Shown: positions 1 to 64,000 of the stretch, piece by piece
Layout of the letters: the number at the start of each line of letters is the position of its first letter
How positions within the stretch are numbered: position 1 is the first letter of the stretch
Assembly: GCA_963720375.1 (NCBI GenBank)
Contig: CAVRFM010000015.1
Location: 39,988-103,987 of the forward strand
Reading direction: 5' to 3'
Origin: an uncultured Chloroflexia bacterium
GTDB lineage: Bacteria; Chloroflexota; Dehalococcoidia; UBA2247; RBG-13-53-26
DNA length: 64,000 bases
The notes under the pieces: generated by a model
The model's input: the letters and a program-made list of their open reading frames with translations, nothing else
What the model was told of the DNA's origin: nothing
The model's database searches: none
Translations under genes and position numbers: made by a program

Positions 1-2026
1 GAGCCTGGCCGCCCCGAGCGGACGATAGGCCACACCACGCAGGGCTAATGGAATGAGTGCCATGATAATCAGAGCATTGAATATCACCGCCGACATAGAC
101 AGCACTCTGCGGCGTGGCCAAATGCATGAAATTCAGCGTTTTCAGGGCGGGGTAAGTGCTGGCAAAGGCTGCCGGGATAATGGCAAAATACTTGGACACG
201 TCATTGGCGATGCTAAACGTGGTCAAAGCCCCCCGCGTCATCAGCAGTTGCTTGCCTGTCTCCACAATGTCGATCAACTTGGTGGGATTGCTATCCAGAT
301 CGATCATATTGGCAGCTTCGCGAGCCGGCTGTGTCCCGGTATGCATTGCCACACCCACGTCGGCCTGTGCCAATGCCGGAGCATCGTTCGTGCCGTCGCC
401 GGTCATAGCTACAAGCCGTCCGCCAGTCTGATGCTCACGTATCAACTGGAGCTTAGTCTCAGGAGTGGCCTGCGCCAGGAAGTCATCCACTCCCGCTTCA
501 GCAGCAATCGCAGTTGCCGTGAGTGGATTATCGCCGGTAATCATAACTGTTTTTATGCCCATCCTTCGCAGTTGCGCAAAACGTTCCTTGATGCCGCCTT
601 TGACAATATCCCTCAGATGAACTATCCCCACGACTTCACCGTTGCGTGTCACCACCAGCGGTGTGCCACCGGCACGGGCAATGTGATCCACTCTGGTTTG
701 CACTTCCGGCGGCATTTGTTTTCCCTGCCCTTCAAGGTAAGCCCTGATGGCATCAACAGCGCCTTTGCGGATGCTCAGTCCCTCCATATCCACACCACTC
801 ATACGAGTCTGCGCCGAGAACGGCGTAAAATGCATGTCCTGAGGTCCAACGCCATCGGCACCTCCTCGCAGCCCATACCTTTCCTTTGCCAACAGCACTA
901 TGCTGCGACCCTCAGGGGTTTCGTCAGCCAGTGAAGCCAGTTGCGCCACTTCGGCCAGTTCATGGTCGCTCACACCCTCAACTGGTATGAATGCCACCGC
1001 CTGGCGGTTACCCAGAGTGATAGTGCCTGTCTTGTCCAGCAACAGTACATCCACGTCTCCCGCTGCTTCCACCGCACGGCCGGATAGGGCAATGACATTG
1101 CGGCGGATAAGGCGATCCATCCCGGCAATGCCGATGGCCGGCAGCAACCCGCCGATGGTGGTTGGGATAAGGCAGACCAGTAATGCCACGAGCACCGTGA
1201 TGGTGATCGGTGTGCCCTGATGATTCACTTCAGTACTGTACAGTGAGTACGGCAGCAGCGTGGTGCAGACAATGAGAAAGACAATAGTAAATGCCGCTAA
1301 CAGGATGTTGAGAGCGATCTCGTTGGGCGTCTTCTGCCGCTTTGCTCCCTCCACAAGGCTGATCATATGCTCGAGGAAGCCTTCTCCAGGATTGGCCGTT
1401 ACTTGCACGACCAGCCAGTCTGACAGCACGCGCGTCCCGCCGGTGACAGCACTCCGGTCCCCACCCGATTCACGAATAACGGGGGCGCTCTCGCCAGTGA
1501 CAGCGCTCTCATCCACCGAGGCGATCCCCTCGATTATCGCGCCATCAGCCGGGATAACATCACCGGCCTCTACCAGGAACGTATCGTCCTGCCGCAGTAG
1601 AGTAGAAGGAACCAGATCATATTCAGCCCCGTGCTTCGGACGCCTGAGCTTTTTAGCCTGAGTCTCCTGGCGTGTACGGCGCAGTGCAGCAGCCTGGGCT
1701 TTGCCCCGACCTTCAGCCAACGCTTCAGAGAAGTTGGCGAAGACCACACAAAGCCATAGCCAGAGCGACACGCCACCAATGAAGCTGGCTTTAGCCTCAC
1801 CATGCCCGAGAAGTGCCTGCACGAACAAGATGAGAGTCAATACACCGCCCACTTCGGTGACGAACATGACCGGGTTGCGTACCATGTAGCGGGGATTGAG
1901 TTTCAGGAAAGCATCAATAATCGCCTGGCGATAGATTTGCCATCCGAAAGCAGCTTGCTTTTTCAGAGACCCGGTTGCCGTGTCTTTGATTGGTTTGTCA
2001 CCTGTTATCTGTATGTCTTGCGCCAT
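1..2026 (-). CDS. kdpB: Potassium-transporting P-type ATPase subunit KdpB (3' end runs off the window; apparent frameshift near 100-106)
   Basis: Minus-strand translation from ATG 2024-2026 gives the [13 protein letters not shown] and [21 protein letters not shown] motifs and the [13 protein letters not shown] segment. After ...HLATPQSA the KdpB C-terminal motif [24 protein letters not shown] continues in a different frame. Confidence 0.85.
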
Positions 2027-2032
2027 CGGCTG

Positions 2033-3773
2033 TTACCTCAACATCAGGTGTTCTACAATAGGTCCCAGAGACAGGGCAGGCAAGAAGCTCAGGGCACCCA
2101 CAATAATGACCACCGCGATAAGCCAGGCGATGAATAGTGGCCCGTGTGTGGGGAGCGTGCCGGAGCTAGAGGGCACCTTCTTCTCACCCACCAGCGAACC
2201 AGCTATCGCCAGCGCCGGAATGGCCAGCCAGTACCGGCCGATGAGCATGGCAAAGCCCAGGGCGATATTGTAGAAGGGGGTATTCGTCCCGAGACCGGCG
2301 AAGGCACTGCCGTTGTTGTTACCTGCTGAAGAAAAGGCATAGAGCACCTCGCTGAAGCCATGCGCACCGGGGTTAAACACCGCCGCCCTACCCGCAGATA
2401 TGGACACGGCAATCGCCGTGCCGAGCAGCACGATCAGCACCGGGATCGAGTACCATGAGAGAAGCCATCTTCATTTCGTAGGCGCCGATCTTCTTGCCCA
2501 GATATTCGGGAGTACGCCCGATCATCAGCCCGGCGACGAACACCGCAATGATGACAAAAGCCAGCATGCCGTAGAGACCGGAGCCCACCCCGCCGTACAC
2601 CACTTCTCCCAGCTCCATAAGCCACATCGGCACTAAGCCACCGAGCGGTGTATATGAGTCATGCATGGAGTTCACCGAGCCGTTTGACGCCGAGGTGGTA
2701 GCAGTAGCCCACAAGGCTGAGTTGCCGATTCCGAAGCGCACCTCCTTGCCCTCCATATTGCCACCGGACTGCAGGTCGCTGGCCTTCTGGTCCACGCCAA
2801 GTTCGGTTAAAGTCGGATTACCGCGCTGTTCTGCCCAGACAGTTACGGACAGGCAGGCTACAAAGATAATGGTCATGGCGGCCAGTATCGCCCAGCCTTT
2901 GCGTGTGTCGCCCACCATCTTGCCGAAGGTATAGCACAGCGCAGCAGGGATGAGCAGGATTGCCAGCATCTCCAGGAAGTTCGAGAGGGGGGTAGGGTTT
3001 TCAAAGGGATGCGCCGAGTTAACGTTGAAGAAGCCGCCACCGTTCGTTCCGAGCATCTTAATGGCAACCTGAGAAGCAGCCGGGCCCAGCGCCAGGATCT
3101 GTCCACTAACGCTCTGGCCACTGGCATTGTCGGTCGACTGTAGAAGTGTCACTTCATGAGCGCCACTTAATGTCTGCACCACACCCTGCGATACCAGGAC
3201 CAGCGCCAGCACAAACGAGAGAGGCAGCAGGATGTACAGAATGCTTCGAGTCATGTCAACCCAAAAATTGCCTAACACCTTGCTGGAGTGCCTCACGAAG
3301 CCGCGTATCACGGCAATCAGTACCGCCATGCCTATAGCTGCAGAGACAAAGTTTTGCACCGTAAGTCCAACCATCTGGGTCAAATAGCTCATAGTGGTCT
3401 CGCCGCTGTAACTCTGCCAGTTGGTGTTGGTGACGAAGCTGGCCGCCGTATTGAAGGCCAGATCAGGTTTGACCGCCCCCAAATGCTGGGGATTGAGCGG
3501 CAGGACAGACTGAAGACGCTGCAGACCGTATAGCGCCAGCAGCCCCACAAAACTGAAGAGCAGCATGGCAATGGCATAAGTCTTCCAGTCCATCTCTTCA
3601 TCGGGGCGCATACCTACGATACGATAGATGAGGCGCTCGACAGGTCCGACAATACGGCCAAAGAACGTGCGCTCGCCCGCATAGACGCGCGCCATATAAG
3701 CTCCCAGCGGCTTAACAAGCAACAGCAGAACAACCAGATATAGCCCGAGTTGAAGCCACGTGAGGGTCGTCAT
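2033..3773 (-). pseudogene. kdpA: Potassium-transporting ATPase subunit KdpA, split by one frameshift near 2441-2450 (ORFs 2388..3782 and 2033..2440)
   Basis: The 464-aa ORF matches KdpA along its length ([38 protein letters not shown]). The 135-aa ORF supplies the KdpA C-terminus ([28 protein letters not shown]...GTLPTHG). Removing 1 nt near GATCCCGG joins them as ...[16 protein letters not shown].... Confidence 0.85.
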
Positions 3774-3862
3774 TTGAACCAATCCGGTTTCAAAAGCGCT
3801 AAGACGAGGTATACCAGCAGGCCTACAGAAATTACGCCTGAAACAATGTAGAGGACGTTCAT
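3770..3862 (-). CDS. kdpF: KdpF-like small membrane peptide (30 aa), stop overlaps the kdpA start as ATGA
   Basis: Translation [30 protein letters not shown] has the KdpF-like GxLxxYLVxAL...F pattern. Its stop is translationally coupled to the kdpA ATG. Confidence 0.6.
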
Positions 3863-3864
3863 AT

Positions 3865-3954
3865 TCACTTCATCAGGCGCAGAGTGGCCAGTAGCAGTCC
3901 CAGGGTCGCCAGGAAAAACAGCACGATGAGGATCAGAAAGAGCAGGTCGTTCAT
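3865..3954 (-). CDS. Second small hydrophobic peptide (29 aa) upstream of kdpF: [29 protein letters not shown]
   Basis: ATG is preceded by a GGGAAGGGGG ribosome-binding site. One predicted transmembrane helix. It is the first ORF of the kdp transcript. Confidence 0.4.
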
Positions 3955-4012
3955 AGGAACCCCCTTCCCGCCATCAAGTTTCCCATTGTAGCAAATTAGA
4001 GATCAAAGGGTT

Positions 4013-4055
4013 GTCAAGAAAGAAGTACAGGCAGTCAAGAAAGTGTCAAGAAAGC
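4013..4055 (-). promoter_or_regulatory. Three direct repeats GTCAAGAAAG (4013-4022, 4034-4043, 4046-4055) upstream of the kdp operon, above a TACAAT -10 at 3985-3990 (minus sense). Candidate OmpR/KdpE-type response-regulator site.
   Basis: Exact 10-bp repeat three times within 43 bp, overlapping the -35 region of the kdpF-A-B promoter. Confidence 0.45.
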
Positions 4056-4185
4056 GGACACTGCTCCCTTCCGCAAGAGTGTTTAGAGGCGGGGGTTGTG
4101 GATTGCTCGGGCAATAGGCGGGCACTAAGCCGCGCCTCCACCATCTCACATCTTTGAAGTCTCCCTCAACGTCCTCTCCAGTCCG

Positions 4186-6360
4186 TCATGCCACATTCCC
4201 CTCAGCCCGCTCCAGCTCGACGTCGATGAGCCCTTCAACAACAAACCTCCTGCCTCCCACCACCCCCAACTTTCTCATACCGATGCCATGCCGGGTTGCT
4301 TCCTTCTTCAGGCCAGCCACCCTCGCCGGGGCCACCGATACCACAAACCTCGAAGGCATCTCACCGTAAAGGGCGGCGTCCAACCTGCCCTTGATCTTCC
4401 AACCCCCTCTGAACCCGATGCCTCCGAAGAAGCAGCACTCAGCCAGGGCCACTGCCAGCCCGCCATCGGAGCAGTCATGAGCAGATTTGATGACACCGCT
4501 CCGGATCAGCGATAGGCAGCATCGCTGCACCCCTTTCTCCAGTTCCAGGTCTATCAAGGGTCTGCCGAGCACTAACCCGTGTATCAGCTCCAGATATTCA
4601 CTCCCCGCCAGCCCGCCTTCATTCAGGTCTCCCAGAAGAAACACCAGGTCGCCCTCATTCTTAAAGCCGCTGGTGCAGTATCTATCCACATCCTCAATCA
4701 AACCCACCATCCCCACCACAGGGGTAGGATAAACAGCCCGGCCCTTCGTCTCGTTATACAGGCTCACATTGCCGCTGATGACGGGGATATTGAGTCGGCG
4801 GCAGGCCGCAGCCATTCCCCTTATACACTCCTTGAGCTGGTAATAGATATCGGCCCTCTCCGGATTGCCAAAATTGAGGCAGTCAGTAATAGCCAGCGGC
4901 TCAGCCCCGGTGCAGACCAGGTTACGGGCCGCTTCAGCCACTGCCATCGCCCCCCCGTTAAAGGGGTCCAGATAGCAGTATCGTCCGTTTCCATCAGCGG
5001 TCAGGGAAATCGCCTTCGTAGTGTCTTTGATGCGCAGCACCGCCCCATCGCCTCCGGGAGGCACCACCGTATTGGTCTGTACTTGATGATCATACTGGCG
5101 ATATACCCATTCCTTGCTGGCAATATTAGGGCTCTCGAGCAATCTCAGCAGGACCGGCTGGCACTCCTTCGGAGAAAGATCGGGGACAGTCTCCAGGTCA
5201 AAGCGCTGCAGTTTTGTCAGCCATCCTGGTTTACGGCAGGGGACACGGTAGAAGGGAGGCTCCGACAGGAGTTTCACCGGCACCTCGGCGACCACCCTTT
5301 TCCCCTCTCTGATCCGCGCTATGCCATCATCAGTGACTTGTCCTATGATGTCTGAATGCAAACCCCAACGATCAAAAAGTCCCTTGACCTTATCTTCGCA
5401 TCCTCTCCTGACAACAACCAGCATCCGTTCCTGGGACTCGGAGAGCATCACCTCATAGGGATTCATCCCCTGTTCACGGCGGGGGACTTTGGCTGTATCC
5501 ACCTCTATCCCGCTGCCGCCTTTGGAGGCAGATTCCACAGCACTGCTGGTCAGCCCAGCTGCTCCCAGGTCCTGCACCCCCACAATCCAGTCGGTCTCGG
5601 CCAGTTCCAGGCAGGCCTCAATGAGCAATTTCTCCAGAAAGGGATTGCCTACCTGCACGGCAGAGCGCAACTCCCTTTGTTCCTCAAACGTCCGTGACGC
5701 CAGGCCGGAGGCACCGTGAAGGCCATCCCGGCCAGTGTCCGCTCCCACCAGCATCAAAAGGTTGCCGGAGCCAGCAGCTCTTGCCGTGACCAGTCTGTCG
5801 CTTTTGACAATGCCGACGCACATGGCGTTCACCAGGGGATTGTCCGAGTAGAAGGGAGAGAAATAGATTTCACCGCCCACATCCGGGATGCCCAGGCAGT
5901 TGCCGTAGGCAGCGATTCCCCCCACCACACCGTTGAAGAGATAGCGGTTGCGGGGTTCCTTCAGGGGCCCGAATCTCAAGGAGTTGAGCAGAGCAATGGG
6001 GCGCGCCCCCATGGTGAAGATGTCTCTCACAATTCCGCCTACCCCCGTGGCCGCCCCCTGGAAAGGCTCAATAGCCGAGGGATGATTGTGGGACTCCATC
6101 TTCATCACCACGGACAGTCCCTCACCGATGTCTACTGCCCCAGCATTCTCCTCCCCCGCCTTAACCAGGACCCTCTTGCCTGTGGTAGGGAAGAGCTTCA
6201 GCAGCAGCTTGGAGTGCTTGTAGCCGCAGTGCTCGCTCCACAGTGAGCCGAACATCCCCAGCTCTACTTCGGTGGGCTCTCTGCCCAGCCTCTGGACTAT
6301 GAGCTGGTATTCTGCTTCACTGAGGGCGACTTCATCGAGGGCTTCTTTGGAAACAGGCAT
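4186..6360 (-). CDS. purL: Phosphoribosylformylglycinamidine synthase subunit PurL
   Basis: 724-aa ORF with PurL / AIRS-like domains throughout. Confidence 0.93.
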   Translation of the reverse strand: MPVSKEALDEVALSEAEYQLIVQRLGREPTEVELGMFGSLWSEHCGYKHSKLLLKLFPTTGKRVLVKAGEENAGAVDIGEGLSVVMKMESHNHPSAIEPFQGAATGVGGIVRDIFTMGARPIALLNSLRFGPLKEPRNRYLFNGVVGGIAAYGNCLGIPDVGGEIYFSPFYSDNPLVNAMCVGIVKSDRLVTARAAGSGNLLMLVGADTGRDGLHGASGLASRTFEEQRELRSAVQVGNPFLEKLLIEACLELAETDWIVGVQDLGAAGLTSSAVESASKGGSGIEVDTAKVPRREQGMNPYEVMLSESQERMLVVVRRGCEDKVKGLFDRWGLHSDIIGQVTDDGIARIREGKRVVAEVPVKLLSEPPFYRVPCRKPGWLTKLQRFDLETVPDLSPKECQPVLLRLLESPNIASKEWVYRQYDHQVQTNTVVPPGGDGAVLRIKDTTKAISLTADGNGRYCYLDPFNGGAMAVAEAARNLVCTGAEPLAITDCLNFGNPERADIYYQLKECIRGMAAACRRLNIPVISGNVSLYNETKGRAVYPTPVVGMVGLIEDVDRYCTSGFKNEGDLVFLLGDLNEGGLAGSEYLELIHGLVLGRPLIDLELEKGVQRCCLSLIRSGVIKSAHDCSDGGLAVALAECCFFGGIGFRGGWKIKGRLDAALYGEMPSRFVVSVAPARVAGLKKEATRHGIGMRKLGVVGGRRFVVEGLIDVELERAEGNVA

Positions 6361-6434
6361 ACCTTTATCTTCACCTACTCTAATGGGGGCAATTGATAGA
6401 ACCAGTGGCGTTTGGTCTTAATCAAAGACATCAG

Positions 6435-7382
6435 CTACGTTTGTGGGCTAGGTTTGCGGACAAAAGGCAACCAAGAGAAGAATCTCCGCCATTCACCTTT
6501 ATCCCAGACTATTAACAATTGGCTCGCATTACAAACCGAGCTGTAGGTGCCAGTAACAACACCGATCAGAAGAACAAGAGTGAAGTTGTGAATAGTGCCC
6601 CCGACAAGAAGAAGCAGCGTTAGGAGAACCAGGAACACGGTCAGTGACGTATTCAGTGAGCGGGTCAATGTCTGCACAATACTAATGTTCACCGTTTCCT
6701 CGAAGTCATTGCCTATATGCTTACTCATGTTCTCTCGAATGCGGTCGAAAACCACAATCGTGTCATGAACGCTGTAGCCAGCCACGGTAAGCATTCCGGT
6801 AATAAACATTACATCGACTTTCACCCCGACCACCCAACCAAGAATAGAGAAGATGCCCATAACTACCAGGATATCGTGAATCAAGGCAATGATGGCGCAG
6901 ACACCCCAGCGGAAAGGACTGGGCATTTTCCTAAAAGCAAAGGTGATGTAAAGTAGAATGCCAACAGCGGCGATGGCAACGGCTATGGCTGCATTGCGGG
7001 CTGTCTCACTGGCTACCATGGGAGACACAACCAAGTACTCCGGTTGTTGATCTGCCGGGAAAGTATACTGGAATTCGCTCTCAATGCCCGTTGTAATTCT
7101 CTCTTCGTCCGAAGTAGCAAGAATGCCTGGAATCGTTATGTAGAACGAGTTATCGCCCGTATTCTGAACAAGATAATCAGTGTATCCCAAAGACGACATC
7201 TCACCACGAAGGTCACCCTCTGACACAGTGACATTGTCGCCCAAAGTGAGCGTGATGGAGGTGCCACTCTTGAAGTCGACCCCTGGCTTGAGTCCAAAAA
7301 CCGCCAGAGAGATTATCCCGGGAATAATAACCAAGGCTGAGAGAAGGAAGAACCAGTACCTCTTGCCGACGAAATCAATCAT
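6435..7382 (-). CDS. secF: Protein translocase subunit SecF (the ORF extends to 7418; the start is probably the MIDFVGKRYWFF methionine)
   Basis: SecF transmembrane pattern and position after secD. Confidence 0.88.
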   Translation of the reverse strand: MIDFVGKRYWFFLLSALVIIPGIISLAVFGLKPGVDFKSGTSITLTLGDNVTVSEGDLRGEMSSLGYTDYLVQNTGDNSFYITIPGILATSDEERITTGIESEFQYTFPADQQPEYLVVSPMVASETARNAAIAVAIAAVGILLYITFAFRKMPSPFRWGVCAIIALIHDILVVMGIFSILGWVVGVKVDVMFITGMLTVAGYSVHDTIVVFDRIRENMSKHIGNDFEETVNISIVQTLTRSLNTSLTVFLVLLTLLLLVGGTIHNFTLVLLIGVVTGTYSSVCNASQLLIVWDKGEWRRFFSWLPFVRKPSPQT

Positions 7383-9042
7383 CTTCTGCCCCTGCCGCAG
7401 GCTTCGTTTCCACTCCAAACCAGTTCAGATTCCTGGTAGCCCGAGATCCGGAGAGGAAGGTCAAAAGTAGAGTCCGTGAGATTACGACGGCGCTGAACAT
7501 GCTCACAGCAACTCCAATAAACAGCGTCAGAGCAAAGCCCTTCACGGTTGAACTGGCGACTATATGGCTACCAAACCAGTATAGGATGATGCAGGTGATA
7601 AAGGTACTGATATTGCTGTCACGAATCGAAGGCCACGCTCGGCTGAAGCCAGCGTCTATAGCTGCTTTGAGAGTGCTCCCCGCCCGCAACTCCTCTTTCA
7701 TCCTTTCGAAGATGAGCACGTTGGCGTCCACAGCCATACCCATGGATACGACAAAGCCAGCAATCCCAGCCAAGGTTAATGTCACCGGAATCAGTTTGTA
7801 GATGGACAGAACGATCAGCGTATAGATAATAAGAGCCGCTGTGGCTACAACACCTGGCAGTCGATAGTACAAGATCATGAACAACGCCACTATCAGCAGC
7901 CCAACCATGCCGGCCACGAAAGCCTTGCGTACAAAATCTGCGCCGAGGGTGGCTGAGATTTGACTTTCAAAGAGCGTCTTCAGGGGAACCGGCAGAGCGC
8001 CTGAGACCAGCTGGACCGCCAGATCTTGAGACGAATTAGCATCGAAGTTCCCAGTGATCTGGTCATTGCCGGCAGATGCCGACTCTTCCATCTGAGGGCT
8101 GGAGATTAACTTACCATCAAGCACAATACCCAGCAGACTACGCGGATCCGCCGAGCCAGAGCTATAGTACGCGTTAAGGCGAGCTGCGATCTGGTTGAAG
8201 ATGGTGGTTCCGTCACTATTCCAACCAATGCCGACTGCATAAGTGACAGCGCCTAGTGAGTTTGTGCTTACCTGCCTCTTGGCGCTTGTAAGATATGATC
8301 CGGTGAGCTGTGTTACCACCCCATTCAGGGTCCCGGTAGCCGGCTCCCAGCTCAGGGCTGCCGTGTCGCTCGATCCCAGCGCAGACAGATTATCGGCTAG
8401 GACGTTCCCATCTTCGTCAGCCTGGTAAAGAACATTCCCGCTGTTGTCCGTTAACGTACGAGTTCCATTGTCCCCTACATTGAAAACGGCCACAGGGTCC
8501 TGGCTCGCAGAGGTGTAGAATATACGGCTGCCCGGGACACTCGTCTCGAAGAATGCGGCGAAGTTTTCACTCATATAGTCATTGAGGGTAACCGTACTGC
8601 TATCTGCGGGCTTCCGTTCGACCTCCCTGAACTCAAGGAAGGCCGTCGCTTCTATCACGCTCTTGGCTGTCTCAACATCGGTTATGCCTGGCAACTCCAC
8701 CAGGATACGGTCTGCCCCTTGCTTCTGTATGACGGGCTCAACTACGCCCAGGCCATTTACACGGCTCTCAATGCTCTTAATAGCGCCGTCTACAGCATCC
8801 GCCTTCTGCGTATCTGTCAAATTCTCTGTAAGTTTTGAAAAGTCAGCCTGATAGACCAGTTGCACGCCGCCCTTCAGGTCCAGCCCCAGTCGCAGTCCCA
8901 GGTCGTCCGACTCATGGTGAAGAGCACTAGAGCCGCTGGGAGACATCAACCAGATGGATACGCCGATGATGACTATGATAAGGAGTAGAAACCAGCGGTT
9001 CCAGAGAAATCGCTTCGCTGTCCTTGTTGGTCGCTTCATCAT
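7375..9042 (-). CDS. secD: Protein translocase subunit SecD
   Basis: 555-aa ORF with the SecD periplasmic domain and C-terminal transmembrane bundle, followed by secF. Confidence 0.92.
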   Translation of the reverse strand: MMKRPTRTAKRFLWNRWFLLLIIVIIGVSIWLMSPSGSSALHHESDDLGLRLGLDLKGGVQLVYQADFSKLTENLTDTQKADAVDGAIKSIESRVNGLGVVEPVIQKQGADRILVELPGITDVETAKSVIEATAFLEFREVERKPADSSTVTLNDYMSENFAAFFETSVPGSRIFYTSASQDPVAVFNVGDNGTRTLTDNSGNVLYQADEDGNVLADNLSALGSSDTAALSWEPATGTLNGVVTQLTGSYLTSAKRQVSTNSLGAVTYAVGIGWNSDGTTIFNQIAARLNAYYSSGSADPRSLLGIVLDGKLISSPQMEESASAGNDQITGNFDANSSQDLAVQLVSGALPVPLKTLFESQISATLGADFVRKAFVAGMVGLLIVALFMILYYRLPGVVATAALIIYTLIVLSIYKLIPVTLTLAGIAGFVVSMGMAVDANVLIFERMKEELRAGSTLKAAIDAGFSRAWPSIRDSNISTFITCIILYWFGSHIVASSTVKGFALTLFIGVAVSMFSAVVISRTLLLTFLSGSRATRNLNWFGVETKPAAGAEDD

Positions 9043-9104
9043 GAGGCTATCTGCATGTTCTTAATTTCAGATACGCATCCTGGAAATGGTACAAATTGCG
9101 TTTA

Positions 9105-10604
9105 TCATACCACTTTTTCAGCGGGTTTGTCTTGAGCCAGCCGTCTCTGGGCAAAGGCCAGGGCTTCTTCCCTGGTAGCAATCTCGCCTGCCCCCTGGGC
9201 TTCGCGCACTGCTTCCAGAAGTTCACCCACCTTCGGGCCAGGCTTCAAGCCAAGGATTTTCATCAGGTCATCCCCATCGAGCAGCTTCGGGGGCCTCACT
9301 AAAGCTTCATCTTCCTCACGCTGCGACAATACATACTCCATCATGCCGCAGTGCCGTCTCCATTCCGTCAGGTCCAGATTCGGTCCCTGAGTGGCCAGGA
9401 AATCAGCCAGAGTGAGGAACATGATATCGATGCTTACGTCACCGGTATCACGGAAATAGCGGTAGATAGCCCGCCGGGTAGGCATTCCCTGGTCACCCCC
9501 CATCTGCCACAGCCGCAGATGGGCCTCTATCATCTTCTGCACCATTCCTGTTTCTCTGTTGCTGAACCTGAGCCGCTGGAGGATATCGCCAGCTATCGAA
9601 GCCCCCTCCTTGGTGTGCCCCAGGAAGCGGGCTCTGCCATCCGCCTCCATAGTCTTGGTTTGTGGCTTGGCAATATCGTGGAGAAGGGCAGCCAGCTTCA
9701 TCAGAACAGCCCTGGTCACACCAATGCCGATCTCTTCCTCAAAACCCTCAATATGGGGCACCAGGTGCGGGGCAAGGGCAAGAAATTCAATTTCTTTCTC
9801 CCTGTTTAGCAGCCGTTCCAGGGCAGCTACCGCCTCTATCGAGTGATGAAATACGTCCCAATAATGTTCTCTGGGCTGCTCTACCCCCTTGGTCGCGGTC
9901 AGTTCAGGGATAATGGCAGTCAGCAATCCCAGGCGGTCCAGATAGAATAGAAAATGGGCCGCATTCCGGCTGGCGAGTATGCGGCAGAGTTCCTCTCTCA
10001 CCCTCTCACCAGCCACCTGGCGGATAAGCTGGCCCTGTTTGCTGAGCAGGATTTCGGTCTCCTCCTCTATCGTAAAACCATACGCCGCTGCCAGCCTCAC
10101 TGCCCGTATCAAGCGGGCCGGGTCATCTTCAAAGGCAGTATCACCCACCGCCCTGATTGACCTCTTCTCCAGGTCTCGCTTCCCCTGGAAGGGGTCAATC
10201 AGGGAAGCAGAGCCGTCCTCTCCCACTTCCCTCAAGTCAATCGCCATAGCATCGATGGTGAAATCTCGGCGGGAAAGGTCTGCCTCAATGTTTCCTCGAA
10301 TAGTTGAGAGGTCAAGATGCCACTGAGACTCTCCGGCTGCATCACCGGCAGCCACTACTACCCTGGCTATACCGTTGGCCTCATCTAAAAGCACATACCT
10401 GCCATGAAGCGCCTCCGCCAGCTTCTGTGCCACTTGCGGGGCCGCCTCTGCCACGGCTATGTCAATGTCCCTGGTAGCCCGACCGAGCAACGTGTCACGA
10501 ATGTATCCGCCAACGAGATAAGAATCGATGCCCTGTCGAACAAGGAAGTCCGCTGCCCCCGCCAGTATCGAAGGGACATCCCTCCCCAAAGAAACCCTGG
10601 TCAT
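9105..10604 (-). CDS. cca: CCA-adding tRNA nucleotidyltransferase (PolyA_pol head plus HD domain)
   Basis: GGYIRDTLLGRATRDIDIAV nucleotidyltransferase motif with a C-terminal HD domain. Confidence 0.85.
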   Translation of the reverse strand: MTRVSLGRDVPSILAGAADFLVRQGIDSYLVGGYIRDTLLGRATRDIDIAVAEAAPQVAQKLAEALHGRYVLLDEANGIARVVVAAGDAAGESQWHLDLSTIRGNIEADLSRRDFTIDAMAIDLREVGEDGSASLIDPFQGKRDLEKRSIRAVGDTAFEDDPARLIRAVRLAAAYGFTIEEETEILLSKQGQLIRQVAGERVREELCRILASRNAAHFLFYLDRLGLLTAIIPELTATKGVEQPREHYWDVFHHSIEAVAALERLLNREKEIEFLALAPHLVPHIEGFEEEIGIGVTRAVLMKLAALLHDIAKPQTKTMEADGRARFLGHTKEGASIAGDILQRLRFSNRETGMVQKMIEAHLRLWQMGGDQGMPTRRAIYRYFRDTGDVSIDIMFLTLADFLATQGPNLDLTEWRRHCGMMEYVLSQREEDEALVRPPKLLDGDDLMKILGLKPGPKVGELLEAVREAQGAGEIATREEALAFAQRRLAQDKPAEKVV

Positions 10605-11089
10605 AAGCCTTGCTCTTCTTCAGGCTCAATTTTATATAGCTTATCCGGGCTCTCCAGATGGTCGATATACAGCACACCATTGAGGTGGTCTAATTCATGT
10701 TCCAGAACCTGGGCCAGGAGCTCTGTACCCCTTATGCGAGTCTCTTTCCCACTGCGATCGCGTGCCTTGACTATCACTGAAACTGAGCGTTTAATCTCCC
10801 CCCTGTATCCCGGTATGCTGAGGCAGCCTTCCTCTACAACGCGCTCCCCTGATCTCTTGACGATCTCCGGATTAACCAGCACGATGGGCTCTTCCTCAGG
10901 GAGTCCGATCACAGCTATTCGGAGAGAAATGCCAACTTGTGGAGCAGCCAATCCCGCACCACAGGCGGCCGGCATAGTCTCCAGCATATCGTCAATCAGC
11001 CTCTGTACTGACCCATCGAGGTTGCTTACTCGCTTGGCTTTCCGTCGCAGCACCGGGTCAGGAGCAAAACGGAGTGGCAAAACCGCCAT
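10601..11089 (-). CDS. def: Peptide deformylase
   Basis: EGCLSIPG and HELDHLNG metal-binding motifs. Confidence 0.93.
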   Translation of the reverse strand: MAVLPLRFAPDPVLRRKAKRVSNLDGSVQRLIDDMLETMPAACGAGLAAPQVGISLRIAVIGLPEEEPIVLVNPEIVKRSGERVVEEGCLSIPGYRGEIKRSVSVIVKARDRSGKETRIRGTELLAQVLEHELDHLNGVLYIDHLESPDKLYKIEPEEEQGL

Positions 11090-11215
11090 CCTGAAGCCTC
11101 CTGGGAATGTATAGTCTCACAAGAAGAATTATAGGTTCGTGCGATCGAACCCGCAAATCTACGGACTGGCTAGAATGATATCTGAGAGATGGCTTCTGGC
11201 AAGACCTGGCTGGTC

Positions 11216-11575
11216 CTACCAGTTCTTAATGATCTTATCTTCAGCATCCTTGGCATATCCTGATACCGCATAAATGAAGTCGACCAGCGCCCAGATCCAC
11301 ACAGGTATGAGAAGAATCAATCCCAGGCCAAAGATCCATATGGTGGCCCACCCCACGATATCCATTACAAGCATTACAACTGCCGTGCTGATCTTGCCCG
11401 TATAGAACCGATGTGCACCGAATTGCCCCAGGAACACGGCAAACAGAGTAGTAGCCAACCTCGATTTCGGTGATACGCCTTCCATCGACTCTGCCGCCAG
11501 CCTTGTACCGCAATTGGAGCAGAATGCCGGATTATCCGTTATCTCTTTCCCGCAGTTCCTGCAAAACATCGTCAC
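11216..11575 (-). CDS. Zinc-ribbon / TM2-domain membrane protein
   Basis: N-terminal CxxC...CxxC ribbon followed by a two-helix TM2-like segment. Confidence 0.6.
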   Translation of the reverse strand: MTMFCRNCGKEITDNPAFCSNCGTRLAAESMEGVSPKSRLATTLFAVFLGQFGAHRFYTGKISTAVVMLVMDIVGWATIWIFGLGLILLIPVWIWALVDFIYAVSGYAKDAEDKIIKNW

Positions 11576-11620
11576 CCTCCCTTGTAAATCACTTGCACTC
11601 GCACAGGATACAAGAGGTCA

Positions 11621-14053
11621 TCATAACAGGCCAATCGGGTCGACGTCCACTGCCCAGTCTCGTGGCAAAGGCAGGCCGTCCAGGAGACGGGTGGGGTCAG
11701 CGCCCCGCAATATGATCTGCCACCGGTATCGACCTCGTATTCTTCCAAAGAACATCGGGGAAGGACCGATCAGGTCTACATCTATGCCCTCAGATTTCCT
11801 CTTTGCCATCAGTCGCTGATGCATTCTTTCCGCCCCTTGACGGCACGCTTCAGCATTAGTATGCGTATAAACAAGAGAAACCAACCGACTGAAAGGAGGA
11901 TTCTTATACTGTCGCCGATAGCCGATCTCCTGACGGTAGAAGGAGGCATAATCATGCTTTGCGCCACTGGTAATGGCATAGTGCTCCGGAGTATATGTCT
12001 GCACCACAACCCGCCCCGGACTGGAACCACGTCCGGCCCTCCCCGCCACCTGGCTCAGAAGTTGAAAGGTGCGCTCACAGGAGCGAATATCAGGAAAATG
12101 AAGCGCCGTGTCAGCCGAGATTACCCCCACCAGGGTTACCAGGGGCAGGTCCAGCCCCTTGGCAATCATCTGCGTCCCGATAAGGATGTCTGCCTGATGA
12201 GAGAGGAACTTGCTCAGGATCCTCTCGTGTGCGTCTTTCCCTCCGGTGGCGTCCCGGTCCCAGCGTAGTAACCTTGCCTCAGGGAAGGCTTGGGCTATCT
12301 CCTCTGCCACCCTCTGGGTTCCAATACCCAGGAATCTGATCCGCCTGCTTGAGCACTCAGGGCAGACCGTGGGAACCGGCTTTCTGTAGTTGCACTGGTG
12401 ACAGACCAGTGTCTCCTCCTCAGCATGATACGTCAGTGCTAAGTCGCAGCGATGGCACTTCATTACAAAACCGCAATTCCGGCACTGGACAAAAGTGGCA
12501 GTGCCCCGCCGATTGAGGAAGAGGATAACCTGCTCTTCCGCAGACAAAGTCTCGGCTACGGACCTACTCAACAATCGACTGAAGATGCTCCGGTTTCCTG
12601 CCTTAAGCTCCTCACGCATATCCACCAGCTTCACCTCAGGGAGAGGTGACTCCCCCCTCGAGGTGATCCGCTGAGGGAGTCGCAGCAATCTGTACCTGCC
12701 TGTCTGAGCGCGATGGTAACTTTCGACATCGGGGGTAGCACTGCCAAGGATGGTCACCGCACCACTGAGTTCCGCCAGCTTGAGAGCCACTTCCCGGGCA
12801 TGGTAGCGGGGCGATTGCTCGTGCTGCTTGTAATTCCACTCATGTTCCTCATCGATAATAATGAGCCCCAGATCCGGCTGAGGGGCAAAGATCGCCCCGC
12901 GAGGACCGATGACTACATCGAAAGCTCCTTCCTTTATCCTTTGCCACTCATCAAACTGCTCCCCCAGAGACAGTTTGCTGTGGAGAACAGCCACTCGATG
13001 GGGGAAGCGAGAGGCAAAACGCTCGATCGTCTGCGGCGTAAGAGATATCTCCGGCACTAGGACAATAGCGCGCTTGCCCAGAGCCACGGCTTCTGCCAGA
13101 GCTTGCATATAGACCTCTGTCTTGCCACTGCCGGTGACTCCATGAAGAAGAAACACCGCCGGGCTGCTCCCCCCTGGCTGCCTCAAACTGATACGAATCT
13201 GATCTAAAGCTGCCTCCTGTGCCGCAGTAAGGGGAGGGGGGGCACTGGGAGAGAAGCTGCGATCCAAAAGGGGATCACGCCACACCTGGACACCCTCTAT
13301 GGAAATCAACCCTTTACCCTGCAATGCCTTGGCTATGGCAGGGGTACAATGAGCCGCCTCCCTGACTTCTGCGAGAGAAACGGGCTTCCGTCTGCTTGCG
13401 AGGAACTCGAGCAGTGCCGCTTGCTTCGGGGCTCTAGCAACCAGGTGCCTCGCCTCCTGTCTCGCTGCCTCAACATCAACTCCCAGGTGTAAATAAGGTA
13501 GAACCCTGGGCTTTACCCTCACCCCTTCCAGTTCCTGGCTCCTGGTCACCAATCCCTTGCTGAGGAGCTGCCCCAAGGCCAAATCGGCCTTCTTCTTACC
13601 CAGAACCCTCTCCAACACTCCCAGAGCTACCTTTTCTCCTCTCCCCAGGAGGTTCAGCACTTGCCTTTCTTCAGGGGTCAGTGAAGCAGAAGCCACCGAA
13701 GAATACTCGGGAGATAAATGGAAGTAAGTGACCAGCCTTCGCTCAAACCCCGGTGGCAGCATCAGAGCAACGGCATCGAAAAGAGGGGCTAGATAATACT
13801 CGCTTATCCAGCGAGCCAGTTCAATCTGAACGGGTGAGAGGAGGGGGTGGGGATCTATAACACCAACTACCTCTCTCGTTTCCTCAACCCCAGGGTAGTC
13901 GGTCAGTTGTAAGACGATACCTTGAAGCACCTTGGAACCGAAGGGGACCCAAAGCGCTTGTCCGACAGCGAGATCAACAGAGGGCGGGATGCTGTAACTG
14001 AAGGTTCGACGCTGAGCTATCGGCGAGTTAACGGCAACTTCGGCATAGCCCAT
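11621..14053 (-). CDS. priA: Primosomal protein N' (replication restart helicase PriA)
   Basis: 810 aa with Walker A GVTGSGKTEVY, DEAH-type helicase and the PriA cysteine-rich zinc-binding region (CRNCGF...CHRCD...CHQC...CPEC). Confidence 0.92.
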   Translation of the reverse strand: MGYAEVAVNSPIAQRRTFSYSIPPSVDLAVGQALWVPFGSKVLQGIVLQLTDYPGVEETREVVGVIDPHPLLSPVQIELARWISEYYLAPLFDAVALMLPPGFERRLVTYFHLSPEYSSVASASLTPEERQVLNLLGRGEKVALGVLERVLGKKKADLALGQLLSKGLVTRSQELEGVRVKPRVLPYLHLGVDVEAARQEARHLVARAPKQAALLEFLASRRKPVSLAEVREAAHCTPAIAKALQGKGLISIEGVQVWRDPLLDRSFSPSAPPPLTAAQEAALDQIRISLRQPGGSSPAVFLLHGVTGSGKTEVYMQALAEAVALGKRAIVLVPEISLTPQTIERFASRFPHRVAVLHSKLSLGEQFDEWQRIKEGAFDVVIGPRGAIFAPQPDLGLIIIDEEHEWNYKQHEQSPRYHAREVALKLAELSGAVTILGSATPDVESYHRAQTGRYRLLRLPQRITSRGESPLPEVKLVDMREELKAGNRSIFSRLLSRSVAETLSAEEQVILFLNRRGTATFVQCRNCGFVMKCHRCDLALTYHAEEETLVCHQCNYRKPVPTVCPECSSRRIRFLGIGTQRVAEEIAQAFPEARLLRWDRDATGGKDAHERILSKFLSHQADILIGTQMIAKGLDLPLVTLVGVISADTALHFPDIRSCERTFQLLSQVAGRAGRGSSPGRVVVQTYTPEHYAITSGAKHDYASFYRQEIGYRRQYKNPPFSRLVSLVYTHTNAEACRQGAERMHQRLMAKRKSEGIDVDLIGPSPMFFGRIRGRYRWQIILRGADPTRLLDGLPLPRDWAVDVDPIGLL

Positions 14054-14074
14054 GTCTCCCTTCCCATTCTCGTA

Positions 14075-14515
14075 TTATTCCTTCGGTTCCGGCTGCTCTT
14101 CCGGCTGTTGTTCCACAATAAGCTCTTGTTCCTCTTGCGCCTCCACTTGCAGCTCCGGCGCTACTTTGGCCTTGGACTTCAACTTGGCGCGAGTGGCCTT
14201 GCTGCTAAGCCCACGCAGGTAATAGAGCCTCGCCCGACGCACGTCCCCCTCCTGTATCACTTCTACCTTCTCCACATAGGGGGAATTCAGGAAAAAGGTT
14301 CGCTCCACCCCTATACCATGAGCCACGTGCCTCACTGTAAAGTTGGCACTATTGGCACCCTTCCGCACCCGAATGACCACCCCCTGGAAGACCTGAGTGC
14401 GCTCTTTCTCGCCCTCTTTAGCCTTCACGCTCACCTTCACTCTGTCACCAGGGTGAATCGGAGGAATATTCGGATTGGGTTTAGTCTCGACTAGCCAGCT
14501 AATATTCTTGGTCAA
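14075..14515 (-). CDS. rplS: 50S ribosomal protein L19 with an acidic, low-complexity C-terminal tail
   Basis: PGDRVKV...FQGVVI...FTVR...GVER core. Confidence 0.9.
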
Positions 14516-15258
14516 TTGAACCCCCTTCTCGCCTTTATTCTGTCCGCCAGCTTCTTCTCCTCTTCAGACAAAACAGCCTTTCTGAAGAGGTCGGGACGAC
14601 GCAGCAATGTGCGTTCGATAGCCTGCTCGCATCGCCATCTGGCAATCTCCTGATGATCTCCTGAAAGCAACACCGGCGGTATTTCCCATCCCCTATATAC
14701 ACGCGGCCGGGTATACTGCGGATATTCCAGAAAACCCCTGGCATAAGAATCATCCTCTACCGCTTGTTCCGACCCCAGTGCGCCAGGTAGCAACCTGACT
14801 ACAGCATCTACCACCACCATAGCCGCCAGTTCTCCACCAGTGATCACATATTCCCCAATACTGATCTCATCCGTAACCAGATACTGCCTTACCCTCTCAT
14901 CTACTCCCTCGTAATGCCCGCAAATGAGAATCAGGTTTCTTTGCTTTGACAACTCCTGAGCAATCTGATGACAGAAGAGCCGCCCCTGCGGTGTAAGCAG
15001 GATGACCGGAACAGAGCTATCATTTATCATTCCCTTAATCGACTCTACGGCCTCAAAAAGAGGCTCAGGCTTCAGTACCATTCCTCCTCCGCCACCATAG
15101 GGACAATCATCTACTGTGTGATGCTTATCATGCGCATAATCCCGGAAATTGTGAATAGATATGTTCACCAAGCCATTATCAACCGCCCTCTTCACAATGC
15201 TCTCGCCAAAAGGGCCATCAAACATCTTTGGAAACAGGCTGACTATATCAATGCGCAT
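14512..15258 (-). CDS. trmD: tRNA (guanine37-N1)-methyltransferase TrmD (start taken at MRIDIV)
   Basis: TrmD SPOUT-fold motifs. Gene order trmD-rplS. Confidence 0.9.
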
Positions 15259-15272
15259 GCTGTCCCGTCCGC

Positions 15273-15761
15273 CTACCTCTGGGCACACTCGGCCGCTTGC
15301 CCTCTAACGGTCTCTACAGCATGAGGGAGGGCAGGCAATATTGCTTCAAGACATTCCTTTACCGCTTTAGGACTGCCGGGCAAATTGATAATCAGGGTCT
15401 TCTTGCGAATACCGGCTACAGCCCGGCTCAGCATGGCCCGAGGGGTCAACTTGAGGCTCTGTGCCCGCATTGCCTCGGTAAAACCAGGGGCAACCCTGTC
15501 CAGTATGTCAAGCGTAGCTTCCGGGGTCACATCCCTGGGGGCTAATCCGGTCCCCCCGGTAGTGAGAATAAGATCCAGGCCCTCATCGGCCCACTCCTTG
15601 AGCTTATCCGAAATAGCCTCCCTTTCGTCAGGCACAATGCTATACTTCGTCCGCTGTATCCCAAGGGAGGCCAGGCATTCCTGAATCACTTTGCCGCTCT
15701 CATCTACACGCTCTCCCCTCGATCCCTTGTCACTCACAGTGAGAACGCCTGCAGTAAACAT
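15273..15761 (-). CDS. mog: Molybdopterin adenylyltransferase MogA/MoaB family
   Basis: GVLTVSDK...TTGGTG...motifs of the MoCF_biosynth family. Confidence 0.8.
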
Positions 15762-15886
15762 AAAATCCTCATCGTAATGATACCATAGCAGGTTCATATT
15801 GCAAAGATTTGCATCGTAAAAGTATCCTATGCTATCTTGGGCGGTAGTTCAGGACCTGAAAAGGATAGACAAGGCTTTAGCTGCGA

Positions 15887-17314
15887 TTGGAGGGAGAAGT
15901 GCCAAGAAAATATGACGTCATTATCGTCGGTGGTGGGCCAGCGGGTATATTTGCCGCCCTTGAGCTATCCCAGGCAGCAGGGATTAAAACCCTCCTCCTG
16001 GAGAAGGGCAAGGACCTGGAAAACCGTAATTGCCTTGTATCGGACAAGAACGACAAGAACGTTAAATGCCTCTCCTGCGCTCCCTGCAACCTGGTAAGCG
16101 GTCTGGGAGGAGCAGGTGCCTTCAGCGATGGCAAAATGACCCTCTCCCCACACGTCGGGGGGCACCTGAAGGAATACCTCGGGGAGGAAAAGGCGTTTGA
16201 ACTCATCCGCTATGTAGATGAGATCTACCTCCGGTTTGGGGCAACGAACAGACTCTACGGCGTGGGTGAGAAGGTAGAGCAACTGTCCCGGAAAGCGATT
16301 CTGGCTGAGTTGCACCTTATTCCGGTAGCCATCCGCCATCTTGGCACGGAACATTGCCGTGAGATTCTCAGGTCAATGCACGACTTTCTTTCCAGCCGGG
16401 TAGACATCGAAGTAGAGAAGGCAGCATCCATCATCCTGGCAGACAACACCGGTGTAAAAGGAATCCAGACTGAAGACGGTGAGCAGATGGAGTGTGCTTA
16501 TCTGATCCTCGCTCCAGGCAGAGAGGGTGCCGACTGGTTGGTTCAGGAAGCCAATCGATTGAAGCTCACCCTGTATAACAACCCCGTTGACGTGGGCGTC
16601 AGGGTGGAGTTACCCAGTGCTGTGCTGGAGGAGTTGACCGATACATTATATGAGCCAAAGCTGGAGTTCTTCACCAATACCTTTGATGATCGCGTGAGGA
16701 CCTTCTGCATGTGCCCCGGCGGAGAGGTGACTCTGGAGTCTACAGGCGGAAGTGATCCCGTGGTCACCGTAAATGGACATAGTTACGCTCACCGCAAGAC
16801 GAGTAACACCAATTTTGCTCTTCTAGTCAGCACCGCCTTCACTCATCCATTCCGAGAACCTATAGCCTACGGTAAATACCTCGCCCGTCTGGCCAATATC
16901 CTCGGTGATGGTGTACTCGTGCAGCGACTTGGAGACCTTCAGGAAGGACGCAGGTCTACCCCGGAGCGCTTAGAGCGGAGCATTGTCCAACCTACCCTGA
17001 AGAACGCGACACCGGGTGACCTCAGCTTCGTCCTCCCTTACCGCCATCTCAAAGGCATTGTAGAGATGCTGCAGGCCATGGATAAACTCTGCCCCGGGGT
17101 TGCCTCACGCCATACCCTCCTTTATGGAGTCGAGGTCAAATTTTACTCTTGCCGACTTCAGATCAGCCAGAATATGGAGACTGAGATACCCGGCGTGTTT
17201 GCTATCGGGGATGGGGCCGGAGTCAGCCGCGGACTGGTTCAAGCCTCGGCTTCCGGCGTCATAGCCGCCCGTGAGATACTGAGAAAGATCGGATCTCCTA
17301 TAGCCACACACTAG
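15887..17314 (+). CDS. Uncharacterised FAD-dependent dehydrogenase (COG2509-like)
   Basis: N-terminal VIIVGGGPAGIFAA Rossmann dinucleotide motif and a C-terminal GDGAG motif. Confidence 0.7.
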   Translation: MEGEVPRKYDVIIVGGGPAGIFAALELSQAAGIKTLLLEKGKDLENRNCLVSDKNDKNVKCLSCAPCNLVSGLGGAGAFSDGKMTLSPHVGGHLKEYLGEEKAFELIRYVDEIYLRFGATNRLYGVGEKVEQLSRKAILAELHLIPVAIRHLGTEHCREILRSMHDFLSSRVDIEVEKAASIILADNTGVKGIQTEDGEQMECAYLILAPGREGADWLVQEANRLKLTLYNNPVDVGVRVELPSAVLEELTDTLYEPKLEFFTNTFDDRVRTFCMCPGGEVTLESTGGSDPVVTVNGHSYAHRKTSNTNFALLVSTAFTHPFREPIAYGKYLARLANILGDGVLVQRLGDLQEGRRSTPERLERSIVQPTLKNATPGDLSFVLPYRHLKGIVEMLQAMDKLCPGVASRHTLLYGVEVKFYSCRLQISQNMETEIPGVFAIGDGAGVSRGLVQASASGVIAAREILRKIGSPIATH

Positions 17315-17607
17315 CCTCCCATGATTGGAGGCGATTTTATCCCTCCCTACATAGCCAACTTCAACCACGACCTCTGTGATGCGGCAATCGCCGCAATCTG
17401 CACAGCCTATCTGCACGACCGGAATGAAACAGAGCAAATAAGCAACCCTCTTTTCAACTAATGAGACTGTTTAGCAACTGGGGAGTGCAGAGGGGCTTCT
17501 GCCCCTTTGCTGGGGGATTGGGAGTATCCTCCACCTTTAAATGTCCCCCAAGACTGGGGGACAACAGGGGGCTGAAGGAGTTGATAAACGACCTCAGCTA
17601 GTCTTAG

Positions 17608-17636
17608 TTGACGCTTTCTGTCCTAGAATATACAAT
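17608..17636 (+). promoter_or_regulatory. Near-consensus sigma-70-type promoter for rpsU (TTGACG-17 nt-TACAAT)
   Basis: -35 at 17608-17613, -10 at 17631-17636, about 65 nt upstream of the rpsU GTG start. Confidence 0.5.
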
Positions 17637-17700
17637 ACATTACACTAAAAACAATAAAGGCAAAGCAAAATCAAATCCTGACCGGGAGGGGGGATGATAT

Positions 17701-17907
17701 GTGGCCGACGTAAACATCGGTGATAATGAGAGCTTCGAGAGCATGCTGCGCAGGTTCAATAGAAGAGTGCAGCAGGATGGTATCCTCGCTGAGATCAGAC
17801 GCCGAGGATCCTACGAGAAGCCCAGCGTAAAGCGCAAGAAAAAAGAGGCTACCAAGAAACGCAAGAGCGGCAGAGGCCCAAGGACCTTCGTTCCACGAGA
17901 ACAGTAA
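17701..17907 (+). CDS. rpsU: 30S ribosomal protein S21 (GTG start)
   Basis: Typical S21 sequence with a basic C-terminus. A GGGAGGGGGG ribosome-binding site lies upstream. Confidence 0.88.
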
Positions 17908-17916
17908 GAGGGTAAA

Positions 17917-18372
17917 GTGTCTTTACTACAACGGTTGAGAGATGACCTCAACCATACCCTGAAAGCAGGCGATAAAGCCCGTCTTTCAGTTCTTCGTTTG
18001 TTGATAGCAAACATTAACAACGCTCAGATCGCCAAAGGCAAAGATACCCCCATGGATGATGGCGACGTTCTAGCCGTCATTAACAAACAGGCGAAACAAC
18101 ATCGGGAAAGCATAGATGCCTTTCGCAAGGGAAACCGTGGTGACCTGGTCGCTAAAGAGGAGCGTGAGCTTGCCGTTCTGCTGGAATATCTGCCTCAACA
18201 GATGTCCAGAGAGGAAATCCTGGTTGCCGCTCGCCAGGTGATCAAAGAGGTGGGGGCACAGGGCCCCGGTGACAAAGGCAAGGTGATGTCGAAGCTTATG
18301 GCTCAACTCAAGGGAAAGGCACCGGGCGCTGAAGTAGGTAACATAGTATCGGAGCTGCTAGCTGGTTCATGA
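17917..18372 (+). CDS. yqeY: GatB/YqeY-domain protein
   Basis: YqeY-family sequence, located directly after rpsU as in many bacteria. Confidence 0.8.
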   Translation: MSLLQRLRDDLNHTLKAGDKARLSVLRLLIANINNAQIAKGKDTPMDDGDVLAVINKQAKQHRESIDAFRKGNRGDLVAKEERELAVLLEYLPQQMSREEILVAARQVIKEVGAQGPGDKGKVMSKLMAQLKGKAPGAEVGNIVSELLAGS

Positions 18373-18485
18373 AGCATCAGACTGTAGAATAGCTCCTTAC
18401 TTATGAAATCACTCAACCTGAAGTTGAAGCACTCTTGCGAGAATAGCCCGTGTATCCCCCCTATTGAGCTGGCGGAAGTAATACG

Positions 18486-19190
18486 TTGAAATTCGGCGTA
18501 ATTGTGTTCCCCGGCACCTGGAGCGATACGGACTGCTACTATGTCATTGACAAGATCCTTGCTCAGCCAGTGAACTATATCTGGCACCGGGATATAGATC
18601 TCTCCGGCTACGACTGCGTTCTCCTCCCCGGTGGCTTTTCCTATGGCGACTACCTCCGCCCTGGCGCTATTGCCCGCTTCTCACCTATAATGGCCGAAGT
18701 GGAGCGTTTCGCCAGCCGCGGCGGCCTTGTCTTCGGCATCTGCAATGGCTTCCAGATTCTCTGCGAGTCAGGGCTGCTCCCCGGCTGCCTTATGACCAAC
18801 AACCACCTCCAATATAGATGTCAGCCAGTTTACCTGAGGGTGGAAAACACCTCCTTACCCTTCACCTCACAATGCAGGAAGGGCCAGGTACTTCGCATCC
18901 CAATTTCACACTACGACGGGAATTACTACGCCGATGAAGCCACTCTACAGGAGTTGGAGACGAATAAACAGATCGCCTTCCGTTACTCCAGCCCGAAAGG
19001 CGAGATAACCCGGGAGGCAAACCCCAACGGCTCTCTGCATAACATCGCCGGTATCACCAATAAGGAAGGCAATGTGCTTGGGATGATGCCTCACCCCGAG
19101 CGTTCTTGCGAAGAGATAATCGGCGGAGTGGATGGGAATTTTATCTTCAAGTCTCTGGTAACAAATTGGCAAAGGCGAGCGAGGGTCTAG
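18486..19190 (+). CDS. purQ: Phosphoribosylformylglycinamidine synthase glutaminase subunit PurQ (TTG start)
   Basis: GICNGFQIL catalytic-Cys motif and class-I glutamine amidotransferase His/Glu region. Confidence 0.9.
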   Translation: MKFGVIVFPGTWSDTDCYYVIDKILAQPVNYIWHRDIDLSGYDCVLLPGGFSYGDYLRPGAIARFSPIMAEVERFASRGGLVFGICNGFQILCESGLLPGCLMTNNHLQYRCQPVYLRVENTSLPFTSQCRKGQVLRIPISHYDGNYYADEATLQELETNKQIAFRYSSPKGEITREANPNGSLHNIAGITNKEGNVLGMMPHPERSCEEIIGGVDGNFIFKSLVTNWQRRARV

Positions 19191-19236
19191 CACATTTCAA
19201 CATCATGAGGCAGGACGCCCCGAGAGGATAAGGAGT

Positions 19237-19809
19237 GTGGCAGCAATGGAAATCTCAGAGGTAACGAAGAATACGAAGCTCCTGATCGATGGCGCTCCAT
19301 TCGCTGTAGAGGATGTCAATTTTGTGAAACCCGGGAAAGGCCGCGCCATATATCGCCTTAAGCTCCGCAACCTTTTTGACAGCACTAACAAGGAGTTGAC
19401 CTATCATTCTGGGGAGAAGGTTGAGGAGGTCAGCATTACCAGCCATGATATGCAGTATCTCTATGAGGAAGGCGGACAATTTACCTTCATGGATACTGAG
19501 ACCTTCGAGCAGCACTCTCTGAGTAAAGACCAGGTCGGAACAAGAGCGGCCTTCCTCAAGGAAGGCTTCGTAGTCGCCGCGCTCAGTATGCATGGCAAGA
19601 TTATCGATATAAACCTGCCGAAGTTCGTCGAATTGGCAGTGGTCGAAAGCGCCATTACCACTAAGACGGATACCGTCACCGCTCAGCAGAAGATGGTCGT
19701 TCTGGAAACAGGCGCCACAGTAACGGTACCCCCCTTCGTGAAAGAGGGAGACATCATCAAAGTGGATACCCGAACAGGCACCTATGTGGAACGCACCGGT
19801 AAAAAATAA
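19237..19809 (+). CDS. efp: Elongation factor P
   Basis: VKPGKGRAIYRLKLRNL loop carrying the conserved modifiable Lys. Three OB-fold domains. Confidence 0.93.
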   Translation: MAAMEISEVTKNTKLLIDGAPFAVEDVNFVKPGKGRAIYRLKLRNLFDSTNKELTYHSGEKVEEVSITSHDMQYLYEEGGQFTFMDTETFEQHSLSKDQVGTRAAFLKEGFVVAALSMHGKIIDINLPKFVELAVVESAITTKTDTVTAQQKMVVLETGATVTVPPFVKEGDIIKVDTRTGTYVERTGKK

Positions 19810-19812
19810 GTC

Positions 19813-20742
19813 ATGACTCGGGCGGAATCCCTGCGCCTAATCCAAATCAAGACCAATCTTGAGCGTCGTGCCTTTATTCTCGATGCCATTCGCGCCTTCT
19901 TCAAGAACGAAGGCTTCTTAGAAGTGGAGACACCCCTCCTGGTGCCCACAGTCGCCCCGGAACAATATATCACACCCTTTGCAGTCAATGGCTGGTTCCT
20001 TTCAACGTCGCCGGAGATGCACATGAAGCGCCTGCTTGCCGCTGGTTATGGGAACATCTTTCAGATCTGCCAATGTTTCCGTAAGGGAGAACGTGGCAGA
20101 TTACATAATCCGGAATTCACCATGCTCGAATGGTACCGCCGTAACGCCGAGTACATGCAGATTATCCAGGATACTGAATGCCTGGTACTCTCCATTGCCA
20201 CTAATCTGCATCTGGGCTCAACTATCCACTTCCAGGGCAGAGCCATTGATCTGACTCCGCCGTGGCCCAGCACGACTGTGCGCCAGGCTTTCCTTGATCA
20301 CGCTCGCTGGGATCCCACTTCCAACCCCGACCCGGAGCGGTTTGACATCGACCTGGTCGACAAGGTAATGCCAAACTTTGCGCCTAACCGGCCTACAGTA
20401 CTCCTGGATTATCCTGCTGCCAATGCCTCCATGGCTCGGCTGAAGTCCACAGATCCACTGGTGGCTGAACGGGCCGAGGTGTTTATAGGTGGGCTTGAGA
20501 TAGCTAATGCTTACAGCGAACTCACCAATGCCACCGAACTGGAACAGCGCTTTCATTCAGAGATTGAGCGGCTGGAGCAAGAGGGGAGTCAACACATCCT
20601 TATGCCCCGGCGCTTTCTGAAGGCCGTAGCCGACCTCCCCCCATGCGGAGGCAATGCCCTCGGCGTAGACCGACTGGTCATGCTGTTTTGTGATGCCAAT
20701 TCCATCGACAATGTCATGGCCTTCCCCCGCGAAATGGCGTAG
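19813..20742 (+). CDS. epmA: EF-P lysine lysyltransferase EpmA (GenX/PoxA, truncated class-II LysRS paralogue)
   Basis: 309 aa with class-II aaRS motifs and no anticodon-binding domain, immediately downstream of efp. Confidence 0.85.
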   Translation: MTRAESLRLIQIKTNLERRAFILDAIRAFFKNEGFLEVETPLLVPTVAPEQYITPFAVNGWFLSTSPEMHMKRLLAAGYGNIFQICQCFRKGERGRLHNPEFTMLEWYRRNAEYMQIIQDTECLVLSIATNLHLGSTIHFQGRAIDLTPPWPSTTVRQAFLDHARWDPTSNPDPERFDIDLVDKVMPNFAPNRPTVLLDYPAANASMARLKSTDPLVAERAEVFIGGLEIANAYSELTNATELEQRFHSEIERLEQEGSQHILMPRRFLKAVADLPPCGGNALGVDRLVMLFCDANSIDNVMAFPREMA

Positions 20743-20855
20743 CACCGGGTAAACACAAAGTCAAACGGCATCCCAAGTGCTGCGCACACCACATCACAAG
20801 ATGTCTTCACTTCTAAGAAATGATCAGATAATGGCCAAGGAATGGGGGCTAAAAG

Positions 20856-21638
20856 CTATCTGGCGAAGATGAATTCCTCGATAGCTCTGAAATAGGCCTG
20901 CGTATCCGTCATCATGATGTCATTGTGGTCAGCCCCAGGGATGATCACCAGTCGCTTACCTTTGGCAGCCGCGTTCTCAAAGAGGTCTTTGGCTTCCTCA
21001 AAAGGTATGAGGCTGTCACACTCGGCGTGAATGATCAGAGTCGGCAGGGTGATGGTCCGGATCTTCGATAGATTGGGGAATCCGAAGTCTTTTATGCCCA
21101 GTACGTCCCTTGGGAAGCCCAGGCGTGTCATCAGCCTCACTGTGCTGGCAAACCCGCTCTCAATAACCAGGCCACTGATTTTGTCCTCATAACGCGAGGC
21201 TAGCTCAATGGCAGGCACACTCCCCAGAGAGCGCCCCATCACAAAGGTCTTACCGCTGTAACCGCCCTTAAGCAGAGCCGCTATGAAATATTCGAATATG
21301 CGATGGGAATCAGCCACCATACTGCTGAAGGTAGGCCTGCCACCGCTCGCACCATAACCCCGATAGTCAGCCACAAACAGATTCACTCCCAGTCGATTGT
21401 AGATAGGAGCAATATAGTCATAATCGCTGACCACCTCACCATTGCCGTGAAAAAATAGCACAGAGGGTGATCTCCGATCATGCACATGAAAGCGACAGGA
21501 AATCGACACATCCTCATCCACGGCGATGAGGTGATCAGTCGCATTGGGAGGAGGGGTCGTGAAATCCTTCCTCGGATAAAAGACAAACTGAAGAAGTTCC
21601 GGTCTATCTAATGCGGAGTAATCATCATGATGAGACAT
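20856..21638 (-). CDS. Alpha/beta-fold hydrolase
   Basis: GRSLGS nucleophile elbow with downstream Asp/His. Confidence 0.7.
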   Translation of the reverse strand: MSHHDDYSALDRPELLQFVFYPRKDFTTPPPNATDHLIAVDEDVSISCRFHVHDRRSPSVLFFHGNGEVVSDYDYIAPIYNRLGVNLFVADYRGYGASGGRPTFSSMVADSHRIFEYFIAALLKGGYSGKTFVMGRSLGSVPAIELASRYEDKISGLVIESGFASTVRLMTRLGFPRDVLGIKDFGFPNLSKIRTITLPTLIIHAECDSLIPFEEAKDLFENAAAKGKRLVIIPGADHNDIMMTDTQAYFRAIEEFIFAR

Positions 21639-21650
21639 ACTGGCCCTGGC

Positions 21651-22079
21651 TCATTGACCCGGCCTGCCCGGCGTTTCATATCCAGGGAAAAATAGCTTGA
21701 TCTCCTTCCGGGCGTTCTCTTCAGAATCAGAGCCATGAATCAGGTTCTGGCCGATGTCCAATCCGAAGTCCCCTCTTATTGTTCCAGGCGCAGCTTTGAT
21801 GGGATCTGTGTCACCCATCATCTGGCGCACTACTTCCACAGCTCTTTCACCTTCAACCACCGCCGCCACGATGGGGCCCGAGGTTATGAAGTCCACCAAG
21901 CCGGGGAAAAAGGGCTTCCCCTCATGGACAGCATAGTGGCGTTTGGCCATAGCCTTATCCATCCGGAGCATCCTCAGAGCGACAATCTTCAGCCCCTTCT
22001 TCTCCAGGCGTGAAATTATCTCCCCTGTGAGGCCCCTTTGTACCCCATCAGGTTTAACCAGTACCAGGGTTCTCAGCAC
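21651..22079 (-). CDS. ndk: Nucleoside diphosphate kinase
   Basis: NIIHGSD active-site histidine region. Confidence 0.93.
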
Positions 22080-22082
22080 TTT

Positions 22083-23075
22083 CTAGCCCCCTTTCTTAAA
22101 ATGGTCCCACCCTTTCTTATCGACACGGAAAGGCTTCCCATCCTTTCCAACCACAGACATCTGCAACCCGCTGATTATCTCACCAATTACAGTCACAGGA
22201 CAGTCGACCTCAGGCGAATTTCTCACATTGTCGATAGTCTCTTTGTTGGCAGCAAATAAGAGCTCGTAATCTTCACCACCAGTCAAAGCAAAATTAATGG
22301 AGTCTTCCGGGAAAGCTGCCTTCACCGTGGGGTGGATGGGGATCTGGCCTTCCCTCACGATGGCACCAACCCTGCTCGCTTCGCACAGATGACCAAGGTC
22401 AGCCATCAATCCGTCGCTGATGTCCATACCTGCCCGCACCCCTTGTCTCACCAAAAGCTGCCCTTGAACAACCCTCGGCTGTGGTTGAAGATAGGCCTTC
22501 CTCAGAAAGTCAGCGGTTTCCGGAGCGAACCGGAGATTGTGGGTTAGCATCATCAACCCCCCTGCCGAAGACCCCAGATAGCCCGTGACAGCTATCAGGT
22601 CACCCGGCGCTGCCGCCGATCTGGTCAGCATACCCTCGCTCCGGGCCTGTCCTATCACCGTCACAGTGATCATCACCACTGGCGCACTGGTAGTATTCCC
22701 ACCCACAATAGCCACGTTGAATTGGTTTGCCAACTCCGCCATACCCCGGTAAAGCTGGACCACGTTATCCACCTCAGTATCTGCTGGCAGAGAAAGCGCC
22801 ACCAGAGCATACCGCGGCACACCACCCATAGCAGCAATATCACTTAAGTTGACTGCCATAGCCTTCCAGCCCAGCTCCCACCAAGGACTCCCTACCATAA
22901 AGTGCACCCCTTGGACCAGAGCATCGGTAGTCGCCAGCACAGTGGAACCATCGCCCCGCCAGGCTGCAGCATCATCACCAATACCTACCACAACTTTGTG
23001 CTCTCTGCCGCCCTGAGGAACTATCCCCGAAAGAAGCTCAATCAGTCCAAATTCACCGAGTTCAGAGACCTTCAT
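22083..23075 (-). CDS. thiL: Thiamine-monophosphate kinase ThiL (start taken at MKVSELGEFGLI)
   Basis: AIRS-like N and C domains. GDDAA motif. Confidence 0.85.
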   Translation of the reverse strand: MKVSELGEFGLIELLSGIVPQGGREHKVVVGIGDDAAAWRGDGSTVLATTDALVQGVHFMVGSPWWELGWKAMAVNLSDIAAMGGVPRYALVALSLPADTEVDNVVQLYRGMAELANQFNVAIVGGNTTSAPVVMITVTVIGQARSEGMLTRSAAAPGDLIAVTGYLGSSAGGLMMLTHNLRFAPETADFLRKAYLQPQPRVVQGQLLVRQGVRAGMDISDGLMADLGHLCEASRVGAIVREGQIPIHPTVKAAFPEDSINFALTGGEDYELLFAANKETIDNVRNSPEVDCPVTVIGEIISGLQMSVVGKDGKPFRVDKKGWDHFKKGG

Positions 23076-23190
23076 CGGCAAGATTATAGCCAATCGAAGC
23101 TTGAACCTCAATCGTAGCCATAACAGATTCTCCCACCAGTAATCTTGGCCAAGAGGCACCAAACCTGCTATAGTTACCCTGGCTTTCGAG

Positions 23191-23925
23191 ATGCGCTATG
23201 CTATCCTGGCTGACATTCACAGTAACCTGGCAGCTTTCCAGGCCGTACTGGAGGATTTGAAGAATAGGGGCGGAGCTGAGGAAATATGGTGCCTCGGCGA
23301 TGTGGTCGGCTACGGTCCTGACCCGCATGAATGCATACAGCTTCTGCGTCAGCATCGTCACCTTTGCGTTGCCGGCAATCACGACTGGGCAGCCATAGGC
23401 AACATAGATACCTCATTTTTCAATCCCGAGGCTGCGGCTGCTTGTCACTGGACTGCTGAAAGGCTGACCCGTGAAGATATCGCTTACCTGCATAGTCTAC
23501 CCCTAACCCTGTGCCAGGGCGATTTCACCCTCGTACACGGCAGCCCCAGAGAGCCCATCTGGGAGTACATCCTCTCTACGGAATCCGCGCTGGACAACTT
23601 CGACTACTTTGATACCAGATTCTGCTTTATAGGCCACTCCCATGCACCGCTGGTTTTCGAGCTTGATCAGGATAACCTCTGCCAGCTTCACCACCTGCCC
23701 GGCGAATTACCCCTGAAACAGGGAAGAAACCGCCTCGTCATCAATTGCGGTGGAGTAGGGCAGCCAAGAGATGGTAACCCCAAGGCCAGCTACGCCATCC
23801 TTGACATCGAAGAGGGGCTACTCCATCACTACCGCGTCGAATATGATATCTCGCTCACCCAACAAAAGATGATGGATACAGACCTGCCCCTCAGCCTGGC
23901 TAACCGTTTGAGTGTGGGGTGGTAA
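23191..23925 (+). CDS. Calcineurin-like metallophosphoesterase
   Basis: DIHSN...GDVVGYG...GNHD metal-binding motifs. Confidence 0.8.
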   Translation: MRYAILADIHSNLAAFQAVLEDLKNRGGAEEIWCLGDVVGYGPDPHECIQLLRQHRHLCVAGNHDWAAIGNIDTSFFNPEAAAACHWTAERLTREDIAYLHSLPLTLCQGDFTLVHGSPREPIWEYILSTESALDNFDYFDTRFCFIGHSHAPLVFELDQDNLCQLHHLPGELPLKQGRNRLVINCGGVGQPRDGNPKASYAILDIEEGLLHHYRVEYDISLTQQKMMDTDLPLSLANRLSVGW

Positions 23926-23964
23926 TATCTTCCCAAGTTGTGATAAAATAGTCAGAGTATCGGT

Positions 23965-24765
23965 ATGGAGAAACAAGGCTTTACCCTGGAAGCGGTAGCC
24001 CTGGCCTTTCTTACTTCACTGCCACCAGAAGAAAGAAAAGAAAAGCAGCAAGAAGTAAATAAATTTGTCCTCTGGTATGGCAAGGAACGTCTCATCAGTC
24101 AGGTCACCCCTGTGGTAGTAGCCAACTACGCTGAGTCGGTAGCCGCATCGACTGGTGATGCTACCAAGAAGCTTGAGCCGGTGAGATCCCTGCTAACCTA
24201 TGCCAAGAAGGAGAAGCTCATCAAGACCAGCTTGGCTCCACACCTCAGGATAAAACAGACCTCGTCCAAGACTCCCATACCCACCAAGCCAAAGCAGCAG
24301 ATCGCTCTGACAGCCGAGGACTATGCCCTGTTGAAGTCACAACTTTCTTCCCTGGAGGAAGAGCGTGTACACGTCGCAGAGGAGATGCGCATAGCCGCCG
24401 CCGACAAGGATTTTCGCGAAAATGCCCCGCTGCACGCAGCTAGAGAGCACCGCGATCACATAGAAGCCCAAATGAAAGAAATACAGACTGCCATCACCAC
24501 CGGAGTAATAGTCGAGGCAGACAAACCAATGGAAACCCCTACCGTTACCGTGAGGCTGAGAACCAAGGTCGTTCTACGCGATATCGCTTCCGGGAAAGAG
24601 CTGACTTATACCCTGGTCACTAAGAACGAGGCTAACCCGGCAAATGGCAAGATCTCGATCATCTCCCCCATAGGCAAAGCGCTCTTGAACCAACCCCAGG
24701 GCGCCGTGGTGAAAGTAATCGCCCCGGCAGGTGAACTGCACTATCAGATCCAGCACATCGAATAG
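23965..24765 (+). CDS. greA: GreA-like transcript cleavage factor with an N-terminal extension of about 100 aa
   Basis: Residues from about 103 onward have the GreA coiled-coil (DFRENAPLHAAREHRDHIEAQMKEIQ) and the C-terminal FKBP-like domain (ISIISPIGKALLNQPQGAVVKV). The N-terminal third is unique. Confidence 0.8.
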   Translation: MEKQGFTLEAVALAFLTSLPPEERKEKQQEVNKFVLWYGKERLISQVTPVVVANYAESVAASTGDATKKLEPVRSLLTYAKKEKLIKTSLAPHLRIKQTSSKTPIPTKPKQQIALTAEDYALLKSQLSSLEEERVHVAEEMRIAAADKDFRENAPLHAAREHRDHIEAQMKEIQTAITTGVIVEADKPMETPTVTVRLRTKVVLRDIASGKELTYTLVTKNEANPANGKISIISPIGKALLNQPQGAVVKVIAPAGELHYQIQHIE

Positions 24766-24949
24766 CCCGAAGAAAAGCCCAAACCCACACTACCGCAACA
24801 CACTCTTTACTAAGCTTTTGGCCCAAGAAGACTAAGAGAATTACATTCTGCTTCCACATCAAGGAACGCCACCCCAATCTATGAACTGGCTCGGGCACTG
24901 CACACCAGCGTGCTTATCCGGTTCATCAGATGCTATATTATGAAGTGAG

Positions 24950-26287
24950 ATGTACCAGGATACCATCGCTGCCATATCCACACCCTTAGGTGAAGGTGGC
25001 GTGGGGATTGTCCGCCTCAGCGGCACCGAGGCTCGCCGCATTGCGGAGGCTGTCTTCCGAGGCAAGCTTTCCAACCGCCGCCTTAGCTATGGACACATTG
25101 TCGATCCTGAAACCAGCGAGGTGATAGATGAGGTGCTGGTCTCTTATATGGCCGCACCTCATACATATACCAGAGAAGATGTAGTGGAGATCAACTGTCA
25201 TGGGGGGCCCTTGCCCCTTCAGCAAATACTGAAACTGGCGCTGCACCACGGGGCAAGGCTGGCCTATCCCGGGGAGTTCACATTGAGGGCCTTCCTTAAC
25301 GGCAGGATAGATCTGGCTCAGGCTGAGTCAGTCCTGGATATAGTCCGTGCCAGGACTGATGCTAGCCTGCGGCTGGCTATCCAGGGACTCGAGGGTCGCC
25401 TCTCCGTAGCCATCAAGACCATCCGTACCAGATTAATGTCAGTCCTGGCCTATCTCACCGCCAGAATAGATTTCCCTGAAGATGAGATAGAACCACAAGA
25501 AGTAATTCGACCATTAAATGAAGCTTTGCAAAGCCTGCGAGAGCTGCTCGCCACTGCAGATACCGGCATGGTCTATCGCTTGGGCATGAGAACCGCTATC
25601 GTAGGACGCCCCAACGTGGGCAAGTCAAGCCTGCTGAACCAGCTTCTCCGCGAAGACCGCTCTATTGTCACCCCAATCCCCGGAACCACCCGAGACACCA
25701 TAGAAGAGGTGTCAAATATAGACGGCGTTCCTTTTATCCTGGTGGATACTGCTGGAATTATCCATAGCCAGGATATTATAGAATCCCTGGGGGTAGGGCG
25801 TAGCCAAAAGGCAATAGAGCAGGCTGACCTTGTTCTTGCAGTCATTGATATGAGTCAGCCGATAACAAAGGCCGACAAAGAGATACTGGATCTCATAGGC
25901 AACAAGGCAGCTTTAATAGTGGCCAATAAGTGTGATTTGCCCCACCAGGCCAAGCCTGGTGAATTAGGACGGGAGGTAGTCTTTATCTCAGCCCTTTCGG
26001 GGGAGGGTATCGCCCAACTCGAGGAAAGGATGGTCAGGATGGCCCTCGGGGGAAAGGTTTTTGTCTCCGATGCCCCTATTGTGAACAATCCTCGCCACAA
26101 AGATGCCTTGGAAAGAGCCGAGAGGAGTCTAATCCAGGCCTTGTCAGACATAGACTCAGGTATGCCTGACGACTTCGTCACCATTGATCTGACTGCCGCC
26201 CTCAACGCCCTCGGTGAGATTACCGGCGAGACAGTTCAGGAAGACCTCCTGGAGACTATTTTCAGCAACTTCTGCATTGGGAAATAG
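24950..26287 (+). CDS. mnmE: tRNA modification GTPase MnmE
   Basis: GRPNVGKSSLLN G-domain and the C-terminal CIGK motif. Confidence 0.93.
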   Translation: MYQDTIAAISTPLGEGGVGIVRLSGTEARRIAEAVFRGKLSNRRLSYGHIVDPETSEVIDEVLVSYMAAPHTYTREDVVEINCHGGPLPLQQILKLALHHGARLAYPGEFTLRAFLNGRIDLAQAESVLDIVRARTDASLRLAIQGLEGRLSVAIKTIRTRLMSVLAYLTARIDFPEDEIEPQEVIRPLNEALQSLRELLATADTGMVYRLGMRTAIVGRPNVGKSSLLNQLLREDRSIVTPIPGTTRDTIEEVSNIDGVPFILVDTAGIIHSQDIIESLGVGRSQKAIEQADLVLAVIDMSQPITKADKEILDLIGNKAALIVANKCDLPHQAKPGELGREVVFISALSGEGIAQLEERMVRMALGGKVFVSDAPIVNNPRHKDALERAERSLIQALSDIDSGMPDDFVTIDLTAALNALGEITGETVQEDLLETIFSNFCIGK

Positions 26288-26325
26288 CGAACACTTCATA
26301 AGAAGCTGCACGAAGGCCGCCAGCT

Positions 26326-27120
26326 CTATTTGTTATCAAGAGATTTAAGGGCCTCCTCGTATCTATCCATTAGCCTGGTCTTGGCCAGTTCAATGGCCCG
26401 TTCAACCGCAGGTCTCCCTCTCAACAGAGCCCGTTCTTCTGCAGCCTGAAGAACAGCCTCGTCCCTATTCATACTGCTCACCAAGATATTCCTCAGCTCA
26501 GCAATCTTCGCCTCATCTCCTGGATTTGCTGCCCTTATGCGCGCAGTCAGTTCCTCCATTTTCTTCAGATGGGCACTGAATCGCGCGGCCAGTTCTTCCA
26601 GTCCCTCGGTGCGGCCTTGCTCGGCCATTCGCACCATCTCCGCAACCCGCCGGCCAGCAAATTCGGCCTGAAGCTTTGCCTTGGCAGTATCTGAGAAGGT
26701 CATACTCAACCACACCCGCTCAGTCGCCGTCTTCACCGGGTAGAGGGTATCGCCGGGGAGGCTGCTGGAGGAGGCAGCCACTGTGCCACTGCCAGCCAGA
26801 AGAATCACCAGAAAAACAGCAGCCACCACAGCCGCCCATCGAGGCACCCAGCTAACCAGAGGAAGCCTCCTCGGCCCGGCCTTCTGCCTCTTGGCATGGA
26901 GCAATGACTCAATCTGATACCTGGCCTGCGCCTTGAACTCCGCGCGTGGCTCAACAGCAGACGTCCTCTGCGCAGCTATCGCAACTCGAAGTAATGGCTC
27001 CAATTGCACTGCATGCTCTGGATAGCGCTCCAGACATTGCCCTACACTCTCCCCCCGGAGTACTCGGTCAATACACTCGTTTAAGATATGCTCAAATCGC
27101 TCAGACATCGGCTTATCCAC
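26326..27120 (-). CDS. Membrane anti-sigma factor (DUF5667-like extracytoplasmic domain)
   Basis: Located immediately downstream of the ECF sigma gene. Single TM segment and a coiled-coil periplasmic domain. Confidence 0.65.
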   Translation of the reverse strand: MDKPMSERFEHILNECIDRVLRGESVGQCLERYPEHAVQLEPLLRVAIAAQRTSAVEPRAEFKAQARYQIESLLHAKRQKAGPRRLPLVSWVPRWAAVVAAVFLVILLAGSGTVAASSSSLPGDTLYPVKTATERVWLSMTFSDTAKAKLQAEFAGRRVAEMVRMAEQGRTEGLEELAARFSAHLKKMEELTARIRAANPGDEAKIAELRNILVSSMNRDEAVLQAAEERALLRGRPAVERAIELAKTRLMDRYEEALKSLDNK

Positions 27121-27238
27121 CGCTCCCTAACCTATATAACGAAAAACTCCGCCAAAGGTTAGCACCTTCTTGATCAAGAACCCCAGCCTCTTTGCCAGAC
27201 GAATACGAACCCAGCAAAAAGGAGCACCACCAAAAACA

Positions 27239-27805
27239 CTAGTCACCGGATTCCTCTTCGCTTAAGCCAAGGATTCGGCGCAGCTTTACCAGTGCAGCAT
27301 GTTGCAAAACCTTGACCGCACCCTCGCTCTTGCCCATGACCCTGGCTGCCTCTGCTACAGACAATCCACCAGCAAAGCGCAGGAAGATAACCTCCCGCTG
27401 TCCATCAGAAAGCCGCTCACAAGCTGCAGCTAGCTGTTCCAGGCTGAGTTTCTGCTCGGCAAGCATTGCGGGGTCATCCGAAGGCAACGTTTTTGCTTCG
27501 TCAATCTCATCCAAAGGAATCACCCTGGCCTTCTCCCTGCTCTTCTTCTTCCAATGATCCACCACCTGATTATGGGCTATCCGGAAAAGCCAGGAGGAAA
27601 AGGGCATCCCCTTATGGCGATAGGAACCGATATGGTCCAGGGCCTTGAGGAAGACCTGCTGGGTCAAATCCTCAGCATCCGCCTGGTTTCTCACCCTGAG
27701 CACAATATACCGGTATATCCTGTCGAAGTGCTCCTCATAGAGCTGCCCAAAGGCCTCCGGATCCTGCCCTTGAGCCCGGCGTACCAGATCTTCTTCCTTT
27801 TGCAC
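27239..27805 (-). CDS. ECF-family RNA polymerase sigma factor
   Basis: Sigma-70 region 2 (LTQQVFLKALDHIGSY) and region 4 HTH (LSVAEAARVMGKSEGAVKVLQHAALVKLR). Confidence 0.88.
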   Translation of the reverse strand: MQKEEDLVRRAQGQDPEAFGQLYEEHFDRIYRYIVLRVRNQADAEDLTQQVFLKALDHIGSYRHKGMPFSSWLFRIAHNQVVDHWKKKSREKARVIPLDEIDEAKTLPSDDPAMLAEQKLSLEQLAAACERLSDGQREVIFLRFAGGLSVAEAARVMGKSEGAVKVLQHAALVKLRRILGLSEEESGD

Positions 27806-27952
27806 CTAATAATCCCAAATTCAAGCTTGCGCAGGATAAGTCGCCATCACCTTCAGATTATATAACACCAGGAGAGGCAACGGGCCAGCTATAGTTGGCT
27901 GGCCGTCTCCAAATAGACACACCTGATTTGTCCATGCTATATTAAGCCCGCC

Positions 27953-29416
27953 ATGACCTATGAAACCATCATCGGCCTGGAGGTTCATACTCAGCTGCTG
28001 ACTCGGAGCAAGATGTTCTGCCGCTGTTCCGCAGATTACGCCAATGCTCCACCCAACACCCATGTTTGCCCCATCTGTTTGGGCATGCCAGGGGTATTGC
28101 CTACCATCAACAAGAGGGCGGTGGAGTACACCGTAATGACTGCGTTAGCCCTGAACTGCACCATACCGCAATTCACCAAATTTGATCGGAAGAACTATCC
28201 CTATCCCGATCTCATGAAGGGATACCAGATTTCCCAATACGACGCCCCTATCAGTGTTCAGGGCCGGATATTGCTCGAAACCGAGGGGGAGAAGAGACTA
28301 GTGAATATCAGGCGGGTACACCTAGAGGAGGATGTGGCCAAATTGGTGCACCGCACCAGCTCCTTCGGAGAGTCCTATAGCCTGATCGATGTCAACCGCT
28401 CCGGGGTACCCTTGATGGAGATTGTCACCGAGCCTGATTTACGTTCACCCGAAGAGGCTAGACAGTTCCTTATGAAGCTGCGCACCATACTGCAGTACCT
28501 TGGAGTATCTACAGGAAACATGGAGGAAGGCAGTTTCAGGTGCGACGCCAACATAAGCATACGCCCAGCAGGCTCGCCTGAAACCCTTGCCAAGGTCGAA
28601 GTGAAGAATATGAACAGCTTCAAGGCAGTCTACCGCGCCCTTGAGTTCGAGGCCAACCGTCAGAGAAAAGTAGCCGAGGAGGGAGGTCGCCTGGCCCAAG
28701 AAACCAGGGGGTGGGTGGAGGAGAAGGGTATAACCCAATCGCAGCGCAGTAAGGAATATGCCCACGACTACCGCTATTTCCCCGAGCCTGATCTTCCCCC
28801 TTTGATATTGAGCCCAGCCTGGGTAGAGGAGACCAAGTCGAATCTGCCTGAACTTCCAGAGTCGAGGCGAGATCGGTTTATGTCCCAGTATGGTTTGCCC
28901 CTTTATGACGCCAATATCCTTACCAACTCCAAGGCCCTGGCCGATTATTTCGAAACCTGCCTGAGATTGTCTCAAGATGCACCCTTAGAAAAGAGAGCCA
29001 AGCGCGTGAGCAACTGGCTGTTGGGCGACTTTGCCCACTGGCTCAACTCAGCCGATATCGAGATCCACCAATCCAAGGTTGCCCCCAGCCATCTGGCAGA
29101 ATTGCTAGATATGACCGACCGGAGCATTATTAGCGGACCCGCTGCCAAGAAGGTCTTCGAAGAGATGTTCCGTACTGGCAAAGGGCCTAAGGAGATTGCG
29201 ACCCAGCTAGGGCTGGGGCAAATCAGTGACACCTCAGCAGTGGAACAAGTAGTAAGGGAGATAATTGCAGCAAACACCCAAGCAGTGGTAGACTTCAAGG
29301 CGGGTAAGGAGCAGGCACTGACTTTCTTAGTGGGTCAGGCTATGAGAGCAACCAAGGGTCGGGCAAATCCCAAGCTGGTGAGTGAGATACTGCAAAAGGA
29401 GCTTGAAAGAGTCTAG
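27953..29416 (+). CDS. gatB: Aspartyl/glutamyl-tRNA amidotransferase subunit B
   Basis: IGLEVHTQL...CPICLGMPG N-terminus and the GatB/YqeY C-terminal domain. Confidence 0.93.
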   Translation: MTYETIIGLEVHTQLLTRSKMFCRCSADYANAPPNTHVCPICLGMPGVLPTINKRAVEYTVMTALALNCTIPQFTKFDRKNYPYPDLMKGYQISQYDAPISVQGRILLETEGEKRLVNIRRVHLEEDVAKLVHRTSSFGESYSLIDVNRSGVPLMEIVTEPDLRSPEEARQFLMKLRTILQYLGVSTGNMEEGSFRCDANISIRPAGSPETLAKVEVKNMNSFKAVYRALEFEANRQRKVAEEGGRLAQETRGWVEEKGITQSQRSKEYAHDYRYFPEPDLPPLILSPAWVEETKSNLPELPESRRDRFMSQYGLPLYDANILTNSKALADYFETCLRLSQDAPLEKRAKRVSNWLLGDFAHWLNSADIEIHQSKVAPSHLAELLDMTDRSIISGPAAKKVFEEMFRTGKGPKEIATQLGLGQISDTSAVEQVVREIIAANTQAVVDFKAGKEQALTFLVGQAMRATKGRANPKLVSEILQKELERV

Positions 29417-29634
29417 TGAGAACCTATTTTGACATCGCGCAGATAATACTCGCCATAGTAATGATCATGGTTATCTTACTTCAGGTAAGAGGAGGAGGAC
29501 TGGGGGGCATCTTTGGACAACCCGACTCTACGTTCCGCACCAGAAGAGGACTCGAAAAGGCGCTGTTCCGATTCACCATTGTCTTGGTGTTGATATTTGT
29601 TGTCCTTTCCATAGTTAGCCTCAGGCTGACTTAG
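29416..29634 (+). CDS. secG: Preprotein translocase subunit SecG
   Basis: 72-aa protein with two TM helices and the LLQVRGGGLGGIFG motif. Confidence 0.85.
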   Translation: MRTYFDIAQIILAIVMIMVILLQVRGGGLGGIFGQPDSTFRTRRGLEKALFRFTIVLVLIFVVLSIVSLRLT

Positions 29635-29654
29635 TCCCCAGATCCCGCACAACA

Positions 29655-30476
29655 GTGGAAAGAATCATCACCCTGACCACAGATTTTGGCACCGAAGATG
29701 CCTATGTGGCAGCTATGAAAGGGACTATTCTGGGCATAAACCCCAGAGTCACACTGGTTGACATTTCCCACTCTATCGAGCCACAAAATATCGCCCAGGG
29801 AGCTTTCGTGCTGAGTACCGCCTACTCCTATTTCCCCGACGGTACTATCCATATGGTCATCATTGACCCTGAAGTAGGCAGCCAGCGCAGGTCGATTATC
29901 GTTAAGACCCCAAAGTCTATCTTTGTTGCCCCGGACAACGGTGTACTAAGCTACATTCTCTATCACGCTTCTCCAATAGGGTATCATCCCGAGGCACAAC
30001 CCAAAGGACTACCGCCTGGCCTTCTGGCATTCGAGATTACCAATCCAATATTCTGGCACCATCCGGTTAGCTCTACCTTTCACGGCCGTGACATATTCGC
30101 TCCAGTAGTTGCCCATATCTCCCTTGGTGTACCTCTTGAGGAATTCGGCAAGCCCATCAGCTCTATTAACGTCTTTCCCATCCCCCAGCCACAAGTTGCA
30201 GAAAGCGGAGACTTGATAGGCCACGTCCTCCATATCGACCGTTTTGGGAATATAATCACAGACATCCAGAGAGAAAGCATCCCTCTCAGCAAATTTCGCC
30301 TCGAGATCGCCGGACAACGAATCGATTCACTAAGCTCAGCGTACGATCAGGCTAATCGCTTACTGGCTCTTATTGGCAGCAGCGGATATCTGGAAATAGC
30401 CCTAAAGAACAGCAGCGCAGCTCACTTGCTTGATGTCAAAATCGGTGATGAAGTAAGGATAAGAAAAGGTCAATAA
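29655..30476 (+). CDS. S-adenosyl-L-methionine hydroxide adenosyltransferase (SAM hydrolase, DUF62)
   Basis: ITLTTDFGTEDAYVAAMKG N-terminus characteristic of the SalL/FlA-fold SAM hydrolases. Confidence 0.8.
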   Translation: MERIITLTTDFGTEDAYVAAMKGTILGINPRVTLVDISHSIEPQNIAQGAFVLSTAYSYFPDGTIHMVIIDPEVGSQRRSIIVKTPKSIFVAPDNGVLSYILYHASPIGYHPEAQPKGLPPGLLAFEITNPIFWHHPVSSTFHGRDIFAPVVAHISLGVPLEEFGKPISSINVFPIPQPQVAESGDLIGHVLHIDRFGNIITDIQRESIPLSKFRLEIAGQRIDSLSSAYDQANRLLALIGSSGYLEIALKNSSAAHLLDVKIGDEVRIRKGQ

Positions 30477-30627
30477 GCCAGCCAATAATGAGAGAATCGA
30501 AACAGGTTACAGATCGCCTGACACCTGTAATGGAGCCTGGAAAGAAGCAGCACTATTGTGCACAATGTGCCGTTTGTGTGCATATCATGTGCAAGAGTGT
30601 AGAGCACTCGGGGCCAACCGGTAGAAA

Positions 30628-31314
30628 ATGACAACTAAGCCAGCATACATCCATAGAATGTTTTCAGCCATAGCCGACAGGTATGACCTTCTTAATACCT
30701 TGCTCAGTTTTAACAGGGATAAATACTGGCGCAGATTTACTGTGTCCAGCCTCGGGTTAAAAGGAGATGAGGTTATCCTGGATGTAGCCACTGGAACAGG
30801 AAAGCTGGCCCAGGAACTGGTCAAAGGGGTCGGAGCAAAAGGCAGAGTTGTCGGGATCGATTTCTGTAAAAGGATGCTTTATATAGCCAAAAACAAGAGC
30901 CCAAACACAGAGCTTGCACTTGCAACCTCAGAGAGCCTGCCCTTCCCAGACAACACTTTTGATTGCGCCACCATCGCCTTTGCCCTTCGAAACGTCCCTG
31001 ATGTCGAAAAGACACTGCGGGAAACAACCAGAGTAGTTAAGAGGGGGGGGAAGGTAATCTGCCTCGAGTTTTCCCGGCCTCGGCATCGGCTCTTCCGGAA
31101 GGTCCATCAGCTTTATCTCTTCCGCATCCTGCCACTCATTGGCTGGGCCCTATCCAGAGACAGGGAGGCTTATATCTATCTTCCTCGTTCCATTGCGGAG
31201 TTCTACGAGCCAAGCGAATTAAAGCAAATCATGGAGCATACTGGCTTAAAGGACACCCACTTCCATCCTCTAACCTGGGGTATTGTTACCATACACGCTG
31301 GAATAAAAAGCTAG
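30628..31314 (+). CDS. ubiE: Demethylmenaquinone / ubiquinone-menaquinone C-methyltransferase
   Basis: RMFSAIADRYDLLNTLLSF start and a LDVATGTG SAM-binding motif. Confidence 0.88.
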   Translation: MTTKPAYIHRMFSAIADRYDLLNTLLSFNRDKYWRRFTVSSLGLKGDEVILDVATGTGKLAQELVKGVGAKGRVVGIDFCKRMLYIAKNKSPNTELALATSESLPFPDNTFDCATIAFALRNVPDVEKTLRETTRVVKRGGKVICLEFSRPRHRLFRKVHQLYLFRILPLIGWALSRDREAYIYLPRSIAEFYEPSELKQIMEHTGLKDTHFHPLTWGIVTIHAGIKS

Positions 31315-31510
31315 CCAACCACTGCCACCCTGTTCTGAAGTCCGCGCTTTTGGCATGACCGGCTTAAGTTGCCCCAATGACTCTAAGACATCCCCCACTA
31401 AAGATCCGGCCCTTCTGAGAACTCCCCCAAAAAACACTGCGCCAGCACCCCGAATTCTCAACTCAGGAACGGAGTGCTGGCGAAAAAACAATATCCAACC
31501 AGACCGGGGG

Positions 31511-32068
31511 TTACTTTGATTTTGCTGCAACTGTGGCAGCGCCGGCCTTACTCTGGCCTGTGTGATAGCCTTTTAACACACTCTTCCAATGGGCTATCAA
31601 CTCAGGTTGCCACTCAATCGTAGGTGGAACAGGCCTTGCTTCAGTTCCAAGCTCCCGCAACGAAAGATCACGCAAACCCTTCAGATACTTGTCAAATTGC
31701 TTGATCTCTTTGTCGGAGAAGCGGGCCACCAGGATATCACGGGCATAGCCCAATATGACTGGCAGTGCTCGGTCAAGAAGTTCTTTCCCTTTGGGCTGTA
31801 TCTGTATCTTTACCACCCTCTGATCCTTCTTGCTCCTGACCTTTCTAACATAGCCAGCCCTCTGCATGCGAGACAGCAGCGCAGAGACACTATGTTTCTC
31901 CCGGAACACATAAGAAGATATCTCACCGGGGCTAAGAGGGACTTTGCTCATGCTCAAGATGAGCAGAACATCCGTTTGGGCAAGTGTAGTTTGCCGCTTG
32001 CCAAGCTCGATTTCCATAGCCCTCATCGCAGCTTCAGCGGCCTGGCGCAACCGAACCCAGGTAGTCAT
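31511..32068 (-). CDS. MarR-family winged-helix transcriptional regulator with a C-terminal extension
   Basis: LTLAQTDVLLILS...LSPGEISSYVFREKHSVSALLSRMQRAGYV wHTH. Confidence 0.7.
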   Translation of the reverse strand: MTTWVRLRQAAEAAMRAMEIELGKRQTTLAQTDVLLILSMSKVPLSPGEISSYVFREKHSVSALLSRMQRAGYVRKVRSKKDQRVVKIQIQPKGKELLDRALPVILGYARDILVARFSDKEIKQFDKYLKGLRDLSLRELGTEARPVPPTIEWQPELIAHWKSVLKGYHTGQSKAGAATVAAKSK

Positions 32069-32285
32069 ATACGGATCACCAGTTTCCCAATTGTGCACCT
32101 TCTCCTCCTTATTAGCAGTTCTCCCTGCTGCTCAGCCTGCCCGAATCTATGTCCGGTCAGCCCTCCCTTTTACCGCAGGATTTTATGAAATTGTAACATC
32201 CCATAGGAACTATGTCAAATGGCTACAGACCTTATAGAGAAATCAGGATCACGGCAAGAATGAAGCCTGAATCCGCAACCGCCCC

Positions 32286-33665
32286 TCACCCCACCGGTTT
32301 CTCATACTTCCAAATAGTTCCTTGAGGCGTGTCCTCGAGAACTATCCCCAGATCCTTCAAGCACGAGCGGACTCTGTCAGCCATCCGCCACTGCTTCTCG
32401 TTCCTCAGTTCAGCCCGAATCGAAATCAGCAAGTCAATGAAGGGCTCGGCAGCCAACTTCATTGACTTCTCTTGAAAGGTAAACCCCAGAACGCTTCCCA
32501 GTTCAATCAGATTCTCTCGAGCCTGTCGCACATCAGCACCTTGACTTATACCCCGGTTAATCTCCCTGGCCAGGTCGAATAGGACCGCCACGGCCTGAGC
32601 TGTATTGAAGTCAGCATCCATAGCGTCGATGAACCTCTGCCGAAACAATTCGGTGTCAATTGCTCCTGTCAATCCCTTCTCCTCACACTGACCATTATCA
32701 AGGGCTGATTGACGCAGTCTTTCCACACCCTTTTCCGCAGCCGCCAGGTTCTCCTCGCTGAAGCTGATCGGGCTACGATAGTGGGAGCTCAGGATGAAGA
32801 ACCGTATCGCATCAGGAGTAAAGCGTTCCAAGACCTCCTTGATGGTAACAAGAATCCCCAGGGACTTGCTCATCTTTTCTCCACCCAGTTGCACGAAACC
32901 ATTATGCATCCAGTACTTGACGAAGGGGGTGACCCCGGTAAAGCTTTCCGATTGGGCTATCTCATTCTCATGATGCGGAAAGATCAGGTCCTGTCCTCCG
33001 CCATGTATGTCTAAGGTCTCACCCAGGTGTCTCAGGGACATGGCGCTGCATTCAATGTGCCAGCCAGGTCTCCCCTTGCCCCAAGGGCTTTCCCACCACG
33101 GCTCACCGGGCTTCGCCGCCTTCCACAAGGCAAAATCCAGAGGATGTTCCTTGCCAACTCCTACTTCTACACGCGCTCCCGCTTGCAGAGCTTCAAGGCC
33201 CTGGTGGCTGAGCTTTCCATAATCCGGAGCACTGCTCACTCTGAAGTAGACATCGCCACCTGCCTGGTAGGCATGCCCCCTGTCAACCAAGCCCTGAACT
33301 ACTTCAATAATTTTGGGTATCTCTTCAGTAGCTCTAGGATACACGTGAGCCCTCTTAATATTCAGCTTATCCATATCAACAAAGTATTGGGAAATAAACT
33401 TTTCAGCTAGCTCGGCAGGAGAAGTGCCCGATTTGTGCGCTCGATCGATAATCTTGTCGTCAATATCGGTAAAGTTTTGCACATGCTTCACCTTGTATCC
33501 CTTAAACTCCAGGTAGCGTCGCACCACGTCGAAGATTACATAGCTCATAGCATGGCCAAGATGGCACTCAGCGTAAGGAGTAACCCCACAGACATACATC
33601 CTCACCACCTCACCCTGAGGCACGAACTCTTCTTCCCGTCCCGAAAGAGTGTTATATATCTTCAC
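32286..33665 (-). CDS. cysS: Cysteine--tRNA ligase
   Basis: HLGHA and KMSKS class-I motifs. 459 aa. Confidence 0.93.
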   Translation of the reverse strand: MKIYNTLSGREEEFVPQGEVVRMYVCGVTPYAECHLGHAMSYVIFDVVRRYLEFKGYKVKHVQNFTDIDDKIIDRAHKSGTSPAELAEKFISQYFVDMDKLNIKRAHVYPRATEEIPKIIEVVQGLVDRGHAYQAGGDVYFRVSSAPDYGKLSHQGLEALQAGARVEVGVGKEHPLDFALWKAAKPGEPWWESPWGKGRPGWHIECSAMSLRHLGETLDIHGGGQDLIFPHHENEIAQSESFTGVTPFVKYWMHNGFVQLGGEKMSKSLGILVTIKEVLERFTPDAIRFFILSSHYRSPISFSEENLAAAEKGVERLRQSALDNGQCEEKGLTGAIDTELFRQRFIDAMDADFNTAQAVAVLFDLAREINRGISQGADVRQARENLIELGSVLGFTFQEKSMKLAAEPFIDLLISIRAELRNEKQWRMADRVRSCLKDLGIVLEDTPQGTIWKYEKPVG

Positions 33666-33723
33666 GATCGCTCCTTAACCTGGACTGTTTAATATCAATA
33701 GCCCGAATAGACTCTCAGTGTCC

Positions 33724-34215
33724 TCAGGTTTTGACCTCATGTGCGACCTTGTCCACCAAGGCCACAGCATACGCAGCTATCGCCTTCTCTTCCCCCAAAA
33801 AGCCGAGCCCTTTAGAAGTGGTGCTTTTTACCCCAACCTGCTCTATGCTGATACCCAGGGTCTGACCGATCAATTTCCGCATCTGGGGGACAAAGGGGGA
33901 CAGGTGAGGCTTTTCCGCCACTATGGTAGCGTCAACATTACACACCTGCCATCCTTCCGTTTGGAGCAGCGTGGCTACCTGGCGAAGAAGAGTGATACTG
34001 TAGATGTCCTTATACCTCGGATCAGAGGAGGGAAAGTGAATCCCTATATCCCCTAAACCAGCTGCGCCTAACAGAGCATCGATGATGGCATGCACCAGAA
34101 CATCGGCGTCGCTATGGCCATCAAGCCCCTTGTCAAAGGGTATCTCTATACCCCCTAACAGAAGCCTTCTTCCCTGCACTAAAGGGTGAACATCATAGCC
34201 GATGCCAACCCTCAT
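33724..34215 (-). CDS. ispF: 2-C-methyl-D-erythritol 2,4-cyclodiphosphate synthase
   Basis: GIGYDVH...GHSDADV motifs. Confidence 0.93.
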   Translation of the reverse strand: MRVGIGYDVHPLVQGRRLLLGGIEIPFDKGLDGHSDADVLVHAIIDALLGAAGLGDIGIHFPSSDPRYKDIYSITLLRQVATLLQTEGWQVCNVDATIVAEKPHLSPFVPQMRKLIGQTLGISIEQVGVKSTTSKGLGFLGEEKAIAAYAVALVDKVAHEVKT

Positions 34216-34921
34216 GCCTCTTCCTCAAAATGATCTCTGCCAGGGCCAAGTCCTCCAGCGTGGTAATCTTAATATTATCATAGGAGCCCATGTAGACTCT
34301 GACCTTATACCCAAGTGCCTCCACCAGAGCGGCATCATCCGTCACTTCCCCTTTAGCCTGCCGATATGCCTCCGTTATTATATCAAAGCGAAACACCTGC
34401 GGGGTCTGTGCTACCCAGAGGTTTTCTCGCCGAGGGGTATTCCGGATTGTCCCCTCGGCTTCAACTATTTTTACGGTTTCCTTTACAGGTACCGCCGCAA
34501 TAGCCGCCCCGGTCTGACGGGCCTCCTCTAGCCCCTGCTCTATCAGATCAGGAGTGATGCAAGGACGCGCCCCATCATGAATCACCACCCAGTGGCAACC
34601 TCCCAGCCCTTTCAGCCCCTCGGCTACCGAATCCTGGCGCCGTTCTCCACCGGCGCATACCTGCGCCACCTTCTGAAACCTTCCTTCCTTTACCACCTCC
34701 CGCCCTCGCTCCAAGCTCACTTCATTCAGCACGATCACCACCTGATCCACTGCACCACATTTCTCAAACACTTCAAGCACATGAGCCAGGACCGATTTGC
34801 CAGCGATGTCAGCAAAAATCTTGTCCACCCCACCCATCCGCCGGCTACTGCCAGCGGCAGCAACAACAGCCCCCACCTTCTCCCGAGATAGCTTCCTCAC
34901 CTTGATAACCGCCTCCTGCAA
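34193..34921 (-). CDS. ispD: 2-C-methyl-D-erythritol 4-phosphate cytidylyltransferase
   Basis: VVAAAGSSRRMG motif. Overlaps ispF in the usual ispDF arrangement. Confidence 0.9.
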   Translation of the reverse strand: MQEAVIKVRKLSREKVGAVVAAAGSSRRMGGVDKIFADIAGKSVLAHVLEVFEKCGAVDQVVIVLNEVSLERGREVVKEGRFQKVAQVCAGGERRQDSVAEGLKGLGGCHWVVIHDGARPCITPDLIEQGLEEARQTGAAIAAVPVKETVKIVEAEGTIRNTPRRENLWVAQTPQVFRFDIITEAYRQAKGEVTDDAALVEALGYKVRVYMGSYDNIKITTLEDLALAEIILRKRHEGWHRL

Positions 34922-34939
34922 ATGCTAGAATGGCCTCGT

Positions 34940-35017
34940 GGTGGGCGTAGCCCAGCGGTTTAAGGCGCCAGGTTGTGGCCCTGGAGATCGAGGGTTCGAA
35001 TCCCTCCGTCCACCCCA
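34940..35017 (+). tRNA. tRNA-His (anticodon GTG) with genome-encoded G-1 and CCA
   Basis: Acceptor stem G-1/GTGGGCG pairs with CGTCCAC-C. Anticodon stem CCAGG/CCTGG with loop TTGTGGC. T-arm GAGGG-TTCGAAT-CCCTC. 3' CCA. Confidence 0.85.
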
Positions 35018-35094
35018 GCGCCTATAGCTCAGCGGATCAGAGCATCGGTCTTCGGAACCGAGGGTCGAGGGTTCGAATCCCTCTAGGCGCGCCA
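35018..35094 (+). tRNA. tRNA-Arg (anticodon TCG), starts at the base after the CCA of tRNA-His
   Basis: Acceptor GCGCCTA/TAGGCGC. D-stem GCTC/GAGC. Anticodon stem TCGGT/ACCGA with loop CTTCGGA. T-arm GAGGG-TTCGAAT-CCCTC. 3' GCCA. Confidence 0.85.
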
Positions 35095-35684
35095 TCTCTA
35101 CGAGCCAAGTTATGCCCATATTCGTGTCCATATTCCCTCACAAAATGCCCCTGATCAATGTCGCCGTCAGCATATTCTGACACTTTTGCTAACAATTTGC
35201 TAACCACCATACACACGGCCGATTCCATGCAGATCTTTTGCACACCCCCCGCAGCTTTGGGCTACCTCTATTATCCTCGCTGTTGCACACAATAGCATCT
35301 GCTTACTATCACTACTAAATAGGCCTGCTATCCATCCACAGAACGAAGAGAAATAGTGCAGTGATACTCATAATGCAGCTAATGTGCAGTGCTGCTGGCA
35401 CTGCCGAGATCATAGGAGTGAAAATGAGGACGTTCCTTAATTACTACTGATCTTTTGATCTTTGCCTGTTGCCTTCTCCAACTCTAGTAGGGTCTTTTAT
35501 CGACGGATTGCCCAAGGGTGTCAGCCCTATCTAGAGCGCTGATTTAGCCAAGGTAGCATTACATGAAGACTTACTGGGCTGTGCCCTGCAAATCAGACCA
35601 TCATTGAACCAACATGCGGCGGCTTGCCTGTGCTGGTGTCCTTTGTACGGAAGAAGAGGTGTGACTCCAAGGTCTAGAAACAAG

Positions 35685-36077
35685 CTATGCGTTTGCTGAG
35701 TGGGGCTTCTTTATTTTCATTACGCTGGCTCTAAAACGAAGATACTTCAAGTACTCTGTCAGTTCCTCAATTTCGTTAGGCGTGGCGGTTGAGAGAATAT
35801 CTGGTTGTGATTGGGGAGGCGTGTGGAAGGATATAATCCAGTCGAACTCGGGTGTGTAGCCAGCTTTCTTCTGCAAAACTTGCACTGGCACGCCGAGTAT
35901 GATTGCGAGTTGAAGTAACTCAGGTTGCCTCGGGCGCCTGTCACCTTTCTCCCATCGGCAGACGGTGCTGAGAGATCTGTGCACCTTCTCACCCAAGTCA
36001 TCCTGTGACATTGGGACTGGCTGTCCAAGCCTAGTCTCACGGAGAAGATCTCCGAATTCTTTCCAGCGGTTAGGCAT
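35685..36077 (-). CDS. HTH_XRE-family transcriptional regulator with a C-terminal extension, divergent from the HD-protein operon
   Basis: MSQDDLGEKVHRSLSTVCRWEKGDRRP...LLQLAIILGVPVQVL helix-turn-helix. Confidence 0.75.
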   Translation of the reverse strand: MPNRWKEFGDLLRETRLGQPVPMSQDDLGEKVHRSLSTVCRWEKGDRRPRQPELLQLAIILGVPVQVLQKKAGYTPEFDWIISFHTPPQSQPDILSTATPNEIEELTEYLKYLRFRASVMKIKKPHSANA

Positions 36078-36132
36078 GATGGTGAGACTCCTTGTTGATA
36101 CTGCGTTGCGATTTTATGTTCTTTTTTACTCT

Positions 36133-36173
36133 TTGTCAATACTTACGGCAACAATATTGACAAAATGTATAAT
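36133..36173 (+). promoter_or_regulatory. Perfect 9-bp inverted repeat TTGTCAATA-N13-TATTGACAA (candidate operator) abutting a TG-TATAAT extended -10 element for the downstream 146-aa / HD operon
   Basis: Inverted-repeat arms at 36133-36141 and 36155-36163. TG at 36166-36167 and TATAAT at 36168-36173. Lies in the divergent intergenic region between the XRE regulator and the operon. Confidence 0.5.
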
Positions 36174-36264
36174 AGTGGTAATCTGTTTGTTGTAAGGGCG
36201 TGGTTCCCCTATAATTGGAGCCCCACCGTCAGTCCGGTGGTCTCAGGAAGAAGGAGGTGGGATC

Positions 36265-36705
36265 TTGCCTAGGACAGTTAGTGCGGATTCCCAAACTGGG
36301 CACCTCACGCTCTATGATAGTGTTGTAGCAGCGATAGGGGGGATCCACGAGGATCAAGCTAGCATGCAAGATCAGAGGATCCCCGTGGAGGATTGCTACC
36401 GTGCCTTCAGCCTTCTTGCATCCGAGTTTCCAGAGAGCTTTCCGGGTGTCTATTTTTCCCGGCGGAGCGGAGTCCCATATTCCAGAGATATCGAGGACGT
36501 GTTGTTCCAGGCAGGGGCATGGAGGCTCATCGAAGATAATAACCCTGACTACCGATATTTCACAGTACCCGCGGCGACCAGAAGACTGATCAAGGAACAG
36601 CTGAGCAAGATTCACAGTGGCAAGACGGGGGATCTTGAGCAAGTCTCCCTACGATTCAAATCTGTGCTAGAGGAACTGAAGCGGGTTGAGTCCCACAGCC
36701 TGTGA
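36265..36705 (+). CDS. Hypothetical protein (146 aa) whose 3' end overlaps the start of the HD-domain gene
   Basis: ORF follows the extended -10 promoter. Overlaps the next ORF by 20 nt in a different frame, suggesting co-transcription. No recognisable motif. Confidence 0.55.
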   Translation: MPRTVSADSQTGHLTLYDSVVAAIGGIHEDQASMQDQRIPVEDCYRAFSLLASEFPESFPGVYFSRRSGVPYSRDIEDVLFQAGAWRLIEDNNPDYRYFTVPAATRRLIKEQLSKIHSGKTGDLEQVSLRFKSVLEELKRVESHSL

Positions 36706-38215
36706 CGCCCTAGCAGAAGAAGTGAACTCCGCGGTTACGGAGATCCTCGGTGACTATAAGCCAAGAAAGATCAGGGACCCCAAGGTCATCCGAGACACCG
36801 CATTTGGCTTTAACCTGTTCCACAAGCATGAGATCAACTTGCTCGATTCGCCGCTTATGCAGCGGTTGCGGCAAGTACGTCAGACGGCTCTAGCCTTCTA
36901 CACCTATCCCTCATCAGTGCATACGCGCTTCGAACATTCCCTTGGTGTCACTGTACTCGCGCAACGCATGCTAGATGCCCTTCGGCAGCGTAAACCCTCC
37001 ACCGCTAGTGATGTCGCCTGCATGGAGGTTCGCCTAGCTGCATTATTGCACGATGTCGGTCATGGTCCATTCTCCCACGCATCTGAAAAGGTCTACAGTT
37101 CCCTCGACCAAATTAAGCGGGCAAAGGAAGAGAACCCCCTGCTAAAAGACAATGAGGCGCACGAAATCCTTTCCTACTTTGTGATCAAGTCATCCAAGTT
37201 CAACGAACTGTGGAGCACCATTCTTGCGAAGTATCAATTGGGTGATAACCCCATCAACCTTGGCGAGATACGCCTTGATCATGTTGCCGAGATGATTCTT
37301 GGTCATCATCCAACGCCCCAACTTAAGTACTTAGCCCAGATTGTGAACGGTCCTCATGATGCGGACAAGCTTGATTACATTACGCGCGATGGTTATTTCA
37401 CTGGTTTACGAACGGCGATCGATCTAGATAGGCTCTTCCTATGTCTGGGGGTCTACGAAAGCGACTCCGGCGAATGCCAATTGTGTGTAGATTTGAGTGG
37501 TGTGACGGCACTTGAGCAGATGCTATTCAACAAGATGCAACTCTATACATCAGTCTATCATCACCATAAGGTTCGCGCGGCTTTCCGTTCGTGTGTTGCC
37601 ATCATTGATGCATGCCGTAACAAGAAGCTGAAGGCGATCGGAGGATCGGAACTCGGTAGTCCGGTTGATTTCATGAGGATCGACGACGGCGCTATTTTGA
37701 GCGCCCGATCGACAGGGGATGCTGACCTCGACAAATGTCTTGCCAATTTGCGAAATCGCATTCTTCCGATGCGTGCTCTGGTACTGTGCTCAGACTCAGT
37801 GGATGATAACGCCTCTCGTTTTCTTCTGGCACGTATGCGGCGGGATACCTCCACAGCCAACGCTCTGCGCGAAGAAATCGCAACCAGAGCTAAAGTCGAC
37901 AACTCGCACATTCTAGTTGATTTTCCGGAAGAGCCACGTTTCATGAGCACAGCGCTCGGCAGTCTTGTTAGGGTCAGTCCTCAAGATGTAGTCCGCCTCA
38001 ACTCGATATTTCCAGTAGGGGGATGGGTGAGAGGTCATGCTGAACACAGATACAGAGTGTATGTATTCAGTCCCTATGAGTCGGAAGAGGCAGTGGCGAA
38101 AGCAGCATACGCCATACTGAGAGAAAAGTACGGGATCAAACCAAACAAAATGGCCTTCTTCCTTGCCAACCATACGCCGACATTCGTGGCATCGCTCCAA
38201 CTGGGGAATTCGTGA
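36686..38215 (+). CDS. HD-domain dNTP triphosphohydrolase-like protein (dGTPase / SAMHD1-type HD phosphohydrolase), 509 aa
   Basis: HTRFEHSLGV...LLHDVGHGPFSH and GPHDADKLDYITRD motifs of the dGTPase-like HD family. N-terminal IRDTAFGF...QRLRQVRQ segment as in this family. Lower-GC context. Confidence 0.8.
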   Translation: MSPTACDALAEEVNSAVTEILGDYKPRKIRDPKVIRDTAFGFNLFHKHEINLLDSPLMQRLRQVRQTALAFYTYPSSVHTRFEHSLGVTVLAQRMLDALRQRKPSTASDVACMEVRLAALLHDVGHGPFSHASEKVYSSLDQIKRAKEENPLLKDNEAHEILSYFVIKSSKFNELWSTILAKYQLGDNPINLGEIRLDHVAEMILGHHPTPQLKYLAQIVNGPHDADKLDYITRDGYFTGLRTAIDLDRLFLCLGVYESDSGECQLCVDLSGVTALEQMLFNKMQLYTSVYHHHKVRAAFRSCVAIIDACRNKKLKAIGGSELGSPVDFMRIDDGAILSARSTGDADLDKCLANLRNRILPMRALVLCSDSVDDNASRFLLARMRRDTSTANALREEIATRAKVDNSHILVDFPEEPRFMSTALGSLVRVSPQDVVRLNSIFPVGGWVRGHAEHRYRVYVFSPYESEEAVAKAAYAILREKYGIKPNKMAFFLANHTPTFVASLQLGNS

Positions 38216-38285
38216 GATCGCAAGCGGTGCCAGTGCGATGGTACTACATTCGCCGCCTAAGTCCGTCAGCTTGCCCGCTATCCCT

Positions 38286-39200
38286 CTAGAGATCAACCTG
38301 GACGGAATTGTTGGTGCCGGCGCGTACCGCCATCATTTGTGAAGCATAACTCTCTGGCACTCGCATTTGATGGCCGAGTGCCGTCTTCTCATCAAAGCGA
38401 TGCACGGCGGCTTGCTGTAAACCCGGTGCAATATGGCTGTACGTGTCGAGCAAAAGTGATGGATATACTGGAATGCCACAGCTTGCCTTAAACGACTTTT
38501 GGGGTGTATTCCCTATTTGCCATATGGATGTAGACATAATCTCCAGGACTTGACGTCCTCTGCTAGCCGTCTGATATCATCCGAGGTGACTTCCAGTTAC
38601 ACGCATCCCGATAGTGCTTTTACACAACAAGTGCCCAATTGGGGCAAGGGCAAGACTACTCATCAAAGGGGGAGGTAGCAAATGGCGAGACAGTGTAAAA
38701 CAGTAGAGATAGTGTACAACGCAAGAGGTCGAGATGTCTTGACATGGTGTATAAAGACAGCTTTTCTCTCCTTGATAACACTGGGGTTCTACTTGCCTGT
38801 TGCCGCAAATAAGCTTGTGAGATATCTGTGCGAGCACACAAAGATACGCATAGACGAGTCAGAGGTCTCAGGAACGTAGTTCGCAGCCTTGGCTGCTAGC
38901 AACCTGCTGAACATGAAATGGCATTGGTTGGTATTTTACAGATCGAGTGTGTCACTACAGAGAGAATCTCATATCAGTCAACAAGACATAAAGTAAACCC
39001 CTTGACCTGGGAAACAGGGACGGTTGTAAACTCATGAAAGGCTTTTCGGGGGCAACCCTTCTAAATATAAATGGAACCAATCCTCAAGAGCAACGCAACA
39101 TAAAGATAAGCCCTTGACCAGCCCAAGGAGGGCAGTTCTATACTTATCAAGCCGCATCCTCGGAGAGAAGGCTTTATTCGGTAATTTCTCGCTTCTTAAC
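38286..39200 (-). pseudogene. Decayed tyrosine recombinase (phage-type integrase) gene remnant
   Basis: Minus-strand frames give ...PKVV*GKLWHSSISIT (LGHSSI box with an in-frame TAA), then a shifted frame gives LLDTYSHIAPGLQQAAVHRFDE (catalytic-Tyr box). Upstream frames are broken. No intact ORF over 90 aa. Confidence 0.5.
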
Positions 39201-39253
39201 TAATTCCGAATCCTCACGTCGCAGAGCAAGACTTTTTAGCTCTAAAGGGGGGT

Positions 39254-40570
39254 ATGAAAACAGCTAAAGAGACTTGGGAGACTGCCAAAGGGGCCCTTCA
39301 GGTTCAGGTTAGCAAAGCCAACTTCGACACTTGGCTAAAGGACACTGTAGGGATCAGTCACCAAGGAAATCAATTTGTAATCGGAACTCCCAGCGCTTTC
39401 GCCAAGGAATGGCTGGAAAAGCGTCTTCATTCTTTGGTAACGAAGGTGCTCATCAGCATTGTAGGGCATGAGATTGAGGTTCAGTTCCAGGTCTGCCCGG
39501 ACCAGGACTCTGTCTGGCAGGGCCAGGACCACTCACAATCGAAGCTGCCATTGCCAGTGGGCAACCCGAGGTATACTTTCGAAAACTTCGTTGTCGGGGG
39601 TTCAAACCGTCTTGCCTACGCTGCTGCATTGGGGATATCTGAGGAGCCAGGGCGGCAGTACAATCCGCTTTTCATCCACGGTGGATCCGGCCTGGGAAAG
39701 ACCCATCTTTCCCACGCGATAGGGAATGAAGCTTCCGAAAACGGATTCAAGGTCGTTTATACTGGCAGCGAGCAATTCACCAATGAGTTCATAAGTTCAA
39801 TCAGGGAGAGAAGGACAGAGGAGTTTCGCAGCAAATTCAGGAACGCTGACATTCTCGTCATAGAGGACATCCAGTTCCTGGTTGGCAAACCCTCGACACA
39901 GGAAACACTGTTTCACACCTTCAATGAACTGCATGACACCAATCGCCAGTTGGTTATCACCAGCGATCGCCCTCCAAAGGCGATGACTACCCTGGAGAGC
40001 AGCTTATGTTCCCGCCTCGAAAGCGGGCTTATTGCCCAAGTTGAAGCACCTGACCTGGAAACACGTTTGGCCATCCTTCACGCAAGGGCCGAGGAACAGC
40101 AGGTTGTCATCGACGAAGCCGTATTCGATTTCATCGCCCAGCGTTGCCAGCGAAATGTCAGGGAACTAGAGGGAGCCCTGACTGCGCTTATCGCCGATGC
40201 AAAGATGTCACAGCAGCGTCCTACACTGGAGCTGGCGCAGGAGGCTCTGCGCGATATGCCTTCGGATAATTTAGGCTCATATGCTACTACCCCGGCATCG
40301 ATATTGAAGGCAGTGGCCGACCACTTCCAGGTGAGTTTAGAATCCCTGAAAGGCCGTAAGAGAGACAATCGATTAGCCATGGCGCGACACATCGCCATCT
40401 ACCTTGTACGAGAGAAGACAAATTGCCCCCTGCAGGATATCGGCAAATTGCTTGGCGGCAGAGACCACTCCACTATTCTCAGGGGCTATCATAGAATCGC
40501 CGGCACAGTTTCTACTGATCCCGCAGTGCAGAGAAACATCCATCAGATTGTGGCTAATCTTCCCACTTAG
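39254..40570 (+). CDS. dnaA: Chromosomal replication initiator protein DnaA
   Basis: Walker A GGSGLGKTHL, AAA+ sensor motifs and the C-terminal DNA-binding HTH (ARHIAIYLVREKT...LGGRDHSTIL). Confidence 0.95.
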   Translation: MKTAKETWETAKGALQVQVSKANFDTWLKDTVGISHQGNQFVIGTPSAFAKEWLEKRLHSLVTKVLISIVGHEIEVQFQVCPDQDSVWQGQDHSQSKLPLPVGNPRYTFENFVVGGSNRLAYAAALGISEEPGRQYNPLFIHGGSGLGKTHLSHAIGNEASENGFKVVYTGSEQFTNEFISSIRERRTEEFRSKFRNADILVIEDIQFLVGKPSTQETLFHTFNELHDTNRQLVITSDRPPKAMTTLESSLCSRLESGLIAQVEAPDLETRLAILHARAEEQQVVIDEAVFDFIAQRCQRNVRELEGALTALIADAKMSQQRPTLELAQEALRDMPSDNLGSYATTPASILKAVADHFQVSLESLKGRKRDNRLAMARHIAIYLVREKTNCPLQDIGKLLGGRDHSTILRGYHRIAGTVSTDPAVQRNIHQIVANLPT

Positions 40571-40767
40571 GTATATTACTATTATTATCTACTATCCAAA
40601 CATCACCCATTCTACTAGACTACTAATACACAATAAGATCCTGTGCATTCAATAAGTGCAGTCAGGCACAGTTGGGCATGTGCTACTAGCCATAACTTTG
40701 AGAGTGGGTGGGAGGGTAGGTATTATGTGCAAATCGTGCAGATGGTCTGTAAAGCAGTAAGACTGGC

Positions 40768-41373
40768 ATGAATATAGGGGTGTTTGGAGGCACCTTTGAT
40801 CCAGTCCACCGTGGACATATTGCTGCGGCCCAAAAGGTGAAAAGTGTTCTTGGCCTGGAGACGATTTTCTTTGTCCCGGCAGGGCAGCCTTGGCTCAAAG
40901 CAGATATTCCTGTTTCCCCGGCGAGGCACCGGGTAGAGATGGTACGTCTTGCCATTGCTGGTAAGAGATACTTCCAGATATCTACTACTGAGGTCGACAG
41001 GCCTGGCCCCTCCTTTACTGTTGACACCATTGATGTGCTGCAAAGGCAGCTGGGCGCCGCAGCAAACCTGTGGTTCATTTTGGGGAGTGACACGCTTTCA
41101 GACCTGCCGCGATGGAAGGAGCCGACCCGCCTCATACAGATTTGCCATCTGGTAGCATTCACCAGACCGGGTTTTGTCCCTCCTCCGCTGGAGTGGCTCG
41201 AATCATCTATCCCGGGTATTTCCAATCATGTTACTTTCGTAGAGGTACCGCAAATAAATGTCAGTGCCTCTGATATTCGACGCCGGGTAGCACAGGGTGC
41301 TTCCATTCGCCGGATGGTACCTGGAGCTGTGGAAAAGTATATCCTGGAACACGGATTGTATGTGTCCCCCTAG
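40768..41373 (+). CDS. nadD: Nicotinate-nucleotide adenylyltransferase
   Basis: GVFGGTFDPVHRGHI nucleotidyltransferase motif. Confidence 0.9.
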   Translation: MNIGVFGGTFDPVHRGHIAAAQKVKSVLGLETIFFVPAGQPWLKADIPVSPARHRVEMVRLAIAGKRYFQISTTEVDRPGPSFTVDTIDVLQRQLGAAANLWFILGSDTLSDLPRWKEPTRLIQICHLVAFTRPGFVPPPLEWLESSIPGISNHVTFVEVPQINVSASDIRRRVAQGASIRRMVPGAVEKYILEHGLYVSP

Positions 41374-41647
41374 GTTGTGTGGGCTGATCAAGTTGAGCGT
41401 TATTCATATACGGATACCCAAGAAACGTTGGTATAGTCCAAGAAGGTGGTGCTAAATGAGATGCCCCAAATGCGGTTATTGCAGCTTTGATGAGGGATGT
41501 AACCATGCCTCTAGCTGATAGAGACTACATGAGAAAAGAACATCCTCCTGCTTGCACCTGCGTTGAGTGCGAAAGGCGAAGGGCAAACAAGGGCAGACGG
41601 CGCACGGGGGAATCTCTCTGGAGTAGAACAATTGGGAGGCTGTTCTC

Positions 41648-42193
41648 TTGGATGCGCTGATGGATGGAGACGTATCAATGTCGCAGGAACGTGATAACGC
41701 TCTCACTAAGGTAGAACTGGCTCGCTACTTCCTCGAACTCATGAAACGTATTGAGAACAGCAGGGCACCTTTGCTACAGGGGAGCACTGCTCTGAGTGTC
41801 CTACAAGAGTACACTTCCTACTTGGATGGATTCTGGGCTGAGTGCTACAGTGCCACACGCTATTTCGATGATGTCAATCCTAAGTGTGCAAAGGCACTTA
41901 AAGACTTTCGAGAAAAAACGCAGGGAGATTTCTACGCATGGGGTACTGGTAAGCGTTCCATATCCGTTCACCACAAACCAGTTGAGCCAAAGAGGGAAGG
42001 CTATATGCCGCCACGAGGAGACAACATTGGTGGGCAACTCTTAGAATACGACCCCCCAAATTGGAACAAGATCAATTCCAAACTGAACGACTATTACTAC
42101 TTCACTGATGATCCTTCGGAGCAGCCGATAACTAGGCAGTGTGAGAGTCACTTAGCAGAACTAGAGAAGTTCATAAAGCAGAATTGTCCATGA
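41648..42193 (+). CDS. Hypothetical protein (181 aa; the start may be the Met at 41678)
   Basis: ORF with no recognisable motif. Lies upstream of, and co-oriented with, the protease gene. Confidence 0.5.
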   Translation: MDALMDGDVSMSQERDNALTKVELARYFLELMKRIENSRAPLLQGSTALSVLQEYTSYLDGFWAECYSATRYFDDVNPKCAKALKDFREKTQGDFYAWGTGKRSISVHHKPVEPKREGYMPPRGDNIGGQLLEYDPPNWNKINSKLNDYYYFTDDPSEQPITRQCESHLAELEKFIKQNCP

Positions 42194-42227
42194 CTGGCAC
42201 CTATGAGGCAAGATAAAATGAATATCA

Positions 42228-43088
42228 TTGATCGGGGATATCAATATGCGCGTACCTGACGAGGTTCGCCAATGCGTCGTGTTTGTGGGGCTTGGAGACG
42301 GCAAGGGAGGAGTGTCATTCAAAGGGACAGCTTTCTTCGTTAGTGTACCTTCCAAGAGCAAACCTGAAGTTAGTTACCTATACTTGGTAACAGCCAAACA
42401 TGTGGCAGCCTTACTGCAAGACAAACCATTCTTAATCCGAGCCAACACGAATGATGGGAAGTCATGCGTAATTGGAGGCGCAAGAGTACATTGGTGGTAT
42501 CATCCCACCGATCCTTTCGTAGATGTAGCCATCATCTCTTGGGTACACCCCGAAAACATGCCCCTTGACTATCTTGAATACAAACACATTCCAACTACAA
42601 TGTTTTTGTCCGATGAAGCTATATATAGTCGTGCTATCGGCACAGGGGATGAGGTATTCATCACTGGGCTTTTTGCACATCTGACAGGCTCATCAAGAAA
42701 CCTGCCAATAGTCCGCATTGGCAACATAGCCATGTTCCCTACAGAGCCAGTACCGACACGTATCGGCAACATCGAAGCTTATTTGATCGAAGCTAGATCA
42801 ATTGGAGGTTTAAGTGGTTCTCCTGCCTTTGTCATCCAAACAGCTCCACCTGAAGTTGGCAAGCTTTACCTTTTGGGATTGATGCATGGTCACTGGGATA
42901 TCCCCCCAGAGGCAAAGAACGACCAACTGGTAATGGACAATGATCACTATAAGCAGGTGAATATGGGCATAGCGATTGTAATTCCAGCTAAGAAGATATT
43001 GGAGGTTATGAACCAAGAAATACTAGACACATGGAGAAGACTAGAGGATCAGAAGATGCAGAAAGAACAAGTACCACCGCCAATGTGA
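42228..43088 (+). CDS. Trypsin-like (chymotrypsin-fold, S1-type) serine protease
   Basis: Catalytic-triad context VTAKHV (His), DVAII (Asp) and GGLSGSP (Ser). Confidence 0.65.
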   Translation: MIGDINMRVPDEVRQCVVFVGLGDGKGGVSFKGTAFFVSVPSKSKPEVSYLYLVTAKHVAALLQDKPFLIRANTNDGKSCVIGGARVHWWYHPTDPFVDVAIISWVHPENMPLDYLEYKHIPTTMFLSDEAIYSRAIGTGDEVFITGLFAHLTGSSRNLPIVRIGNIAMFPTEPVPTRIGNIEAYLIEARSIGGLSGSPAFVIQTAPPEVGKLYLLGLMHGHWDIPPEAKNDQLVMDNDHYKQVNMGIAIVIPAKKILEVMNQEILDTWRRLEDQKMQKEQVPPPM

Positions 43089-43223
43089 AGTATGAGGATT
43101 GAAATATGAATAACGCTGAAGTTGATGAAGCCTCGCTCTGAACACTATAATCTACTGGCTGGTCTAACCGAGAGTATTAGGGAATCGGACTCCATCTAAG
43201 TTAGACTACTCTAGTTAATCATT

Positions 43224-43679
43224 ATGCCTACTCTTGCAGTCAAGTTGGTCCATCCGGCCGCGAAGCCACCTGGGAAGATGACTCCAGGGAGTGCCGGCCT
43301 TGACCTTTACGCAGCGGAAAGTGTGGAGGTTCCGCCTACCCATTGCGAGCCCGATGGACGTGCTGAAGTCGGCAGAGCCCTTGTATCGACAGGAATTGTT
43401 ATAGAGTTGCCTCATGGAACGGTTGGCAGGATAGCATCCCGGTCCGGGCTGTCAGTTAGGGCAAATATAGAGGCGGGAGCCGGGTGGATTGACAGTGACT
43501 ACCGCGGAACGGTTATGGTGGAGTTGAAGAACTTCGGTTCGAATCCCTACCGCATCAACCAGGGAGACCGTATCGCTCAATTAATGGTACTACCGGTTGT
43601 GGACGTTGAAATAAGTGTTGTGACCGATATTAGAGAAACGGCACGAGGGTCATCAGGGTTTGGTTCGACTGGCCACTAG
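43224..43679 (+). CDS. dut: dUTP diphosphatase
   Basis: SAGLDL...RSGL...GWIDSDYRG...dUTPase motifs. Confidence 0.9.
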   Translation: MPTLAVKLVHPAAKPPGKMTPGSAGLDLYAAESVEVPPTHCEPDGRAEVGRALVSTGIVIELPHGTVGRIASRSGLSVRANIEAGAGWIDSDYRGTVMVELKNFGSNPYRINQGDRIAQLMVLPVVDVEISVVTDIRETARGSSGFGSTGH

Positions 43680-43778
43680 GTTTTAGGTATATCGTTCCAA
43701 GTTCTATTCTTGTTGGTGAAGACCGATTGCTGTCTCCCCTGTTTCTGACTGGCCGCTCTGGGTCGAAGCTACTGAAAA

Positions 43779-44483
43779 GTGGGGGAGAACCGAAGGCCGA
43801 GTCTTGAAAGGCTTATGACTATGACTGAGAAGTCTATGAGTGTGACATTGATTGAAGCCAGGGACCTGCCGGAAGCGTGGTTTCTCTGCCTGCGCAGCGT
43901 TCTCGCGGAGGGTTATGAGTACCGTATAGATCGAGGGAGTTTTGAGGGGCAGCGCAGAAAGGAACTTGACTTGGCTGTAGTTCAGATACGCCAACCGGGC
44001 ATACGGCCGCTGGTACCTGACGTACCGCAGGGTGTTCCCCCGCCAACGACTATGGAGTATGTCGAGGCCTACTTGCCCTATCTCATGACTTCCTGCAAAG
44101 AAAAAGGCGAGCAGTACACTTACGGAGAGGACCTTGAATCGCAGATTCCTGAAGTAATCCGGATGTATAAGGAGGGCGGCCACAATACAAATCAGGCGTA
44201 CATGGCGGTGGGCAGCCGGGAATCTATCTATCTGGGGGATCCACAATGCCTGAGAGGCATACACACCAGGATCCGTTATGGTCGCTTCCACTTTGTGGTT
44301 TACTTCAGATCCTGGGACCTATGGGGAGGCTTCCCGTCCAATCTTGCCGCGCTGCAACTTATGAAGGAGTATATGGCGACCGAGATCGGGGTTCCTGACG
44401 GTGAGTTGATTTGCATTAGCAGTGGGATGCATCTGTATGAACATAGTTGGGACTTGGCAAAGCTCGCGGCACGTATAGATTAA
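43779..44483 (+). CDS. Thymidylate synthase ThyA-family protein (short, archaeal-like form)
   Basis: HFVVYFRSWDLWGGFPSNLAALQLM aligns with the ThyA [23 protein letters not shown] segment. DPQCLRGIH aligns with the active-site PCH region. 234 aa. Confidence 0.65.
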   Translation: MGENRRPSLERLMTMTEKSMSVTLIEARDLPEAWFLCLRSVLAEGYEYRIDRGSFEGQRRKELDLAVVQIRQPGIRPLVPDVPQGVPPPTTMEYVEAYLPYLMTSCKEKGEQYTYGEDLESQIPEVIRMYKEGGHNTNQAYMAVGSRESIYLGDPQCLRGIHTRIRYGRFHFVVYFRSWDLWGGFPSNLAALQLMKEYMATEIGVPDGELICISSGMHLYEHSWDLAKLAARID

Positions 44484-44522
44484 GAGTAGTCCGAACATCT
44501 CCAAATTGTAAACCGACACGTA

Positions 44523-44777
44523 ATGGGATATACTAATCTTGATTTTCGTTTGGGAGGTGGTTTTGTGGAGCAATTCGTGCTGCCCAAATGTCAGAAGTGC
44601 AGTAGTGGCGATCTGGTGCCTCTATCTGATTTCGGTAGCCAGGGTGCGCCGATCCATTACAAGGCATGGGTATGTACAAATCCCGATTGTGGGTTCAACT
44701 TGAAGATAAGGAATGGTGACGTTTACATAAACGAGCCGGTTATCAGTGGGGCAATGCACAATTCCCGAGCACGTTAG
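44523..44777 (+). CDS. Small zinc-ribbon protein
   Basis: CQKC...CTNPDC four-cysteine arrangement. Confidence 0.4.
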   Translation: MGYTNLDFRLGGGFVEQFVLPKCQKCSSGDLVPLSDFGSQGAPIHYKAWVCTNPDCGFNLKIRNGDVYINEPVISGAMHNSRAR

Positions 44778-44798
44778 ACTGTATTGATCGGTTAGAAT

Positions 44799-45506
44799 GT
44801 GAGCTGGTGGGCCCAGGTAGGCGAGTTTAAGGGCAAGTTTGTCGATTTAGTCTTTCCACCCCGTTGTGTTGGCTGTGGGAAGGATGGTGCTTTCATCTGC
44901 TCGCCATGTTGCGGGACTATCGCTCGCCTTACGCCTCCGCTCTGTCCCATGTGCAGCAAGCCACTACTTCAGGAGGATTATTGTCCCTCTTGCCGGAGGT
45001 TAAGACTGGAGATCGATGGTATCCGTTCACCCTTCGTTTTTCAGGGCACGGTGCGTCGGGCCATTCATCAGTTCAAGTACAGGAACTTTAAGGCGCTGGC
45101 TCTTCCACTCTCGCAGTTGCTGGCTCAGTATTTGGAAACCAAGCCCCTGCCTGGGGATGTTCTTGTCCCGGTTCCGCTTCATTCCCGTCGGTTGCGTGAG
45201 CGAGGGTATAATCAATCCGGGCTCTTGTCTCGGGAACTCGGGAAACTGCTTGGTCTTCCAGTCGTAGAGGATTCGCTAGTCAGGCTTCGGGACACGCGGG
45301 CTCAAGCCAGGACTTCTGATGCCGAAGAGCGTCGAGGTAATGTACTGGGGGCCTTTAGCTGCCGAGATGAGAGGTTGAAAGGGAGACGGGTACTTCTCGT
45401 TGATGATGTGTGTACTACAGGGGCCACGTTGAATTCCTGTGCCATCGCCTTGAAGGGAGCTGGCGCCAGCTCTGTTTGGGGTTTGGCCTTAGCTAGGGAA
45501 GGATGA
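44799..45506 (+). CDS. ComF-family protein (double zinc ribbon plus phosphoribosyltransferase domain)
   Basis: CVGCG...CSPCC...CPMC...CPSC ribbons and a [14 protein letters not shown] PRTase motif. Confidence 0.8.
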
Positions 45507-46742
45507 GTATGAAAGAGTTGCCGAAGAAAGACCCGGAGATTGCCTCACTAATTAAGAGGGAAGAGGAACGGCAGCAACGCAAGCTGGTGTTCATCGCTGC
45601 TGAGAACCACACCACTCGGGCGGTACTGGAGGCACAGGGCTCTGTCCTTACCAACAAGTACGCCGAAGGCTACCCGGGGCGCCGCTACTACAGTGGTTGC
45701 CAGGAAGTAGATGAGGTGGAGAGAATAGCAGTTCTCAGGGCGAAGGAGCTCTTTCATGCTGAGCATGCCAATGTTCAGTCTCACAGTGGAAGTCAGGCCA
45801 ATGCGGCGGTTTATCTTGCCTTACTCAACCCCGGGGATAAGGTAATGAGCATGAGCCTGGCTCATGGGGGACACCTCACCCACGGAAGTCCGGTCAGTTT
45901 CTCTGGAAAGTTATATAGATTCATTCATTATGAAGTAAACCGGGAAACGGAGCGGCTTGACTATGACGAGGTGGAGCGCCTGGCCAAAGAACATAGACCG
46001 AAGCTGATTGTGGCGGGAGCCAGTGCCTATCCCAGGATTATTGACTTTGAGAGGTTTCATCATATTGCTGAAGAGGTGGGGGCGCAGCTTATGGTCGATA
46101 TGGCTCATATAGCTGGCCTGGTGGCTGCTGGAGTACATCCTTCACCGGTACCCTTGGGCGCAGGTAGTCACTGCGACCACACAAAAGACTCTGCGTGGGC
46201 CCCGGGGTGGCTTTCTTCTTGCTAAGCAGGGGTTGGGCAAAATCCTGGACTCCGCTGTTTTCCCTGGCACGCAGGGTGGCCCCCTGATGCACGTCATTGC
46301 TGCGAAGGCAGTGTGTTTCCATGAGGCAATGCAACCCGAGTTTGTTACTTACCAGCAAAAAATCCTGGAGAATGCCAGGGTTTTGGCTGATGAATTGCAG
46401 AAGTTGGGTTTCCGGATCGTTAGCGGAGGCACAGATAATCATCTCCTCCTTATCGACCTTCGCGGGACAGGGATAACGGGTAGGGTAGCGGAGGAAGCCC
46501 TTGATAGTGTTGGCGTCTCTGCCAACCGGAATGGCATCCCCTTTGATCCTCTTCCACCGCAAACCACGAGCGGATTGAGGCTTGGGACTCCTGCAGTGAC
46601 TACAAGGGGACTCGGTCCGCAGGAGATGAGACAAATAGCCTCGCTAATCCATAGAGTGCTGACCAATCTCGGGGATGAGAAGATAAAACTTGAGGCCTCT
46701 CAGGAAGTGGAGGGGATCACCCGCCGCTTTCCGCTGCCCTGA
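45503..46742 (+). pseudogene. glyA: Serine hydroxymethyltransferase GlyA, split by one frameshift near 46153-46157 (ORFs 45503..46225 and 46233..46742)
   Basis: ORF1 matches SHMT up to HPSPVP and then diverges. The +1 frame continues [22 protein letters not shown]...SAVFPGTQGGPLMH (PLP-lysine region) into ORF2. Confidence 0.85.
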
Positions 46743-46820
46743 GCTTGTAGATTCAGCCATTTGTGTGTTATAGTTTGTCCGACAACCTGCATTTCATTGG
46801 TAGTGGAGGGAGTAGAGAAG

Positions 46821-47105
46821 TTGCACGATTACGAAGTAACAGTGATTTTCAGTCCTGAGATTACTGAGGAGGATCTGCCTGTTGAAATCGAGAAGGTGAA
46901 GCAGTTCATCACCCAAAAAGGTGGTGTTGTTGGTGAAGTTAATCGATGGGGCAGAAGGAAACTGGCGTATCCGATAAAGAAATACAGAGAGGGGAATTAT
47001 GTACTGACCCCGTTCAAACTTCAGCCCGAAATGACATTGGAGCTGGAGAGGAACTTGCGGGGTTCAGAGCGGATATTGCGGTACTTGTTGGTGAGATTGG
47101 AGTAA
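46821..47105 (+). CDS. rpsF: 30S ribosomal protein S6 (TTG start at 46821)
   Basis: HDYEVTVIF...S6 fold. A GGAGGGAG ribosome-binding site lies upstream. Gene order rpsF-ssb-rpsR. Confidence 0.85.
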   Translation: MHDYEVTVIFSPEITEEDLPVEIEKVKQFITQKGGVVGEVNRWGRRKLAYPIKKYREGNYVLTPFKLQPEMTLELERNLRGSERILRYLLVRLE

Positions 47106-47118
47106 GAGAGAAGAGCCG

Positions 47119-47529
47119 ATGGCGAACTTGAACAAGGTGATGATTATTGGCAACGTGGGGACTGATCCGGAGATGCGCTTTACTCCCAATGGAAGCCCGG
47201 TGACCAGCTTTCGTATTGCTACCAGCAGAATGTTCAATAGCCCCGAAGGTGAACGGAAACAGGAGACGGAGTGGTTTACCGTGGTTACCTGGAATAAGTT
47301 GGCGGAGAGCTGTAACCAGTTCTTGACTAAAGGTAAGCGGGCTTATGTAGAGGGCAGGCTGCGAACGCGCAGTTGGGAAGGACAGGACGGACAGAAACGG
47401 AGCCGGGTGGAGATAGTGGCAGATAGGGTTCTCTTCCTTGACAGGCAAGCTGCTGCTCCACTTCCGGAAGGTGAGGCAAAGGTTGATAAGGTTGATGAGG
47501 CGGCGGTGGAAGAGGATCTCCCATTCTAG
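47119..47529 (+). CDS. ssb: Single-stranded DNA-binding protein
   Basis: OB fold NKVMIIGNVGTDPEMRFTPNG and an acidic C-terminal tip EEDLPF. Confidence 0.92.
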   Translation: MANLNKVMIIGNVGTDPEMRFTPNGSPVTSFRIATSRMFNSPEGERKQETEWFTVVTWNKLAESCNQFLTKGKRAYVEGRLRTRSWEGQDGQKRSRVEIVADRVLFLDRQAAAPLPEGEAKVDKVDEAAVEEDLPF

Positions 47530-47535
47530 GGAAAG

Positions 47536-47844
47536 GTGGCAAAGATGGCAGACATGAGAGGAGCGAGGACAACTAGAAGGCCGGCTCGGCCGAAGTATCT
47601 CCCCAAGCGGAGGGCATGCATTTTCTGTGCTGATAAGATAGATGACATAAACTATAAAGACCCGGCTCTACTGCGTCGTTACGTTTCGGATCGATGCAAG
47701 ATTGAGCCGCGACGCAGGACCGGCAATTGCGCTAAACATCAGCGAGCTCTGGCCCTGGCAATTAAGAGGGCGCGTCATCTGGCATTGCTACCCTTCACGC
47801 CAGCGCATATGCGTAAGATGGGGGTTACCAGTCTACGAGGGTAG
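47536..47844 (+). CDS. rpsR: 30S ribosomal protein S18
   Basis: [33 protein letters not shown]. Confidence 0.92.
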
Positions 47845-47918
47845 CTGCCTCCCCTACCTGCGTGTACCCAATCCCTTTTCCAGCTCATCAGAGTTCTTGT
47901 CTTTTGCAGAGGTAAGAC

Positions 47919-48944
47919 TTGGACAAGAAGCCAAAGATTGAAGGTTCGGCTCGTAAGGGAACGCCTGCGCGCAGGCGTTCCAGATGGGATAAGGAGAAGA
48001 GGTGGCTGTACATCATCGAGGCCATAATCGTGCTGACTATTGTTGCCGTTCCGGCGCTAGTTGGTTATGGCTATTATGACACCCATATCAAACCCTGGCA
48101 CCAGCCTATCTTGAAGGTGAATGACACCACCATCGAGATGACCTCCTTTGTCAAAATGCTGCGCTTGTATCAGAGTAATGCAAGCTACTATTCAGATAAT
48201 ACGAGTTGGGCTCAAGATGAGGCGACCACAATGGAAGAGAATGAGCTTATGAAGCAGGGGCTGAAGAAGGACTTTGGCATTGTTGTCAGCGACAATGCTA
48301 TCGAAGGGAAGTTGCAGGAGCTATTGACTTCGTACAGCATGACTGCGGACCAACTCAAGACGAATCTCGCCACGATGAAGATATCGGTGGAGGATTTCAA
48401 ACAAATGTACATAGAGCCATCCCTGGTGCAGTCTGATCTGCAGCAACAAATTGGTGACCAGGATTACCCCGCGGATCAGGAGTTTGATCATGTCAGAGTT
48501 CAGGCCATGCTTGTAGCAGGTGCAGATAATGCCACTGCGGTGAGAGACAGATGGCTCGCGGGCGAGGATTTCAATACACTGGTCACCGACTACTCGCCGT
48601 CCAAGTACTACCCCAGCACTTCCTCGGATAATACTACGGTAGAATGGATACCCCGGGGCATTGAGAGTACTGCCTTTGATGACTATGCCTTTGCCGACGG
48701 GTCTGAAAACAGCACAGTGAGTGATGCGATTCCTGAGAGCGAAGGCTCAGGGGACTACTGGCTGATAAAGGTGCTGGAAAAGGGGTCGAGGTTGCTCAGT
48801 GATGGTGACAGAAGTACGTTAATCAGCAATGCGTTTGACAAGTGGCTTCAGGATGCGGAGAGCGCCGAAGCTAATAAGATGGTGAATTATCTGGATAGCG
48901 CAGACGGTTACTCGAAAATCTACTGGGCTCTGGACCATATCTAG
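47919..48944 (+). CDS. Membrane-anchored parvulin-type peptidyl-prolyl isomerase (SurA/PpiD-like)
   Basis: Basic N-terminus and one TM helix. C-terminal PpiC-type rotamase-like segment (HVRVQAMLVAGADNATAVRDRWLAGEDFNTL). Confidence 0.6.
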   Translation: MDKKPKIEGSARKGTPARRRSRWDKEKRWLYIIEAIIVLTIVAVPALVGYGYYDTHIKPWHQPILKVNDTTIEMTSFVKMLRLYQSNASYYSDNTSWAQDEATTMEENELMKQGLKKDFGIVVSDNAIEGKLQELLTSYSMTADQLKTNLATMKISVEDFKQMYIEPSLVQSDLQQQIGDQDYPADQEFDHVRVQAMLVAGADNATAVRDRWLAGEDFNTLVTDYSPSKYYPSTSSDNTTVEWIPRGIESTAFDDYAFADGSENSTVSDAIPESEGSGDYWLIKVLEKGSRLLSDGDRSTLISNAFDKWLQDAESAEANKMVNYLDSADGYSKIYWALDHI

Positions 48945-48968
48945 ACGTAGGGAGAGATTGGGCGAAAA

Positions 48969-50261
48969 GTGAAGAAAAGCATCGGCATCGGGTTGATGGG
49001 GCTTGGGGTGGTAGGCGGAGGGGTAGCCAAGGCCTTCTTGGAAAAGGACAGGACTATAACTGAGGAGGTAGGCCGCCCGCTCGTGCTGAGGAAAGTCCTG
49101 GTCCGCGATCTGGTAAAGTCACGTTCAGCGCAGGTGGACTCTCGCCTTCTCACCCTTGATCCGCGGGAGATCCTGGCTGACCCGGAGATAGATATTGTGA
49201 TCGAGGTTATCGGGGGCGAGCACCCGGCGTTGGAGTACATTAGGGAAGCACTGTTGAATGGCAAGCACGTGGTGACTGCAAACAAGGAAGTAATTGCCAA
49301 GCATGGGATGGAGCTTCTGGGAGTTGCCCAAGAGAAGGGATTATCCCTCCTTTACGAGGCTAGCGTAGGTGGAGGAATTCCGTTGTTGCTTCCTCTTCAG
49401 CACGGCCTGCTGGCTAATGAGATAACCACGATATATGCCATCATCAATGGAACTACGAACTATATTCTTACCAGGATGTCCAGTGAAGGGGTAGACTTCA
49501 ACACTGCACTGAAGAAGGCTCAGGAGCTGGGTTATGCCGAGGCAGATGCTTCTAACGATATTGAGGGGAGAGATGCTGCCTATAAGCTGGCTATCCTGGC
49601 TACCGTTGTTTTTCATACTGATGTTCGCCCTGAGGATGTTTACTGCCAGGGTATTGCCCGTCTGTGCGAGTCAGACTTTCGCTATGCCAAGGAACTGGGT
49701 TATGAGATAAAGCTCTTGGCTATTGCAAAGCAGGGGGGTGGGGTGGTTGAGGTTAGAGTACACCCCGTCTTCATTCCGGCGGAATCTCTCTTGGCTAAGG
49801 TGGGCGGAGTCTATAATGCTGTGCAGATAGAGGGTGACTTGGTAGGCGAGGTGATTTTCTACGGCAGGGGAGCTGGCGCCCAGCCCACGGCCAGTGCAGT
49901 CATTTCAGATGTCATCGCTATTGGACAGGCCGTAAGTTCAGCGAAGAAGGGCTCTGTACAGCCGAGGCCACTCCGGCCGAAGGCCATCAAGCCCATTTCA
50001 GAACTGGAGACCTGCTACTATCTCAGGATGAGCATTGCCGATCGCCCCGGCGTTCTCGCCCAGATAGCCAAAATACTCGGCGATCGCTCTATCAGCATTG
50101 CTTCCGTCATACAGAAAGAGGCGAATGCTGCCACTCAAACGGCGGAGATAGTGATCATGACTCATCCGGCTCGAGAGCGATTCATGCAGCAATCCTTAAA
50201 CGACATGGGAAAGCTTCCCGCTGTTAAGGAAATATGTAATCTTATCAGAGTTGAAGGGTAG
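48969..50261 (+). CDS. hom: Homoserine dehydrogenase with a C-terminal ACT domain
   Basis: GLMGLGVVGGGV NAD-binding motif, catalytic domain and ACT domain. Confidence 0.9.
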   Translation: MKKSIGIGLMGLGVVGGGVAKAFLEKDRTITEEVGRPLVLRKVLVRDLVKSRSAQVDSRLLTLDPREILADPEIDIVIEVIGGEHPALEYIREALLNGKHVVTANKEVIAKHGMELLGVAQEKGLSLLYEASVGGGIPLLLPLQHGLLANEITTIYAIINGTTNYILTRMSSEGVDFNTALKKAQELGYAEADASNDIEGRDAAYKLAILATVVFHTDVRPEDVYCQGIARLCESDFRYAKELGYEIKLLAIAKQGGGVVEVRVHPVFIPAESLLAKVGGVYNAVQIEGDLVGEVIFYGRGAGAQPTASAVISDVIAIGQAVSSAKKGSVQPRPLRPKAIKPISELETCYYLRMSIADRPGVLAQIAKILGDRSISIASVIQKEANAATQTAEIVIMTHPARERFMQQSLNDMGKLPAVKEICNLIRVEG

Positions 50262-50272
50262 GTGGTTATCGA

Positions 50273-50479
50273 ATGGCGTCTTGGATTTCGGGAGTCATTG
50301 TCACTGGTGAGATAGAGTGTGGTGGATGTGGCAGGGTTATGAGACACCCTGAGAGGTATGCTTATGTCTCTGAGGACGAGAAACCGGTATTGCGTCTGTG
50401 CGAAAAGTGTTCTTGGGCCAGGGGATATTTGAAGCAGAGAAAGGATGAGAAGGGGCGCGAGATAGAGACTTTTCTCTGA
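50273..50479 (+). CDS. Small zinc-ribbon protein between hom and thrC
   Basis: CGGCG...CEKC pairs. 68 aa. Confidence 0.4.
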   Translation: MASWISGVIVTGEIECGGCGRVMRHPERYAYVSEDEKPVLRLCEKCSWARGYLKQRKDEKGREIETFL

Positions 50480-50482
50480 TGG

Positions 50483-51541
50483 ATGGAGATAATGGGCGTT
50501 GGTGTATTAGTCAAGTACAGCCATTTACTCCCTGTTACTCCTGCTACTCCTCGTATTAGCCTGGGTGAAGGGGATACTCCCCTGGTCAGGTCGCAGAACC
50601 TGGAGAAGGAGATAGGGTGCGGGGAGTTATATTTCAAACTGGAAGGGTGCAACCCTACCGGCTCCTTCAAGGATCGTGGTATGGTGGTGGCAGTGGCCAA
50701 AGCGCTGGAGGCGAAGAGTTCGGCCATTATCTGTGCTTCTACGGGAAACACCAGTGCCTCAGCAGCGGCCTACGGGGCGCGGTGCGGGCTCAACACCATC
50801 ATTGTAGTTCCCAAAGGGAATATCGCTTTAGGTAAACTGGCCCAGGCCATAGTGTATGGTGCCAGGATAGTGGCCATCGGCGGCAACTTTGACCAGGCCC
50901 TGGACATAGTGCGCACATTGGTGGAGAGGCACCCTGTCACTCTGGTCAATTCAGTTAACCCTTATCGTATTGAGGGACAGAAGACAGCTGCGTTTGAAGT
51001 CGTTGACGTCCTGGGTGAGGCTCCTGATTACCTGTTTATCCCGGTTGGCAATGCCGGCAATATCACCGCCTATTGGAAGGGATTTGTGGAATATCATCGG
51101 GCGGGCAAAGCCAGACAGACTCCGAAGATGATGGGATTCGAGGCGGAAGGGGCGGCGCCCATAGTCAGGGGCGAGAAGATTGCCCATCCTGAGACGGTGG
51201 CCACAGCAATACGTATCGGCAATCCGGCCAGTTGGAAGGGGGCGGTGGCAGCCCGGGATGAGTCCGGGGGCATTATTGACTGCGTGAGCGATAACGAGAT
51301 TCTGGCAGCATATCACCGCATGGCTACCAAAGAGGGTGTCTTTGGTGAACCGGCGTCGGCAGCTTCTGTCGCCGGTCTCATTAAGTGGGCCCCTCGCCTG
51401 GATTTATCGGGGAAAAGGGTGGTCTGTGTAGTGACCGGCAGCGGCCTGAAAGACCCGGACACTGCTATGAAAGGCGCTCCCTCTTTTGTAGAGGTGCCCC
51501 CTGAACTTGACAAGATAGAAAAGGCTCTTGGCTGGGGTTGA
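50483..51541 (+). CDS. thrC: Threonine synthase
   Basis: [13 protein letters not shown]-lysine motif. Follows hom. Confidence 0.9.
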
Positions 51542-51722
51542 AGCGCTGTCAGTAGATAGGGCTCTCTGCCCGGAATACTTCAATGGTCAAGGGCACCATA
51601 TTCTAAGGCCAGGAGAAATATTGGAGTCATACTGGTCCTTGCCTTGAATTGATGGCTATACAACCTTCTCTTGAAGCATATCCACTATTCTCTCTTCAGT
51701 CATTTCTGCGTGAGGAACTGCC

Positions 51723-52895
51723 ATGATTAAGCTGGCGCTGAGGAACCTCACCAGGCGGCGCACCCGAACCCTGCTCACCATTCTGGGTGTGGCTGTGGCC
51801 ATTACTTTTACTGTTGGCCTGCTGAGCATCACTGAAGGCTTTATGAACAGCTTTAATCAAACAACCAGGGAACGGGAGGAGGATATCTATGTCTTGCCCA
51901 GGCAGGCAGGAGGCAGCACCAGCCCTCTGCTTGAGTCCACTGGGGCAGTATTTCCTCAAGCCTACGTCGACGATATTCAGAAAATCGATAATGTGAAGGC
52001 TGTCTATCCTATATATACCCGCTCCATCTACCTTGGAGATGCTTCCGACTCCCTGATGGGGGATGTTGTTGTGCTAAATGGGGTGACTCCGCAGTTCCTG
52101 CCCGACCTCAGGCCTTCCCTGGAACTTGAGGACGGGAGACTTTTCGAAGAGGGGGAAGACGGTACCATTGTAGTTGGCGCGGCGGTGGCTGAGGCTCAGG
52201 GGCTGAAAGTGGGGGATACCTTTCCTCTCGGGGTGGAAGGCTACGAAATCAAGATAGTCGGCATTCTCAAGTCCACCGGCGGCTTTGAGGATATGATTGC
52301 CTATGCACCCCTTCAAGATGTGCAATTGGCACTAAATGAGACGGGCCGCATCACCAGCGCCGCAGTGACTGTAAGGGACCGGGACAAGACTAAGGAGACA
52401 GCCGATGCGATCACTGCTCTTCATCCAGAGGACATTGTAGGTCGGACAACCGAGGAACTGGCGGGGGTGGTGAGGAACCTCTTGTCCATGGCCCGTGCCA
52501 TCCACCTCAGTGTGGCCTCTATTGCCTTGCTCATAGGCGTTCTGTTTATCCTCTCTACTATGCTGATGGCTGTAAGCGAGCGGACGAAGGAAATAGGCAC
52601 CATGAGGGCAATGGGTGTGCGCCGAGCGACCATATTCCGGCTCATTATTACGGAATCACTGATTACCTGCATCATAGCGGGAGGACTGGGCTGCCTGGGA
52701 GGCGTTGGCCTGTCCAAGGTGATAACCTGGGCCATACACCGGTTTGCCGGTGTGGCCTTCCTCCAGGCTGTGGTCAGCCCCGGTATCTTTGGTGCTGGGC
52801 TGTTGATCGCTGTGCTCATCGGGGCCCTGGCTGGCCTTTATCCTGCCTGGAGGATCTCTAAGATAAACATAGTGGAGGCCCTCAGATATGAGTGA
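51723..52895 (+). CDS. ABC transporter permease, FtsX/MacB-type
   Basis: N-terminal TM helix, large periplasmic domain and a C-terminal FtsX 3-TM bundle. Confidence 0.85.
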   Translation: MIKLALRNLTRRRTRTLLTILGVAVAITFTVGLLSITEGFMNSFNQTTREREEDIYVLPRQAGGSTSPLLESTGAVFPQAYVDDIQKIDNVKAVYPIYTRSIYLGDASDSLMGDVVVLNGVTPQFLPDLRPSLELEDGRLFEEGEDGTIVVGAAVAEAQGLKVGDTFPLGVEGYEIKIVGILKSTGGFEDMIAYAPLQDVQLALNETGRITSAAVTVRDRDKTKETADAITALHPEDIVGRTTEELAGVVRNLLSMARAIHLSVASIALLIGVLFILSTMLMAVSERTKEIGTMRAMGVRRATIFRLIITESLITCIIAGGLGCLGGVGLSKVITWAIHRFAGVAFLQAVVSPGIFGAGLLIAVLIGALAGLYPAWRISKINIVEALRYE

Positions 52896-53562
52896 TGCGA
52901 TAGTAGAGGTCACTCACCTGTCAAAGGTGTACATGATGGGTGGTGAGGAGATCAGAGCTGTTGACAATGTTGACCTGATGATAAACAAGGGAGACTTTGT
53001 CAGTGTCATGGGTCCCTCTGGCTCCGGCAAGACGACCCTCCTCAACCTCATTGGCTGCATAGATCACCCCACTGGCGGGGCAATACGCTTTGAAGGTCAG
53101 GATGTATCGGAGTTGAAGGAGACCAGGTTGGACCGTCTGCGGATGAGGAAGATCGGTTTTGTCTTTCAGAGCTTCAACCTTATGCCCATAATGACAGCGC
53201 TGGAGAACGTGATGTTTCCTATGGAGATGGCTGGGGTTCCCAAAAAGGAGCAGATAAAGCGCGCCACCGAGTTGCTGGAGTGGGTTGGATTGCCCAAAAG
53301 GCTGCACCATAGGCCGCGGGAACTGAGCGCCGGGGAGAATCAGCGGGTTGGCATAGCCCGGGCTCTGGCCAATAACCCGGTAATATTGCTGGCTGACGAG
53401 CCAACCGGGAATCTTGACTCTAAGACTACGAAAGAGGTTGGCCTTTTGTTCAGACGCGTGAACAGTGAATACGGCATGTCTATTATGCTGATCACCCATA
53501 ATGAGACAGTGGCTGAGATAGCCAGCCGGTCTCTCAAGATGAGGGATGGGCGGATAATCTAA
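52888..53562 (+). CDS. ABC transporter ATP-binding protein (MacB/LolD-type)
   Basis: Walker [10 protein letters not shown], signature LSAGENQR and Walker [13 protein letters not shown]. Confidence 0.9.
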
Positions 53563-53579
53563 AGTGCAGGGAGGGCGAT

Positions 53580-54146
53580 ATGGTTGACCAGGCCAAAATT
53601 GAGCGGGCAGTTATCTCTATTATTGAGGCCATCGGCGAGAACCCGAAGCGGGAGGGTATGGTGGGCACGCCGCAGCGCGTTGCGGAAATGTATGCTGAGC
53701 TCTTCAGTGGCATCGACAAAGACCCCAAGCAGGAACTGGTGACTGGCTTTGGCGAGGGACATCGGGAAATGGTGATAGTAAAAGACATTCCTTTCTATTC
53801 TCTCTGTGAGCACCACCTTCTGCCCTTTTATGGCTCGGCCCATGTTGGTTACATTCCCAATGTCAATGGTCGGGTCGTCGGTGCCAGCAAGCTGGCCCGG
53901 GTGGTGGAGATAGTGGCGCATCGGCCCCAAATCCAGGAGCGCATGACCACCCAGATCGCTGAGGCCATTGTCGAGGCTCTCCAACCGGATGGGGTGGCAG
54001 TGGTCATCGAGGCGGAGCACCTCTGTATGATCATGCGCGGGATAAAGAAGCCTGGGAGCAACATCGTCACCTCGGCCAATCGGGGCGTCTTTCGGCGCAA
54101 AGCAGCCACCAGGGCCGAATTCCTCTCGCTGATAGCGCGGAAGTAG
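53580..54146 (+). CDS. folE: GTP cyclohydrolase I
   Basis: CEHHLLPF and HLCM motifs. Confidence 0.92.
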
Positions 54147-54271
54147 GTATCTCGGCTGAGAAAGTTGGTCTCTCAGCACGACGCTATATCTCACAACTGG
54201 CCTGGCACTGCTTATCTTCTTATCCGTAGAACTCGGTGGCATGACATCGGATAGCGTGATACTATCTAGAT

Positions 54272-55117
54272 ATGGACTCTATGATTGAAACTATCAAGAG
54301 GCGTGTCTCCGTCAGAACATATTTGGATCAGCCGATCGAAGCGGAAAAGAAGCGAAGAATAATCGATTTGCTTCATTCAAGCCACAAAGGTCCGTTCGGT
54401 CACGGAGTGAGATTTGAACTCGTTGATTTCTCGGAGATGGAGAGGAGTGAGATCAAGACGCTTGGAACCTATGGGTTTATCAGCGGGGCGAACTCATTCA
54501 TCGTGGGCGCCATCAAAGAAGATGTGGGAGCAATGGAGGATCTTGGGTATTGCTTTGAGAGAGTGATACTGGTGGCGACCTCTCTGGATTTAGGAACATG
54601 CTGGATGGGCGGCACATTCAAGCGAGCCAATTTCGCTAAGAAGATAAACGTCTCAGATGACGAAGTTGTTCCCGCGATCAGCCCGATTGGGTATGCACAT
54701 GACAAAAGGACTGTCAGAGAAAGGGTGCTCAGGCGCTTTGCCGGATCCGACCAGCGAAAGCCCTGGGAGCAACTGTTCTTTGATGGAGATATGAATACCC
54801 CTCTGGCGAGAGACTCAGCAGGCAAATATGCTCTGGTGCTTGATTGTGTGAGGCTGGGACCTTCCGCATCAAACAACCAGCCGTGGCGAATTGCCAAACA
54901 GAAAGACCGGGCTGCCTTTCACTTCTATCTGAAACGGACGAGGGGTTACGATAAGCTCTTGAGGGGCATAGACCTTCAACGTGTGGATATGGGGATTGCC
55001 ATGTGCCACTTCGAGCTTGCGGCCAGAGAGACGGGCCTCACCGGGAGATGGGTGGTGGCGAAACCTGATCTGGACGTGGGAAATGCCGAGTATATCCTGA
55101 GCTGGACGGAATCATGA
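54272..55117 (+). CDS. Nitroreductase-family protein
   Basis: KRRVSVRTY N-terminus typical of the nitroreductase fold. Confidence 0.7.
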   Translation: MDSMIETIKRRVSVRTYLDQPIEAEKKRRIIDLLHSSHKGPFGHGVRFELVDFSEMERSEIKTLGTYGFISGANSFIVGAIKEDVGAMEDLGYCFERVILVATSLDLGTCWMGGTFKRANFAKKINVSDDEVVPAISPIGYAHDKRTVRERVLRRFAGSDQRKPWEQLFFDGDMNTPLARDSAGKYALVLDCVRLGPSASNNQPWRIAKQKDRAAFHFYLKRTRGYDKLLRGIDLQRVDMGIAMCHFELAARETGLTGRWVVAKPDLDVGNAEYILSWTES

Positions 55118-55146
55118 CCGATGTCGTTCGAGTTGAGGGGCTCACC

Positions 55147-56011
55147 TCATATATGCAAAGAGAGGTTGTGAAGAATCCGGCTGACTGTCTCAGCGCGGTT
55201 AAGCGTATAGAAATGGAAGAAGCGGACTCCGTTTTGCCATAGATCTTCGCACTGCCTGGTGGCGAATTCTATGCCCATTCCCTCAACTTCATCCGGGGAA
55301 CTGGCGTTCTCCATCCGCTGGATGAGCGTAGTCGGCAGCGTCGCCCCGCAGGTCTTCGTAAACCGCTTTATCTTTGCCACATCTGTTATGGGCATAATGC
55401 CCGGGATAATCGGAATCCGAATCCCGACTGCCCCTGCCTTTTCCATAAGATTGTAGAAGAAGCGGTTGTCGAAGAACATCTGAGTGATGGCAAAGTCGGC
55501 TCCTGCTTCGATCTTCTGCTTGGTGTAGAGCAGGTCACTCTCAATACTGGAGGCCTCGAGGTGCCCTTCAGGATACACAGCGATCCCTATGGAGAATGCC
55601 TTGAAGGACGCTGCCAGCTTCACCACGTCAATGCCGTGGCGGCTGGTGACATCGGCGGTCACCCCCGGCTCCCCCTCCGGGAGATCTCCTCTGAGCGCGA
55701 GAATATTCTCCACGCCCAATTCCTGATAGTCTCGTAGCATACTCCTCAAGCCCTCATCGCTTTCACCGATACAGGTCACGTGTGGCATCGGGCTGAGGGC
55801 GGTTTCCTGCACGATCCGTTCTACCACATGTCTCGGTATTCTTGCGGGTACTGCCCCCGGCTCCATAGGTTACGGAGACGAAACCGGGCTTGAAGGCCTG
55901 TAACCTTCGAATAGTATCAAAAAGCTGCTTTTCACCCGCCTCCGTCTTCGGCGGGAAAAACTCAAATGAAATACCCTTGTTCTGATGCTCAAGAATATGC
56001 TTTATTCTCAT
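55147..56011 (-). pseudogene. metF: 5,10-methylenetetrahydrofolate reductase MetF, split by one frameshift near 55830-55836 (ORFs 55763..56011 and 55147..55866)
   Basis: ORF1 gives FEFFPPKT...[16 protein letters not shown] then nonsense. The other frame continues [22 protein letters not shown] and the rest of the MetF TIM barrel. Confidence 0.85.
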
Positions 56012-56099
56012 GTTCAGCCCGCAGCGTGTGTTATGGCAATCTTGAGGAGTGCTCCGGCTTTTCGGTGTGGGTAAGTTAAGTTTGGTGAACCATTTTGGT

Positions 56100-56133
56100 C
56101 AATAGACAGAACCCGAGAGATGGTTCTCTCGGA
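56100..56133 (-). terminator. Candidate intrinsic terminator after the 56178..56885 gene: CCGAGAGAACCATCTCTCGG hairpin followed by GTTCTGTCTATT on the minus strand
   Basis: Perfect 8-bp stem with a 4-nt loop. The downstream tract is only partly T-rich. Confidence 0.4.
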
Positions 56134-56177
56134 TCTTGTTGACAACGCCAGGGAGCTTCGGGGAGAAGGTCGGCTCC

Positions 56178-56885
56178 TTAGCGTAAGCCCTCTACCTCCT
56201 GCTTGTATTCATCGAGTAACTGGTTATATTGAGAGTCCAGGTGGGCTATGGTTCTGTGCCACTCTTCCTGGAATTGCGGCTGGCTCTCTATATTGACCTT
56301 TGTTCCGGGCGGCAGGCCCTGCTGCTGTAAGGCTTGCTGTATCCTCATCTGAAAGTCCTGTTTTAGCATCTCATAGGCCTGCCTTCTCTGCTGCTCTCCC
56401 TCTTGCGCGTAGTGATCAAAAACACGTCTCATTTTGCTGTAGATGTTCTCCAGGGCGCCCTTATCCCTTTTAATGGCCTTAAGGGCCTCCATGGCTTTCT
56501 TCGTGGTTTTCTTGGCAGGCTCATTCGCGGGGAGGGTTATATTTCTCAGCAAAACCTCCTCTGCTCCTTTGGCAACAAAGCGTCTCTCCTCTTCCTTGAA
56601 TTTTCCTAGCTCGGCGACCAGGTTGATGTCCTCTTTGAAATACTTTACCGCCAGTTTTTGCCCCTCAGGCATATACTTCCATTGCATAACCTCATCTTTT
56701 GATGGCTCTCCGAGGTTCGCTATCCTCTCCATCGCTCTCTCAGACGCGCTCTTGATGTCATCCATGGTGTCCTCCGGCCAGTCAGATTTCTTTGTGTAGT
56801 GTTTGATATTATACCAGTTTCCGTGAGAGTGCTGTGCTGGGGCGTGGTATTTGTGCTTATGGGCCTGTGGGGTATTGCATTGCAC
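56178..56885 (-). CDS. Hypothetical Gln/Glu/Lys-rich coiled-coil-like protein (235 aa)
   Basis: ORF with a His-rich N-terminus and a Q/E/K-rich remainder. No recognisable motif. Confidence 0.5.
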   Translation of the reverse strand: MQCNTPQAHKHKYHAPAQHSHGNWYNIKHYTKKSDWPEDTMDDIKSASERAMERIANLGEPSKDEVMQWKYMPEGQKLAVKYFKEDINLVAELGKFKEEERRFVAKGAEEVLLRNITLPANEPAKKTTKKAMEALKAIKRDKGALENIYSKMRRVFDHYAQEGEQQRRQAYEMLKQDFQMRIQQALQQQGLPPGTKVNIESQPQFQEEWHRTIAHLDSQYNQLLDEYKQEVEGLR

Positions 56886-57124
56886 AGATCATGGTATCGT
56901 CCTGGTTACTGCGCACAGGCGTTGTCCCAGGGAAAAGCCATCTGATATAATTGTGTCGCTCAGGAGATGATGCATCGCTGCGGAATGGATAGAAGGGCGT
57001 ACTCTTATCCCTGCGTCGGAGTTGCAGGTTATCCTGCGCTCAGGAGCTAGGGCCCGCACGATCTGGCTGCTAGCTTATCCCGCTGTTAGAGTAAGCCGTT
57101 TCCTCTGAAATCAGGAGAAATACT

Positions 57125-58682
57125 TTGAAGGTTGTTACCAGCGAGCAGATGCGAGAGATCGAGCAGCGTGCTGCTGCCATAGGTCTGCCCTCTGAAGTGC
57201 TGATGGAAAAGGCCGGGTTGGCTGTGGCACGGGAGGTGAAAGGGTGGCTGGGTGGTGTTGCCGGACGCCGTATCCTGGTTCTGGTAGGCCCGGGGAATAA
57301 CGGTGGTGATGGGTTGGTAGCTGCCCGGCACCTGCACGATTGGGGGGCCGACGTTTATCTCTACTTCCCGGGAAAGCGTGCGGATTCCGATATCAATTAT
57401 CAGCTTACTCAGAGGAGGGGCATTCATACCCTGTCAGCCATCCAGCGCGATAGTTCGGCTGCCCTCGATAGTCTGCTGCCGTCAATAGAGGTGGTTGTCG
57501 ATGCCCTGTTCGGTACCGGCAAGACGCGACCCATAGAGGGTGTTTTCAAACAGGCATTGTTGAAGAGTGATGGAGGCGAAGGAAAGGAATAGAAATCTCC
57601 GGCTTGTTGCCGTTGATCTTCCTTCGGGACTTAATGCAGATACAGGGGCCGTCGATGCTGCTTGCCCTGCCGCCGATTTTACTGTGACGCTTGGTTATCC
57701 CAAGCATGGGTTGTTTGCTTTCCCCGGTGCGGGTAAGGTTGGCAGGCTTGTTGTGGCTGATATTGGCATACCGTCAAAGCTGGCAGAGGATATTCCCACA
57801 GAGGTGGTTACCCGCGAGAAGGTAAGAGGGTTGCTTCCGGAGCGCCCGCCGAATGCCAATAAGGGTACCTTCGGCAGGATTCTTGTAGTCGGCGGCTCAA
57901 TCAATTACATCGGCGCAGTCTATCTTGCCTGCACCGCCGCTGCCAGGGTGGGGGTGGGACTGGTGACGCTCGCCACTGCTCGCAGCCTTCAGCCTATCCT
58001 GGCTTCGAAGCTGACAGAGGTGATCTATGCTCCATTGCCGGAATCAGAGCCGGGCATTGTGACGGCTGATGCGTTTGAAACCATTCGGCCATCACTGGCT
58101 AACTATAATGTCCTTCTCCTGGGTTGTGGCTCCGGACAAAGTCGATCTGTGGCTGAATTCATAAGATCAGTCTTTTCTTTGGCCGACTTGCCTGCCCTGG
58201 TTCTTGATGCTGATGCCCTCAACGCATTGGCTGGGATATCCCAATGGTGGCAGAAGCTGCCTTGCGATGCTGTGCTCACCCCGCATCCTGGGGAAATGGC
58301 GAGGCTCACTGGACTCTCTGTGGATGAAATCCAGTCCAGGCGGCTGAGCGTGGCCAGGGAGGCAGCCGTTTCATGGCAGAAAACCATCGTGCTCAAAGGG
58401 GCCTATACTATAGTGGCTGCGCCGGATGGCAGGACGGTGATCAACCCTACAGCGAACCCGGGGCTGGCTTCAGCAGGGACTGGAGATGTGCTCGCCGGAG
58501 CGATCGCCGGACTGGCAGCTCAGGGGCTCAGCCTCTTCGATGCTGCTATTGCAGGGGTATTCCTTCACAGCCAGGCCGGGGAGCTGGTGAGAAAGGATCT
58601 GGGGGATGCGGGAATGCTGGCCAGCGACCTTTTGCCTGTTCTGCCGGTAGTTATCAGCAGGCTCAAGGATGATTCTCTATGA
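57125..58682 (+). pseudogene. nnr: Bifunctional NAD(P)H-hydrate repair enzyme Nnr (YjeF-N epimerase plus YjeF-C dehydratase), split into ORFs 57125..57592 and 57567..58682 by an apparent frameshift near 57560-57590
   Basis: ORF1 ends DALFGTGKTRPIEG.... ORF2 starts in another frame with ...LRLVAVDLPSGLNADTG, the end of the epimerase domain, and runs through the carbohydrate-kinase-like dehydratase domain. The ORFs overlap by 26 nt. Confidence 0.75.
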
Positions 58683-58707
58683 AGTGGGGCTAATCGGAGG
58701 GTAACAG

Positions 58708-59475
58708 ATGCTATTAGCTATTGACATTGGAAACTCCAAGGTTGCCTACGGTATCTTCGATGGCGGGAAACTGAAGACCCACCTCTCTATAGCCACTGGT
58801 ATTCACCGCTCGTCGGACGAGTATGCTTCTTTGTTGATCAATCTGTTGCCTTACCACGGTGTGACCAAGGATGACATAAAAGAGGCCATTATGTGCAGTG
58901 TGGTGCCTCCCCTGGTTACTGTGTTTGAAGAGCTCTGCCAGCGTTATCTCGGGGTAAAGTTGCTGGTAGTGGAGCCGGGGCTAAAGACTGGAGTACGTAT
59001 CAATATGGACAATCCCCGGGAGGTTGGGGCGGATCGGATAGTCAACGCGGCCGCTGCGTATCGACTCTACGGTGGGCCGGCGATTGTCATTGATATGGGC
59101 ACCGCCACTACCTTCGACGTTATTTCTGAGGACGGCACTTATCTTGGCGGAGCTATAGCGCCTGGTATGGAGACAGCTACGGAAGCGCTATTCACCCGTA
59201 CGGCCAGGTTGCCTCGAATAGAGCTGGTGCGTCCCCCAAATGCCATTGGCAAGAGCACGGTTGCCGCCATGCAGTCAGGGGTCATTTTCGGCTACGTTGG
59301 GATGGTTGAAGGTCTGGTGGGTCGCCTCAGCCGGGAGTTGGGGGGGAAGGCCAAAGTGATTGCCACCGGCGGCTATGCGGATGTCATTGCCAGTGAGACG
59401 AAGGTAATAGAGGTGGTAAACCGTCATCTGACCCTGCTCGGGCTGCAGTTGATTTACGACTTGAATCAGTCCTGA
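58708..59475 (+). CDS. coaX: Type III pantothenate kinase
   Basis: LLAIDIGNS N-terminus. ASKHA fold. Confidence 0.9.
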   Translation: MLLAIDIGNSKVAYGIFDGGKLKTHLSIATGIHRSSDEYASLLINLLPYHGVTKDDIKEAIMCSVVPPLVTVFEELCQRYLGVKLLVVEPGLKTGVRINMDNPREVGADRIVNAAAAYRLYGGPAIVIDMGTATTFDVISEDGTYLGGAIAPGMETATEALFTRTARLPRIELVRPPNAIGKSTVAAMQSGVIFGYVGMVEGLVGRLSRELGGKAKVIATGGYADVIASETKVIEVVNRHLTLLGLQLIYDLNQS

Positions 59476-59537
59476 CCCTGTCGCACCAAGGGATTCAGAG
59501 ATTGAAAGTGTAGCGTTTTCAGCATCATTAGGTTAAT

Positions 59538-60740
59538 ATGGAGTCTGGTATGGTAAAGGATAAGACGGTAGTTCTGGGTGTGACTGGCAGCATTGCTGCC
59601 TATAAGGCGGTAGAACTGGCCAGCAAGCTGACGCAGGCTGGGGCCAAAGTGGACGTGGTCATGACCAAGTGTGCCACCGAGTTTGTCACTCCACTGACCT
59701 TTCGCAGCATCACTCACCGGCCGGTGGCTACCGATATGTTTGCTAACCCCGACGAGTATGATATCGAACACATTGCCCTGGCTGAACGGGCTGAGGTGAT
59801 GGTCATTGCCCCGGCTACGGCTGATATCATGGCCAAGCTGGCGGCAGGCATCGCCGACGATCTGCTCTGCTGTACGGTACTGGCCACAAAGGCGCCTATT
59901 GTCCTGGCGCCGGCGATGAACGTGCATATGTGGGAAAATGCGATTACCCAGGAGAACTTGACCAAGCTCCGCAACAGGGGATTCAAGATCGTGGAACCGG
60001 GCTATGGCGCTTTGGCTTGCGGGGAGACGGGCAAGGGGCGTCTGGCCGATGTTGAAGATATTCTGGCGGCCATTCGCCGGATTCTCGATAGGAAGAGCGA
60101 TCTGGCAGGGAAGCATGTCGTTGTTACTGCAGGGGGCACTCAGGAGCCCATTGATCCGGTTCGTCTTATCTGCAACAGGAGCTCGGGCAAGATGGGTTAC
60201 GCTCTGGCCGAGGCTGCCCGGGAACGGGGGGCAAAAGTAACCTTGATCAGTGCTCCTACCACACTTCCTGCTCCTGACGGGGTGGAGATGGTCCAGGTTC
60301 AAACAGCGCTCCAGATGCGGGAAGCGGTCCTGAAGTCTGTTCCTGGGGCAGATGCCCTGATCATGGCAGCAGCTGTGGCCGATTATCGCCCGGCGACCGC
60401 TGCTAAGAGCAAGTTGAAAAAAGAGGAGTTCCCCCTGATGCAGTTGGAGTTGATCAGAAACCCGGATATTATCAGCGAAGTAAAGGGAAATCTCATTAAG
60501 GTGGGGTTCGCTGCTGAAAGCGAGAACGCGGTGCAAAACGCGACTGTTAAGCTGAAGAATAAGGGGCTCCACCTTATCGTGGCTAACAATATCACTGAAG
60601 CGGGCAGCGGCTTTGGAGCTGATACCGATAAGGTGGCCCTGATCGATGCTCGAGGTAATGTGGATGATCTGCCCCTGATGCCAAAATCGGAGGTGGCTCA
60701 CAGGATTCTGGACAAGGTTGTCAGTCTATTGGCAGCTTAG
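59538..60740 (+). CDS. coaBC: Bifunctional phosphopantothenoylcysteine decarboxylase / phosphopantothenate--cysteine ligase
   Basis: Flavoprotein N-domain (VLGVTGSIAAYKA) and the DFP C-domain. Confidence 0.92.
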   Translation: MESGMVKDKTVVLGVTGSIAAYKAVELASKLTQAGAKVDVVMTKCATEFVTPLTFRSITHRPVATDMFANPDEYDIEHIALAERAEVMVIAPATADIMAKLAAGIADDLLCCTVLATKAPIVLAPAMNVHMWENAITQENLTKLRNRGFKIVEPGYGALACGETGKGRLADVEDILAAIRRILDRKSDLAGKHVVVTAGGTQEPIDPVRLICNRSSGKMGYALAEAARERGAKVTLISAPTTLPAPDGVEMVQVQTALQMREAVLKSVPGADALIMAAAVADYRPATAAKSKLKKEEFPLMQLELIRNPDIISEVKGNLIKVGFAAESENAVQNATVKLKNKGLHLIVANNITEAGSGFGADTDKVALIDARGNVDDLPLMPKSEVAHRILDKVVSLLAA

Positions 60741-60798
60741 CAGCCTGTAGGGTCAGGGCTTTAGCTCCGTCCGAATCCTCCGAAACCAAATGGCATTG

Positions 60799-60826
60799 GA
60801 CAGACCTTCAGGTCTGTCTTTACTGG
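60799..60826 (+). terminator. Intrinsic terminator after coaBC: GACAGACC-TTCA-GGTCTGTC hairpin followed by TTTACTGG
   Basis: Perfect 8-bp stem, a 4-nt loop and a T-rich 3' flank, 58 nt after the coaBC stop. Confidence 0.55.
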
Positions 60827-60852
60827 AAAGGAAATGATCAAAAAACAAAAGA

Positions 60853-63516
60853 ATGAATGTTAAGGGAATAGATCAAGCAGAACAGCTACCTAAAGCCTAC
60901 GAACCTGGTCAGGTTGAGGGTAGAATCTACGAATTCTGGGCCAGGAAAGGCTACTTCACCCCCAGGATAGACCACAGCAGGAAACCCTTCACCATTATCA
61001 TGCCCCCACCCAATGTTACCGGTGAATTGCATCTGGGGCATGCTTTGGTAGCTACCATCGAGGATATCATGGTTCGCTGGCATCGCATGAAAGGGGAGGC
61101 GGCTCTCTGGCTCCCGGGGGTTGACCATGCCAGCATTGCGGTTCACGTAGTCCTGGAGCGGCAACTGGCTGCTGAGGGATCAACCCGTTTCGACCTGGGG
61201 AGAGAGAAGTTCTTGCAGAGGGCATGGCAATGGGCCAACAAATGCCGGGAGACTGTCAGAGAGCAACATAGAAGAATGGGCGCCTCCTGCGATTGGACCA
61301 GGGAGACGTTCACTATGGATGAGAAGCCCAGCCGTGCGGTGGCCACCACTTTTGTTCGTCTATACGAGAAGGGGCTTATCTATCGAGGGGAGCGGATTAT
61401 CAACTGGTGTCCCCGCTGCCGGACGGCGCTCTCCGACCTGGAAACGGAACATCGAGAGATAGAAGGGCATCTTTATCACATCAACTACCCCCTGGTTGAT
61501 GAGCCGGGCCATGTCACTGTAGCCACCACTCGTCCTGAGACTATGTTCGGTGATACTGCTGTGGCGGTCAATCCTGCCGACAAACGTTTCAACAGCCTGA
61601 TAGGCAAGAGGGTGTCCATTCCCGTGATCTCCCGCCCCATACCGGTTATCGCTGATGAAGCTGTGGACATGGCCTTTGGTACAGGCGCACTGAAGGTTAC
61701 CCCCTCTCATGACCCCGTGGATTTTGAGATGGCCCAGCGGCATAAACTGCCTTCGGTAAACATATTTAACGCCGATGCTACTCTGAATAAGGAAGCAGGG
61801 CCTTACGATGGATACGACCGTTTCGATTGCCGCAAAGCCTTGCTGGCCCGACTGGAGAAGGACGGGCTCCTGCTGAAGATTGAACCACATCTTCAGTCCG
61901 TAGGGCACTGTACCCGGTGCGGCACCATCGTTGAACCCTGGGCCAGTCGCCAGTGGTTCGTCAAAACTCAGCCCTTAGCCGAGCCGGCTGTTAAGGCTGT
62001 GAGGGAAGGACGGATAACCATCATCCCTGAGCAATTCACCAAGGTCTATTTGCACTGGATGGAGAATATCCGTGATTGGTGCATCAGCCGCCAGCTTTGG
62101 TGGGGTCACCGGATCCCGGTATGGTATTGTGAAGCCTGCGGCCAACCCACGGTTACTGTCGATCAGCCCGGGAAATGTGCTCATTGTGGCTCAACGAAGA
62201 TCTACCAGGAGTCGGATATTCTTGATACCTGGTTCAGTTCCGGACTCTGGCCTCACTCTACCCTGGGCTGGCCTGAGGATACTGATGACTTCCGATACTT
62301 TTATCCTACCACCGTGATGGAAACAGGTTATGATATCCTTTTCTTCTGGGTAGCCAGGATGATCATGATGGGTATTGAGAATACGGGCGATATCCCCTTT
62401 CGCTGGGTCTATCTTCATGGCCTGGTAAGGGACGAGAAAGGGGATAAGATGAGCAAGATGAAAGGGAACGTTATCAACCCTGTGACGGCAATTGATGATT
62501 ATGGCGCTGATGCCCTACGCTTCGCTGTTACGACCGGCACTGCGCCGGGGAACGACGTCCAGGTAAGCAGCCAGAAGCTGGAGTCAGCTCGCAACTTCGC
62601 CAACAAGCTGTGGAATGCAGCCAGATTTGTAATAAGGAGTCTGCCGCCACAGATGGAAGAGGTGACACTGCAACACGGGAGGCCGGTAGAAGACCGATGG
62701 ATTCTGAGCCGCCTGGATCGGCTGGTAGCCAAAGTGAACAAGCTGCTGGACGACTTCCAATTTGGTGAGGCTGAAACACAGGTTCATGACTTTCTGTGGG
62801 GAGAATTCTGTGATTGGTATATTGAGCTGGCGAAGATCCGCCTTCGCGATGGGAGTTTGCCGTCACCCATCCCCGTCTTGTTTGACACTCTGGAGACCTC
62901 TTTGAGGCTGGCCCATCCCTTTATGCCCTTCATTACTGAAGAGATATGGCAAGCACTGGTTTCACACCTTCCGCAGGATGGAGCCCGGCCTGATTCTATT
63001 ATGATCGCTGCCTACCCTGCTGCCCGGGGGGCCATCGATACCCAGGCAGAGGAGGAGATGGGGACGGTCATTGATATAATCCACAGTATCCGCAATGCAC
63101 GGGCCGAGTCCAGGGTTGAGTCCGCTCGATGGACTGCAGCCCAGATCTATGCCGTGAATAAGTTAGCCATCGAGCCCCATCGCCAAGCGATTGAAACCCT
63201 GGCTCGAGTACAGCCCCTGGCTATTCTGGGTTATCAGGAAAGGACTGGGGGTAATCCGCAAGGTGCTACAGTACTGGTGTTGAAGGATGTTGAAATCATC
63301 CTGCCTATGATGGTTGACCTGGACTCAGAAAGGCGGCGCCTGGGAAAGGAACAGGAGTCTCTGCAGGCCAAGATAACCGGCCTTAAAGCCAGGCTTGGTG
63401 ATGATTCTTTCATGAGTAAAGCGCCGTCTTCGGTAATAGAAAAAGAGCGAGAGAAGCTCCTCGATTCTGAGGGCAGACTGGAAAAGATAAAACAAAGGCT
63501 GGCTCAACTGCCCTGA
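60853..63516 (+). CDS. valS: Valine--tRNA ligase
   Basis: 887 aa. HLGH class-I motif (PPPNVTGELHLGHA) and KMSKS (KMSKMKGN). C-terminal coiled coil. Confidence 0.95.
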   Translation: MNVKGIDQAEQLPKAYEPGQVEGRIYEFWARKGYFTPRIDHSRKPFTIIMPPPNVTGELHLGHALVATIEDIMVRWHRMKGEAALWLPGVDHASIAVHVVLERQLAAEGSTRFDLGREKFLQRAWQWANKCRETVREQHRRMGASCDWTRETFTMDEKPSRAVATTFVRLYEKGLIYRGERIINWCPRCRTALSDLETEHREIEGHLYHINYPLVDEPGHVTVATTRPETMFGDTAVAVNPADKRFNSLIGKRVSIPVISRPIPVIADEAVDMAFGTGALKVTPSHDPVDFEMAQRHKLPSVNIFNADATLNKEAGPYDGYDRFDCRKALLARLEKDGLLLKIEPHLQSVGHCTRCGTIVEPWASRQWFVKTQPLAEPAVKAVREGRITIIPEQFTKVYLHWMENIRDWCISRQLWWGHRIPVWYCEACGQPTVTVDQPGKCAHCGSTKIYQESDILDTWFSSGLWPHSTLGWPEDTDDFRYFYPTTVMETGYDILFFWVARMIMMGIENTGDIPFRWVYLHGLVRDEKGDKMSKMKGNVINPVTAIDDYGADALRFAVTTGTAPGNDVQVSSQKLESARNFANKLWNAARFVIRSLPPQMEEVTLQHGRPVEDRWILSRLDRLVAKVNKLLDDFQFGEAETQVHDFLWGEFCDWYIELAKIRLRDGSLPSPIPVLFDTLETSLRLAHPFMPFITEEIWQALVSHLPQDGARPDSIMIAAYPAARGAIDTQAEEEMGTVIDIIHSIRNARAESRVESARWTAAQIYAVNKLAIEPHRQAIETLARVQPLAILGYQERTGGNPQGATVLVLKDVEIILPMMVDLDSERRRLGKEQESLQAKITGLKARLGDDSFMSKAPSSVIEKEREKLLDSEGRLEKIKQRLAQLP

Positions 63517-63564
63517 GCAGAGACTTCTGGGAAATCTGATGGGGAAGGGGGTTTTGGATCAGGA

Positions 63565-64000
63565 ATGGCTATTGAACCAATTGAAAAGAAATTAGAAAAC
63601 CTTGCCAAACTCAGGGAACAGGCAAAGCAGGGCGGGGGTGCCAAGCGCATCGAAGCCCAGCACGCTAAGGGTAAACTTACTGCCAGGGAGAGGATCAACC
63701 TTCTTTTCGATCGCGGTACCTTTGAGGAGTTGGATTCCTTCGTTACTCATCGTTCGAGCGAATTCGGCCTGGATGAACAAAGATTCCTGGGGGATTCCGT
63801 AGTTACCGGCTACGGCAAGATTGATGGCAGGATGGCTTATGTCTATTCCCAGGATTTCACGGTAATTGGCGGCACGCTGTCACTGGTAGCATCAGAGAAA
63901 ATCTGCAAGGTGATGGACCTGGCAGCTAAGAATGGGGCTCCTTGCATTGGCTTGCTTGATTCGGGCGGAGCGCGGATTCAGGAGGGAGTGGACAGCCTTA
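63565..64000 (+). CDS. Acyl-CoA carboxyltransferase beta subunit (propionyl-CoA carboxylase / methylmalonyl-CoA decarboxylase alpha-type), 5' part; runs off the window
   Basis: [13 protein letters not shown]...[14 protein letters not shown]...GGTLS...SGGARIQEG carboxyltransferase N-domain motifs. Confidence 0.8.

Follow-up and report, generated by a model that had tools for sequence, protein, structure and literature searches.

Six of the approximately 64 genes in a 64,000-nt stretch of Dehalococcoidia DNA (analysed in its entirety and termed here the window), kdpB, kdpA, purL, glyA, metF and nnr, have disrupted reading frames, and we conclude from sequence comparisons that these frameshifts are very probably consensus or polishing errors, introduced when co-occurring strains of one Dehalococcoidia species were collapsed in the assembly of a metagenome. 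At several of the extra bases two observed strain alleles appear merged, which points to an error of mixed-strain assembly and not to gene loss. Taken at face value, the window would portray an organism losing potassium uptake, purine synthesis, one-carbon metabolism and NAD(P)H repair.

The affected genes and related features are collected in Table 1. All six coding lesions are single-base insertions, exactly one in each gene, and two further window-specific single-base insertions are intergenic, giving a total of eight events, or about one per 8 kb. A preliminary description of this DNA had reported single frameshifts at non-homopolymer sites in five conserved genes (kdpB, kdpA, glyA, metF and nnr) and an unusual density of such disruptions. 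All five are indeed split over two frames by a +1 shift, and the density was slightly undercounted, purL being a sixth gene absent from that account; the disrupted fraction, approximately 9% of the genes in the window, is far above the norm for conserved genes. The location outside homopolymers was likewise accurate: none of the eight sites lies in a run of three or more bases, although, depending on the relative taken as reference, three (metF, nnr and, on one reading, glyA) may alternatively be seen as the doubling of a single base, and the purL insertion can also be read as CC becoming CCC.

Table 1. Frame-disrupted genes, intergenic insertions and the candidate integrase remnant, in window coordinates.
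Feature	Coordinates	Strand	Remarks
kdpB (K+-transporting ATPase B subunit)	1..2026	-	3' end beyond window start
kdpA	2033..3773	-	extra base at 2447, sense CTC[G]ATC
purL (FGAM synthase II)	4146..6360	-	extra base at 4204-4208
Single-base insertion (C)	15850		between mogA-like gene and FAD-dependent oxidoreductase gene; non-homopolymer
Tyrosine integrase C-terminal remnant (~37 aa), candidate	38388..38502	-	one in-frame stop, one frame change
Single-base insertion (C)	43134		upstream of dut; non-homopolymer; missing from L091, L093, L094
glyA (serine hydroxymethyltransferase)	45503..46742	+	extra base at 46150-46154
metF (methylenetetrahydrofolate reductase)	55147..56011	-	extra base at 55832-55835, sense AC[C][G]AGA
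nnr (bifunctional NAD(P)H-hydrate repair enzyme)	57125..58682	+	extra base at 57563-57566

The consequences of each insertion, and of its removal, were followed gene by gene. In kdpB the extra base lies at 97/98 and throws the final ~33 codons within the window out of frame, and the protein stretch restored by removing one base is identical to that of L088; since the 3' end of this gene lies beyond the window start, its correction can be checked by frame only and not by length. As read, kdpA forms two ORFs (2388-3782 and 2033-2440), and the corrected product of 579 aa has the length of 16 homologs at 95-97% identity. The insertion in purL swaps the final 19 residues for six wrong ones, so that the C-terminus as read ends ...ERAEGNVA before the stop where relatives end ...ERARGMWHDGLERTLRETSKM; PurL measures 724 aa as read and 737 aa when corrected, matching the two closest strains. 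The glyA sequence is read as ORFs 45503-46225 and 46233-46742, with Pfam SHMT positions 2-221 and 264-399 placed in separate ORFs, and the shift in nnr, at 57564, similarly divides YjeF_N between two ORFs. Corrected lengths are 412 aa for GlyA, 518 aa for Nnr and 287 aa for MetF, the last agreeing with the full-length members listed for its cluster of 25. Removal of one base thus returns each complete gene to the length found in the closest strains, and none of the six corrected reading frames, kdpB included, contains an internal stop.

No break in any of the six genes is found in same-species contigs from four or more other samples (nucleotide identity 93-99%), and the lesions are missing even from strains 98-99% identical to the window (L091, L094 and L097). 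Intactness was judged on a panel of contigs (L081-L088, L091-L095 and L096-L098) whose samples come from ENA, Logan, NCBI and JGI. Same-species sequence was available for comparison along the window except at 27.7-28.7 kb and 33.7-38.5 kb, roughly 6 kb in all. The only coding indels in the alignments that are not a multiple of three are the six window-specific +1 insertions; between relatives, coding indels are all multiples of three, and in the relatives the six genes carry no frameshifts. One same-species JGI contig, L102, has two frameshifts of its own in ubiE, a gene that is intact in the window, and it was left out when judging the window for that reason. A separate scan of genome contigs found no relative above 80% amino-acid identity and was used for synteny only. 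Ten comparisons of the corrected genes gave pN/pS values of 0-0.19 with a single exception, nnr against L081, at 0.32, and intact neighbour genes gave values of 0-0.62; the repaired genes are under ordinary purifying selection.

The alleles carried by other strains bear most directly on the origin of the extra bases. For each site we asked whether the window string is a supersequence, longer by one base, of two distinct haplotypes observed in other strains. At kdpB, purL, glyA and nnr, deleting one base recovers either of two such haplotypes with flanks of k = 3-4. The sense string GTCTATG in kdpB stands against GTC-ATG (L085-87) and GTT-ATG (L088); the plus-strand string CTCAGCCCGC in purL is a merge of CTC-GCCCGC (L097) and CTCAGCC-GC (L098); GGTACCCTTGG in glyA combines GGT-CCCTTGG (L082, L091, L093, L094) with GGTACCC-TGG (L084, L095); and TTGAAGAGTG in nnr combines TTGA-GAGTG (L082, L083) with TTGAAG-GTG (L081, L084). 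The metF site passes at the level of the allele (k = 1-2), other strains having ACG AGA (L091) or ACC (L081, L082, L084). Of the eight sites, four to five reproduce two observed haplotypes, an outcome that a random insertion attains 2.3-2.9% of the time, or roughly 2.5%; the resulting P is of the order of 1e-5, with about 3e-5 for four of eight sites and about 1e-6 for five. For kdpA, 15850 and 43134 the panel contains only one matching haplotype; the sequence around 15850 has no mismatch with L089/L090 over 98 nt on either side. A switch of haplotype exactly at each site was also considered and is suggestive at glyA and nnr; strain A matches both flanks of glyA, and this pattern was accordingly not used.

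These observations suggest a mechanism in which the source metagenome would contain two or more strains, about 97-99% identical. Where such strains differ by one substitution or two adjacent ones, read alignments may show an insertion in one and a deletion in the other, and a consensus or polishing step would then keep both variants, producing a string one base too long and, within a gene, a broken reading frame. Comparison with other assemblies points to the assembler or polisher as the probable source of the extra bases, and we suspect that the window derives from a long-read sequencing platform. The same class of artefact is described for Trypanosoma brucei Lister 427 (Cosentino et al. 2021, PMC8445201): by that report's account, in a diploid long-read assembly that had been collapsed, allelic variants lying close together displace the homology between alleles, and the resulting INDEL errors truncate ORFs. 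The T. brucei frameshifts, like those proposed here, fall at variant sites between haplotypes, and according to the same account they vanish when the haplotypes are separated (PMC8445201). As described there, that case concerns two alleles of a diploid eucaryote and was verified with reads, whereas the present one would concern co-occurring bacterial strains and is judged from other assemblies. The window also resembles long-read bacterial assemblies and metagenome-assembled genomes with gene-fragmenting indel errors (such as those addressed by Kastor, PMC12007338), in that conserved genes mimic pseudogenes in a contiguous assembly and the errors are detected by comparison with close relatives.

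An artefact that involves no merging of alleles, namely ordinary random sequencing or consensus indels such as those of low-coverage long-read data, we regard as unlikely. Eight events in 64 kb, divided 6:2 between coding and non-coding sequence in a window whose coding fraction is 0.887, fit a uniform error; the insertions are distributed in proportion to coding and non-coding lengths, and are thus unfiltered by selection, as is expected of the proposed merging of alleles too. The six coding sites have a largest gap of 42 kb, for which a rough spacing calculation gives P ~0.01 for clustering, and the same calculation is not significant (~0.1) once the two intergenic events are counted, so that no clustering is claimed. 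Three sites are without a second haplotype in the panel, and intergenic differences in homopolymer length relative to strain A, at 17687, 18455 and 20843, resemble classical long-read noise. Random long-read errors concentrate in homopolymers, however, and classical errors include deletions. The eight window-specific non-homopolymer events are, in contrast, all insertions, with no deletion among them (6:0 for coding insertions against coding deletions; P = 0.03 if rates are equal), and none is in a long homopolymer. Of the eight, moreover, four to five fall at polymorphic positions and reproduce both alleles, against the 2-3% expected, a coincidence that favors the merging of strain alleles over random error.

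That the disruptions are real, comprising very recent, strain-specific frameshifts that mark the incipient loss of kdp, purL, glyA, metF and nnr, whether by decay or through a +1-insertion mutator, seems to us quite unlikely. The disruptions are present in the sequence as it stands, and many bacteria can do without the kdp genes and nnr; purL and glyA, on the other hand, are central biosynthetic genes. Pseudogenes accumulate in recently host-restricted or reduced bacteria, of which Mycobacterium leprae and Shigella are examples, and real decay is marked by a mixture of nonsense codons, deletions and IS insertions, by several lesions per gene, by relaxed selection and by lesions common to relatives. 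The window is like these genomes in its high disrupted fraction of conserved genes and unlike them in every other respect: each gene carries a single lesion in a frame that is otherwise open and conserved, no nonsense codon was found in the conserved genes of the window, pN/pS is no different from that of intact neighbours, the six genes are intact in every same-species contig sampled, and no IS elements were seen within the window, whose coding density is 89%. The insertions, moreover, reproduce alternative alleles found in other strains, an outcome predicted by no known mutational process. The preliminary description had offered two readings of the disruptions, a draft assembly with uncorrected indels or gene decay in a reduced or host-associated lineage. 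The second is not supported on these grounds, and the first can be sharpened, the extra bases occurring at strain-polymorphic positions where they appear to merge two alleles. It is very unlikely that the extra bases are real in the specific sense of a single strain having acquired very recent +1 insertions in ~9% of its genes, purL and glyA among them. One would then have to suppose an insertion-biased mutator state or an abrupt loss of selection, as on a shift to dependence on partner organisms, and the match to polymorphic sites would be a hint of some unknown mutational process, linked to recombination, by which both alleles are left in tandem.

Restoration of full-length proteins in vivo by programmed +1 ribosomal frameshifting or transcriptional slippage, with which the common direction of the shifts (+1) agrees, is effectively refuted, as the closest relatives do not share the shift (orthologs in 97-99% identical strains are unshifted), the six contexts (GTCTATG, CTCGATC, GCTGAGG, GTACCCT, ACCGAGA and TTGAAGA) share no motif, and like events are also intergenic.

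If the extra bases are merged-allele errors, as we consider very probable, the six genes should be treated as intact, and frameshift-tolerant gene calling and strain-aware re-polishing of the assembly would be appropriate. A metabolic reconstruction or a pseudogene count made from the uncorrected window would be wrong, and the caution urged in the preliminary description over ORF calls in this DNA was well placed. Examining whether a disrupted string merges, with one base too many, two haplotypes known from other samples may also be useful in other metagenome-assembled genomes, as a simple means, independent of reads, of separating this artefact from real pseudogenes.

The integrase fragment, earlier described as bearing both an indel and a nonsense codon, appears to be a separate case from the six genes and a truly degraded remnant. 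A remnant of a tyrosine recombinase would be expected to show the C-terminal catalytic region, including the tyrosine motif ...LGHSSI...LDTYSH...; the fragment is colinear with residues 351-387 of a 447-aa ORF that is intact in L079; both lesions are discerned relative to that ORF, to which the match is weak (blastx, E = 0.002). Searches of Pfam and PDB sequences with the stitched fragment gave no match, and its reading as an integrase is drawn solely from the blastx match. The candidate remnant lies within a strain-variable island that adjoins tRNA-His and tRNA-Arg.

Each of the five genes that the preliminary description had listed as frame-disrupted (kdpB, kdpA, glyA, metF and nnr) is indeed split by a +1 frame change, and comparison with close relatives widened the count by a sixth gene that had been missed, purL, and by two window-specific, non-homopolymer insertions in intergenic DNA. 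In kdpB the frame switches about 33 codons ahead of the window edge; in kdpA it changes and then continues as IPVLIVLLG... in the next frame. Positions 2-221 and 264-399 of the SHMT profile lie on separate ORFs in glyA, the metF ORF lacks the first 58 profile positions, which were found in another frame, and the YjeF_N domain of nnr is shared out between two ORFs. The extra base in purL replaces its true C-terminus (724 aa as read versus 737 aa corrected). A blastx census of the window against every ORF of the retrieved relatives revealed no further frame change in real genes and no nonsense codon inside conserved frames.

These genes lie on a piece of the chromosome of an uncultured Dehalococcoidia (Chloroflexota) bacterium, whose nearest genomes in a species-representative collection are Dehalococcoidia MAGs of at most 80% amino-acid identity. 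About 64 protein genes occupy 88.7% of the sequence, Pfam scans of some 50 ORFs returned an ordinary housekeeping gene set, and the replication origin lies within (cumulative GC skew minimum at about 34-38 kb), with dnaA preceded by a long non-coding stretch.

Features of the window. Extra bases are single-base insertions.
Feature	Position	Strand	Remarks
Extra base, kdpB	97/98		
Extra base, kdpA	2447		
Extra base, purL	4204-4208		
secF/secD	6400-8600		
Extra base, intergenic	15850		
Site of extra DNA in strain A	23115-23160		
GreA homolog	23965-24765		266 aa
tRNA-His/tRNA-Arg	34941-35094		island border
Strain-variable island	35100-38520		HTH protein, ORF, HD-domain protein, integrase remnant
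HTH protein	35685-36077	-	in island
Island ORF	36265-36705	+	
HD-domain protein	36686-38215	+	Pfam HD and HD_assoc_2
Integrase C-terminus fragment	38388-38502	-	about 37 residues; match to 447-aa ORF in L079
Non-coding stretch	38.6-39.25 kb		upstream of dnaA
dnaA	39254-40570	+	
Slot between nadD and dut	41600-43100		strain-variable
ORF in nadD-dut slot	42228-43088		
Extra base, intergenic	43134		
Extra base, glyA	46150-46154		
Hypothetical gene	47919-48944		
Hypervariable patch	48000-48500		inside hypothetical gene
Extra base, metF	55832-55835		
Extra base, nnr	57563-57566		

Same-species DNA was taken from several independent samples, comprising strain A (ERR11594402 / ERZ25039480; contigs L089-L091, L096, L097), strain B (SRR18214653 and SRR18214612; L082, L083, L092, L093, L098), GCA_026389585.1 (L084, L085) and several other ENA and Logan contigs; jointly these align with the window over about 58 of its 64 kb, with a nucleotide identity of 93-99%. 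All six genes are unbroken in all of these contigs: kdpA (579 aa), kdpB (708), metF (287), purL (737 or 744), glyA (410 or 412) and nnr (518 or 519). Querying with the repaired MetF and KdpA proteins likewise retrieved homologs 93-97% identical and of exactly the repaired length. Public relatives have indel errors of their own and none is trustworthy singly; the same-species contig L102 (JGI Ga0031655_10010134) has two single-base deletions in ubiE, one in a G-run and one at GGG/CCC, aligning to window positions 31043 and 31148, where ubiE is intact.

In same-species alignments, the six insertions are the only coding indels of a length not divisible by three, and the window has no coding deletion relative to these contigs. 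The 6:2 division between coding and non-coding sites agrees with the coding fraction of 0.887, and the events were therefore unfiltered by selection. Removal of one base returned every complete gene to the length in the closest strains, gave purL the same C-terminus as in strain A, and left all six frames free of internal stops, including that of kdpB, for which the cut at the window start confines the check to frame. Repaired genes gave pN/pS values of 0-0.19 against their closest relatives in nine of ten comparisons, the outlier being nnr versus L081 (0.32); intact neighbours ranged from 0 to 0.62. Neutral drift over 1-3% strain divergence would, by our rough estimate, produce several nonsense codons, and none was observed. 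Five single-base length differences from same-species contigs lie between genes (3984, 17687, 18455, 20843 and 59489), most of them within 3-7-base runs of G, C or A; either natural variation or a homopolymer miscall in one or the other assembly could account for them.

Where haplotypes are well sampled, the extra base falls exactly at a difference between same-species haplotypes, and the window string is a merge of two real haplotypes, one base longer than either.

Window strings and the same-species haplotypes they contain (L-numbers, contigs from related strains).
Gene	Window	First haplotype	Second haplotype
kdpB (sense)	GTCTATG	GTC-ATG (L085-87)	GTT-ATG (L088)
purL (plus strand)	CTCAGCCCGC	CTC-GCCCGC (L097)	CTCAGCC-GC (L098)
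glyA	GGTACCCTTGG	GGT-CCCTTGG (L082, L091, L093, L094)	GGTACCC-TGG (L084, L095)
nnr	TTGAAGAGTG	TTGA-GAGTG (L082, L083)	TTGAAG-GTG (L081, L084)
metF (sense)	ACCGAGA	ACG AGA (L091)	ACC ... (L081, L082, L084)

When random single-base insertions were simulated across the covered stretches of the window, 2.3-2.9% of them produced a supersequence of the window string and a further observed haplotype, so that the signature at four to five of the eight sites has P of about 3e-5 to 1e-6. Because the test of real sites permitted small shifts of the comparison window and the simulation did not, we also quote a generous null of 8%, under which P is still <=2e-3. At the other three sites (kdpA and both intergenic insertions) the panel holds a single haplotype, and its relatives in the kdpA region are only about 94% identical.

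We therefore regard the disruptions as very probably artefacts of assembling a strain-mixed metagenome, since the merging of alleles fits an assembler or polisher working on such a mixture and we know of no mutational process that sets another strain's allele beside the resident one. Given mixed strains, the alternative allele could be put beside the resident one: alignment can turn substitutions, above all adjacent pairs, into an insertion together with a deletion, and both variants could then be retained in the consensus. We infer that a long-read platform lies behind the assembly. Gene-fragmenting errors are a recognised general problem of long-read assemblies (PMC12007338), and for a collapsed long-read assembly PMC8445201 documents with reads the same cause of ORF truncation, albeit in a heterozygous eukaryote rather than in a strain mixture deduced as here. 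The uncorrected draft indels proposed in the preliminary description are thus supported in a refined form, as extra bases that merge alleles at strain-variant sites.

Random indel noise independent of polymorphism, an artefact all the same, fits in part: it accommodates the event rate and the coding/non-coding split, but is at odds with the coincidence with alleles, the insertion-only bias and the absence of long homopolymers at the sites. Real recent pseudogenisation of the six genes, the gene decay offered earlier as the alternative, is unlikely and finds no support in genes that carry one lesion each, show normal selection by pN/pS, are unbroken in every sampled strain and bear merged alleles at the lesion. 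Programmed frameshifting is excluded, the six sites having no common motif and the shift not being conserved in strains 97-99% identical. The pattern is very probably no biological feature; its value lies in the warning it gives on ORF calls in this assembly and in a read-free test for merged-allele artefacts.

The integrase remnant is a different kind of object and should be kept apart from the six genes with a single insertion. As first described, it is interrupted by an in-frame stop and also changes frame, here relative to the L079 ORF; its identification is weak, sequence searches giving no Pfam and no PDB match, and it has the look of a mobile-element gene in genuine decay. It sits in a 3.4 kb island, between the tRNA pair and the region upstream of dnaA, which is missing from the syntenic relative L001 and at whose edge same-species contigs break (alignments of L091 and L092 end at 38522). 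The island may be a degraded integrated element with a dNTPase-like defence gene; its HD-domain protein has a weak PADLOC dGTPase match (4e-8).

Strain variation of other kinds was also seen. The slot between nadD and dut has an ORF with a match to PDC-S45, a candidate defence family of PADLOC (1e-14), and with none to Pfam; the slot holds a ClpP-like gene in strain B and a DUF4145 gene in L094. The secF/secD segment is nearly the same in strains A and B (0-3 mismatches per 500 nt), but its identity to relatives of the GCA_026389585 type is only about 70%, against about 94% in the flanks, a sequence pattern that suggests allele replacement through recombination within the species complex. Strains otherwise 97-99% identical differ from the window in the hypervariable patch by about 64 mismatches per 500 nt and by several in-frame indels; the hypothetical protein concerned has neither a Pfam nor a PADLOC match. 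Strain A carries about 2.1 kb of extra DNA (L089/L090 13959-15942), absent from the window, between an AIRS-family gene and a metallophosphoesterase gene, with two ORFs, one of 584 aa that has no Pfam domain and one of 81 aa. The GreA homolog is extended at its N-terminus by about 110 aa before the GreA_GreB_N domain, an extension that appears genuine for the lineage because the strain A call has the same length.

What the first reader, a model, noticed from the sequence alone, without database searches (positions are those of the whole stretch)
34940..39253. Lower-GC islet of about 4.1 kb wedged between a tandem tRNA-His / tRNA-Arg pair and dnaA, with mobile-element hallmarks
The content changes sharply after tRNA-Arg ends at 35094. 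There are 590 bp with no ORF of 60 aa or more. Then come a divergent XRE regulator, a two-gene operon (unknown 146-aa protein plus an HD-domain dNTPase-like protein), and about 1 kb of decayed tyrosine-integrase sequence ending about 30 bp before the dnaA start. At 39204-39223 there is TTCCGAATCCTCACGTCGCA, which partly resembles the 3' T-arm and acceptor segment of the adjacent tRNA-His (GGTTCGAATCCCTCCGTCCAC). This is a possible degenerate att repeat. Integration next to tRNA genes and right beside the origin-proximal dnaA gene is noteworthy, because the cargo looks like a defence module.
Basis: partly seen in the sequence, partly recalled or inferred. Interest (0 to 1): 0.8.

Follow-up and report, generated by a model that had tools for sequence, protein, structure and literature searches.

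The report
Strain-variable dNTPase islet beside dnaA
A 3.4-kb stretch between a tRNA-Arg gene and dnaA is a real islet that two ~98%-identical relatives lack, and it carries a repressor, a small winged-helix protein and a SAMHD1-like dNTP-degrading enzyme that probably form an undescribed variant of nucleotide-depletion phage defence.

Summary
The islet is real, but its limits and hallmarks differ from the finding. Two contigs about 98% identical in the flanks (L168, L169) go from tRNA-His/tRNA-Arg to the dnaA upstream region with 128 bp where the window has 3,393 bp (35129-38521). The variable segment holds an XRE repressor, a 146-aa protein, a 509-aa HD protein and a short relic of a tyrosine recombinase C-terminus. 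It does not hold 1 kb of integrase. Region 38522-39253, including the proposed att at 39204, is shared with the empty-site genomes and is not part of the islet. No boundary repeat exists. GC is only 3.5 points low, and the three genes have ordinary codon usage.

The cargo is a conserved gene pair with no family name that I could find. The small winged-helix protein sits directly upstream of a full-length SAMHD1-type dNTPase in at least 40 loci. The pair moves horizontally, lies next to integrases on a plasmid and on a contig from the IMG/VR viral collection, and has ThsB-type TIR fusions. In Dehalococcoidia it recurs in the dnaA-nadD-gyrB neighbourhood.

I read it as a repressor-controlled nucleotide-depletion defence cassette, a new variant of a known kind. 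A housekeeping role in the dNTP pool is the main rival.

The parts
34941..35017 (+). tRNA-His (GTG). Conserved flank, not part of the islet.
   Evidence: ARAGORN. Rfam tRNA 62.3 bits. Present in the islet-free L168.
35018..35094 (+). tRNA-Arg (TCG). This is the tRNA that borders the islet. The left breakpoint lies 34 bp past its 3' end.
   Evidence: ARAGORN. Rfam 71.8 bits. The 98% alignment with L168 runs to 35128.
35129..38521 (.). Strain-variable segment (the islet). It is 3,393 bp here and is replaced by 128 bp in L168 and L169. Weak similarity to the filler continues to about 35207, so the strictly unique part is about 35208-38521. The right edge is sharp at 38521|38522.
   Evidence: blastn of L168 and L169 against the window. 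Junction sequences and MAFFT alignments. The filled allele is also seen in L081 (99.7%, 35216-38641) and L170 (90%, 35135-38587).
35208..35684 (.). Non-coding leader of the islet (GC 0.46-0.49). No gene, RNA family or repeat was found. The cumulative GC-skew minimum falls here.
   Evidence: ORF list. Rfam E-value scan found nothing. tblastx found nothing significant. Skew profile.
35685..36077 (-). XRE-family HTH regulator (130 aa), transcribed divergently from the operon. It is the predicted repressor of the cassette.
   Evidence: HTH_31 6.7e-8 and HTH_3 6.3e-7. Matches PHROG transcriptional repressors. Homologues sit in the same divergent position in L108 (46% identity) and L127.
36078..36264 (.). 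Divergent control region. It holds the inverted repeat TTTGTCAATA-N-TATTGACAAA (arms 36121-36141 and 36155-36175), a candidate XRE operator. It also holds a sigma-70-like promoter for the XRE gene (TTGACA-17-TAAAAT, 36139 to 36111, minus strand).
   Evidence: the repeat finder pair I1, 21-nt arms, 81% complementary. Promoter scan, 11 of 12 matches. Function is inferred.
36265..36705 (+). 146-aa partner protein (p146). It has a winged-helix core plus a long C-terminal helix and passes no Pfam family threshold. It is always encoded immediately upstream of the HD gene.
36686..38215 (+). 509-aa SAMHD1/EF1143-type HD-domain dNTP triphosphohydrolase homologue (HD509). It is the predicted effector.
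   Evidence: Pfam HD + HD_assoc_2. PDB sequence hits: 2hek 1.3e-31, EF1143 (2o6i) 9e-26, SAMHD1 about 1e-23. AF2 pLDDT 90.8. Foldseek matches the SAMHD1 catalytic core over about 490-500 columns, TM 0.65-0.75. R81, H84, H122, D123, H126, H131, D227, K228, Y231 and D235 are invariant in 30 homologues.
38286..38526 (-). Relic of the C-terminus of a tyrosine recombinase (...HSSISIT / LLLDTYSHIAPGLQQAA...), with a frameshift and an in-frame stop. Similarity is supported for 38406-38526. The rest of the gene is missing and the relic stops at the islet's right boundary.
   Evidence: tblastn with the L105 integrase, E 1e-3 and 3e-3. The composite peptide hits annotated plasmid integrases at E about 1e-3. 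No Pfam Phage_integrase hit in any frame.
38522..39253 (.). dnaA upstream region, shared with the islet-free genomes and so not part of the islet.
   Evidence: 97.8% identical to L168 7757 onward. DUF898 28.1 bits and 23.6 bits. The fragment is called as a 65-aa gene in L168 and L169.
39254..40570 (+). dnaA (438 aa), followed by nadD at 40768-41373. This is the conserved core flank on the right.
   Evidence: Bac_DnaA 1.8e-63. The dnaA-nadD linkage is conserved in relatives.

Best explanation
Window 35129-38521 is a strain-variable genomic islet in a Dehalococcoidia chromosome. It sits 34 bp downstream of tRNA-Arg(TCG) and 0.7 kb upstream of dnaA, at the GC-skew switch.

It is the remnant of an integrase-bearing mobile element, or of a flexible islet exchanged between strains. 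It can no longer move on its own: only a truncated recombinase C-terminus is left and there are no att repeats.

Its cargo is a three-gene cassette:
- an XRE repressor, with a palindromic operator in the divergent promoter region;
- a translationally coupled operon of a 146-aa winged-helix protein (p146) and a 509-aa SAMHD1-type dNTP triphosphohydrolase (HD509).

Proposed mechanism. HD509 hydrolyses dNTPs and so starves DNA replication of an invading phage, in the manner of SAMHD1, bacterial dGTPases and Clover CloA. p146 binds HD509 as its regulator, either as an antitoxin-like restraint that infection releases or as the sensor that switches it on. XRE keeps transcription low.

What is shown: the presence/absence polymorphism; the anatomy; the strict pairing of the two genes across many lineages; conservation of the catalytic residues and the fold; horizontal mobility of the pair.

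What is inferred: dNTPase activity; the p146-HD509 interaction; XRE repression; the anti-phage role.
For: Islet:
- L168 and L169 are about 98% identical in the flanks and lack 35129-38521.
- The filled allele recurs in two other samples.

Conserved pair:
- A p146 homologue lies immediately 5' of the HD gene in 34 metagenome loci, plus L005 and L171-L176. Starts and stops often overlap.

Effector:
- Sequence and fold match the SAMHD1 core, and the metal and catalytic residues are invariant.

Mobility and defence signals:
- L085 against L090: HD 80% and p146 homologue 70% identical, against gyrB 67%, hisS 63%, NadD 56% and DnaA 46%. The L090 module is 45.5% GC in a 56.1% GC locus.
- Homologues at 39% identity carry N-terminal TIR or SEFIR domains. 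In P0086 the TIR is ThsB-type, 2.8e-60.
- On the Desulfosarcina ovata plasmid the pair follows an integrase and sits near WYL, NTase-ThiF-MPN and PD-(D/E)XK genes.
- On IMG/VR contig L176 the order is small protein, HD, tyrosine integrase, reverse transcriptase.
- There is a weak PADLOC dGTPase hit.
- A second strain-specific insert 1.6 kb past nadD matches the defence candidate PDC-S45.

p146:
- The fold's best match is a DarG chain of the M. tuberculosis DarTG complex. That chain (187 aa) may be the C-terminal domain that sequesters the DarT toxin (PMC7003065), but I did not check which part of DarG it is.

Precedent:
- dNTPase plus regulator systems exist (Clover, PMC12265719).
- TIR-dGTPase fusions have been described (PMC13519002).
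Against: - No experiment supports any step of the mechanism.
- p146 and HD509 match no PADLOC system model at system level. The NCBIfam anti-phage dGTPase model scores 22.7 bits against a cut-off of 400.
- The commonest neighbours across 142 flanking proteins are housekeeping (gyrB, nadD, hisS, dnaA) and HTH regulators. No integrase, transposase or typical defence-gene family is in the 25-family list, which reached down to families with a single member.
- Codon usage of the three genes is host-like.
- Only one close full-length relative was found on viral contigs and one on plasmids.
- Insertion here cannot be told from deletion in the relatives, because there is no outgroup. The 128-bp filler has no clear origin.
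Confidence: 0.6

Rival explanations
1. Housekeeping or replication-linked dNTP-pool regulator. The p146-HD509 pair is a chromosomal dNTP homeostasis module whose place next to dnaA, nadD and gyrB (with dut and a thymidylate-synthase-like gene nearby) reflects a role in matching dNTP supply to replication. Some strains have simply lost it.
For: - The pair lies in the dnaA-nadD-gyrB neighbourhood in the window and in L085, L090, L127 and L005. These carry HD subfamilies only 31-45% identical to one another.
- In L085 and L090 the 3' end of the HD gene overlaps the 3' end of gyrB by about 14-17 nt.
- Neighbours are mostly housekeeping.
- Codon usage is host-like.
- From general knowledge, SAMHD1-type bacterial dNTPases such as EF1143 have been studied as enzymes rather than as defence factors.
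Against: - The pair is absent from genomes 98% identical in the flanks.
- It is absent from 79 of 80 DnaA loci of other Dehalococcoidia and relatives within +/-10 kb.
- The L090 copy was clearly acquired horizontally.
- ThsB-TIR fusions and plasmid or integrase contexts exist.
- An integrase relic lies inside the islet.
Confidence: 0.2
2. Addiction (toxin-antitoxin) module with no defence role. HD509 is a growth-arresting toxin, p146 is its protein antitoxin and XRE is an autoregulator. The cassette persists as selfish cargo of decayed mobile elements.
For: - The architecture is a two-gene, overlapping operon with a small upstream partner.
- The p146 fold's best match is a DarG (antitoxin) chain of the DarTG complex.
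- The distribution is sporadic and horizontal.
- The pair lies next to integrases.
Against: - Many toxin-antitoxin systems are themselves defence systems, so this overlaps the best explanation rather than excluding it.
- The TIR fusions point to immune signalling.
- I ran no test of whether HD509 alone is toxic.
Confidence: 0.12
3. An intact-style tRNA-targeting integrative island spans 35095-39253, with about 1 kb of integrase next to dnaA and a degenerate att repeat of the tRNA 3' end at 39204-39223.
For: - The islet starts 34 bp after a tRNA gene, and a recombinase relic is present.
- tRNA genes bound plastic regions near the origin in Dehalococcoides (PMC2764846).
Against: - 38522-39253 is shared with the empty-site genomes.
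- There is no Phage_integrase signal in that 1 kb.
- The 'att' matches tRNA-His at 12/20 and the bordering tRNA-Arg at 8/20 (hand count).
- No copy of the tRNA 3' end lies in or at the edge of the islet.
- There is no significant boundary repeat.
- The integrase relic points out of the islet and is cut at the boundary.
Confidence: 0.05

Closest known systems
Clover anti-phage system (CloA dNTPase + CloB nucleotidyltransferase; Yamaguchi et al. 2025, PMC12265719)
   Same: Both are two-gene operons in which an HD-superfamily dNTP triphosphohydrolase effector is paired with a dedicated regulatory partner. The logic is the same: deplete nucleotides while holding toxicity in check.
   Different: CloB is a Pol-beta-type NTase with a [D/E]h[D/E] active site that makes the inhibitor p3diT. 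p146 is a 146-aa winged-helix protein with no conserved acidic motif; its invariant residues are S73 and N93. Any regulation here would act through protein-protein or nucleic-acid binding, not through a synthesised nucleotide signal.
Single-gene anti-phage dGTPases (Tal et al. 2022; PADLOC dGTPase; NCBIfam NF041026; Vibrio Vdg octamers, PMC13519002)
   Same: The HD-domain dNTPase effector idea is the same. HD509 homologues carry TIR fusions like those reported for dGTPases (PMC13519002).
   Different: HD509 matches those models only across the HD motif (residues 55-136). It scores 22.7-31.5 bits against cut-offs of 152-400. By sequence and fold it belongs to the SAMHD1/EF1143 branch with HD_assoc_2. 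It also comes with an obligatory small partner.
SAMHD1 (human) and bacterial homologues EF1143 (2o6i) and Aquifex 2hek
   Same: HD509 resembles the catalytic core over its full length (TM 0.65-0.75). The RFEHSLG, LLHDxGHGPFSH and DxDKxDY motifs are conserved. The correspondence to SAMHD1 H167, H206, D207 and D311 comes from my own knowledge of SAMHD1.
   Different: There is no SAM domain. I did not examine conservation of the allosteric sites or the oligomeric state. SAMHD1 has no p146-like partner.
DarTG toxin-antitoxin system: DarG, whose C-terminal domain binds DarT (PDB 7yk3; PMC7003065)
tRNA-bounded genomic islands and high-plasticity regions near the origin in Dehalococcoides (McMurdie et al. 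2009, PMC2764846)
   Same: Strain-specific DNA is concentrated near the origin, bordered by tRNA genes, and accompanied by truncated recombinase genes.
   Different: In D. mccartyi a ~130-kb syntenic 'Ori core' separates the plastic regions from the origin, and the islands show tRNA or ssrA direct repeats. Here the variable islets are small (0.9-3.4 kb), flank dnaA-nadD directly, and have no repeats.

Membership tests
tRNA-targeting integrative genomic island | Located at the 3' end of a tRNA gene | tested here: met
   The left breakpoint is 34 bp past tRNA-Arg. It lies downstream of the tRNA, not within it.
tRNA-targeting integrative genomic island | Present in some strains and absent in others, with conserved flanks | tested here: met
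   L168 and L169 carry the empty site. The window, L081 and L170 carry the filled site.
tRNA-targeting integrative genomic island | Functional tyrosine or serine integrase gene inside the element | tested here: not met
   Only a C-terminal relic of about 40-50 codons remains, with a stop and a frameshift. No Phage_integrase hit in any frame.
tRNA-targeting integrative genomic island | Direct repeat of the tRNA 3' end (attL/attR) at the two boundaries | tested here: not met
The tRNA 3' 14-mer, with up to 3 mismatches, is absent from the islet and its edges. The best boundary repeat is 8 nt, reached by 41% of shuffles.
tRNA-targeting integrative genomic island | Atypical base composition or codon usage | tested here: inconclusive
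   GC is 3.5 points low and the tetranucleotide z-score is +2.96. The three genes have ordinary codon usage (z -0.7 to -1.5), and the neighbouring core DNA is equally low in GC.
SAMHD1/EF1143-type dNTP triphosphohydrolase (HD superfamily) | H...HD...D metal-binding motif and catalytic His residues | tested here: met
   H84, H122, D123, H126, H131, D227 and D230 are invariant in 30 homologues. The motifs align with 2hek and 2q14.
SAMHD1/EF1143-type dNTP triphosphohydrolase (HD superfamily) | Full-length catalytic-core fold | tested here: met
   AF2 pLDDT 90.8. Foldseek matches SAMHD1 chains at E about 1e-17, TM 0.65-0.75, about 490-500 columns.
SAMHD1/EF1143-type dNTP triphosphohydrolase (HD superfamily) | dNTP to deoxynucleoside + triphosphate activity; allosteric nucleotide activation and oligomerisation | not testable with these tools
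   This needs enzyme assays. I did not analyse the allosteric residues.
Anti-phage dGTPase (NCBIfam NF041026 / PADLOC dGTPase) | Score above the family cut-off over the full model | tested here: not met
   NF041026 scores 22.7 bits against a cut-off of 400. TIGR01353 scores 31.5 against 152. The PADLOC dGTPase match is 30.9 bits over residues 55-136 only.
Clover (CloA + CloB) | Partner gene is a Pol-beta-superfamily nucleotidyltransferase with a [D/E]h[D/E] motif | tested here: not met
   p146 is a winged-helix protein. Its invariant columns are S73 and N93, with F64 nearly invariant, and there is no conserved acidic motif. No NTase family hit.
Type II-like toxin-antitoxin pair | Small upstream gene, overlapping or coupled with the effector gene, strictly co-inherited | tested here: met
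   20-nt overlap here. Adjacency holds in at least 40 loci.
Type II-like toxin-antitoxin pair | Effector is toxic alone and is neutralised by direct binding of the partner | not testable with these tools
   Only a structural analogy to a DarG chain is available. No complex-prediction tool was on hand.
XRE-family transcriptional repressor | N-terminal HTH_3/HTH_31 domain above the Pfam threshold | tested here: met
   HTH_31 33.2 bits (cut-off 27) and HTH_3 29.8 bits (cut-off 23).
Bacterial oriC | Cluster of DnaA boxes with an AT-rich unwinding element at the GC-skew minimum | tested here: inconclusive
   The skew minimum is at about 35.2-35.7 kb. No TTATCCACA site with up to 1 mismatch lies between 33.4 and 40.5 kb. 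Five 2-mismatch sites in 35.1-35.5 kb are a weak enrichment. Relatives show no box cluster next to dnaA either.

The most novel reading that the evidence does not exclude
The winged-helix protein and SAMHD1-type dNTPase pair is an undescribed family of immune or replication-control modules, and Dehalococcoidia place it deliberately at the replication origin. Unrelated subfamilies of the pair have landed independently in the same dnaA-nadD-gyrB slot. Its position or gene dosage there may couple dNTP destruction to the state of replication initiation, for example by sensing runaway foreign DNA synthesis or stalled chromosomal replication. In that reading p146 is a new kind of sensor or brake for a dNTPase.
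Probability: 0.15. Interest if true: 0.75.

Novelty: new variant of a known kind. Interest (0 to 1): 0.5.

Why it matters
An islet next to a tRNA gene is ordinary. Three things make this one worth a note.

1. It gives a clean natural presence/absence pair, at ~98% flank identity, for a conserved gene pair. That pair is widespread: 585 representative clusters for the small protein, and more than 4,000 HD relatives with E <= 1e-5 among the 8,000 candidates scored. It was absent from the defence catalogue I could query (PADLOC 2023) and from the literature I could search.

2. The pair adds a third way of regulating nucleotide-depletion immunity, a stand-alone winged-helix partner. The known ways are single-gene dGTPases and the Clover NTase-signal system.

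3. In Dehalococcoidia the pair keeps turning up in the dnaA-nadD-gyrB neighbourhood, including one demonstrable horizontal arrival. A second defence-candidate insert flanks dnaA-nadD in this same window. Together these suggest an origin-adjacent hotspot for small immune cassettes in these streamlined genomes. That idea can be tested by a genome survey and by phage challenge in a surrogate host.

Tried and rejected
- att repeat. I searched the tRNA 3' 14-mer with up to 3 mismatches. The only near-match (43536, 1 mismatch) lies inside the dUTPase gene, where it encodes FGSNPY, so it is chance. An ungapped repeat search across the true boundaries found nothing above shuffles. The repeat finder over 34900-39300 gave only short chance families.
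- Integrase over 1 kb. A six-frame Pfam scan of 38216-39253 at E<=10 returned only DUF898. tblastx against all loci returned nothing.
- RNA genes. An Rfam E-value scan of 34-41 kb found only the two tRNAs.
- oriC. DnaA-box scans in the window and upstream or downstream of dnaA in 15 relatives showed no cluster. A repeated-9-mer search in the non-coding parts found nothing convincing.
- Distant synteny. The 80 DnaA loci from GTDB genomes are only 38-52% identical and have a different upstream order (apgM-tRNA-Pro-mazG-fmt|dnaA). They cannot serve as an empty site. The exact-protein look-up of NadD supplied the informative relatives. Exact look-ups of DnaA, IspF and P0121 found nothing on record.
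- Filler origin. The 128-bp filler in L168 has no significant match inside the islet beyond the left ~35 bp. So insertion against deletion stays unpolarised.
- Family assignment of p146. It has no significant Pfam hit; 28 of 50 members weakly touch DUF1803, best E 0.0016. The afdb50 fold library was not available.
- Literature. No paper in the library mentions HD_assoc_2 or PF19276. None that I found describes a dNTPase with a winged-helix partner.

Full report
**What is in the window**

ARAGORN and Rfam confirm tRNA-His (34941-35017) and tRNA-Arg (35018-35094) in tandem on the + strand. The features to their right are:
- about 0.5 kb without a credible ORF;
- an XRE-type HTH gene on the minus strand (35685-36077; HTH_31 and HTH_3 above threshold);
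- a 146-aa ORF (p146, 36265-36705) that overlaps a 509-aa HD + HD_assoc_2 protein (HD509, 36686-38215) by 20 nt;
- about 1 kb without a long ORF;
- dnaA (39254-40570) and nadD (40768-41373).

The best DnaA relatives in the species-level genome collection are Dehalococcoidia at only about 51% identity, so the organism is a deep-branching member of that class. The cumulative GC skew reaches its minimum at about 35.2-35.7 kb, and gene orientation flips there, so the region lies at or next to the replication origin. I could not find a DnaA-box cluster, either here or next to dnaA in relatives.

**Composition**

The flanking core DNA at 29-33 kb and 39-45 kb is just as low. The tetranucleotide distance of 35-39 kb is the second highest in the window (z +2.96). 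The three genes, however, have GC3 and codon-usage scores within the normal spread (z -0.07 to -1.5). The deviation therefore probably comes largely from about 1.8 kb of non-coding DNA, which I did not test separately. Composition alone would not have justified calling this an islet.

**The decisive comparison**

An exact-sequence look-up of NadD returned two contigs from other samples: L168 (872-kb ENA contig) and L169 (24-kb Logan contig). Both are about 98% identical to the window on both sides.
- L168 1-7628 aligns with window 27484-35128. This block carries marR, cysS, ispF, ispD, tRNA-His, tRNA-Arg and 34 further bp.
- L168 7757-11424 aligns with window 38522-42191.
- Between these blocks L168 and L169 have 128 bp where the window has 3,393 bp.

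Weak similarity between the filler and the window continues to about 35207. The right junction is sharp at 38521|38522. The filled allele occurs in two further samples: L081 at 99.7% identity and L170 at about 90% in a gap-rich alignment (73 gap openings). Both are short contigs that break near the islet ends.

So the islet is real and polymorphic in nature. It spans 35129 (or about 35208) to 38521, not 35095 to 39253. Everything from 38522 to dnaA is common to both alleles.

**Mobile-element hallmarks**

No frame of 38216-39253 matches Pfam Phage_integrase, even at E<=10. What exists is a relic of the last ~40-50 codons of a tyrosine recombinase on the minus strand (38406-38526...HSSISIT / LLLDTYSHIAPGLQQAA...), broken by a stop and a frameshift. 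It aligns with the one integrase present among my loci at E 1e-3. A frame-corrected composite hits annotated plasmid integrases at E about 1e-3. I built that composite with the integrase alignment as a guide, so its E-value is somewhat flattering.

The relic lies inside the variable segment, flush with its right edge. It points outward, so the body of the gene is gone and the boundary is a truncation point, not an att site. On the other strand, 38682-38879 is a C-terminal fragment of a DUF898 membrane protein. It is present in all strains.

The proposed att string at 39204-39223 matches tRNA-His at 12/20 and the bordering tRNA-Arg at 8/20, by my hand count. It lies in shared DNA. A 14-mer of the tRNA 3' end finds nothing at the islet, and the best repeat across the true boundaries (8 nt) is reached by 41% of shuffles.

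The element is therefore a remnant that cannot move by itself. Without an outgroup I cannot say whether the window gained it or L168 and L169 lost it.

**The cargo: the enzyme**

- By sequence, HD509 hits Aquifex 2hek (1.3e-31), Enterococcus EF1143 (9e-26) and SAMHD1 (about 1e-23).
- Its AlphaFold model (pLDDT 90.8) superposes on the SAMHD1 catalytic core over about 490-500 alignment columns (TM 0.65-0.75). The HD_assoc_2 region is therefore the C-terminal lobe of that core.
- The motifs TRFEHSLG, LLHDVGHGPFSH and DADKLDYITRD are invariant in 30 homologues. From my knowledge of SAMHD1 they correspond to R164/H167, H206/D207/H210/H215 and D311/K312/Y315/D319.
- HD509 touches the curated anti-phage dGTPase models only across the HD motif and scores far below their cut-offs.

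**The cargo: the partner**

- p146 has no Pfam, NCBIfam, PADLOC or PHROG match.
- A profile built from it finds a homologue directly upstream of the HD gene in 34 metagenome loci, and also in L005 and L171-L176. Starts and stops often overlap. L257 has a 144-aa ORF in the same position, which I did not test for homology.
- HD relatives below about 31% identity lack it.
- The family has 585 representative clusters in 1.84 billion proteins, and all listed members are small proteins with a single match.
[quoted passage not shown] I did not check which part of DarG the matched chain covers.

**The cargo: the regulator**

XRE homologues sit in the same divergent position in L108 and L127. HTH_3 is the commonest Pfam family among 142 neighbouring proteins. 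The divergent control region carries a 21-nt-arm inverted repeat (TTTGTCAATA...TATTGACAAA) and a strong sigma-70-like promoter for the XRE gene.

**Is the pair mobile and immune-related?**

For:
- L085 and L090 share HD at 80% and the small protein at 70%. Their GyrB, HisS, NadD and DnaA are 67, 63, 56 and 46% identical. The L090 copy is 45.5% GC in a 56.1% GC locus, a clear horizontal arrival.
- Homologues at 39% identity carry N-terminal TIR or SEFIR domains. In P0086 the TIR is ThsB-type at 2.8e-60.
- On a mobilizable Desulfosarcina ovata plasmid the order is integrase, a remote p146 homologue, then an HD protein. WYL, NTase-ThiF-MPN and PD-(D/E)XK genes lie nearby.
- On IMG/VR contig L176 the pair is followed by a tyrosine integrase and a reverse transcriptase.

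Against:
- Across the metagenome loci the neighbours are mostly housekeeping. No integrase or transposase family appears among the 25 families listed, a list that reached down to single-member families.
- Close full-length relatives are rare on viral contigs and plasmids.

**An unexpected regularity**

In Dehalococcoidia the conserved order is apgM-tRNA-Pro-mazG-fmt | dnaA-obg-nadD | gyrB. The pair sits between nadD and gyrB in L085, L090 and L127, and downstream of nadD in L005. L127 and L005 carry HD subfamilies only 31-42% identical to the L085/L090 type. In the window the pair sits just upstream of dnaA instead.

Three of the 33 loci retrieved through the HD protein, and so without regard to dnaA, show this linkage. 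As a rough estimate, random placement in a genome of about 2,000 genes would give about 0.07 such cases. This estimate is not corrected for phylogeny.

The same window has a second strain-specific insert 1.6 kb beyond nadD (42192-43099). It is one gene of 286 aa with GC3 z -3.0. It matches the PADLOC candidate PDC-S45 at 1.2e-14, and L168 and L169 lack it. L168 in turn has a 681-bp insert that the window lacks. All three indels in 24 kb of aligned sequence lie within about 5 kb of dnaA.

This recalls the tRNA-bounded high-plasticity regions near the origin in Dehalococcoides (PMC2764846). There, however, a syntenic Ori core separates those regions from the origin.

**Interpretation**

The best-supported reading is a decayed, strain-variable islet whose cargo is a repressor-controlled nucleotide-depletion cassette. 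HD509 degrades dNTPs, p146 is its protein regulator and XRE sets expression.

This works like the dGTPase and Clover systems (PMC12265719, PMC13519002), but it is not a member of either:
- the enzyme belongs to the SAMHD1/EF1143 branch;
- the partner is a winged-helix protein, not a nucleotidyltransferase.

The main rival is a housekeeping dNTP-pool role linked to replication. The origin-side location and the housekeeping neighbours favour it. The strain polymorphism, the horizontal transfer and the TIR fusions count against it.

I rate the islet call as near certain and the defence mechanism as moderately likely, with an overall confidence of 0.6. None of the biochemical steps has been tested.

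Noticed in passing
window 42192-43099 (gene 42228-43088, +): A second strain-specific insert lies 1.6 kb past nadD. It is a 286-aa gene that L168 and L169 lack. Its GC3 is the lowest in the window (z -3.0). It matches the PADLOC candidate defence protein PDC-S45 (1.2e-14, nearly full length) and phrog_7688. The upstream 181-aa gene (41648-42193) is present in all strains and has no family.
   Followed up: partly
L168 12830-13510: L168 and L169 carry a 681-bp insert (215-aa ORF, no Pfam hit) between the thymidylate-synthase-like gene and the comF-like gene. The window lacks it. All three indels in the 24 kb aligned between the strains lie within about 5 kb of dnaA.
   Followed up: partly
window 45503-46742: The serine hydroxymethyltransferase gene (glyA) is split into two ORFs in the window (240 aa + 169 aa). 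It is intact (410-412 aa) in L168 and L169. This is either a frameshift or stop error in the assembly, or a recent pseudogene.
   Followed up: no
window 38682-38879 (+): A 65-aa ORF is a C-terminal fragment of a DUF898 membrane protein (profile positions 263-312 of 336). It is kept in all strains just upstream of dnaA and is called as a gene in L168 and L169. This is a gene remnant in what should be the dnaA control or origin region.
   Followed up: partly
window 35200-35700 and 38880-39253: The cumulative GC skew turns at about 35.2-35.7 kb, but no TTATCCACA-type DnaA-box cluster exists anywhere between ispD and nadD, nor next to dnaA in 15 relatives. Where and what oriC is in this lineage remains open.
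   Followed up: partly
window 39002-39032 and 39114-39144: A duplicated motif, CCCTTGACC-19 nt-TAAACT and CCCTTGACC-19 nt-TATACT, lies upstream of dnaA. It looks like tandem promoters with an unusually long spacer, and the standard scan missed it.
   Followed up: no
window 27000-45000 compared with L033 and L006: The Dehalococcoidia order apgM-tRNA-Pro-mazG-fmt | dnaA-obg-nadD | gyrB is conserved in many relatives but broken here. A tblastn search of the 64-kb window found no fmt, mazG, apgM or gyrB. The only obg match was weak (29% identity at about 25.5-26.0 kb) and is not next to dnaA. cysS-ispF-ispD-tRNA-His-tRNA-Arg lies upstream of dnaA instead.
   Followed up: partly
L090 9459-11461; L085 5320-7292: The same small-protein + HD module (80% and 70% identical) occupies the nadD|gyrB gap in two genomes whose core proteins are only 46-67% identical. 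In L090 the module is 10.6 GC points below its surroundings. In both genomes the 3' end of the HD gene overlaps the 3' end of gyrB.
   Followed up: partly
L176 5594-10717 (IMG/VR contig); L256 5876-10379 (D. ovata plasmid NZ_AP021877): Outside Dehalococcoidia the pair lies next to tyrosine integrases. On L176 the order is small protein, HD, integrase, reverse transcriptase. On the plasmid the order is integrase, small protein, then a longer 806-aa HD protein, near WYL, NTase-ThiF-MPN and PD-(D/E)XK genes.
   Followed up: partly
L082 1918-2662: In the 57%-identical relative, the HD gene is followed by an MqsA/HTH_3-like 80-aa gene and a Macro-domain protein. This is of interest because a DarG chain, from a macrodomain antitoxin, is the closest structural neighbour of the small partner.
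   Followed up: no

What the first reader, a model, noticed from the sequence alone, without database searches (positions are those of the whole stretch)
36078..36264. Palindromic operator overlapping an extended -10 promoter in the divergent region between the XRE regulator and the HD operon
TTGTCAATA-N13-TATTGACAA (36133-36163) is a perfect 9-bp inverted repeat. It is immediately followed by TG-TATAAT (36166-36173). This is the expected layout for autorepression or repression of the cargo operon by the adjacent HTH_XRE protein. It resembles the regulator-controlled architecture seen in several defence islands.
Basis: seen in the sequence. Interest (0 to 1): 0.5.

Follow-up and report, generated by a model that had tools for sequence, protein, structure and literature searches.

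The report
Twin operator of an XRE repressor
The inverted repeat is real and is the inner part of a conserved pair of 15-bp binding sites, 32 bp apart, through which the neighbouring XRE regulator most likely shuts off both its own promoter and that of a dNTP-hydrolase-like (HD) operon; this is an ordinary kind of switch in an undescribed regulator family.

Summary
The sequence is as described: TTGTCAATA-N13-TATTGACAA (10/10 over 36132-36164) and TGTATAAT (36166-36173). A perfect repeat of this size is not rare in the window (5 found, 1.2 expected). The significance comes from comparison. Upstream of 16 relatives of the 130-aa XRE protein (45-57% identical) lie two 15-bp palindromes, TTGACA-AWWW-GTMW, 32 +/- 1 bp apart, with an unconserved linker. 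A matrix built only from relatives ranks the window's sites (36125-36139, 36157-36171) first and second in 64 kb.

The XRE promoter is TTGACA-17-TAAAAT. The cargo promoter is TTGACA-16-TGG-TAATCT (36157-36184).

The sites follow the regulator, not the cargo. They are absent where the same HD operon has no regulator or a different XRE.

The divergent genes are, where identifiable, nucleotide-pool genes: SAMHD1-like HD, pyrE, pyrF, dcd, dNK or kinase-deaminase. They sit near dnaA/nadD/gyrB in Dehalococcoidia-like genomes, so this looks more like a core nucleotide-metabolism regulator than a defence-island one.

The parts
35685..36077 (-). XRE-family regulator gene (130 aa): N-terminal HTH followed by C-terminal helices, with the family-invariant motif KAGYTPEFDW
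   Evidence: ORF. Pfam HTH_31 and HTH_3 above cut-off. 19-member family alignment A1. AlphaFold model with pLDDT 81.5: helices 6-72 (HTH), 76-85 and 100-123.
36088..36093 (-). Shine-Dalgarno AAGGAG of the XRE gene, 10 nt before the ATG
   Evidence: Read directly from the sequence.
36111..36116 (-). -10 hexamer TAAAAT of the XRE promoter
   Evidence: Promoter scan: TTGACA-17-TAAAAT, 11 of 12 matches.
36134..36139 (-). -35 hexamer TTGACA of the XRE promoter.
   Evidence: TTGACA is near-invariant at this position in relatives.
36125..36139 (-). Operator O_P (XRE-proximal), TTGACAAAGAGTAAA on the minus strand. It covers -35 to about -21 of the XRE promoter.
   Evidence: PWM 17.7 bits, second best in the window. 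Aligned with relatives.
36140..36156 (.). 17-bp linker between the operators. Its length is conserved and its sequence is not.
   Evidence: Spacing is 32 bp in 13 of 17 loci and 31 or 33 bp in 4. Mean pairwise linker identity is 0.31.
36157..36171 (+). Operator O_D (cargo side), TTGACAAAATGTATA. It covers -35 to about -21 of the cargo promoter.
   Evidence: PWM 20.9 bits, best in the window.
36157..36162 (+). -35 hexamer TTGACA of the cargo promoter.
   Evidence: Invariant in the cargo-direction alignment of 14 loci.
36176..36184 (+). TGG-TAATCT: the family-conserved (extended) -10 of the cargo promoter, 16 nt after the -35
   Evidence: Aligns with TGC-TAATCT (L005) and TGC-TAAACT (L002), and with a TAnnnT element in most relatives. 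Inferred, not mapped.
36166..36173 (+). It is the degenerate outer half of O_D (consensus ATGTCAA) and a possible alternative extended -10.
   Evidence: Present. Not conserved at this position in relatives; only L014 has a loosely similar TGTAT.
36253..36259 (+). Shine-Dalgarno GGAGGTG, ending 5 nt before the TTG start of the first cargo gene
   Evidence: Read directly from the sequence.
36265..36705 (+). First cargo gene: a 146-aa protein of unknown function, the conserved partner of the HD enzyme
   Evidence: Homologues sit next to HD genes in L007, L011 and L012 (A2). Family of 93 clusters, mostly Chloroflexota/Dehalococcoidia. No Pfam, PADLOC or NCBIfam hit. No significant fold match.
36686..38215 (+). 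Second cargo gene: a 509-aa SAMHD1-like HD phosphohydrolase (HD + HD_assoc_2) that overlaps the first gene by 20 nt
   Evidence: Pfam. PDB sequence matches to SAMHD1 and bacterial HD dNTPase-like proteins, E 1e-31 to 1e-19. The H..HD..D motif is visible in the translation.

Best explanation
The 187-bp intergenic region holds two back-to-back sigma-70-type promoters whose -35 hexamers (TTGACA) face away from each other. Each -35 is the inner half of a 15-bp palindromic operator of consensus TTGACA-AWWW-GTMW. O_P (36125-36139) overlaps the promoter of the XRE gene. O_D (36157-36171) overlaps the promoter of the 146-aa/HD operon.

The 130-aa XRE protein most likely binds each palindrome as a dimer. 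The two dimers sit 32 bp (about three helical turns) apart on the same face of the DNA and probably bind cooperatively through the C-terminal helices. Occupying -35 to about -21 of both promoters keeps RNA polymerase off. The result is negative autoregulation plus repression of the HD operon until an unknown signal releases the repressor.

Shown here: the sites, their conservation, their fixed spacing, their overlap with promoter-like elements, and their strict association with this regulator family. Inferred: binding by this protein, dimer or tetramer stoichiometry, repression rather than activation, the transcription start points, and the inducing signal.
For: (1) Sites exist and are far above chance. 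The relatives-only PWM gives 20.9 and 17.7 bits, the top two of the window; the next is 10.8 and shuffles give 0.04 per window.

(2) Phylogenetic footprint. In 16 other loci encoding 45-57% identical regulators, the same two palindromes lie directly upstream of the XRE gene while surrounding DNA and the linker are unalignable. Spacing is 32 bp in 13 loci, 31 bp in 2 and 33 bp in 2.

(3) The outer half-site (GT at 2.0 bits, then C/A and A/T) lies in the promoter spacer, where RNA polymerase needs no specific sequence. It is nevertheless better conserved than the bases flanking the -35 on the inner side.

(4) The sites follow the regulator, not the cargo. They are present with HD, pyrE, pyrF, dcd, RNaseH-like+dNK and kinase-deaminase cargo. 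They are absent (PWM <13 bits) where the same small-protein+HD operon has no XRE (L134-L137) or a distant XRE with a different recognition helix (L129-L131). Across 197 kb of control loci with generic HTH genes there is 1 hit.

(5) Both promoters are near-consensus and need no activator: TTGACA-17-TAAAAT, 11/12, and TTGACA-16-TGG-TAATCT.

(6) The protein is a standard Cro/cI-type HTH with a helical C-terminal extension. The family profile aligns over its full length to SinR, a tetrameric repressor (E 7.6e-4).
Against: There is no experimental evidence of binding, of transcription starts or of regulation.

The window's own operators are the less perfect members of the set. The outer halves are GTAT and GTAA instead of GTCA, so affinity could be reduced.

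TTGACA invariance is also what a -35 box alone would show, so part of the conservation is not specific to a repressor.

Promoter consensus rules are taken from E. coli-type sigma-70 and are assumed to hold in this (probably Chloroflexota) organism.

One family locus (L008) shows only one site. The DNA pattern alone also occurs in unrelated viral contigs without such a regulator.
Confidence: 0.75

Rival explanations
1. One operator consists of the 9-bp arms separated by 13 nt and is bound by a single regulator dimer. The cargo operon is transcribed from the extended -10 TGTATAAT at 36166-36173.
For: The arms are a perfect 10/10 repeat in the window. TGnTATAAT is a perfect extended -10 by the E. 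coli rule. The outer half-sites are degenerate in this window, so here the inner arms carry most of the symmetry.
Against: The half-site centres would be about 22 bp apart, too far for one HTH dimer (established knowledge of Cro/cI-type operators, which span 14-20 bp; compare PMC12255303). The last three bases of each arm (ATA/TAT) are poorly conserved in relatives, whereas the outer GT(C/A) is conserved. The arm-to-arm distance varies by +/-1 with the linker. TGTATAAT is not conserved in relatives, and a TAnnnT -10 is found 16-18 nt after the TTGACA instead.
Confidence: 0.1
2. There is no operator. The symmetry is only two consensus -35 hexamers of divergent constitutive promoters placed back to back.
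For: Both arms contain TTGACA, and promoter-like -10 elements follow at 16-17 nt. Loci without this regulator (L129, L134) also have TTGACA-type promoters at this position.
Against: This does not explain conservation of the outer GT(C/A)(A/T) inside the promoter spacers, the A/T-rich centre, or the fixed 32 +/- 1 bp spacing. Promoter-only TTGACA sites in the regulator-less or other-regulator loci score 12.0, -0.6 and -5.1 bits, against 17-25 bits for family sites.
Confidence: 0.05
3. The sites are bound by another regulator encoded elsewhere, for example a nucleotide-responsive repressor such as NrdR. The XRE gene is merely one of its targets.
For: The geometry resembles NrdR sites: two partly palindromic boxes with a linker conserved in length only, 31-32 bp period (PMC13584703). 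The cargo genes all act on nucleotide pools.
Against: NrdR boxes are 16 bp with even symmetry and critical C4/G13. These sites are 15 bp with odd symmetry and C5/G11. The sites occur only next to this XRE family and vanish when it is absent, although the cargo and chromosomal position stay the same. No other site reaches 11 bits in the 64-kb window.
Confidence: 0.05
4. The XRE protein binds the sites but works as an activator or dual switch, like restriction-modification C-proteins, rather than as a plain repressor.
For: The closest structural matches of the HTH domain include C.BclI, C.AhdI and C.Esp1396I. These bind two adjacent palindromes and first activate, then repress (PMC2504287).
Against: The sites overlap the -35 and spacer of promoters that already match the consensus, which is the position of repressors. 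C-protein operators are adjacent, lie upstream of a co-directional C-R operon and accompany RM genes, none of which applies here.
Confidence: 0.04
5. The inverted repeat acts as a nucleic-acid structure (an RNA hairpin or terminator, or a DNA cruciform) rather than as a protein-binding site.
For: As single-stranded DNA the region folds better than shuffles (z = -3.35), which is trivially expected of any inverted repeat.
Against: The repeat lies between the two -35 boxes, so neither promoter transcribes it. There is no T-run. The arms are conserved in sequence with no compensatory changes, and the loop is 13-15 nt. There is no Rfam match. The cargo leader folds no better than shuffles (z = -0.82) and is not conserved.
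Confidence: 0.01

Closest known systems
Cro/cI-type (XRE, Pfam HTH_3) phage and element repressors with operators at divergent promoters (lambda, 434, P22 c2; ImmR of ICEBs1)
   Same: Same DNA-binding fold. Palindromic operators of about 15 bp overlap core promoter elements of two divergent promoters. The regulator controls its own gene and the opposite operon, and cooperative binding of dimers to separate operators is likely.
   Different: There is no Cro-like antagonist, no peptidase or self-cleavage domain, and no ImmA-type partner next to it. The gene looks chromosomal and vertically inherited rather than phage-borne: no full-length relative was found in 2.9 million viral contigs. There are two operators exactly three turns apart, rather than three adjacent ones.
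NrdR and its paired NrdR boxes
   Same: Two partly palindromic boxes with a linker conserved in length but not in sequence and a 31-32 bp period, repressing genes of deoxynucleotide supply (PMC13584703; PMC12051234).
   Different: The protein is unrelated (Zn-ribbon + ATP-cone versus XRE HTH). The box differs: 16 bp with C4/G13 versus 15 bp TTGACA-N3-TGTCAA. The targets here are not ribonucleotide reductases. The similarity is one of working principle, not of membership.
Defence-operon regulators CapH(+CapP), CapW/BrxR and RptR
   Same: A small regulator encoded beside, often divergent from, the operon it represses. CapH likewise has an N-terminal HTH and a C-terminal oligomerisation domain that forms dimers and tetramers (10.1101/2022.04.27.489752). 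RptR binds repeated short palindromes over its promoter (PMC12255303). One relative (L010) controls a homologue of the anti-phage kinase-deaminase (PADLOC dCTPase, E 3.5e-58).
   Different: There is no CapP-like peptidase partner and no WYL domain. Most cargo here is housekeeping-type nucleotide metabolism (pyrE, pyrF, dcd) at a conserved origin-proximal position. The window's HD enzyme does not meet the anti-phage dGTPase models.
Restriction-modification controller (C) proteins and C-boxes
   Same: They are the best structural matches of the HTH domain (C.BclI, C.AhdI, C.Esp1396I). Two dimers bind two palindromes and autoregulate (PMC2504287).
   Different: There are no RM genes. The operators are 32 bp apart rather than adjacent. 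The layout is divergent. The protein is about 50 residues longer, with a family-specific C-terminal region.
SinR of Bacillus subtilis
   Same: HTH plus a C-terminal helical multimerisation region. The family profile aligns to SinR over residues 8-116 (E 7.6e-4). SinR is a tetramer that binds paired sites (established knowledge).
   Different: The similarity is weak. The recognition sequence and regulon differ, and no SinI-like antagonist was identified.

Membership tests
XRE / Cro-cI-type HTH transcription factors (Pfam HTH_3, HTH_31) | Five-helix Cro/cI-type HTH domain recognised by the family models | tested here: met
   HTH_31 33.2 bits (cut-off 27) and HTH_3 29.8 bits (cut-off 23). PDB profile hits to ImmR, P22 c2, 434 repressor and SinR. 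Fold hits to C-proteins and ClgR.
XRE / Cro-cI-type HTH transcription factors (Pfam HTH_3, HTH_31) | Palindromic operator of about 14-20 bp at the regulated promoter | tested here: met
   15-bp palindromes TTGACA-N3-TGTCAA over both -35 boxes, conserved in 17 loci.
XRE / Cro-cI-type HTH transcription factors (Pfam HTH_3, HTH_31) | Demonstrated sequence-specific DNA binding by the protein | not testable with these tools
   Needs EMSA or footprinting. Only co-occurrence evidence is available.
CapH/CapP defence regulators | Adjacent CapP-type metallopeptidase that cleaves the HTH repressor | tested here: not met
   No peptidase gene flanks the XRE gene in the window or in relatives.
CapH/CapP defence regulators | C-terminal oligomerisation domain required for DNA binding | tested here: inconclusive
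   C-terminal helices 76-85 and 100-123 are predicted. The oligomeric state was not computed.
Restriction-modification controller (C) proteins | Encoded with, and controlling, restriction and modification genes through adjacent C-boxes | tested here: not met
   Cargo is a 146-aa protein + HD enzyme in the window and nucleotide enzymes in relatives. The operators are 32 bp apart and the layout is divergent.
NrdR regulon (NrdR boxes) | 16-bp box with conserved C4, A6, A8, T9, T11, G13 | tested here: not met
   The sites are 15 bp with odd symmetry, with C at position 5 and G at position 11, against the consensus in PMC13584703.
NrdR regulon (NrdR boxes) | Two boxes separated by a linker of fixed length (15-16 bp) and free sequence | tested here: met
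   17-bp linker (16-18 bp), mean identity 0.31, period 32 +/- 1 bp. This is an analogy only.
Anti-phage dGTPase (nucleotide-depletion defence), for the HD cargo | Full-length match to the defence dGTPase models | tested here: not met
   PADLOC dGTPase matches residues 55-136 only, E 4e-8. NCBIfam antiphage_dGTPase scores 22.7 bits against a cut-off of 400.
SAMHD1-like HD dNTP triphosphohydrolases, for the HD cargo | HD domain with the H..HD..D motif plus the HD_assoc_2 C-terminal region | tested here: met
   PF01966 and PF19276 above cut-off. SAMHD1 and bacterial homologues at E 1e-31 to 1e-19. The motif residues are visible. Enzymatic activity is not testable here.

The most novel reading that the evidence does not exclude
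This XRE family (invariant KAGYTPEFDW motif) may be a lineage-specific master switch for nucleotide-pool enzymes in Dehalococcoidia-like Chloroflexota. It would be a functional analogue of NrdR or PyrR built on a Cro/cI fold. It sits beside the replication origin and uses a three-turn twin operator to gate whichever pyrimidine or dNTP enzyme lies opposite it (pyrE, pyrF, dcd, dNK, SAMHD1-like dNTPase, or the kinase-deaminase known from phage defence). It would respond to a nucleotide or replication/damage signal through its small C-terminal region. If so, housekeeping pyrimidine genes and dNTP-depleting 'defence-type' enzymes would be under one shared control logic.
Probability: 0.3. Interest if true: 0.55.

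Novelty: new member of a known kind. Interest (0 to 1): 0.35.

Why it matters
As a mechanism it is textbook: an XRE repressor sits on the -35 boxes of its own promoter and a divergent one. Its value is practical. It gives a precise, testable operator model (15-bp palindrome, invariant TTGACA and GT, 32-bp phasing) for an uncharacterised regulator family found so far only in uncultured Dehalococcoidia-like bacteria, where experimentally characterised regulator-operator pairs appear to be few.

It also predicts a regulon theme. Every identifiable gene opposite the regulator acts on nucleotide pools, and these include both housekeeping pyrimidine genes and relatives of dNTP-depleting anti-phage enzymes. 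That could help decide whether origin-proximal SAMHD1-like dNTPases in these bacteria serve metabolism, replication control or defence.

Tried and rejected
- RNA element in the intergenic region or leader: no Rfam match at E <= 1. The leader fold is no better than shuffles (z = -0.82). Leaders of five HD-type loci share nothing beyond the operator and -10.
- Hairpin or terminator reading of the repeat: rejected on position and lack of covariation.
- Mobile-island reading (tRNA-Arg ... integrase): no direct repeats >=14 nt across 34900-39300. The ORF at 38286-38537 looked to me like a recombinase C-terminus but has no Pfam hit even at E <= 1.
- NrdR boxes: the consensus does not fit.
- DnaA boxes (E. 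coli consensus) near the skew minimum: no cluster, and the count is not above chance.
- Phage origin of the regulator: only HTH-domain-level matches in viral contigs.
- Searching the twin-palindrome pattern in viral contigs returned 87 stretches. The 80 fetched lie mostly upstream of chaperone genes and lack this regulator, so they are an unrelated regulon.
- Function of the 146-aa partner: no family hit. The model is moderate (pLDDT 70.7) and no fold match is significant (best E 0.19).
- Looking for pyrE, pyrF, dcd or gyrB in the window to test for further operator copies: none lie within the 64 kb.
- Correlating recognition-helix residues with outer half-site variants (GTCA, GTAA, GTAT, GACA): no clear pattern by eye.

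Full report
OBSERVATION. The intergenic region 36078-36264 lies between a 130-aa XRE-family gene on the minus strand (35685-36077) and a plus-strand operon. The operon has a 146-aa ORF (36265-36705) and a 509-aa HD-domain ORF (36686-38215). The perfect repeat is in fact 10 + 10 nt (36132-36164).

Such a repeat is not remarkable on its own. The window has 5 perfect inverted repeats with arms >=10 nt and loops <=20 nt, against 1.2 +/- 1.0 in dinucleotide shuffles. For arms >=9 nt the figures are 11 against 4.3.

A promoter scan finds TTGACA(36139..36134)-17 nt-TAAAAT(36116..36111) on the minus strand, 11 of 12 consensus matches, aimed at the XRE gene. The left arm of the repeat is therefore a -35 box. 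By symmetry, the right arm contains TTGACA (36157-36162) facing the cargo operon.

COMPARATIVE EVIDENCE. The XRE protein belongs to a small, sharply defined family: 19 clusters at 45-57% identity, with an invariant KAGYTPEFDW motif after the HTH. I fetched DNA for relatives from metagenomes, one Dehalococcoidia MAG and Logan assemblies.

Each arm extends outward into its own palindrome. Anchored alignments give the consensus TTGACA-AWWW-GTMW. On the cargo side TTGACA and the outer GT are invariant; on the XRE side they are nearly so (1.4-2.0 bits per position).

Including the window, 17 loci have two such sites. Start-to-start spacing is 32 bp in 13, 31 bp in 2 and 33 bp in 2. The 16-18-nt linkers are unrelated, with mean pairwise identity 0.31. 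One locus (L008) shows a single site.

A matrix built from 26 sites of 13 relatives, with the window excluded, scores the window's sites 36157-36171 (+) at 20.9 bits and 36125-36139 (-) at 17.7 bits. These are the two best of the whole 64 kb. The next best is 10.8 bits, and shuffles yield 0.04 hits per window at that level.

In the window the outer halves are the weaker variants GTAT and GTAA. These variants recur in other loci (L005, L006, L013, L014, L140, L141).

PROMOTER GEOMETRY. On the XRE side, a TATAAT-like -10 follows the operator's TTGACA by 16-18 nt in the relatives, as in the window. On the cargo side, a TAnnnT element follows TTGACA by 16-18 nt and in about half the loci is preceded by TG.

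The window's TTGACA(36157-62)-16 nt-TGG-TAATCT(36176-84) aligns with TGC-TAATCT in L005 and TGC-TAAACT in L002. It occupies the position of the outer half-site (consensus ATGTCAA becomes ATGTATAA here) and has no counterpart in the relatives apart from a loose resemblance in L014.

It could still act as an extra extended -10 in this genome; only start-site mapping can tell. A protein on O_D would cover either element.

WHO BINDS. Three natural controls tie the sites to this regulator rather than to the cargo or the chromosomal position.

(a) The cargo changes while the sites stay. The cargo types are:
- small protein + HD enzyme (window, L007, L011, L012, L140)
- pyrE plus a 107-aa protein (L002, L006, L015; TIGR00336 above cut-off)
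- pyrF (L003)
- dcd plus a HEPN protein (L005; TIGR02274 above cut-off)
- an RNaseH-like protein plus deoxynucleoside kinase (L004, L009, L138)
- a kinase-deaminase matching the PADLOC dCTPase model at E 3.5e-58 (L010)

(b) The same small-protein + HD operon occurs without the sites when the regulator is missing (L134-L137). It also occurs without them when the regulator is replaced by a distantly related XRE with a different recognition helix and no KAGYTPEFDW (L129-L131). All of these score <13 bits. L132/L133, which carry a true family member, have the pair 32 bp apart.

(c) 26 loci with generic HTH genes (197 kb) give a single hit at >=14 bits.

Promoter-only TTGACA sites in the control loci score 12.0, -0.6 and -5.1 bits, against 17-25 bits for family sites.

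THE PROTEIN. Pfam HTH_31 and HTH_3 are above cut-off. The AlphaFold model (pLDDT 81.5) shows the five-helix HTH (6-72) followed by helices 76-85 and 100-123. Structural and sequence neighbours are RM controller proteins, ClgR, P22 c2, 434 repressor, ImmR and, over the full length though weakly, SinR. No peptidase, WYL or ligand-binding domain is recognisable, and no partner gene is constant.

MECHANISM (inferred). Two dimers occupy O_P and O_D, three helical turns apart on one face, probably cooperating through the C-terminal helices. Each covers -35 to about -21 of a near-consensus promoter, so the protein should repress both its own gene and the cargo. The fixed period with a free linker sequence parallels the NrdR box pair, where the linker is constrained in length only (PMC13584703; PMC12051234). 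The boxes themselves differ: 16 bp with even symmetry and C4/G13, versus 15 bp with odd symmetry and C5/G11. The inducing signal is unknown.

BIOLOGICAL CONTEXT. The regulator behaves like a vertically inherited core gene. In relatives it sits in the block gyrB - [cargo] - XRE - (pyrE) - nadD - obg - dnaA. Its pairwise identities broadly track those of nadD, and the pyrE opposite it in L002 is as diverged from L003's pyrE (56%) as nadD is (54%), so that pyrE is the housekeeping orthologue.

In the window the module lies between tRNA-His/Arg (34941-35094) and dnaA (39254-40570). Nearby are nadD, dut and a thymidylate-synthase-like gene. The cumulative GC-skew minimum is at about 35.2-35.6 kb.

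The HD enzyme is SAMHD1-like and does not meet the anti-phage dGTPase models. Its 146-aa partner is a family of 93 clusters. The named members are mostly from Chloroflexota/Dehalococcoidia MAGs (one is labelled Syntrophomonadaceae), and no function could be assigned.

On the other hand, one relative's cargo is a close homologue of a known defence enzyme (L010), and a type I restriction gene lies near one locus (L129). A defence role for some cargoes therefore cannot be excluded.

No full-length family member was found in viral contigs.

COMPARISON AND NOVELTY. The switch works like classical Cro/cI-type repressor-operator systems at divergent promoters, and like the small regulators found beside defence operons: CapH (10.1101/2022.04.27.489752) and RptR (PMC12255303). 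It is a member of the XRE superfamily. It is not a member of the C-protein, CapH/CapP or NrdR systems, because defining features were tested and not met.

No source in the protein database gives the family a functional name beyond the generic XRE-family label, and I found no paper describing it. I rate it a new member of a known kind. The most interesting open reading is that it is a lineage-specific regulator of nucleotide-pool enzymes next to the origin.

LIMITS. Everything about binding, stoichiometry, direction of regulation and start sites is inferred from sequence comparison. Promoter rules are borrowed from E. coli-type sigma-70. The relatives come mostly from short metagenomic contigs, some of them closely related to each other (L003/L009, L004/L009/L138, L012/L132).

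Noticed in passing
L042-L121 (IMG/VR viral contigs), e.g. L119:2219-2264, L054:14098-14141, L052:3907-3951: The pattern TGAC-W5-GTCA, 18-20 nt, TGAC-W5-GTCA matches 87 stretches in viral contigs. In the 80 fetched, the sites mostly lie just upstream of ClpB/ClpA-like AAA+ genes (40 loci), a 169-aa UVR-motif protein (36 loci), Hsp20-like genes (26 loci) or DnaK (2 loci). This looks like a heat-shock/chaperone operator in an AT-rich lineage. No relative of the window's regulator is nearby (only L083 has HTH ORFs)..
   Followed up: partly
L004:2267-2281, L009:5089-5103, L015:5089-5103: A third operator-like site, TTGACAAATCGTCAA (18.9 bits), lies inside the XRE coding sequence at +88, where it encodes the conserved LDKSS. 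It may be a coding coincidence or an auxiliary operator. It is absent from the window's gene. L004 and L140 also have extra weaker sites on the cargo side.
   Followed up: no
L138:4907-4953 and L139:3506-3552: Both operators of one locus carry the same deviation from the otherwise invariant GT (TTGACAAAAAGACAT twice). This is a concerted change in the two sites.
   Followed up: no
L129:5469-5870 (also L130, L131): A distantly related XRE (E 2e-16 to the family profile) occupies the same position opposite the same small-protein + HD operon. It has a similar C-terminal motif (EELANYLTYLDF) but a different recognition helix and no KAGYTPEFDW. Its intergenic region has back-to-back -35-like boxes but no family operator.
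   Followed up: partly
L134:5466-5822: Where the XRE gene is absent, a 118-aa protein sits between nadD and the small-protein + HD operon on the same strand. It has only a weak HTH_17 (excisionase-like) match, E 0.025.
   Followed up: no
window 35095-35684 and 38216-39253: The cumulative GC skew reaches its minimum at about 35.2-35.6 kb, in the 590-bp gene-free gap between tRNA-Arg and the XRE gene and about 4 kb from dnaA. This suggests the replication origin is close by. No cluster of E. coli-type DnaA boxes was found.
   Followed up: partly
window 38286-38879: Between the HD gene and dnaA lie apparent gene remnants. One is an 83-aa ORF whose C-terminus (LLDTYSHIAPGLQQAA) looked to me like the end of a tyrosine recombinase but has no Pfam hit. 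The other is a 65-aa fragment matching only the last 50 positions of DUF898.
   Followed up: partly
window 41648-43088: Two ORFs of 181 and 286 aa lie between nadD and dut and have no Pfam or NCBIfam hit. By eye the 286-aa protein has a trypsin-like serine-protease pattern. It was not examined further.
   Followed up: no
L002:134-457, L006:904-1227, L015:3937-4263: A conserved protein of about 107 aa with no known family (motif NLWELA...DDPHPLPFFVMRQVF) always follows the pyrE gene that lies opposite the regulator. This parallels the small partner of the HD enzyme and the HEPN partner of dcd in L005.
   Followed up: no

What the first reader, a model, noticed from the sequence alone, without database searches (positions are those of the whole stretch)
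36265..38215. Candidate nucleotide-depletion anti-phage module: 146-aa unknown protein co-transcribed with a 509-aa HD-domain dNTP-triphosphohydrolase homologue
The 509-aa protein carries the full dGTPase / SAMHD1-like HD signature (HTRFEHSLGV, LLHDVGHGPFSH, GPHDADKLDYITRD). Stand-alone dGTPase-like enzymes are an established class of anti-phage defence acting by dNTP depletion. Here the gene is overlapped by an upstream 146-aa ORF with no recognisable family, is controlled by a divergent XRE regulator, and sits in an integrase-associated islet. The two-gene composition and the roughly 200-aa C-terminal extension beyond the HD domain may represent an undescribed variant. The genome would otherwise be expected to lack a housekeeping Dgt.
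Basis: partly seen in the sequence, partly recalled or inferred. Interest (0 to 1): 0.8.

Follow-up and report, generated by a model that had tools for sequence, protein, structure and literature searches.

The report
SAMHD1-like dNTPase with small partner islet
A strain-variable 3-kb islet beside the replication-initiator gene dnaA carries a widely transferred two-gene cassette, a bacterial look-alike of the human antiviral enzyme SAMHD1 plus a small unnamed partner protein, and it is a credible but untested candidate for a new phage-defence system that starves viruses of DNA building blocks.

Summary
ORFs 36265-36705 (146 aa) and 36686-38215 (509 aa) exist, overlap by 20 nt, and face a divergent XRE repressor gene.

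The interpretation needs correcting in three places:
- The 509-aa protein is not Dgt-like. It belongs to the SAMHD1/EF1143 clade (HD + HD_assoc_2), and the catalytic and allosteric-site-1 residues are conserved.
- The "C-terminal extension" is the ordinary SAMHD1 C-lobe.
- The 146-aa protein is not an orphan. It founds an unnamed winged-helix-like family whose closest solved fold is the DarG antitoxin domain.

This small gene sits directly upstream of this HD subfamily in 83-85 of 91 loci across many phyla, and in 0 of 56 loci with distant HD genes.

Two close relatives of the host genome (93-97% nt) lack the islet. One has other cargo in the slot and one has a near-empty site, so the cassette is accessory, not housekeeping. 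Other evidence fits a defence role:
- clear horizontal transfer between phyla;
- one copy between prophage tail genes and an integrase;
- TIR/SEFIR-fused variants with the same architecture;
- neighbours such as RM systems, pAgo and ABC-3C.

Best reading: a dNTP-depleting defence or toxin-like module restrained or triggered by the small partner. This is untested. An unexplained bias towards dnaA/dnaN/gyrB neighbourhoods (12 of 47 loci) keeps a replication-linked role open.

The parts
34941..35094 (+). tRNA-His(GTG) and tRNA-Arg(TCG). The tRNA-Arg 3' side is the left flank of the variable slot.
   Evidence: ARAGORN and Rfam tRNA. The backbone is collinear with relatives L249 and L250 up to here.
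35245..38472 (.). Accessory islet (approximate limits) that is present or absent among close relatives. It holds the XRE gene, the 146-aa gene, the HD gene and most of the integrase remnant.
   Evidence: In L250/L251 (95-97% nt identical backbone) tRNA-Arg is joined to window ~38473 onwards with only about 130 nt between. L249 (93-94% nt) carries PadR-HAAS-DUF4097 in place of window 35394-38802. No att-like direct repeat was found.
35685..36077 (-). 130-aa XRE-family HTH regulator, divergently transcribed.
   Evidence: Pfam HTH_31 6.7e-8 and HTH_3 6.3e-7. Full-length homologues sit in the same divergent position in L204 and L238. L247 has an HTH_3 gene of 130 aa in that position.
36111..36175 (.). 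Divergent control region: an inverted repeat (candidate operator, core TTTGTCAATA / TATTGACAAA) overlapping a TTGACA-17-TAAAAT promoter-like site for the XRE gene. A TATAAT at 36168-36173 faces the operon.
   Evidence: the repeat finder I1, promoter scan 11/12 and the sequence itself. Function is inferred.
36265..36705 (+). 146-aa partner protein: a winged-helix-like core plus a long C-terminal helix. It belongs to an unnamed family with the conserved motif PYSxxLEDxLFxLG...NP.
36686..38215 (+). 509-aa SAMHD1/EF1143-clade HD phosphohydrolase, a predicted allosterically regulated dNTP triphosphohydrolase. It is the predicted effector.
   Evidence: Pfam HD + HD_assoc_2. PDB sequence hits to 2hek, 2q14, EF1143 and SAMHD1, E 1e-31 to 1e-20. 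AF2 pLDDT 93. Foldseek TM 0.64-0.76 to SAMHD1 cores over the full length. Invariant catalytic and allosteric-site-1 columns.
38286..38537 (-). 83-aa remnant resembling the C-terminal end of a tyrosine recombinase (decayed integrase), at the right edge of the islet.
   Evidence: ORF translation ...LLDTYSHIAPGLQQAAVHRFDE. No Pfam hit, so the identification rests on my reading of the motif. Only its last ~65 nt are shared with L250.
39254..40570 (+). dnaA, the right-hand core flank. The islet lies about 0.7 kb upstream, at the GC-skew minimum.
   Evidence: The same protein is named DnaA in cluster member MCX5991371.1. Pfam DnaA domains are recorded for the >=90%-identical cluster members encoded in L249 and L250. 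Cumulative GC skew is lowest at 35-38 kb.

Best explanation
The islet carries a mobile three-gene cassette: an XRE regulator, a small partner protein and a SAMHD1-like HD enzyme. The enzyme is the effector, a dNTP triphosphohydrolase that can collapse the dNTP pool and so stop phage (and host) DNA synthesis.

The small winged-helix-like protein is made first, from an overlapping and probably translationally coupled gene. I propose that it binds the HD enzyme and holds it inactive, or couples it to an infection cue, in the way an antitoxin or CloB restrains its effector. The XRE protein represses the divergent promoters through the inverted repeat.

Shown here:
- the gene pair is conserved and tightly linked;
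- the enzyme's fold and its catalytic and allosteric residues are conserved;
- the cassette is accessory and horizontally transferred.

Inferred, not shown:
- dNTPase activity;
- physical interaction between the two proteins;
- the direction of regulation;
- any anti-phage phenotype.
For: Effector:
- Pfam HD + HD_assoc_2.
- Alignment to SAMHD1 and EF1143 conserves R81/H84 (SAMHD1 R164/H167), H122-D123 (H206-D207), H126, H131, D227 (D311), K228, Y231 and D235. It also conserves the guanine-specific allosteric-site-1 triad D54/Q59/R62 (D137/Q142/R145). These columns are invariant in 43 subfamily members, except K228, which is nearly invariant (at least 90%).
- The full-length fold match to SAMHD1 has TM 0.64-0.76.

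Obligate pairing:
- The small gene is directly upstream on the same strand in 83 of 91 loci, or 85 with a refined HMM. It is in 0 of 56 loci with distant HD genes.
- The median stop-to-start distance is +5 nt.

Accessory and mobile:
- The islet is absent from two relatives that share a 93-97% nt identical backbone.
- L013 (Terriglobia) vs L011 (Gemmatimonadales): HD 60% and small 51% identical, but DnaA 39% and DnaN 40%.
- L006 vs L176: HD 77% but GyrB 65%, NadD 55% and DnaA 45%.
- One copy lies between prophage tail genes and an integrase (L086).

Immune flavour:
- There are TIR/SEFIR-HD fusions in the same subfamily. One of them (L247) has the same XRE | small | HD layout.
- Mapped neighbours include type I RM, type III RM + ABC-3C, pAgo, a GajB-like helicase and a PtuA-like ATPase. 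Further PADLOC hits (Drt4, PD-T4-6, HerA, MADS) occur among 202 flanking proteins.

Precedent: in Clover the dNTPase CloA is toxic alone and is restrained by its partner CloB (PMC12265719).
Against: - No experiment exists and no PADLOC model covers the pair.
- Only about 10 of roughly 78 loci have a recognisable defence gene within two genes. Most neighbours are ordinary metabolic or core genes.
- 12 of 47 well-flanked loci lie beside dnaA/dnaN/gyrB, which could point to a replication-linked role.
- Only one of the 80 retained matches (189 confirmed relatives found) in 2.9 million viral contigs carries the pair.
- The DarG resemblance is modest (TM 0.49, 11-16% identity).
- The partner family's pI ranges from 4.7 to 9.9, so no common surface chemistry, such as DNA mimicry, can be claimed.
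- The HD gene next to the closest homologue of the partner is disrupted by an insertion. This shows the module can decay.
Confidence: 0.5

Rival explanations
1. A replication-linked dNTP-homeostasis module. The pair trims dNTP pools in step with replication initiation, and the small protein acts as a regulatory subunit. Under this view its repeated position beside dnaA/dnaN/gyrB reflects function or dosage control, not defence.
For: - 12 of 47 loci with at least 6 kb of flank have dnaA, dnaN or gyrB within 8 kb, at five or more different junction types and in three phyla. None of the 56 pair-less HD loci do (many of those are archaeal and lack dnaA/dnaN, so this control is imperfect).
- The window copy lies 0.7 kb from dnaA at the GC-skew minimum.
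- SAMHD1 and EF1143 relatives are known dNTP-pool regulators (established knowledge).
- Most neighbours are housekeeping genes.
Against: - The islet is missing from close relatives with 93-97% identical backbones.
- It is transferred between phyla.
- It occurs in a prophage, next to RM, pAgo and ABC-3C genes, and fused to TIR/SEFIR domains.
- The same origin-flanking slots in this lineage hold unrelated cargo, so they look like general insertion hot spots.
Confidence: 0.2
2. A plain type II toxin-antitoxin or addiction module. The HD enzyme is the toxin and the small upstream protein is a labile antitoxin. The module stabilises the mobile islet and has no dedicated anti-phage role.
For: - Antitoxin-first order with overlapping genes.
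- Near-obligate pairing.
- The partner's closest fold is an antitoxin domain.
- Association with XRE genes, integrases and mobile elements.
- dNTPase toxicity has a precedent (PMC12265719).
Against: - A separate XRE regulator is present, whereas classical type II antitoxins autoregulate.
- The window member of the partner family is acidic in its 'recognition' helix (and the sequence), so DNA binding is doubtful.
- Many toxin-antitoxin modules turn out to be defence systems, so this rival overlaps with the best explanation.
Confidence: 0.15
3. The HD enzyme acts on something other than dNTPs, for example NTPs, signalling nucleotides or nucleic acid. The small protein would then be a substrate adaptor or a DNA-binding factor.
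For: - HD-superfamily enzymes have diverse substrates, and nuclease activity and nucleic-acid binding have been reported for SAMHD1 (established knowledge; PDB entries of SAMHD1 with oligonucleotides appear).
- TIR fusions could place it in a nucleotide-signal pathway.
- The partner has a winged-helix fold.
Against: - All SAMHD1 dNTPase catalytic residues and the allosteric-site-1 residues are invariant.
- The closest solved relatives with known activity are dNTPases.
Confidence: 0.1

Closest known systems
SAMHD1 / EF1143 / TT1383-type dNTP triphosphohydrolases (HD + HD_assoc_2)
   Same: Same fold over the whole length (TM 0.64-0.76). Same H..HD..D metal site and auxiliary catalytic residues. 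Same guanine-specific allosteric-site-1 residues. Same Pfam architecture.
   Different: About 20% identity to SAMHD1. No SAM domain. It is encoded with an obligate small upstream partner on a mobile islet, which is not described for EF1143, TT1383 or SAMHD1. Some subfamily members carry N-terminal TIR/SEFIR domains.
Stand-alone anti-phage dGTPase (Tal et al. 2022; PADLOC dGTPase, NCBIfam NF041026)
   Same: An HD-superfamily nucleotide-depleting effector. The proposed outcome, dNTP starvation of the phage, is the same.
   Different: A different clade (Dgt-like). The window protein scores far below the family cut-offs. That system has one gene; this one has two, or three with the XRE regulator.
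Clover (CloA dGTPase + CloB nucleotidyltransferase; PMC12265719)
   Same: A two-gene dNTPase system in which the accessory protein restrains an otherwise toxic effector. This is the best functional analogy.
   Different: CloA is Dgt-like (~33% to SpdGTPase), not SAMHD1-like. CloB is an enzyme that makes the nucleotide p3diT and is cloned downstream of CloA. Here the partner is a 146-aa non-enzymatic winged-helix-like protein encoded upstream.
DarG C-terminal (DarT-binding) antitoxin domain, PDB 7yk3
   Different: Only 11-16% identity and TM about 0.49. DarG also has a macrodomain. The toxin partner (DarT, an ADP-ribosyltransferase) is unrelated to HD enzymes. Homology is not established.

Membership tests
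SAMHD1/EF1143-clade dNTP triphosphohydrolase | HD-domain metal site H...HD...D | tested here: met
   H84, H122-D123 and D227 align with SAMHD1 H167, H206-D207 and D311 and are invariant in A3. Pfam HD 3.5e-11.
SAMHD1/EF1143-clade dNTP triphosphohydrolase | Auxiliary catalytic and substrate residues (SAMHD1 R164, H210, H215, K312, Y315, D319) | tested here: met
   R81, H126, H131, K228, Y231 and D235 align and are invariant or nearly invariant in 43 members.
SAMHD1/EF1143-clade dNTP triphosphohydrolase | C-terminal lobe (Pfam HD_assoc_2) completing the SAMHD1 catalytic-core fold | tested here: met
   HD_assoc_2 2.6e-19 over residues 245-479. The AF2 model (pLDDT 93) superposes on SAMHD1 109-626 over 490-525 columns.
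SAMHD1/EF1143-clade dNTP triphosphohydrolase | Guanine-nucleotide allosteric site 1 (SAMHD1 D137, Q142, R145) | tested here: met
   D54, Q59 and R62 align with them and are invariant in the subfamily. Actual nucleotide activation was not tested.
SAMHD1/EF1143-clade dNTP triphosphohydrolase | dNTP -> deoxynucleoside + triphosphate activity | not testable with these tools
   Needs an enzyme assay.
Anti-phage dGTPase (Dgt-like; PADLOC dGTPase / NCBIfam NF041026) | Scores above the family HMM cut-off over the full length | tested here: not met
   PADLOC dGTPase 30.9 bits covering residues 55-136 only. NF041026 22.7 bits against a cut-off of 400, and TIGR01353 31.5 against 152.
Clover (CloA + CloB) | Partner is a Pol-beta-type nucleotidyltransferase with the [D/E]h[D/E] motif | tested here: not met
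   The partner is a 146-aa winged-helix-like protein. It has no Pfam, NCBIfam or PADLOC hit and no NTase fold.
Type II toxin-antitoxin module | Small gene upstream of, and overlapping or abutting, the toxin gene, with the pairing conserved | tested here: met
   20-nt overlap in the window. Adjacent on the same strand in 83-85 of 91 loci, median gap +5 nt.
Type II toxin-antitoxin module | The toxin is growth-inhibitory and the partner neutralises it by binding | not testable with these tools
   Only analogy is available: the DarG-like fold and CloA toxicity.
Anti-phage defence system (operational definition) | Accessory, horizontally transferred, enriched near known defence genes or on mobile elements | tested here: inconclusive
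   Accessory status and horizontal transfer are clearly met. One copy is in a prophage. Defence neighbours are present in about 10 of roughly 78 loci, but no background rate was computed and most neighbours are ordinary genes.
Housekeeping Dgt at a syntenic core position | Present at the same position in closely related genomes | tested here: not met
   L249 (GCA_026389585.1) and L250/L251 share the flanks at 93-97% nt but lack the islet.

The most novel reading that the evidence does not exclude
A widespread, so far undescribed prokaryotic immune module in which a genuine SAMHD1-clade dNTPase, with the allosteric site conserved and sometimes fused to TIR/SEFIR, is held in check by a dedicated DarG-CTD-like partner protein and moves between phyla. 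It would be the closest bacterial counterpart of human SAMHD1 immunity. Its repeated capture beside dnaA/dnaN/gyrB would hint at a link between the replication origin and nucleotide-depletion defence.
Probability: 0.3. Interest if true: 0.8.

Novelty: new variant of a known kind. Interest (0 to 1): 0.62.

Why it matters
Nucleotide depletion is an immune strategy shared by humans (SAMHD1) and bacteria. The bacterial dNTPase defences characterised so far (the stand-alone dGTPase and Clover CloA) are Dgt-like.

A mobile, partner-regulated cassette built on a true SAMHD1-clade enzyme, with TIR/SEFIR-fused relatives, would give three things:
- a much closer prokaryotic counterpart of SAMHD1;
- a new protein-based way, rather than a nucleotide-based one, of restraining a toxic dNTPase;
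- a named function for a small protein family of about 100 or more clusters that currently has no annotation.

The origin-proximal bias, if real, raises the testable question of whether dNTP-depleting systems profit from sitting at oriC.

Tried and rejected
- Dgt/dGTPase membership is rejected. The PADLOC and NCBIfam scores are far below cut-off.
- The 'novel C-terminal extension' is rejected. It is HD_assoc_2, the SAMHD1 C-lobe.
- The 'orphan 146-aa ORF' is rejected. The word-based search found one homologue, but the exhaustive HMM search found 95.
- No Pfam, NCBIfam, PADLOC or PDB-sequence family matches the small protein. The only sequence hint is a weak match to the Hel308 winged-helix domain (E 0.1).
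- The idea that the partner is a uniformly acidic DNA mimic, like the DarG C-terminal domain, is rejected for the family as a whole. Its pI ranges from 4.7 to 9.9.
- I searched for att-type direct repeats of the tRNA-Arg 3' end around the islet and found none.
- I looked for a DnaA-box cluster near the islet. Counts were not above chance.
- Rfam finds only the two tRNAs.
- The search for related loci with the small-protein alignment failed because no stretch was conserved enough.
- The afdb50 fold library was unavailable.
- L246 (HD 98% identical) seemed to show a decayed partner gene. Its abrupt switch from 100% identity to about 75% identity with many indels looks like an assembly artefact, so I did not use it.
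- Literature searches for a SAMHD1-like dNTPase with a winged-helix partner found nothing beyond Clover and general reviews. The library is incomplete.
Full report
**1. Observation**

The window holds a 146-aa ORF at 36265-36705 (+) and a 509-aa ORF at 36686-38215 (+), overlapping by 20 nt. The first ORF starts with TTG, 5 nt after an AGGAGGTG ribosome-binding site. All three quoted HD motifs are present.

A 130-aa XRE-type HTH gene (35685-36077, -) is divergent. The 187-bp intergenic region holds a 21-nt inverted repeat with a perfect 10-bp core. It also holds an 11/12 sigma-70-like promoter facing the XRE gene.

tRNA-His and tRNA-Arg end at 35094. An 83-aa ORF at 38286-38537 (-) reads like the C-terminal end of a tyrosine recombinase; this is my reading, as Pfam gave no hit. 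dnaA starts at 39254, and the cumulative GC skew bottoms out at 35-38 kb, so the islet sits at the replication origin region.

**2. The 509-aa protein**

Pfam gives HD (3.5e-11) plus HD_assoc_2 (2.6e-19, residues 245-479). Its best solved relatives by sequence are Aquifex 2hek, Bacteroides 2q14, E. faecalis EF1143, a fungal SAMHD1 (9mr6; PMC12042053) and human SAMHD1, with E 1e-31 to 1e-20.

Dgt-type models score only marginally:
- PADLOC dGTPase: 31 bits over about 80 residues.
- NCBIfam anti-phage dGTPase: 22.7 bits against a cut-off of 400.

An AlphaFold model built on 43 subfamily sequences (pLDDT 93) superposes on the SAMHD1 catalytic core over 490-525 columns, with TM 0.64-0.76. The "C-terminal extension" is therefore simply the SAMHD1 C-lobe.

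The alignment to SAMHD1, read against the invariant columns of the subfamily, shows conservation of:
- the metal site (H84, H122-D123, D227);
- the auxiliary residues (R81, H126, H131, K228, Y231, D235);
- the guanine-specific allosteric-site-1 triad (D54, Q59, R62 = SAMHD1 D137, Q142, R145).

I conclude it is a SAMHD1/EF1143-clade enzyme, very probably a nucleotide-activated dNTP triphosphohydrolase. It is not a Dgt.

**3. The 146-aa protein**

The word-based search found a single homologue: a Syntrophomonadaceae MAG protein, 54% identical, also just upstream of an HD gene. An exhaustive profile search found 95 cluster representatives, almost all 110-160 aa. They share the motif PYSxxLEDxLFxLG...NP.

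None of 57 members matches a Pfam family. The only PDB sequence hint is a weak match to the Hel308 winged-helix domain.

The family's pI ranges from 4.7 to 9.9 (window member 5.55), so no general DNA-mimic or DNA-binding claim can be made.

**4. The pair is a conserved unit**

I pulled loci with an alignment of the HD subfamily from species-representative genomes, metagenomes and viral contigs. I then searched their six-frame ORFs with HMMs of both families.

- Among 100 de-duplicated loci of the near subfamily, 91 have room upstream. In 83 of these the small gene is immediately upstream on the same strand.
- A refined HMM adds two more.
- Four of the remaining six still have the small gene nearby in another orientation or further away (L192, L194, L213, L225); L195 and L026 have no detectable copy.
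- None of the 56 more distant, mostly archaeal HD loci has the small gene.
- The projected HD start lies a median of 5 nt after the small gene's stop, with an interquartile range of -4 to +35. This indicates an operon with probable translational coupling.

Hosts include Dehalococcoidia, other Chloroflexota, Terriglobia/Acidobacteriota, Gemmatimonadales, Geobacteraceae, other Proteobacteria, Clostridia and a Thermoplasmata archaeon.

A divergent XRE gene homologous to the window's over nearly its full length recurs in L204 and L238. HTH_3/HTH_31 proteins are among the commonest flanking families.

**5. Accessory or housekeeping?**

The window's DnaA belongs to a 90%-identity cluster with 19 members, and two of them gave long contigs.

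| Relative | Backbone identity | What fills the tRNA-Arg to dnaA slot |
|---|---|---|
| L249 (GCA_026389585.1, Chloroflexota) | 93-94% nt, collinear through cysS-ispF-ispD-tRNAs and dnaA-nadD-dut | A PadR-HAAS/sensor-DUF4097 operon replaces window 35394-38802 |
| L250/L251 | 95-97% nt | tRNA-Arg is joined to window ~38473 onwards by about 130 nt: a near-empty site |

The islet (~35245-38472) is therefore strain-variable cargo in a hot spot. I found no att repeat, and the integrase is only a remnant, so the insertion is old or decayed.

Identity comparisons show horizontal transfer:

| Pair of loci | HD | Small | Core proteins |
|---|---|---|---|
| L013 (Terriglobia) vs L011 (Gemmatimonadales) | 60% | 51% | DnaA 39%, DnaN 40% |
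| L006 vs L176 (both Dehalococcoidia) | 77% | 75% | GyrB 65%, NadD 55%, DnaA 45% |
| L013 vs L020 (both Terriglobia) | 28% | - | GyrB 62% |

The last row indicates independent acquisitions within one class.

**6. Immune flavour**

- Four of the top 120 HD homologues carry N-terminal TIR or SEFIR domains. The one I examined (L247) has the same layout, XRE(-) | small (E 2.5e-18) | TIR-HD.
- The only viral contig with the pair (L086) has it between tail/tail-fibre genes and an integrase. That is the usual position of prophage-borne defence cargo.
- Mapped neighbours include HsdM (L010), ABC-3C components plus a type III RM system (L019), a type I RM system (L239), a GajB-like helicase (L219), pAgo (L190) and a PtuA-like ATPase (L018).
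- Among 202 flanking proteins, PADLOC also reports strong hits to Drt4, PD-T4-6, HerA and MADS components that I did not map to loci.
- The GajB-like hit could be an ordinary UvrD/PcrA helicase.
- Set against this, most neighbours are ordinary genes, and I could not compute a background rate.

**7. Unexplained: origin bias**

Of the 47 loci with at least 6 kb of flank, 12 have dnaA, dnaN or gyrB within 8 kb. There are at least five different junction types:
- nadD | pair | gyrB in several Dehalococcoidia;
- pair | gyrB-dnaN-dnaA and dnaA-dnaN | pair in Terriglobia;
- pair | mnmE-yidC...dnaA in a Gemmatimonadales MAG;
- tRNA-Arg | islet | dnaA in the window.

In the window's lineage both sides of dnaA-nadD are variable slots. 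The second slot (41397-43118) is absent from L249 and differently filled in L250. Origin-flanking hot spots may explain part of the bias. A dosage or functional link with replication is not excluded, and I keep it as the main rival explanation.

**8. Mechanism**

Most likely (confidence about 0.5), the HD enzyme is a dNTP-depleting effector. The small protein, made first from the overlapping gene, binds it and restrains it or couples it to an infection cue. XRE represses the divergent promoters.

The nearest functional precedent is Clover, where the dNTPase CloA is toxic alone and its partner CloB restrains it (PMC12265719). In Clover the restraint works through a synthesised nucleotide and the enzyme is Dgt-like. 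Here the partner has no enzymatic signature. Enzyme activity, protein interaction, direction of control and phage phenotype are all inferred.

**9. Novelty and verdict**

The kind of system (nucleotide-depletion defence, two-component dNTPase systems) is known. The composition is not covered by PADLOC v2, Pfam or NCBIfam, or by the literature I could search. That composition is a SAMHD1-clade enzyme, an unnamed DarG-CTD-like partner and often an XRE gene.

I rate it a new variant of a known kind. It is a well-supported candidate worth an experiment, and the origin bias is an extra open question.

Noticed in passing
window 41397-43118 (ORFs 41648-42193 and 42228-43088): There is a second variable slot directly after nadD. 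It holds a 181-aa unknown protein plus a 286-aa protein that matches the PADLOC candidate PDC-S45 (E 1e-14). The slot is absent from close relative L249. In L250 the 181-aa homologue is followed by a ClpP-like protease instead. This 'small protein + swappable protease' pair may be another defence candidate.
   Followed up: partly
L006, L011-L014, L020, L028, L029, L175, L176, L200 and window 34900-40600: The small+HD pair lies within 8 kb of dnaA, dnaN or gyrB in 12 of 47 well-flanked loci. The junctions differ and the hosts span three phyla, despite clear horizontal transfer. This is unexplained.
   Followed up: partly
L001 5640-5900 (also L003): In the Syntrophomonadaceae MAG that holds the only close homologue of the 146-aa protein, the HD gene is interrupted after ...HHQKVRAA by about 85 unrelated codons with three in-frame stops. 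It then resumes in the same frame. This looks like an inserted element or pseudogene, and it is seen in more than one independent assembly (L001 and L003).
   Followed up: partly
L246 1-1800 vs window 35130-36900: An ENA contig is 100% identical to the window over 36900-38100. Upstream it is only 72-85% identical with many indels, which break the XRE and small genes. This is probably a noisy or chimeric assembly, so I did not use it as evidence.
   Followed up: partly
L249 4631-7548: In a close relative, the tRNA-Arg | dnaA slot holds a PadR - HAAS/sensor - DUF4097 operon instead of the islet. This shows the slot is a general cargo hot spot.
   Followed up: no
L247 2620-6233; proteins P0088, P0108, P0109, P0120: Some members of the same HD subfamily carry N-terminal TIR or SEFIR domains. 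In L247 the fused version keeps both the small partner and the divergent XRE gene.
   Followed up: partly
window 38682-38879: A 65-aa ORF matches only the C-terminal end of DUF898 (E 1.5e-6). It is a gene fragment between the islet and dnaA and is shared with L250. It may be debris from earlier cargo in this slot.
   Followed up: no
window 43224-46225: A core cluster of nucleotide-metabolism genes follows the origin: dUTPase, a thymidylate-synthase-like gene, a ComF-type phosphoribosyltransferase and then SHMT. It is conserved in L249 and L250. It is ordinary, but notable next to a dNTPase islet.
   Followed up: no
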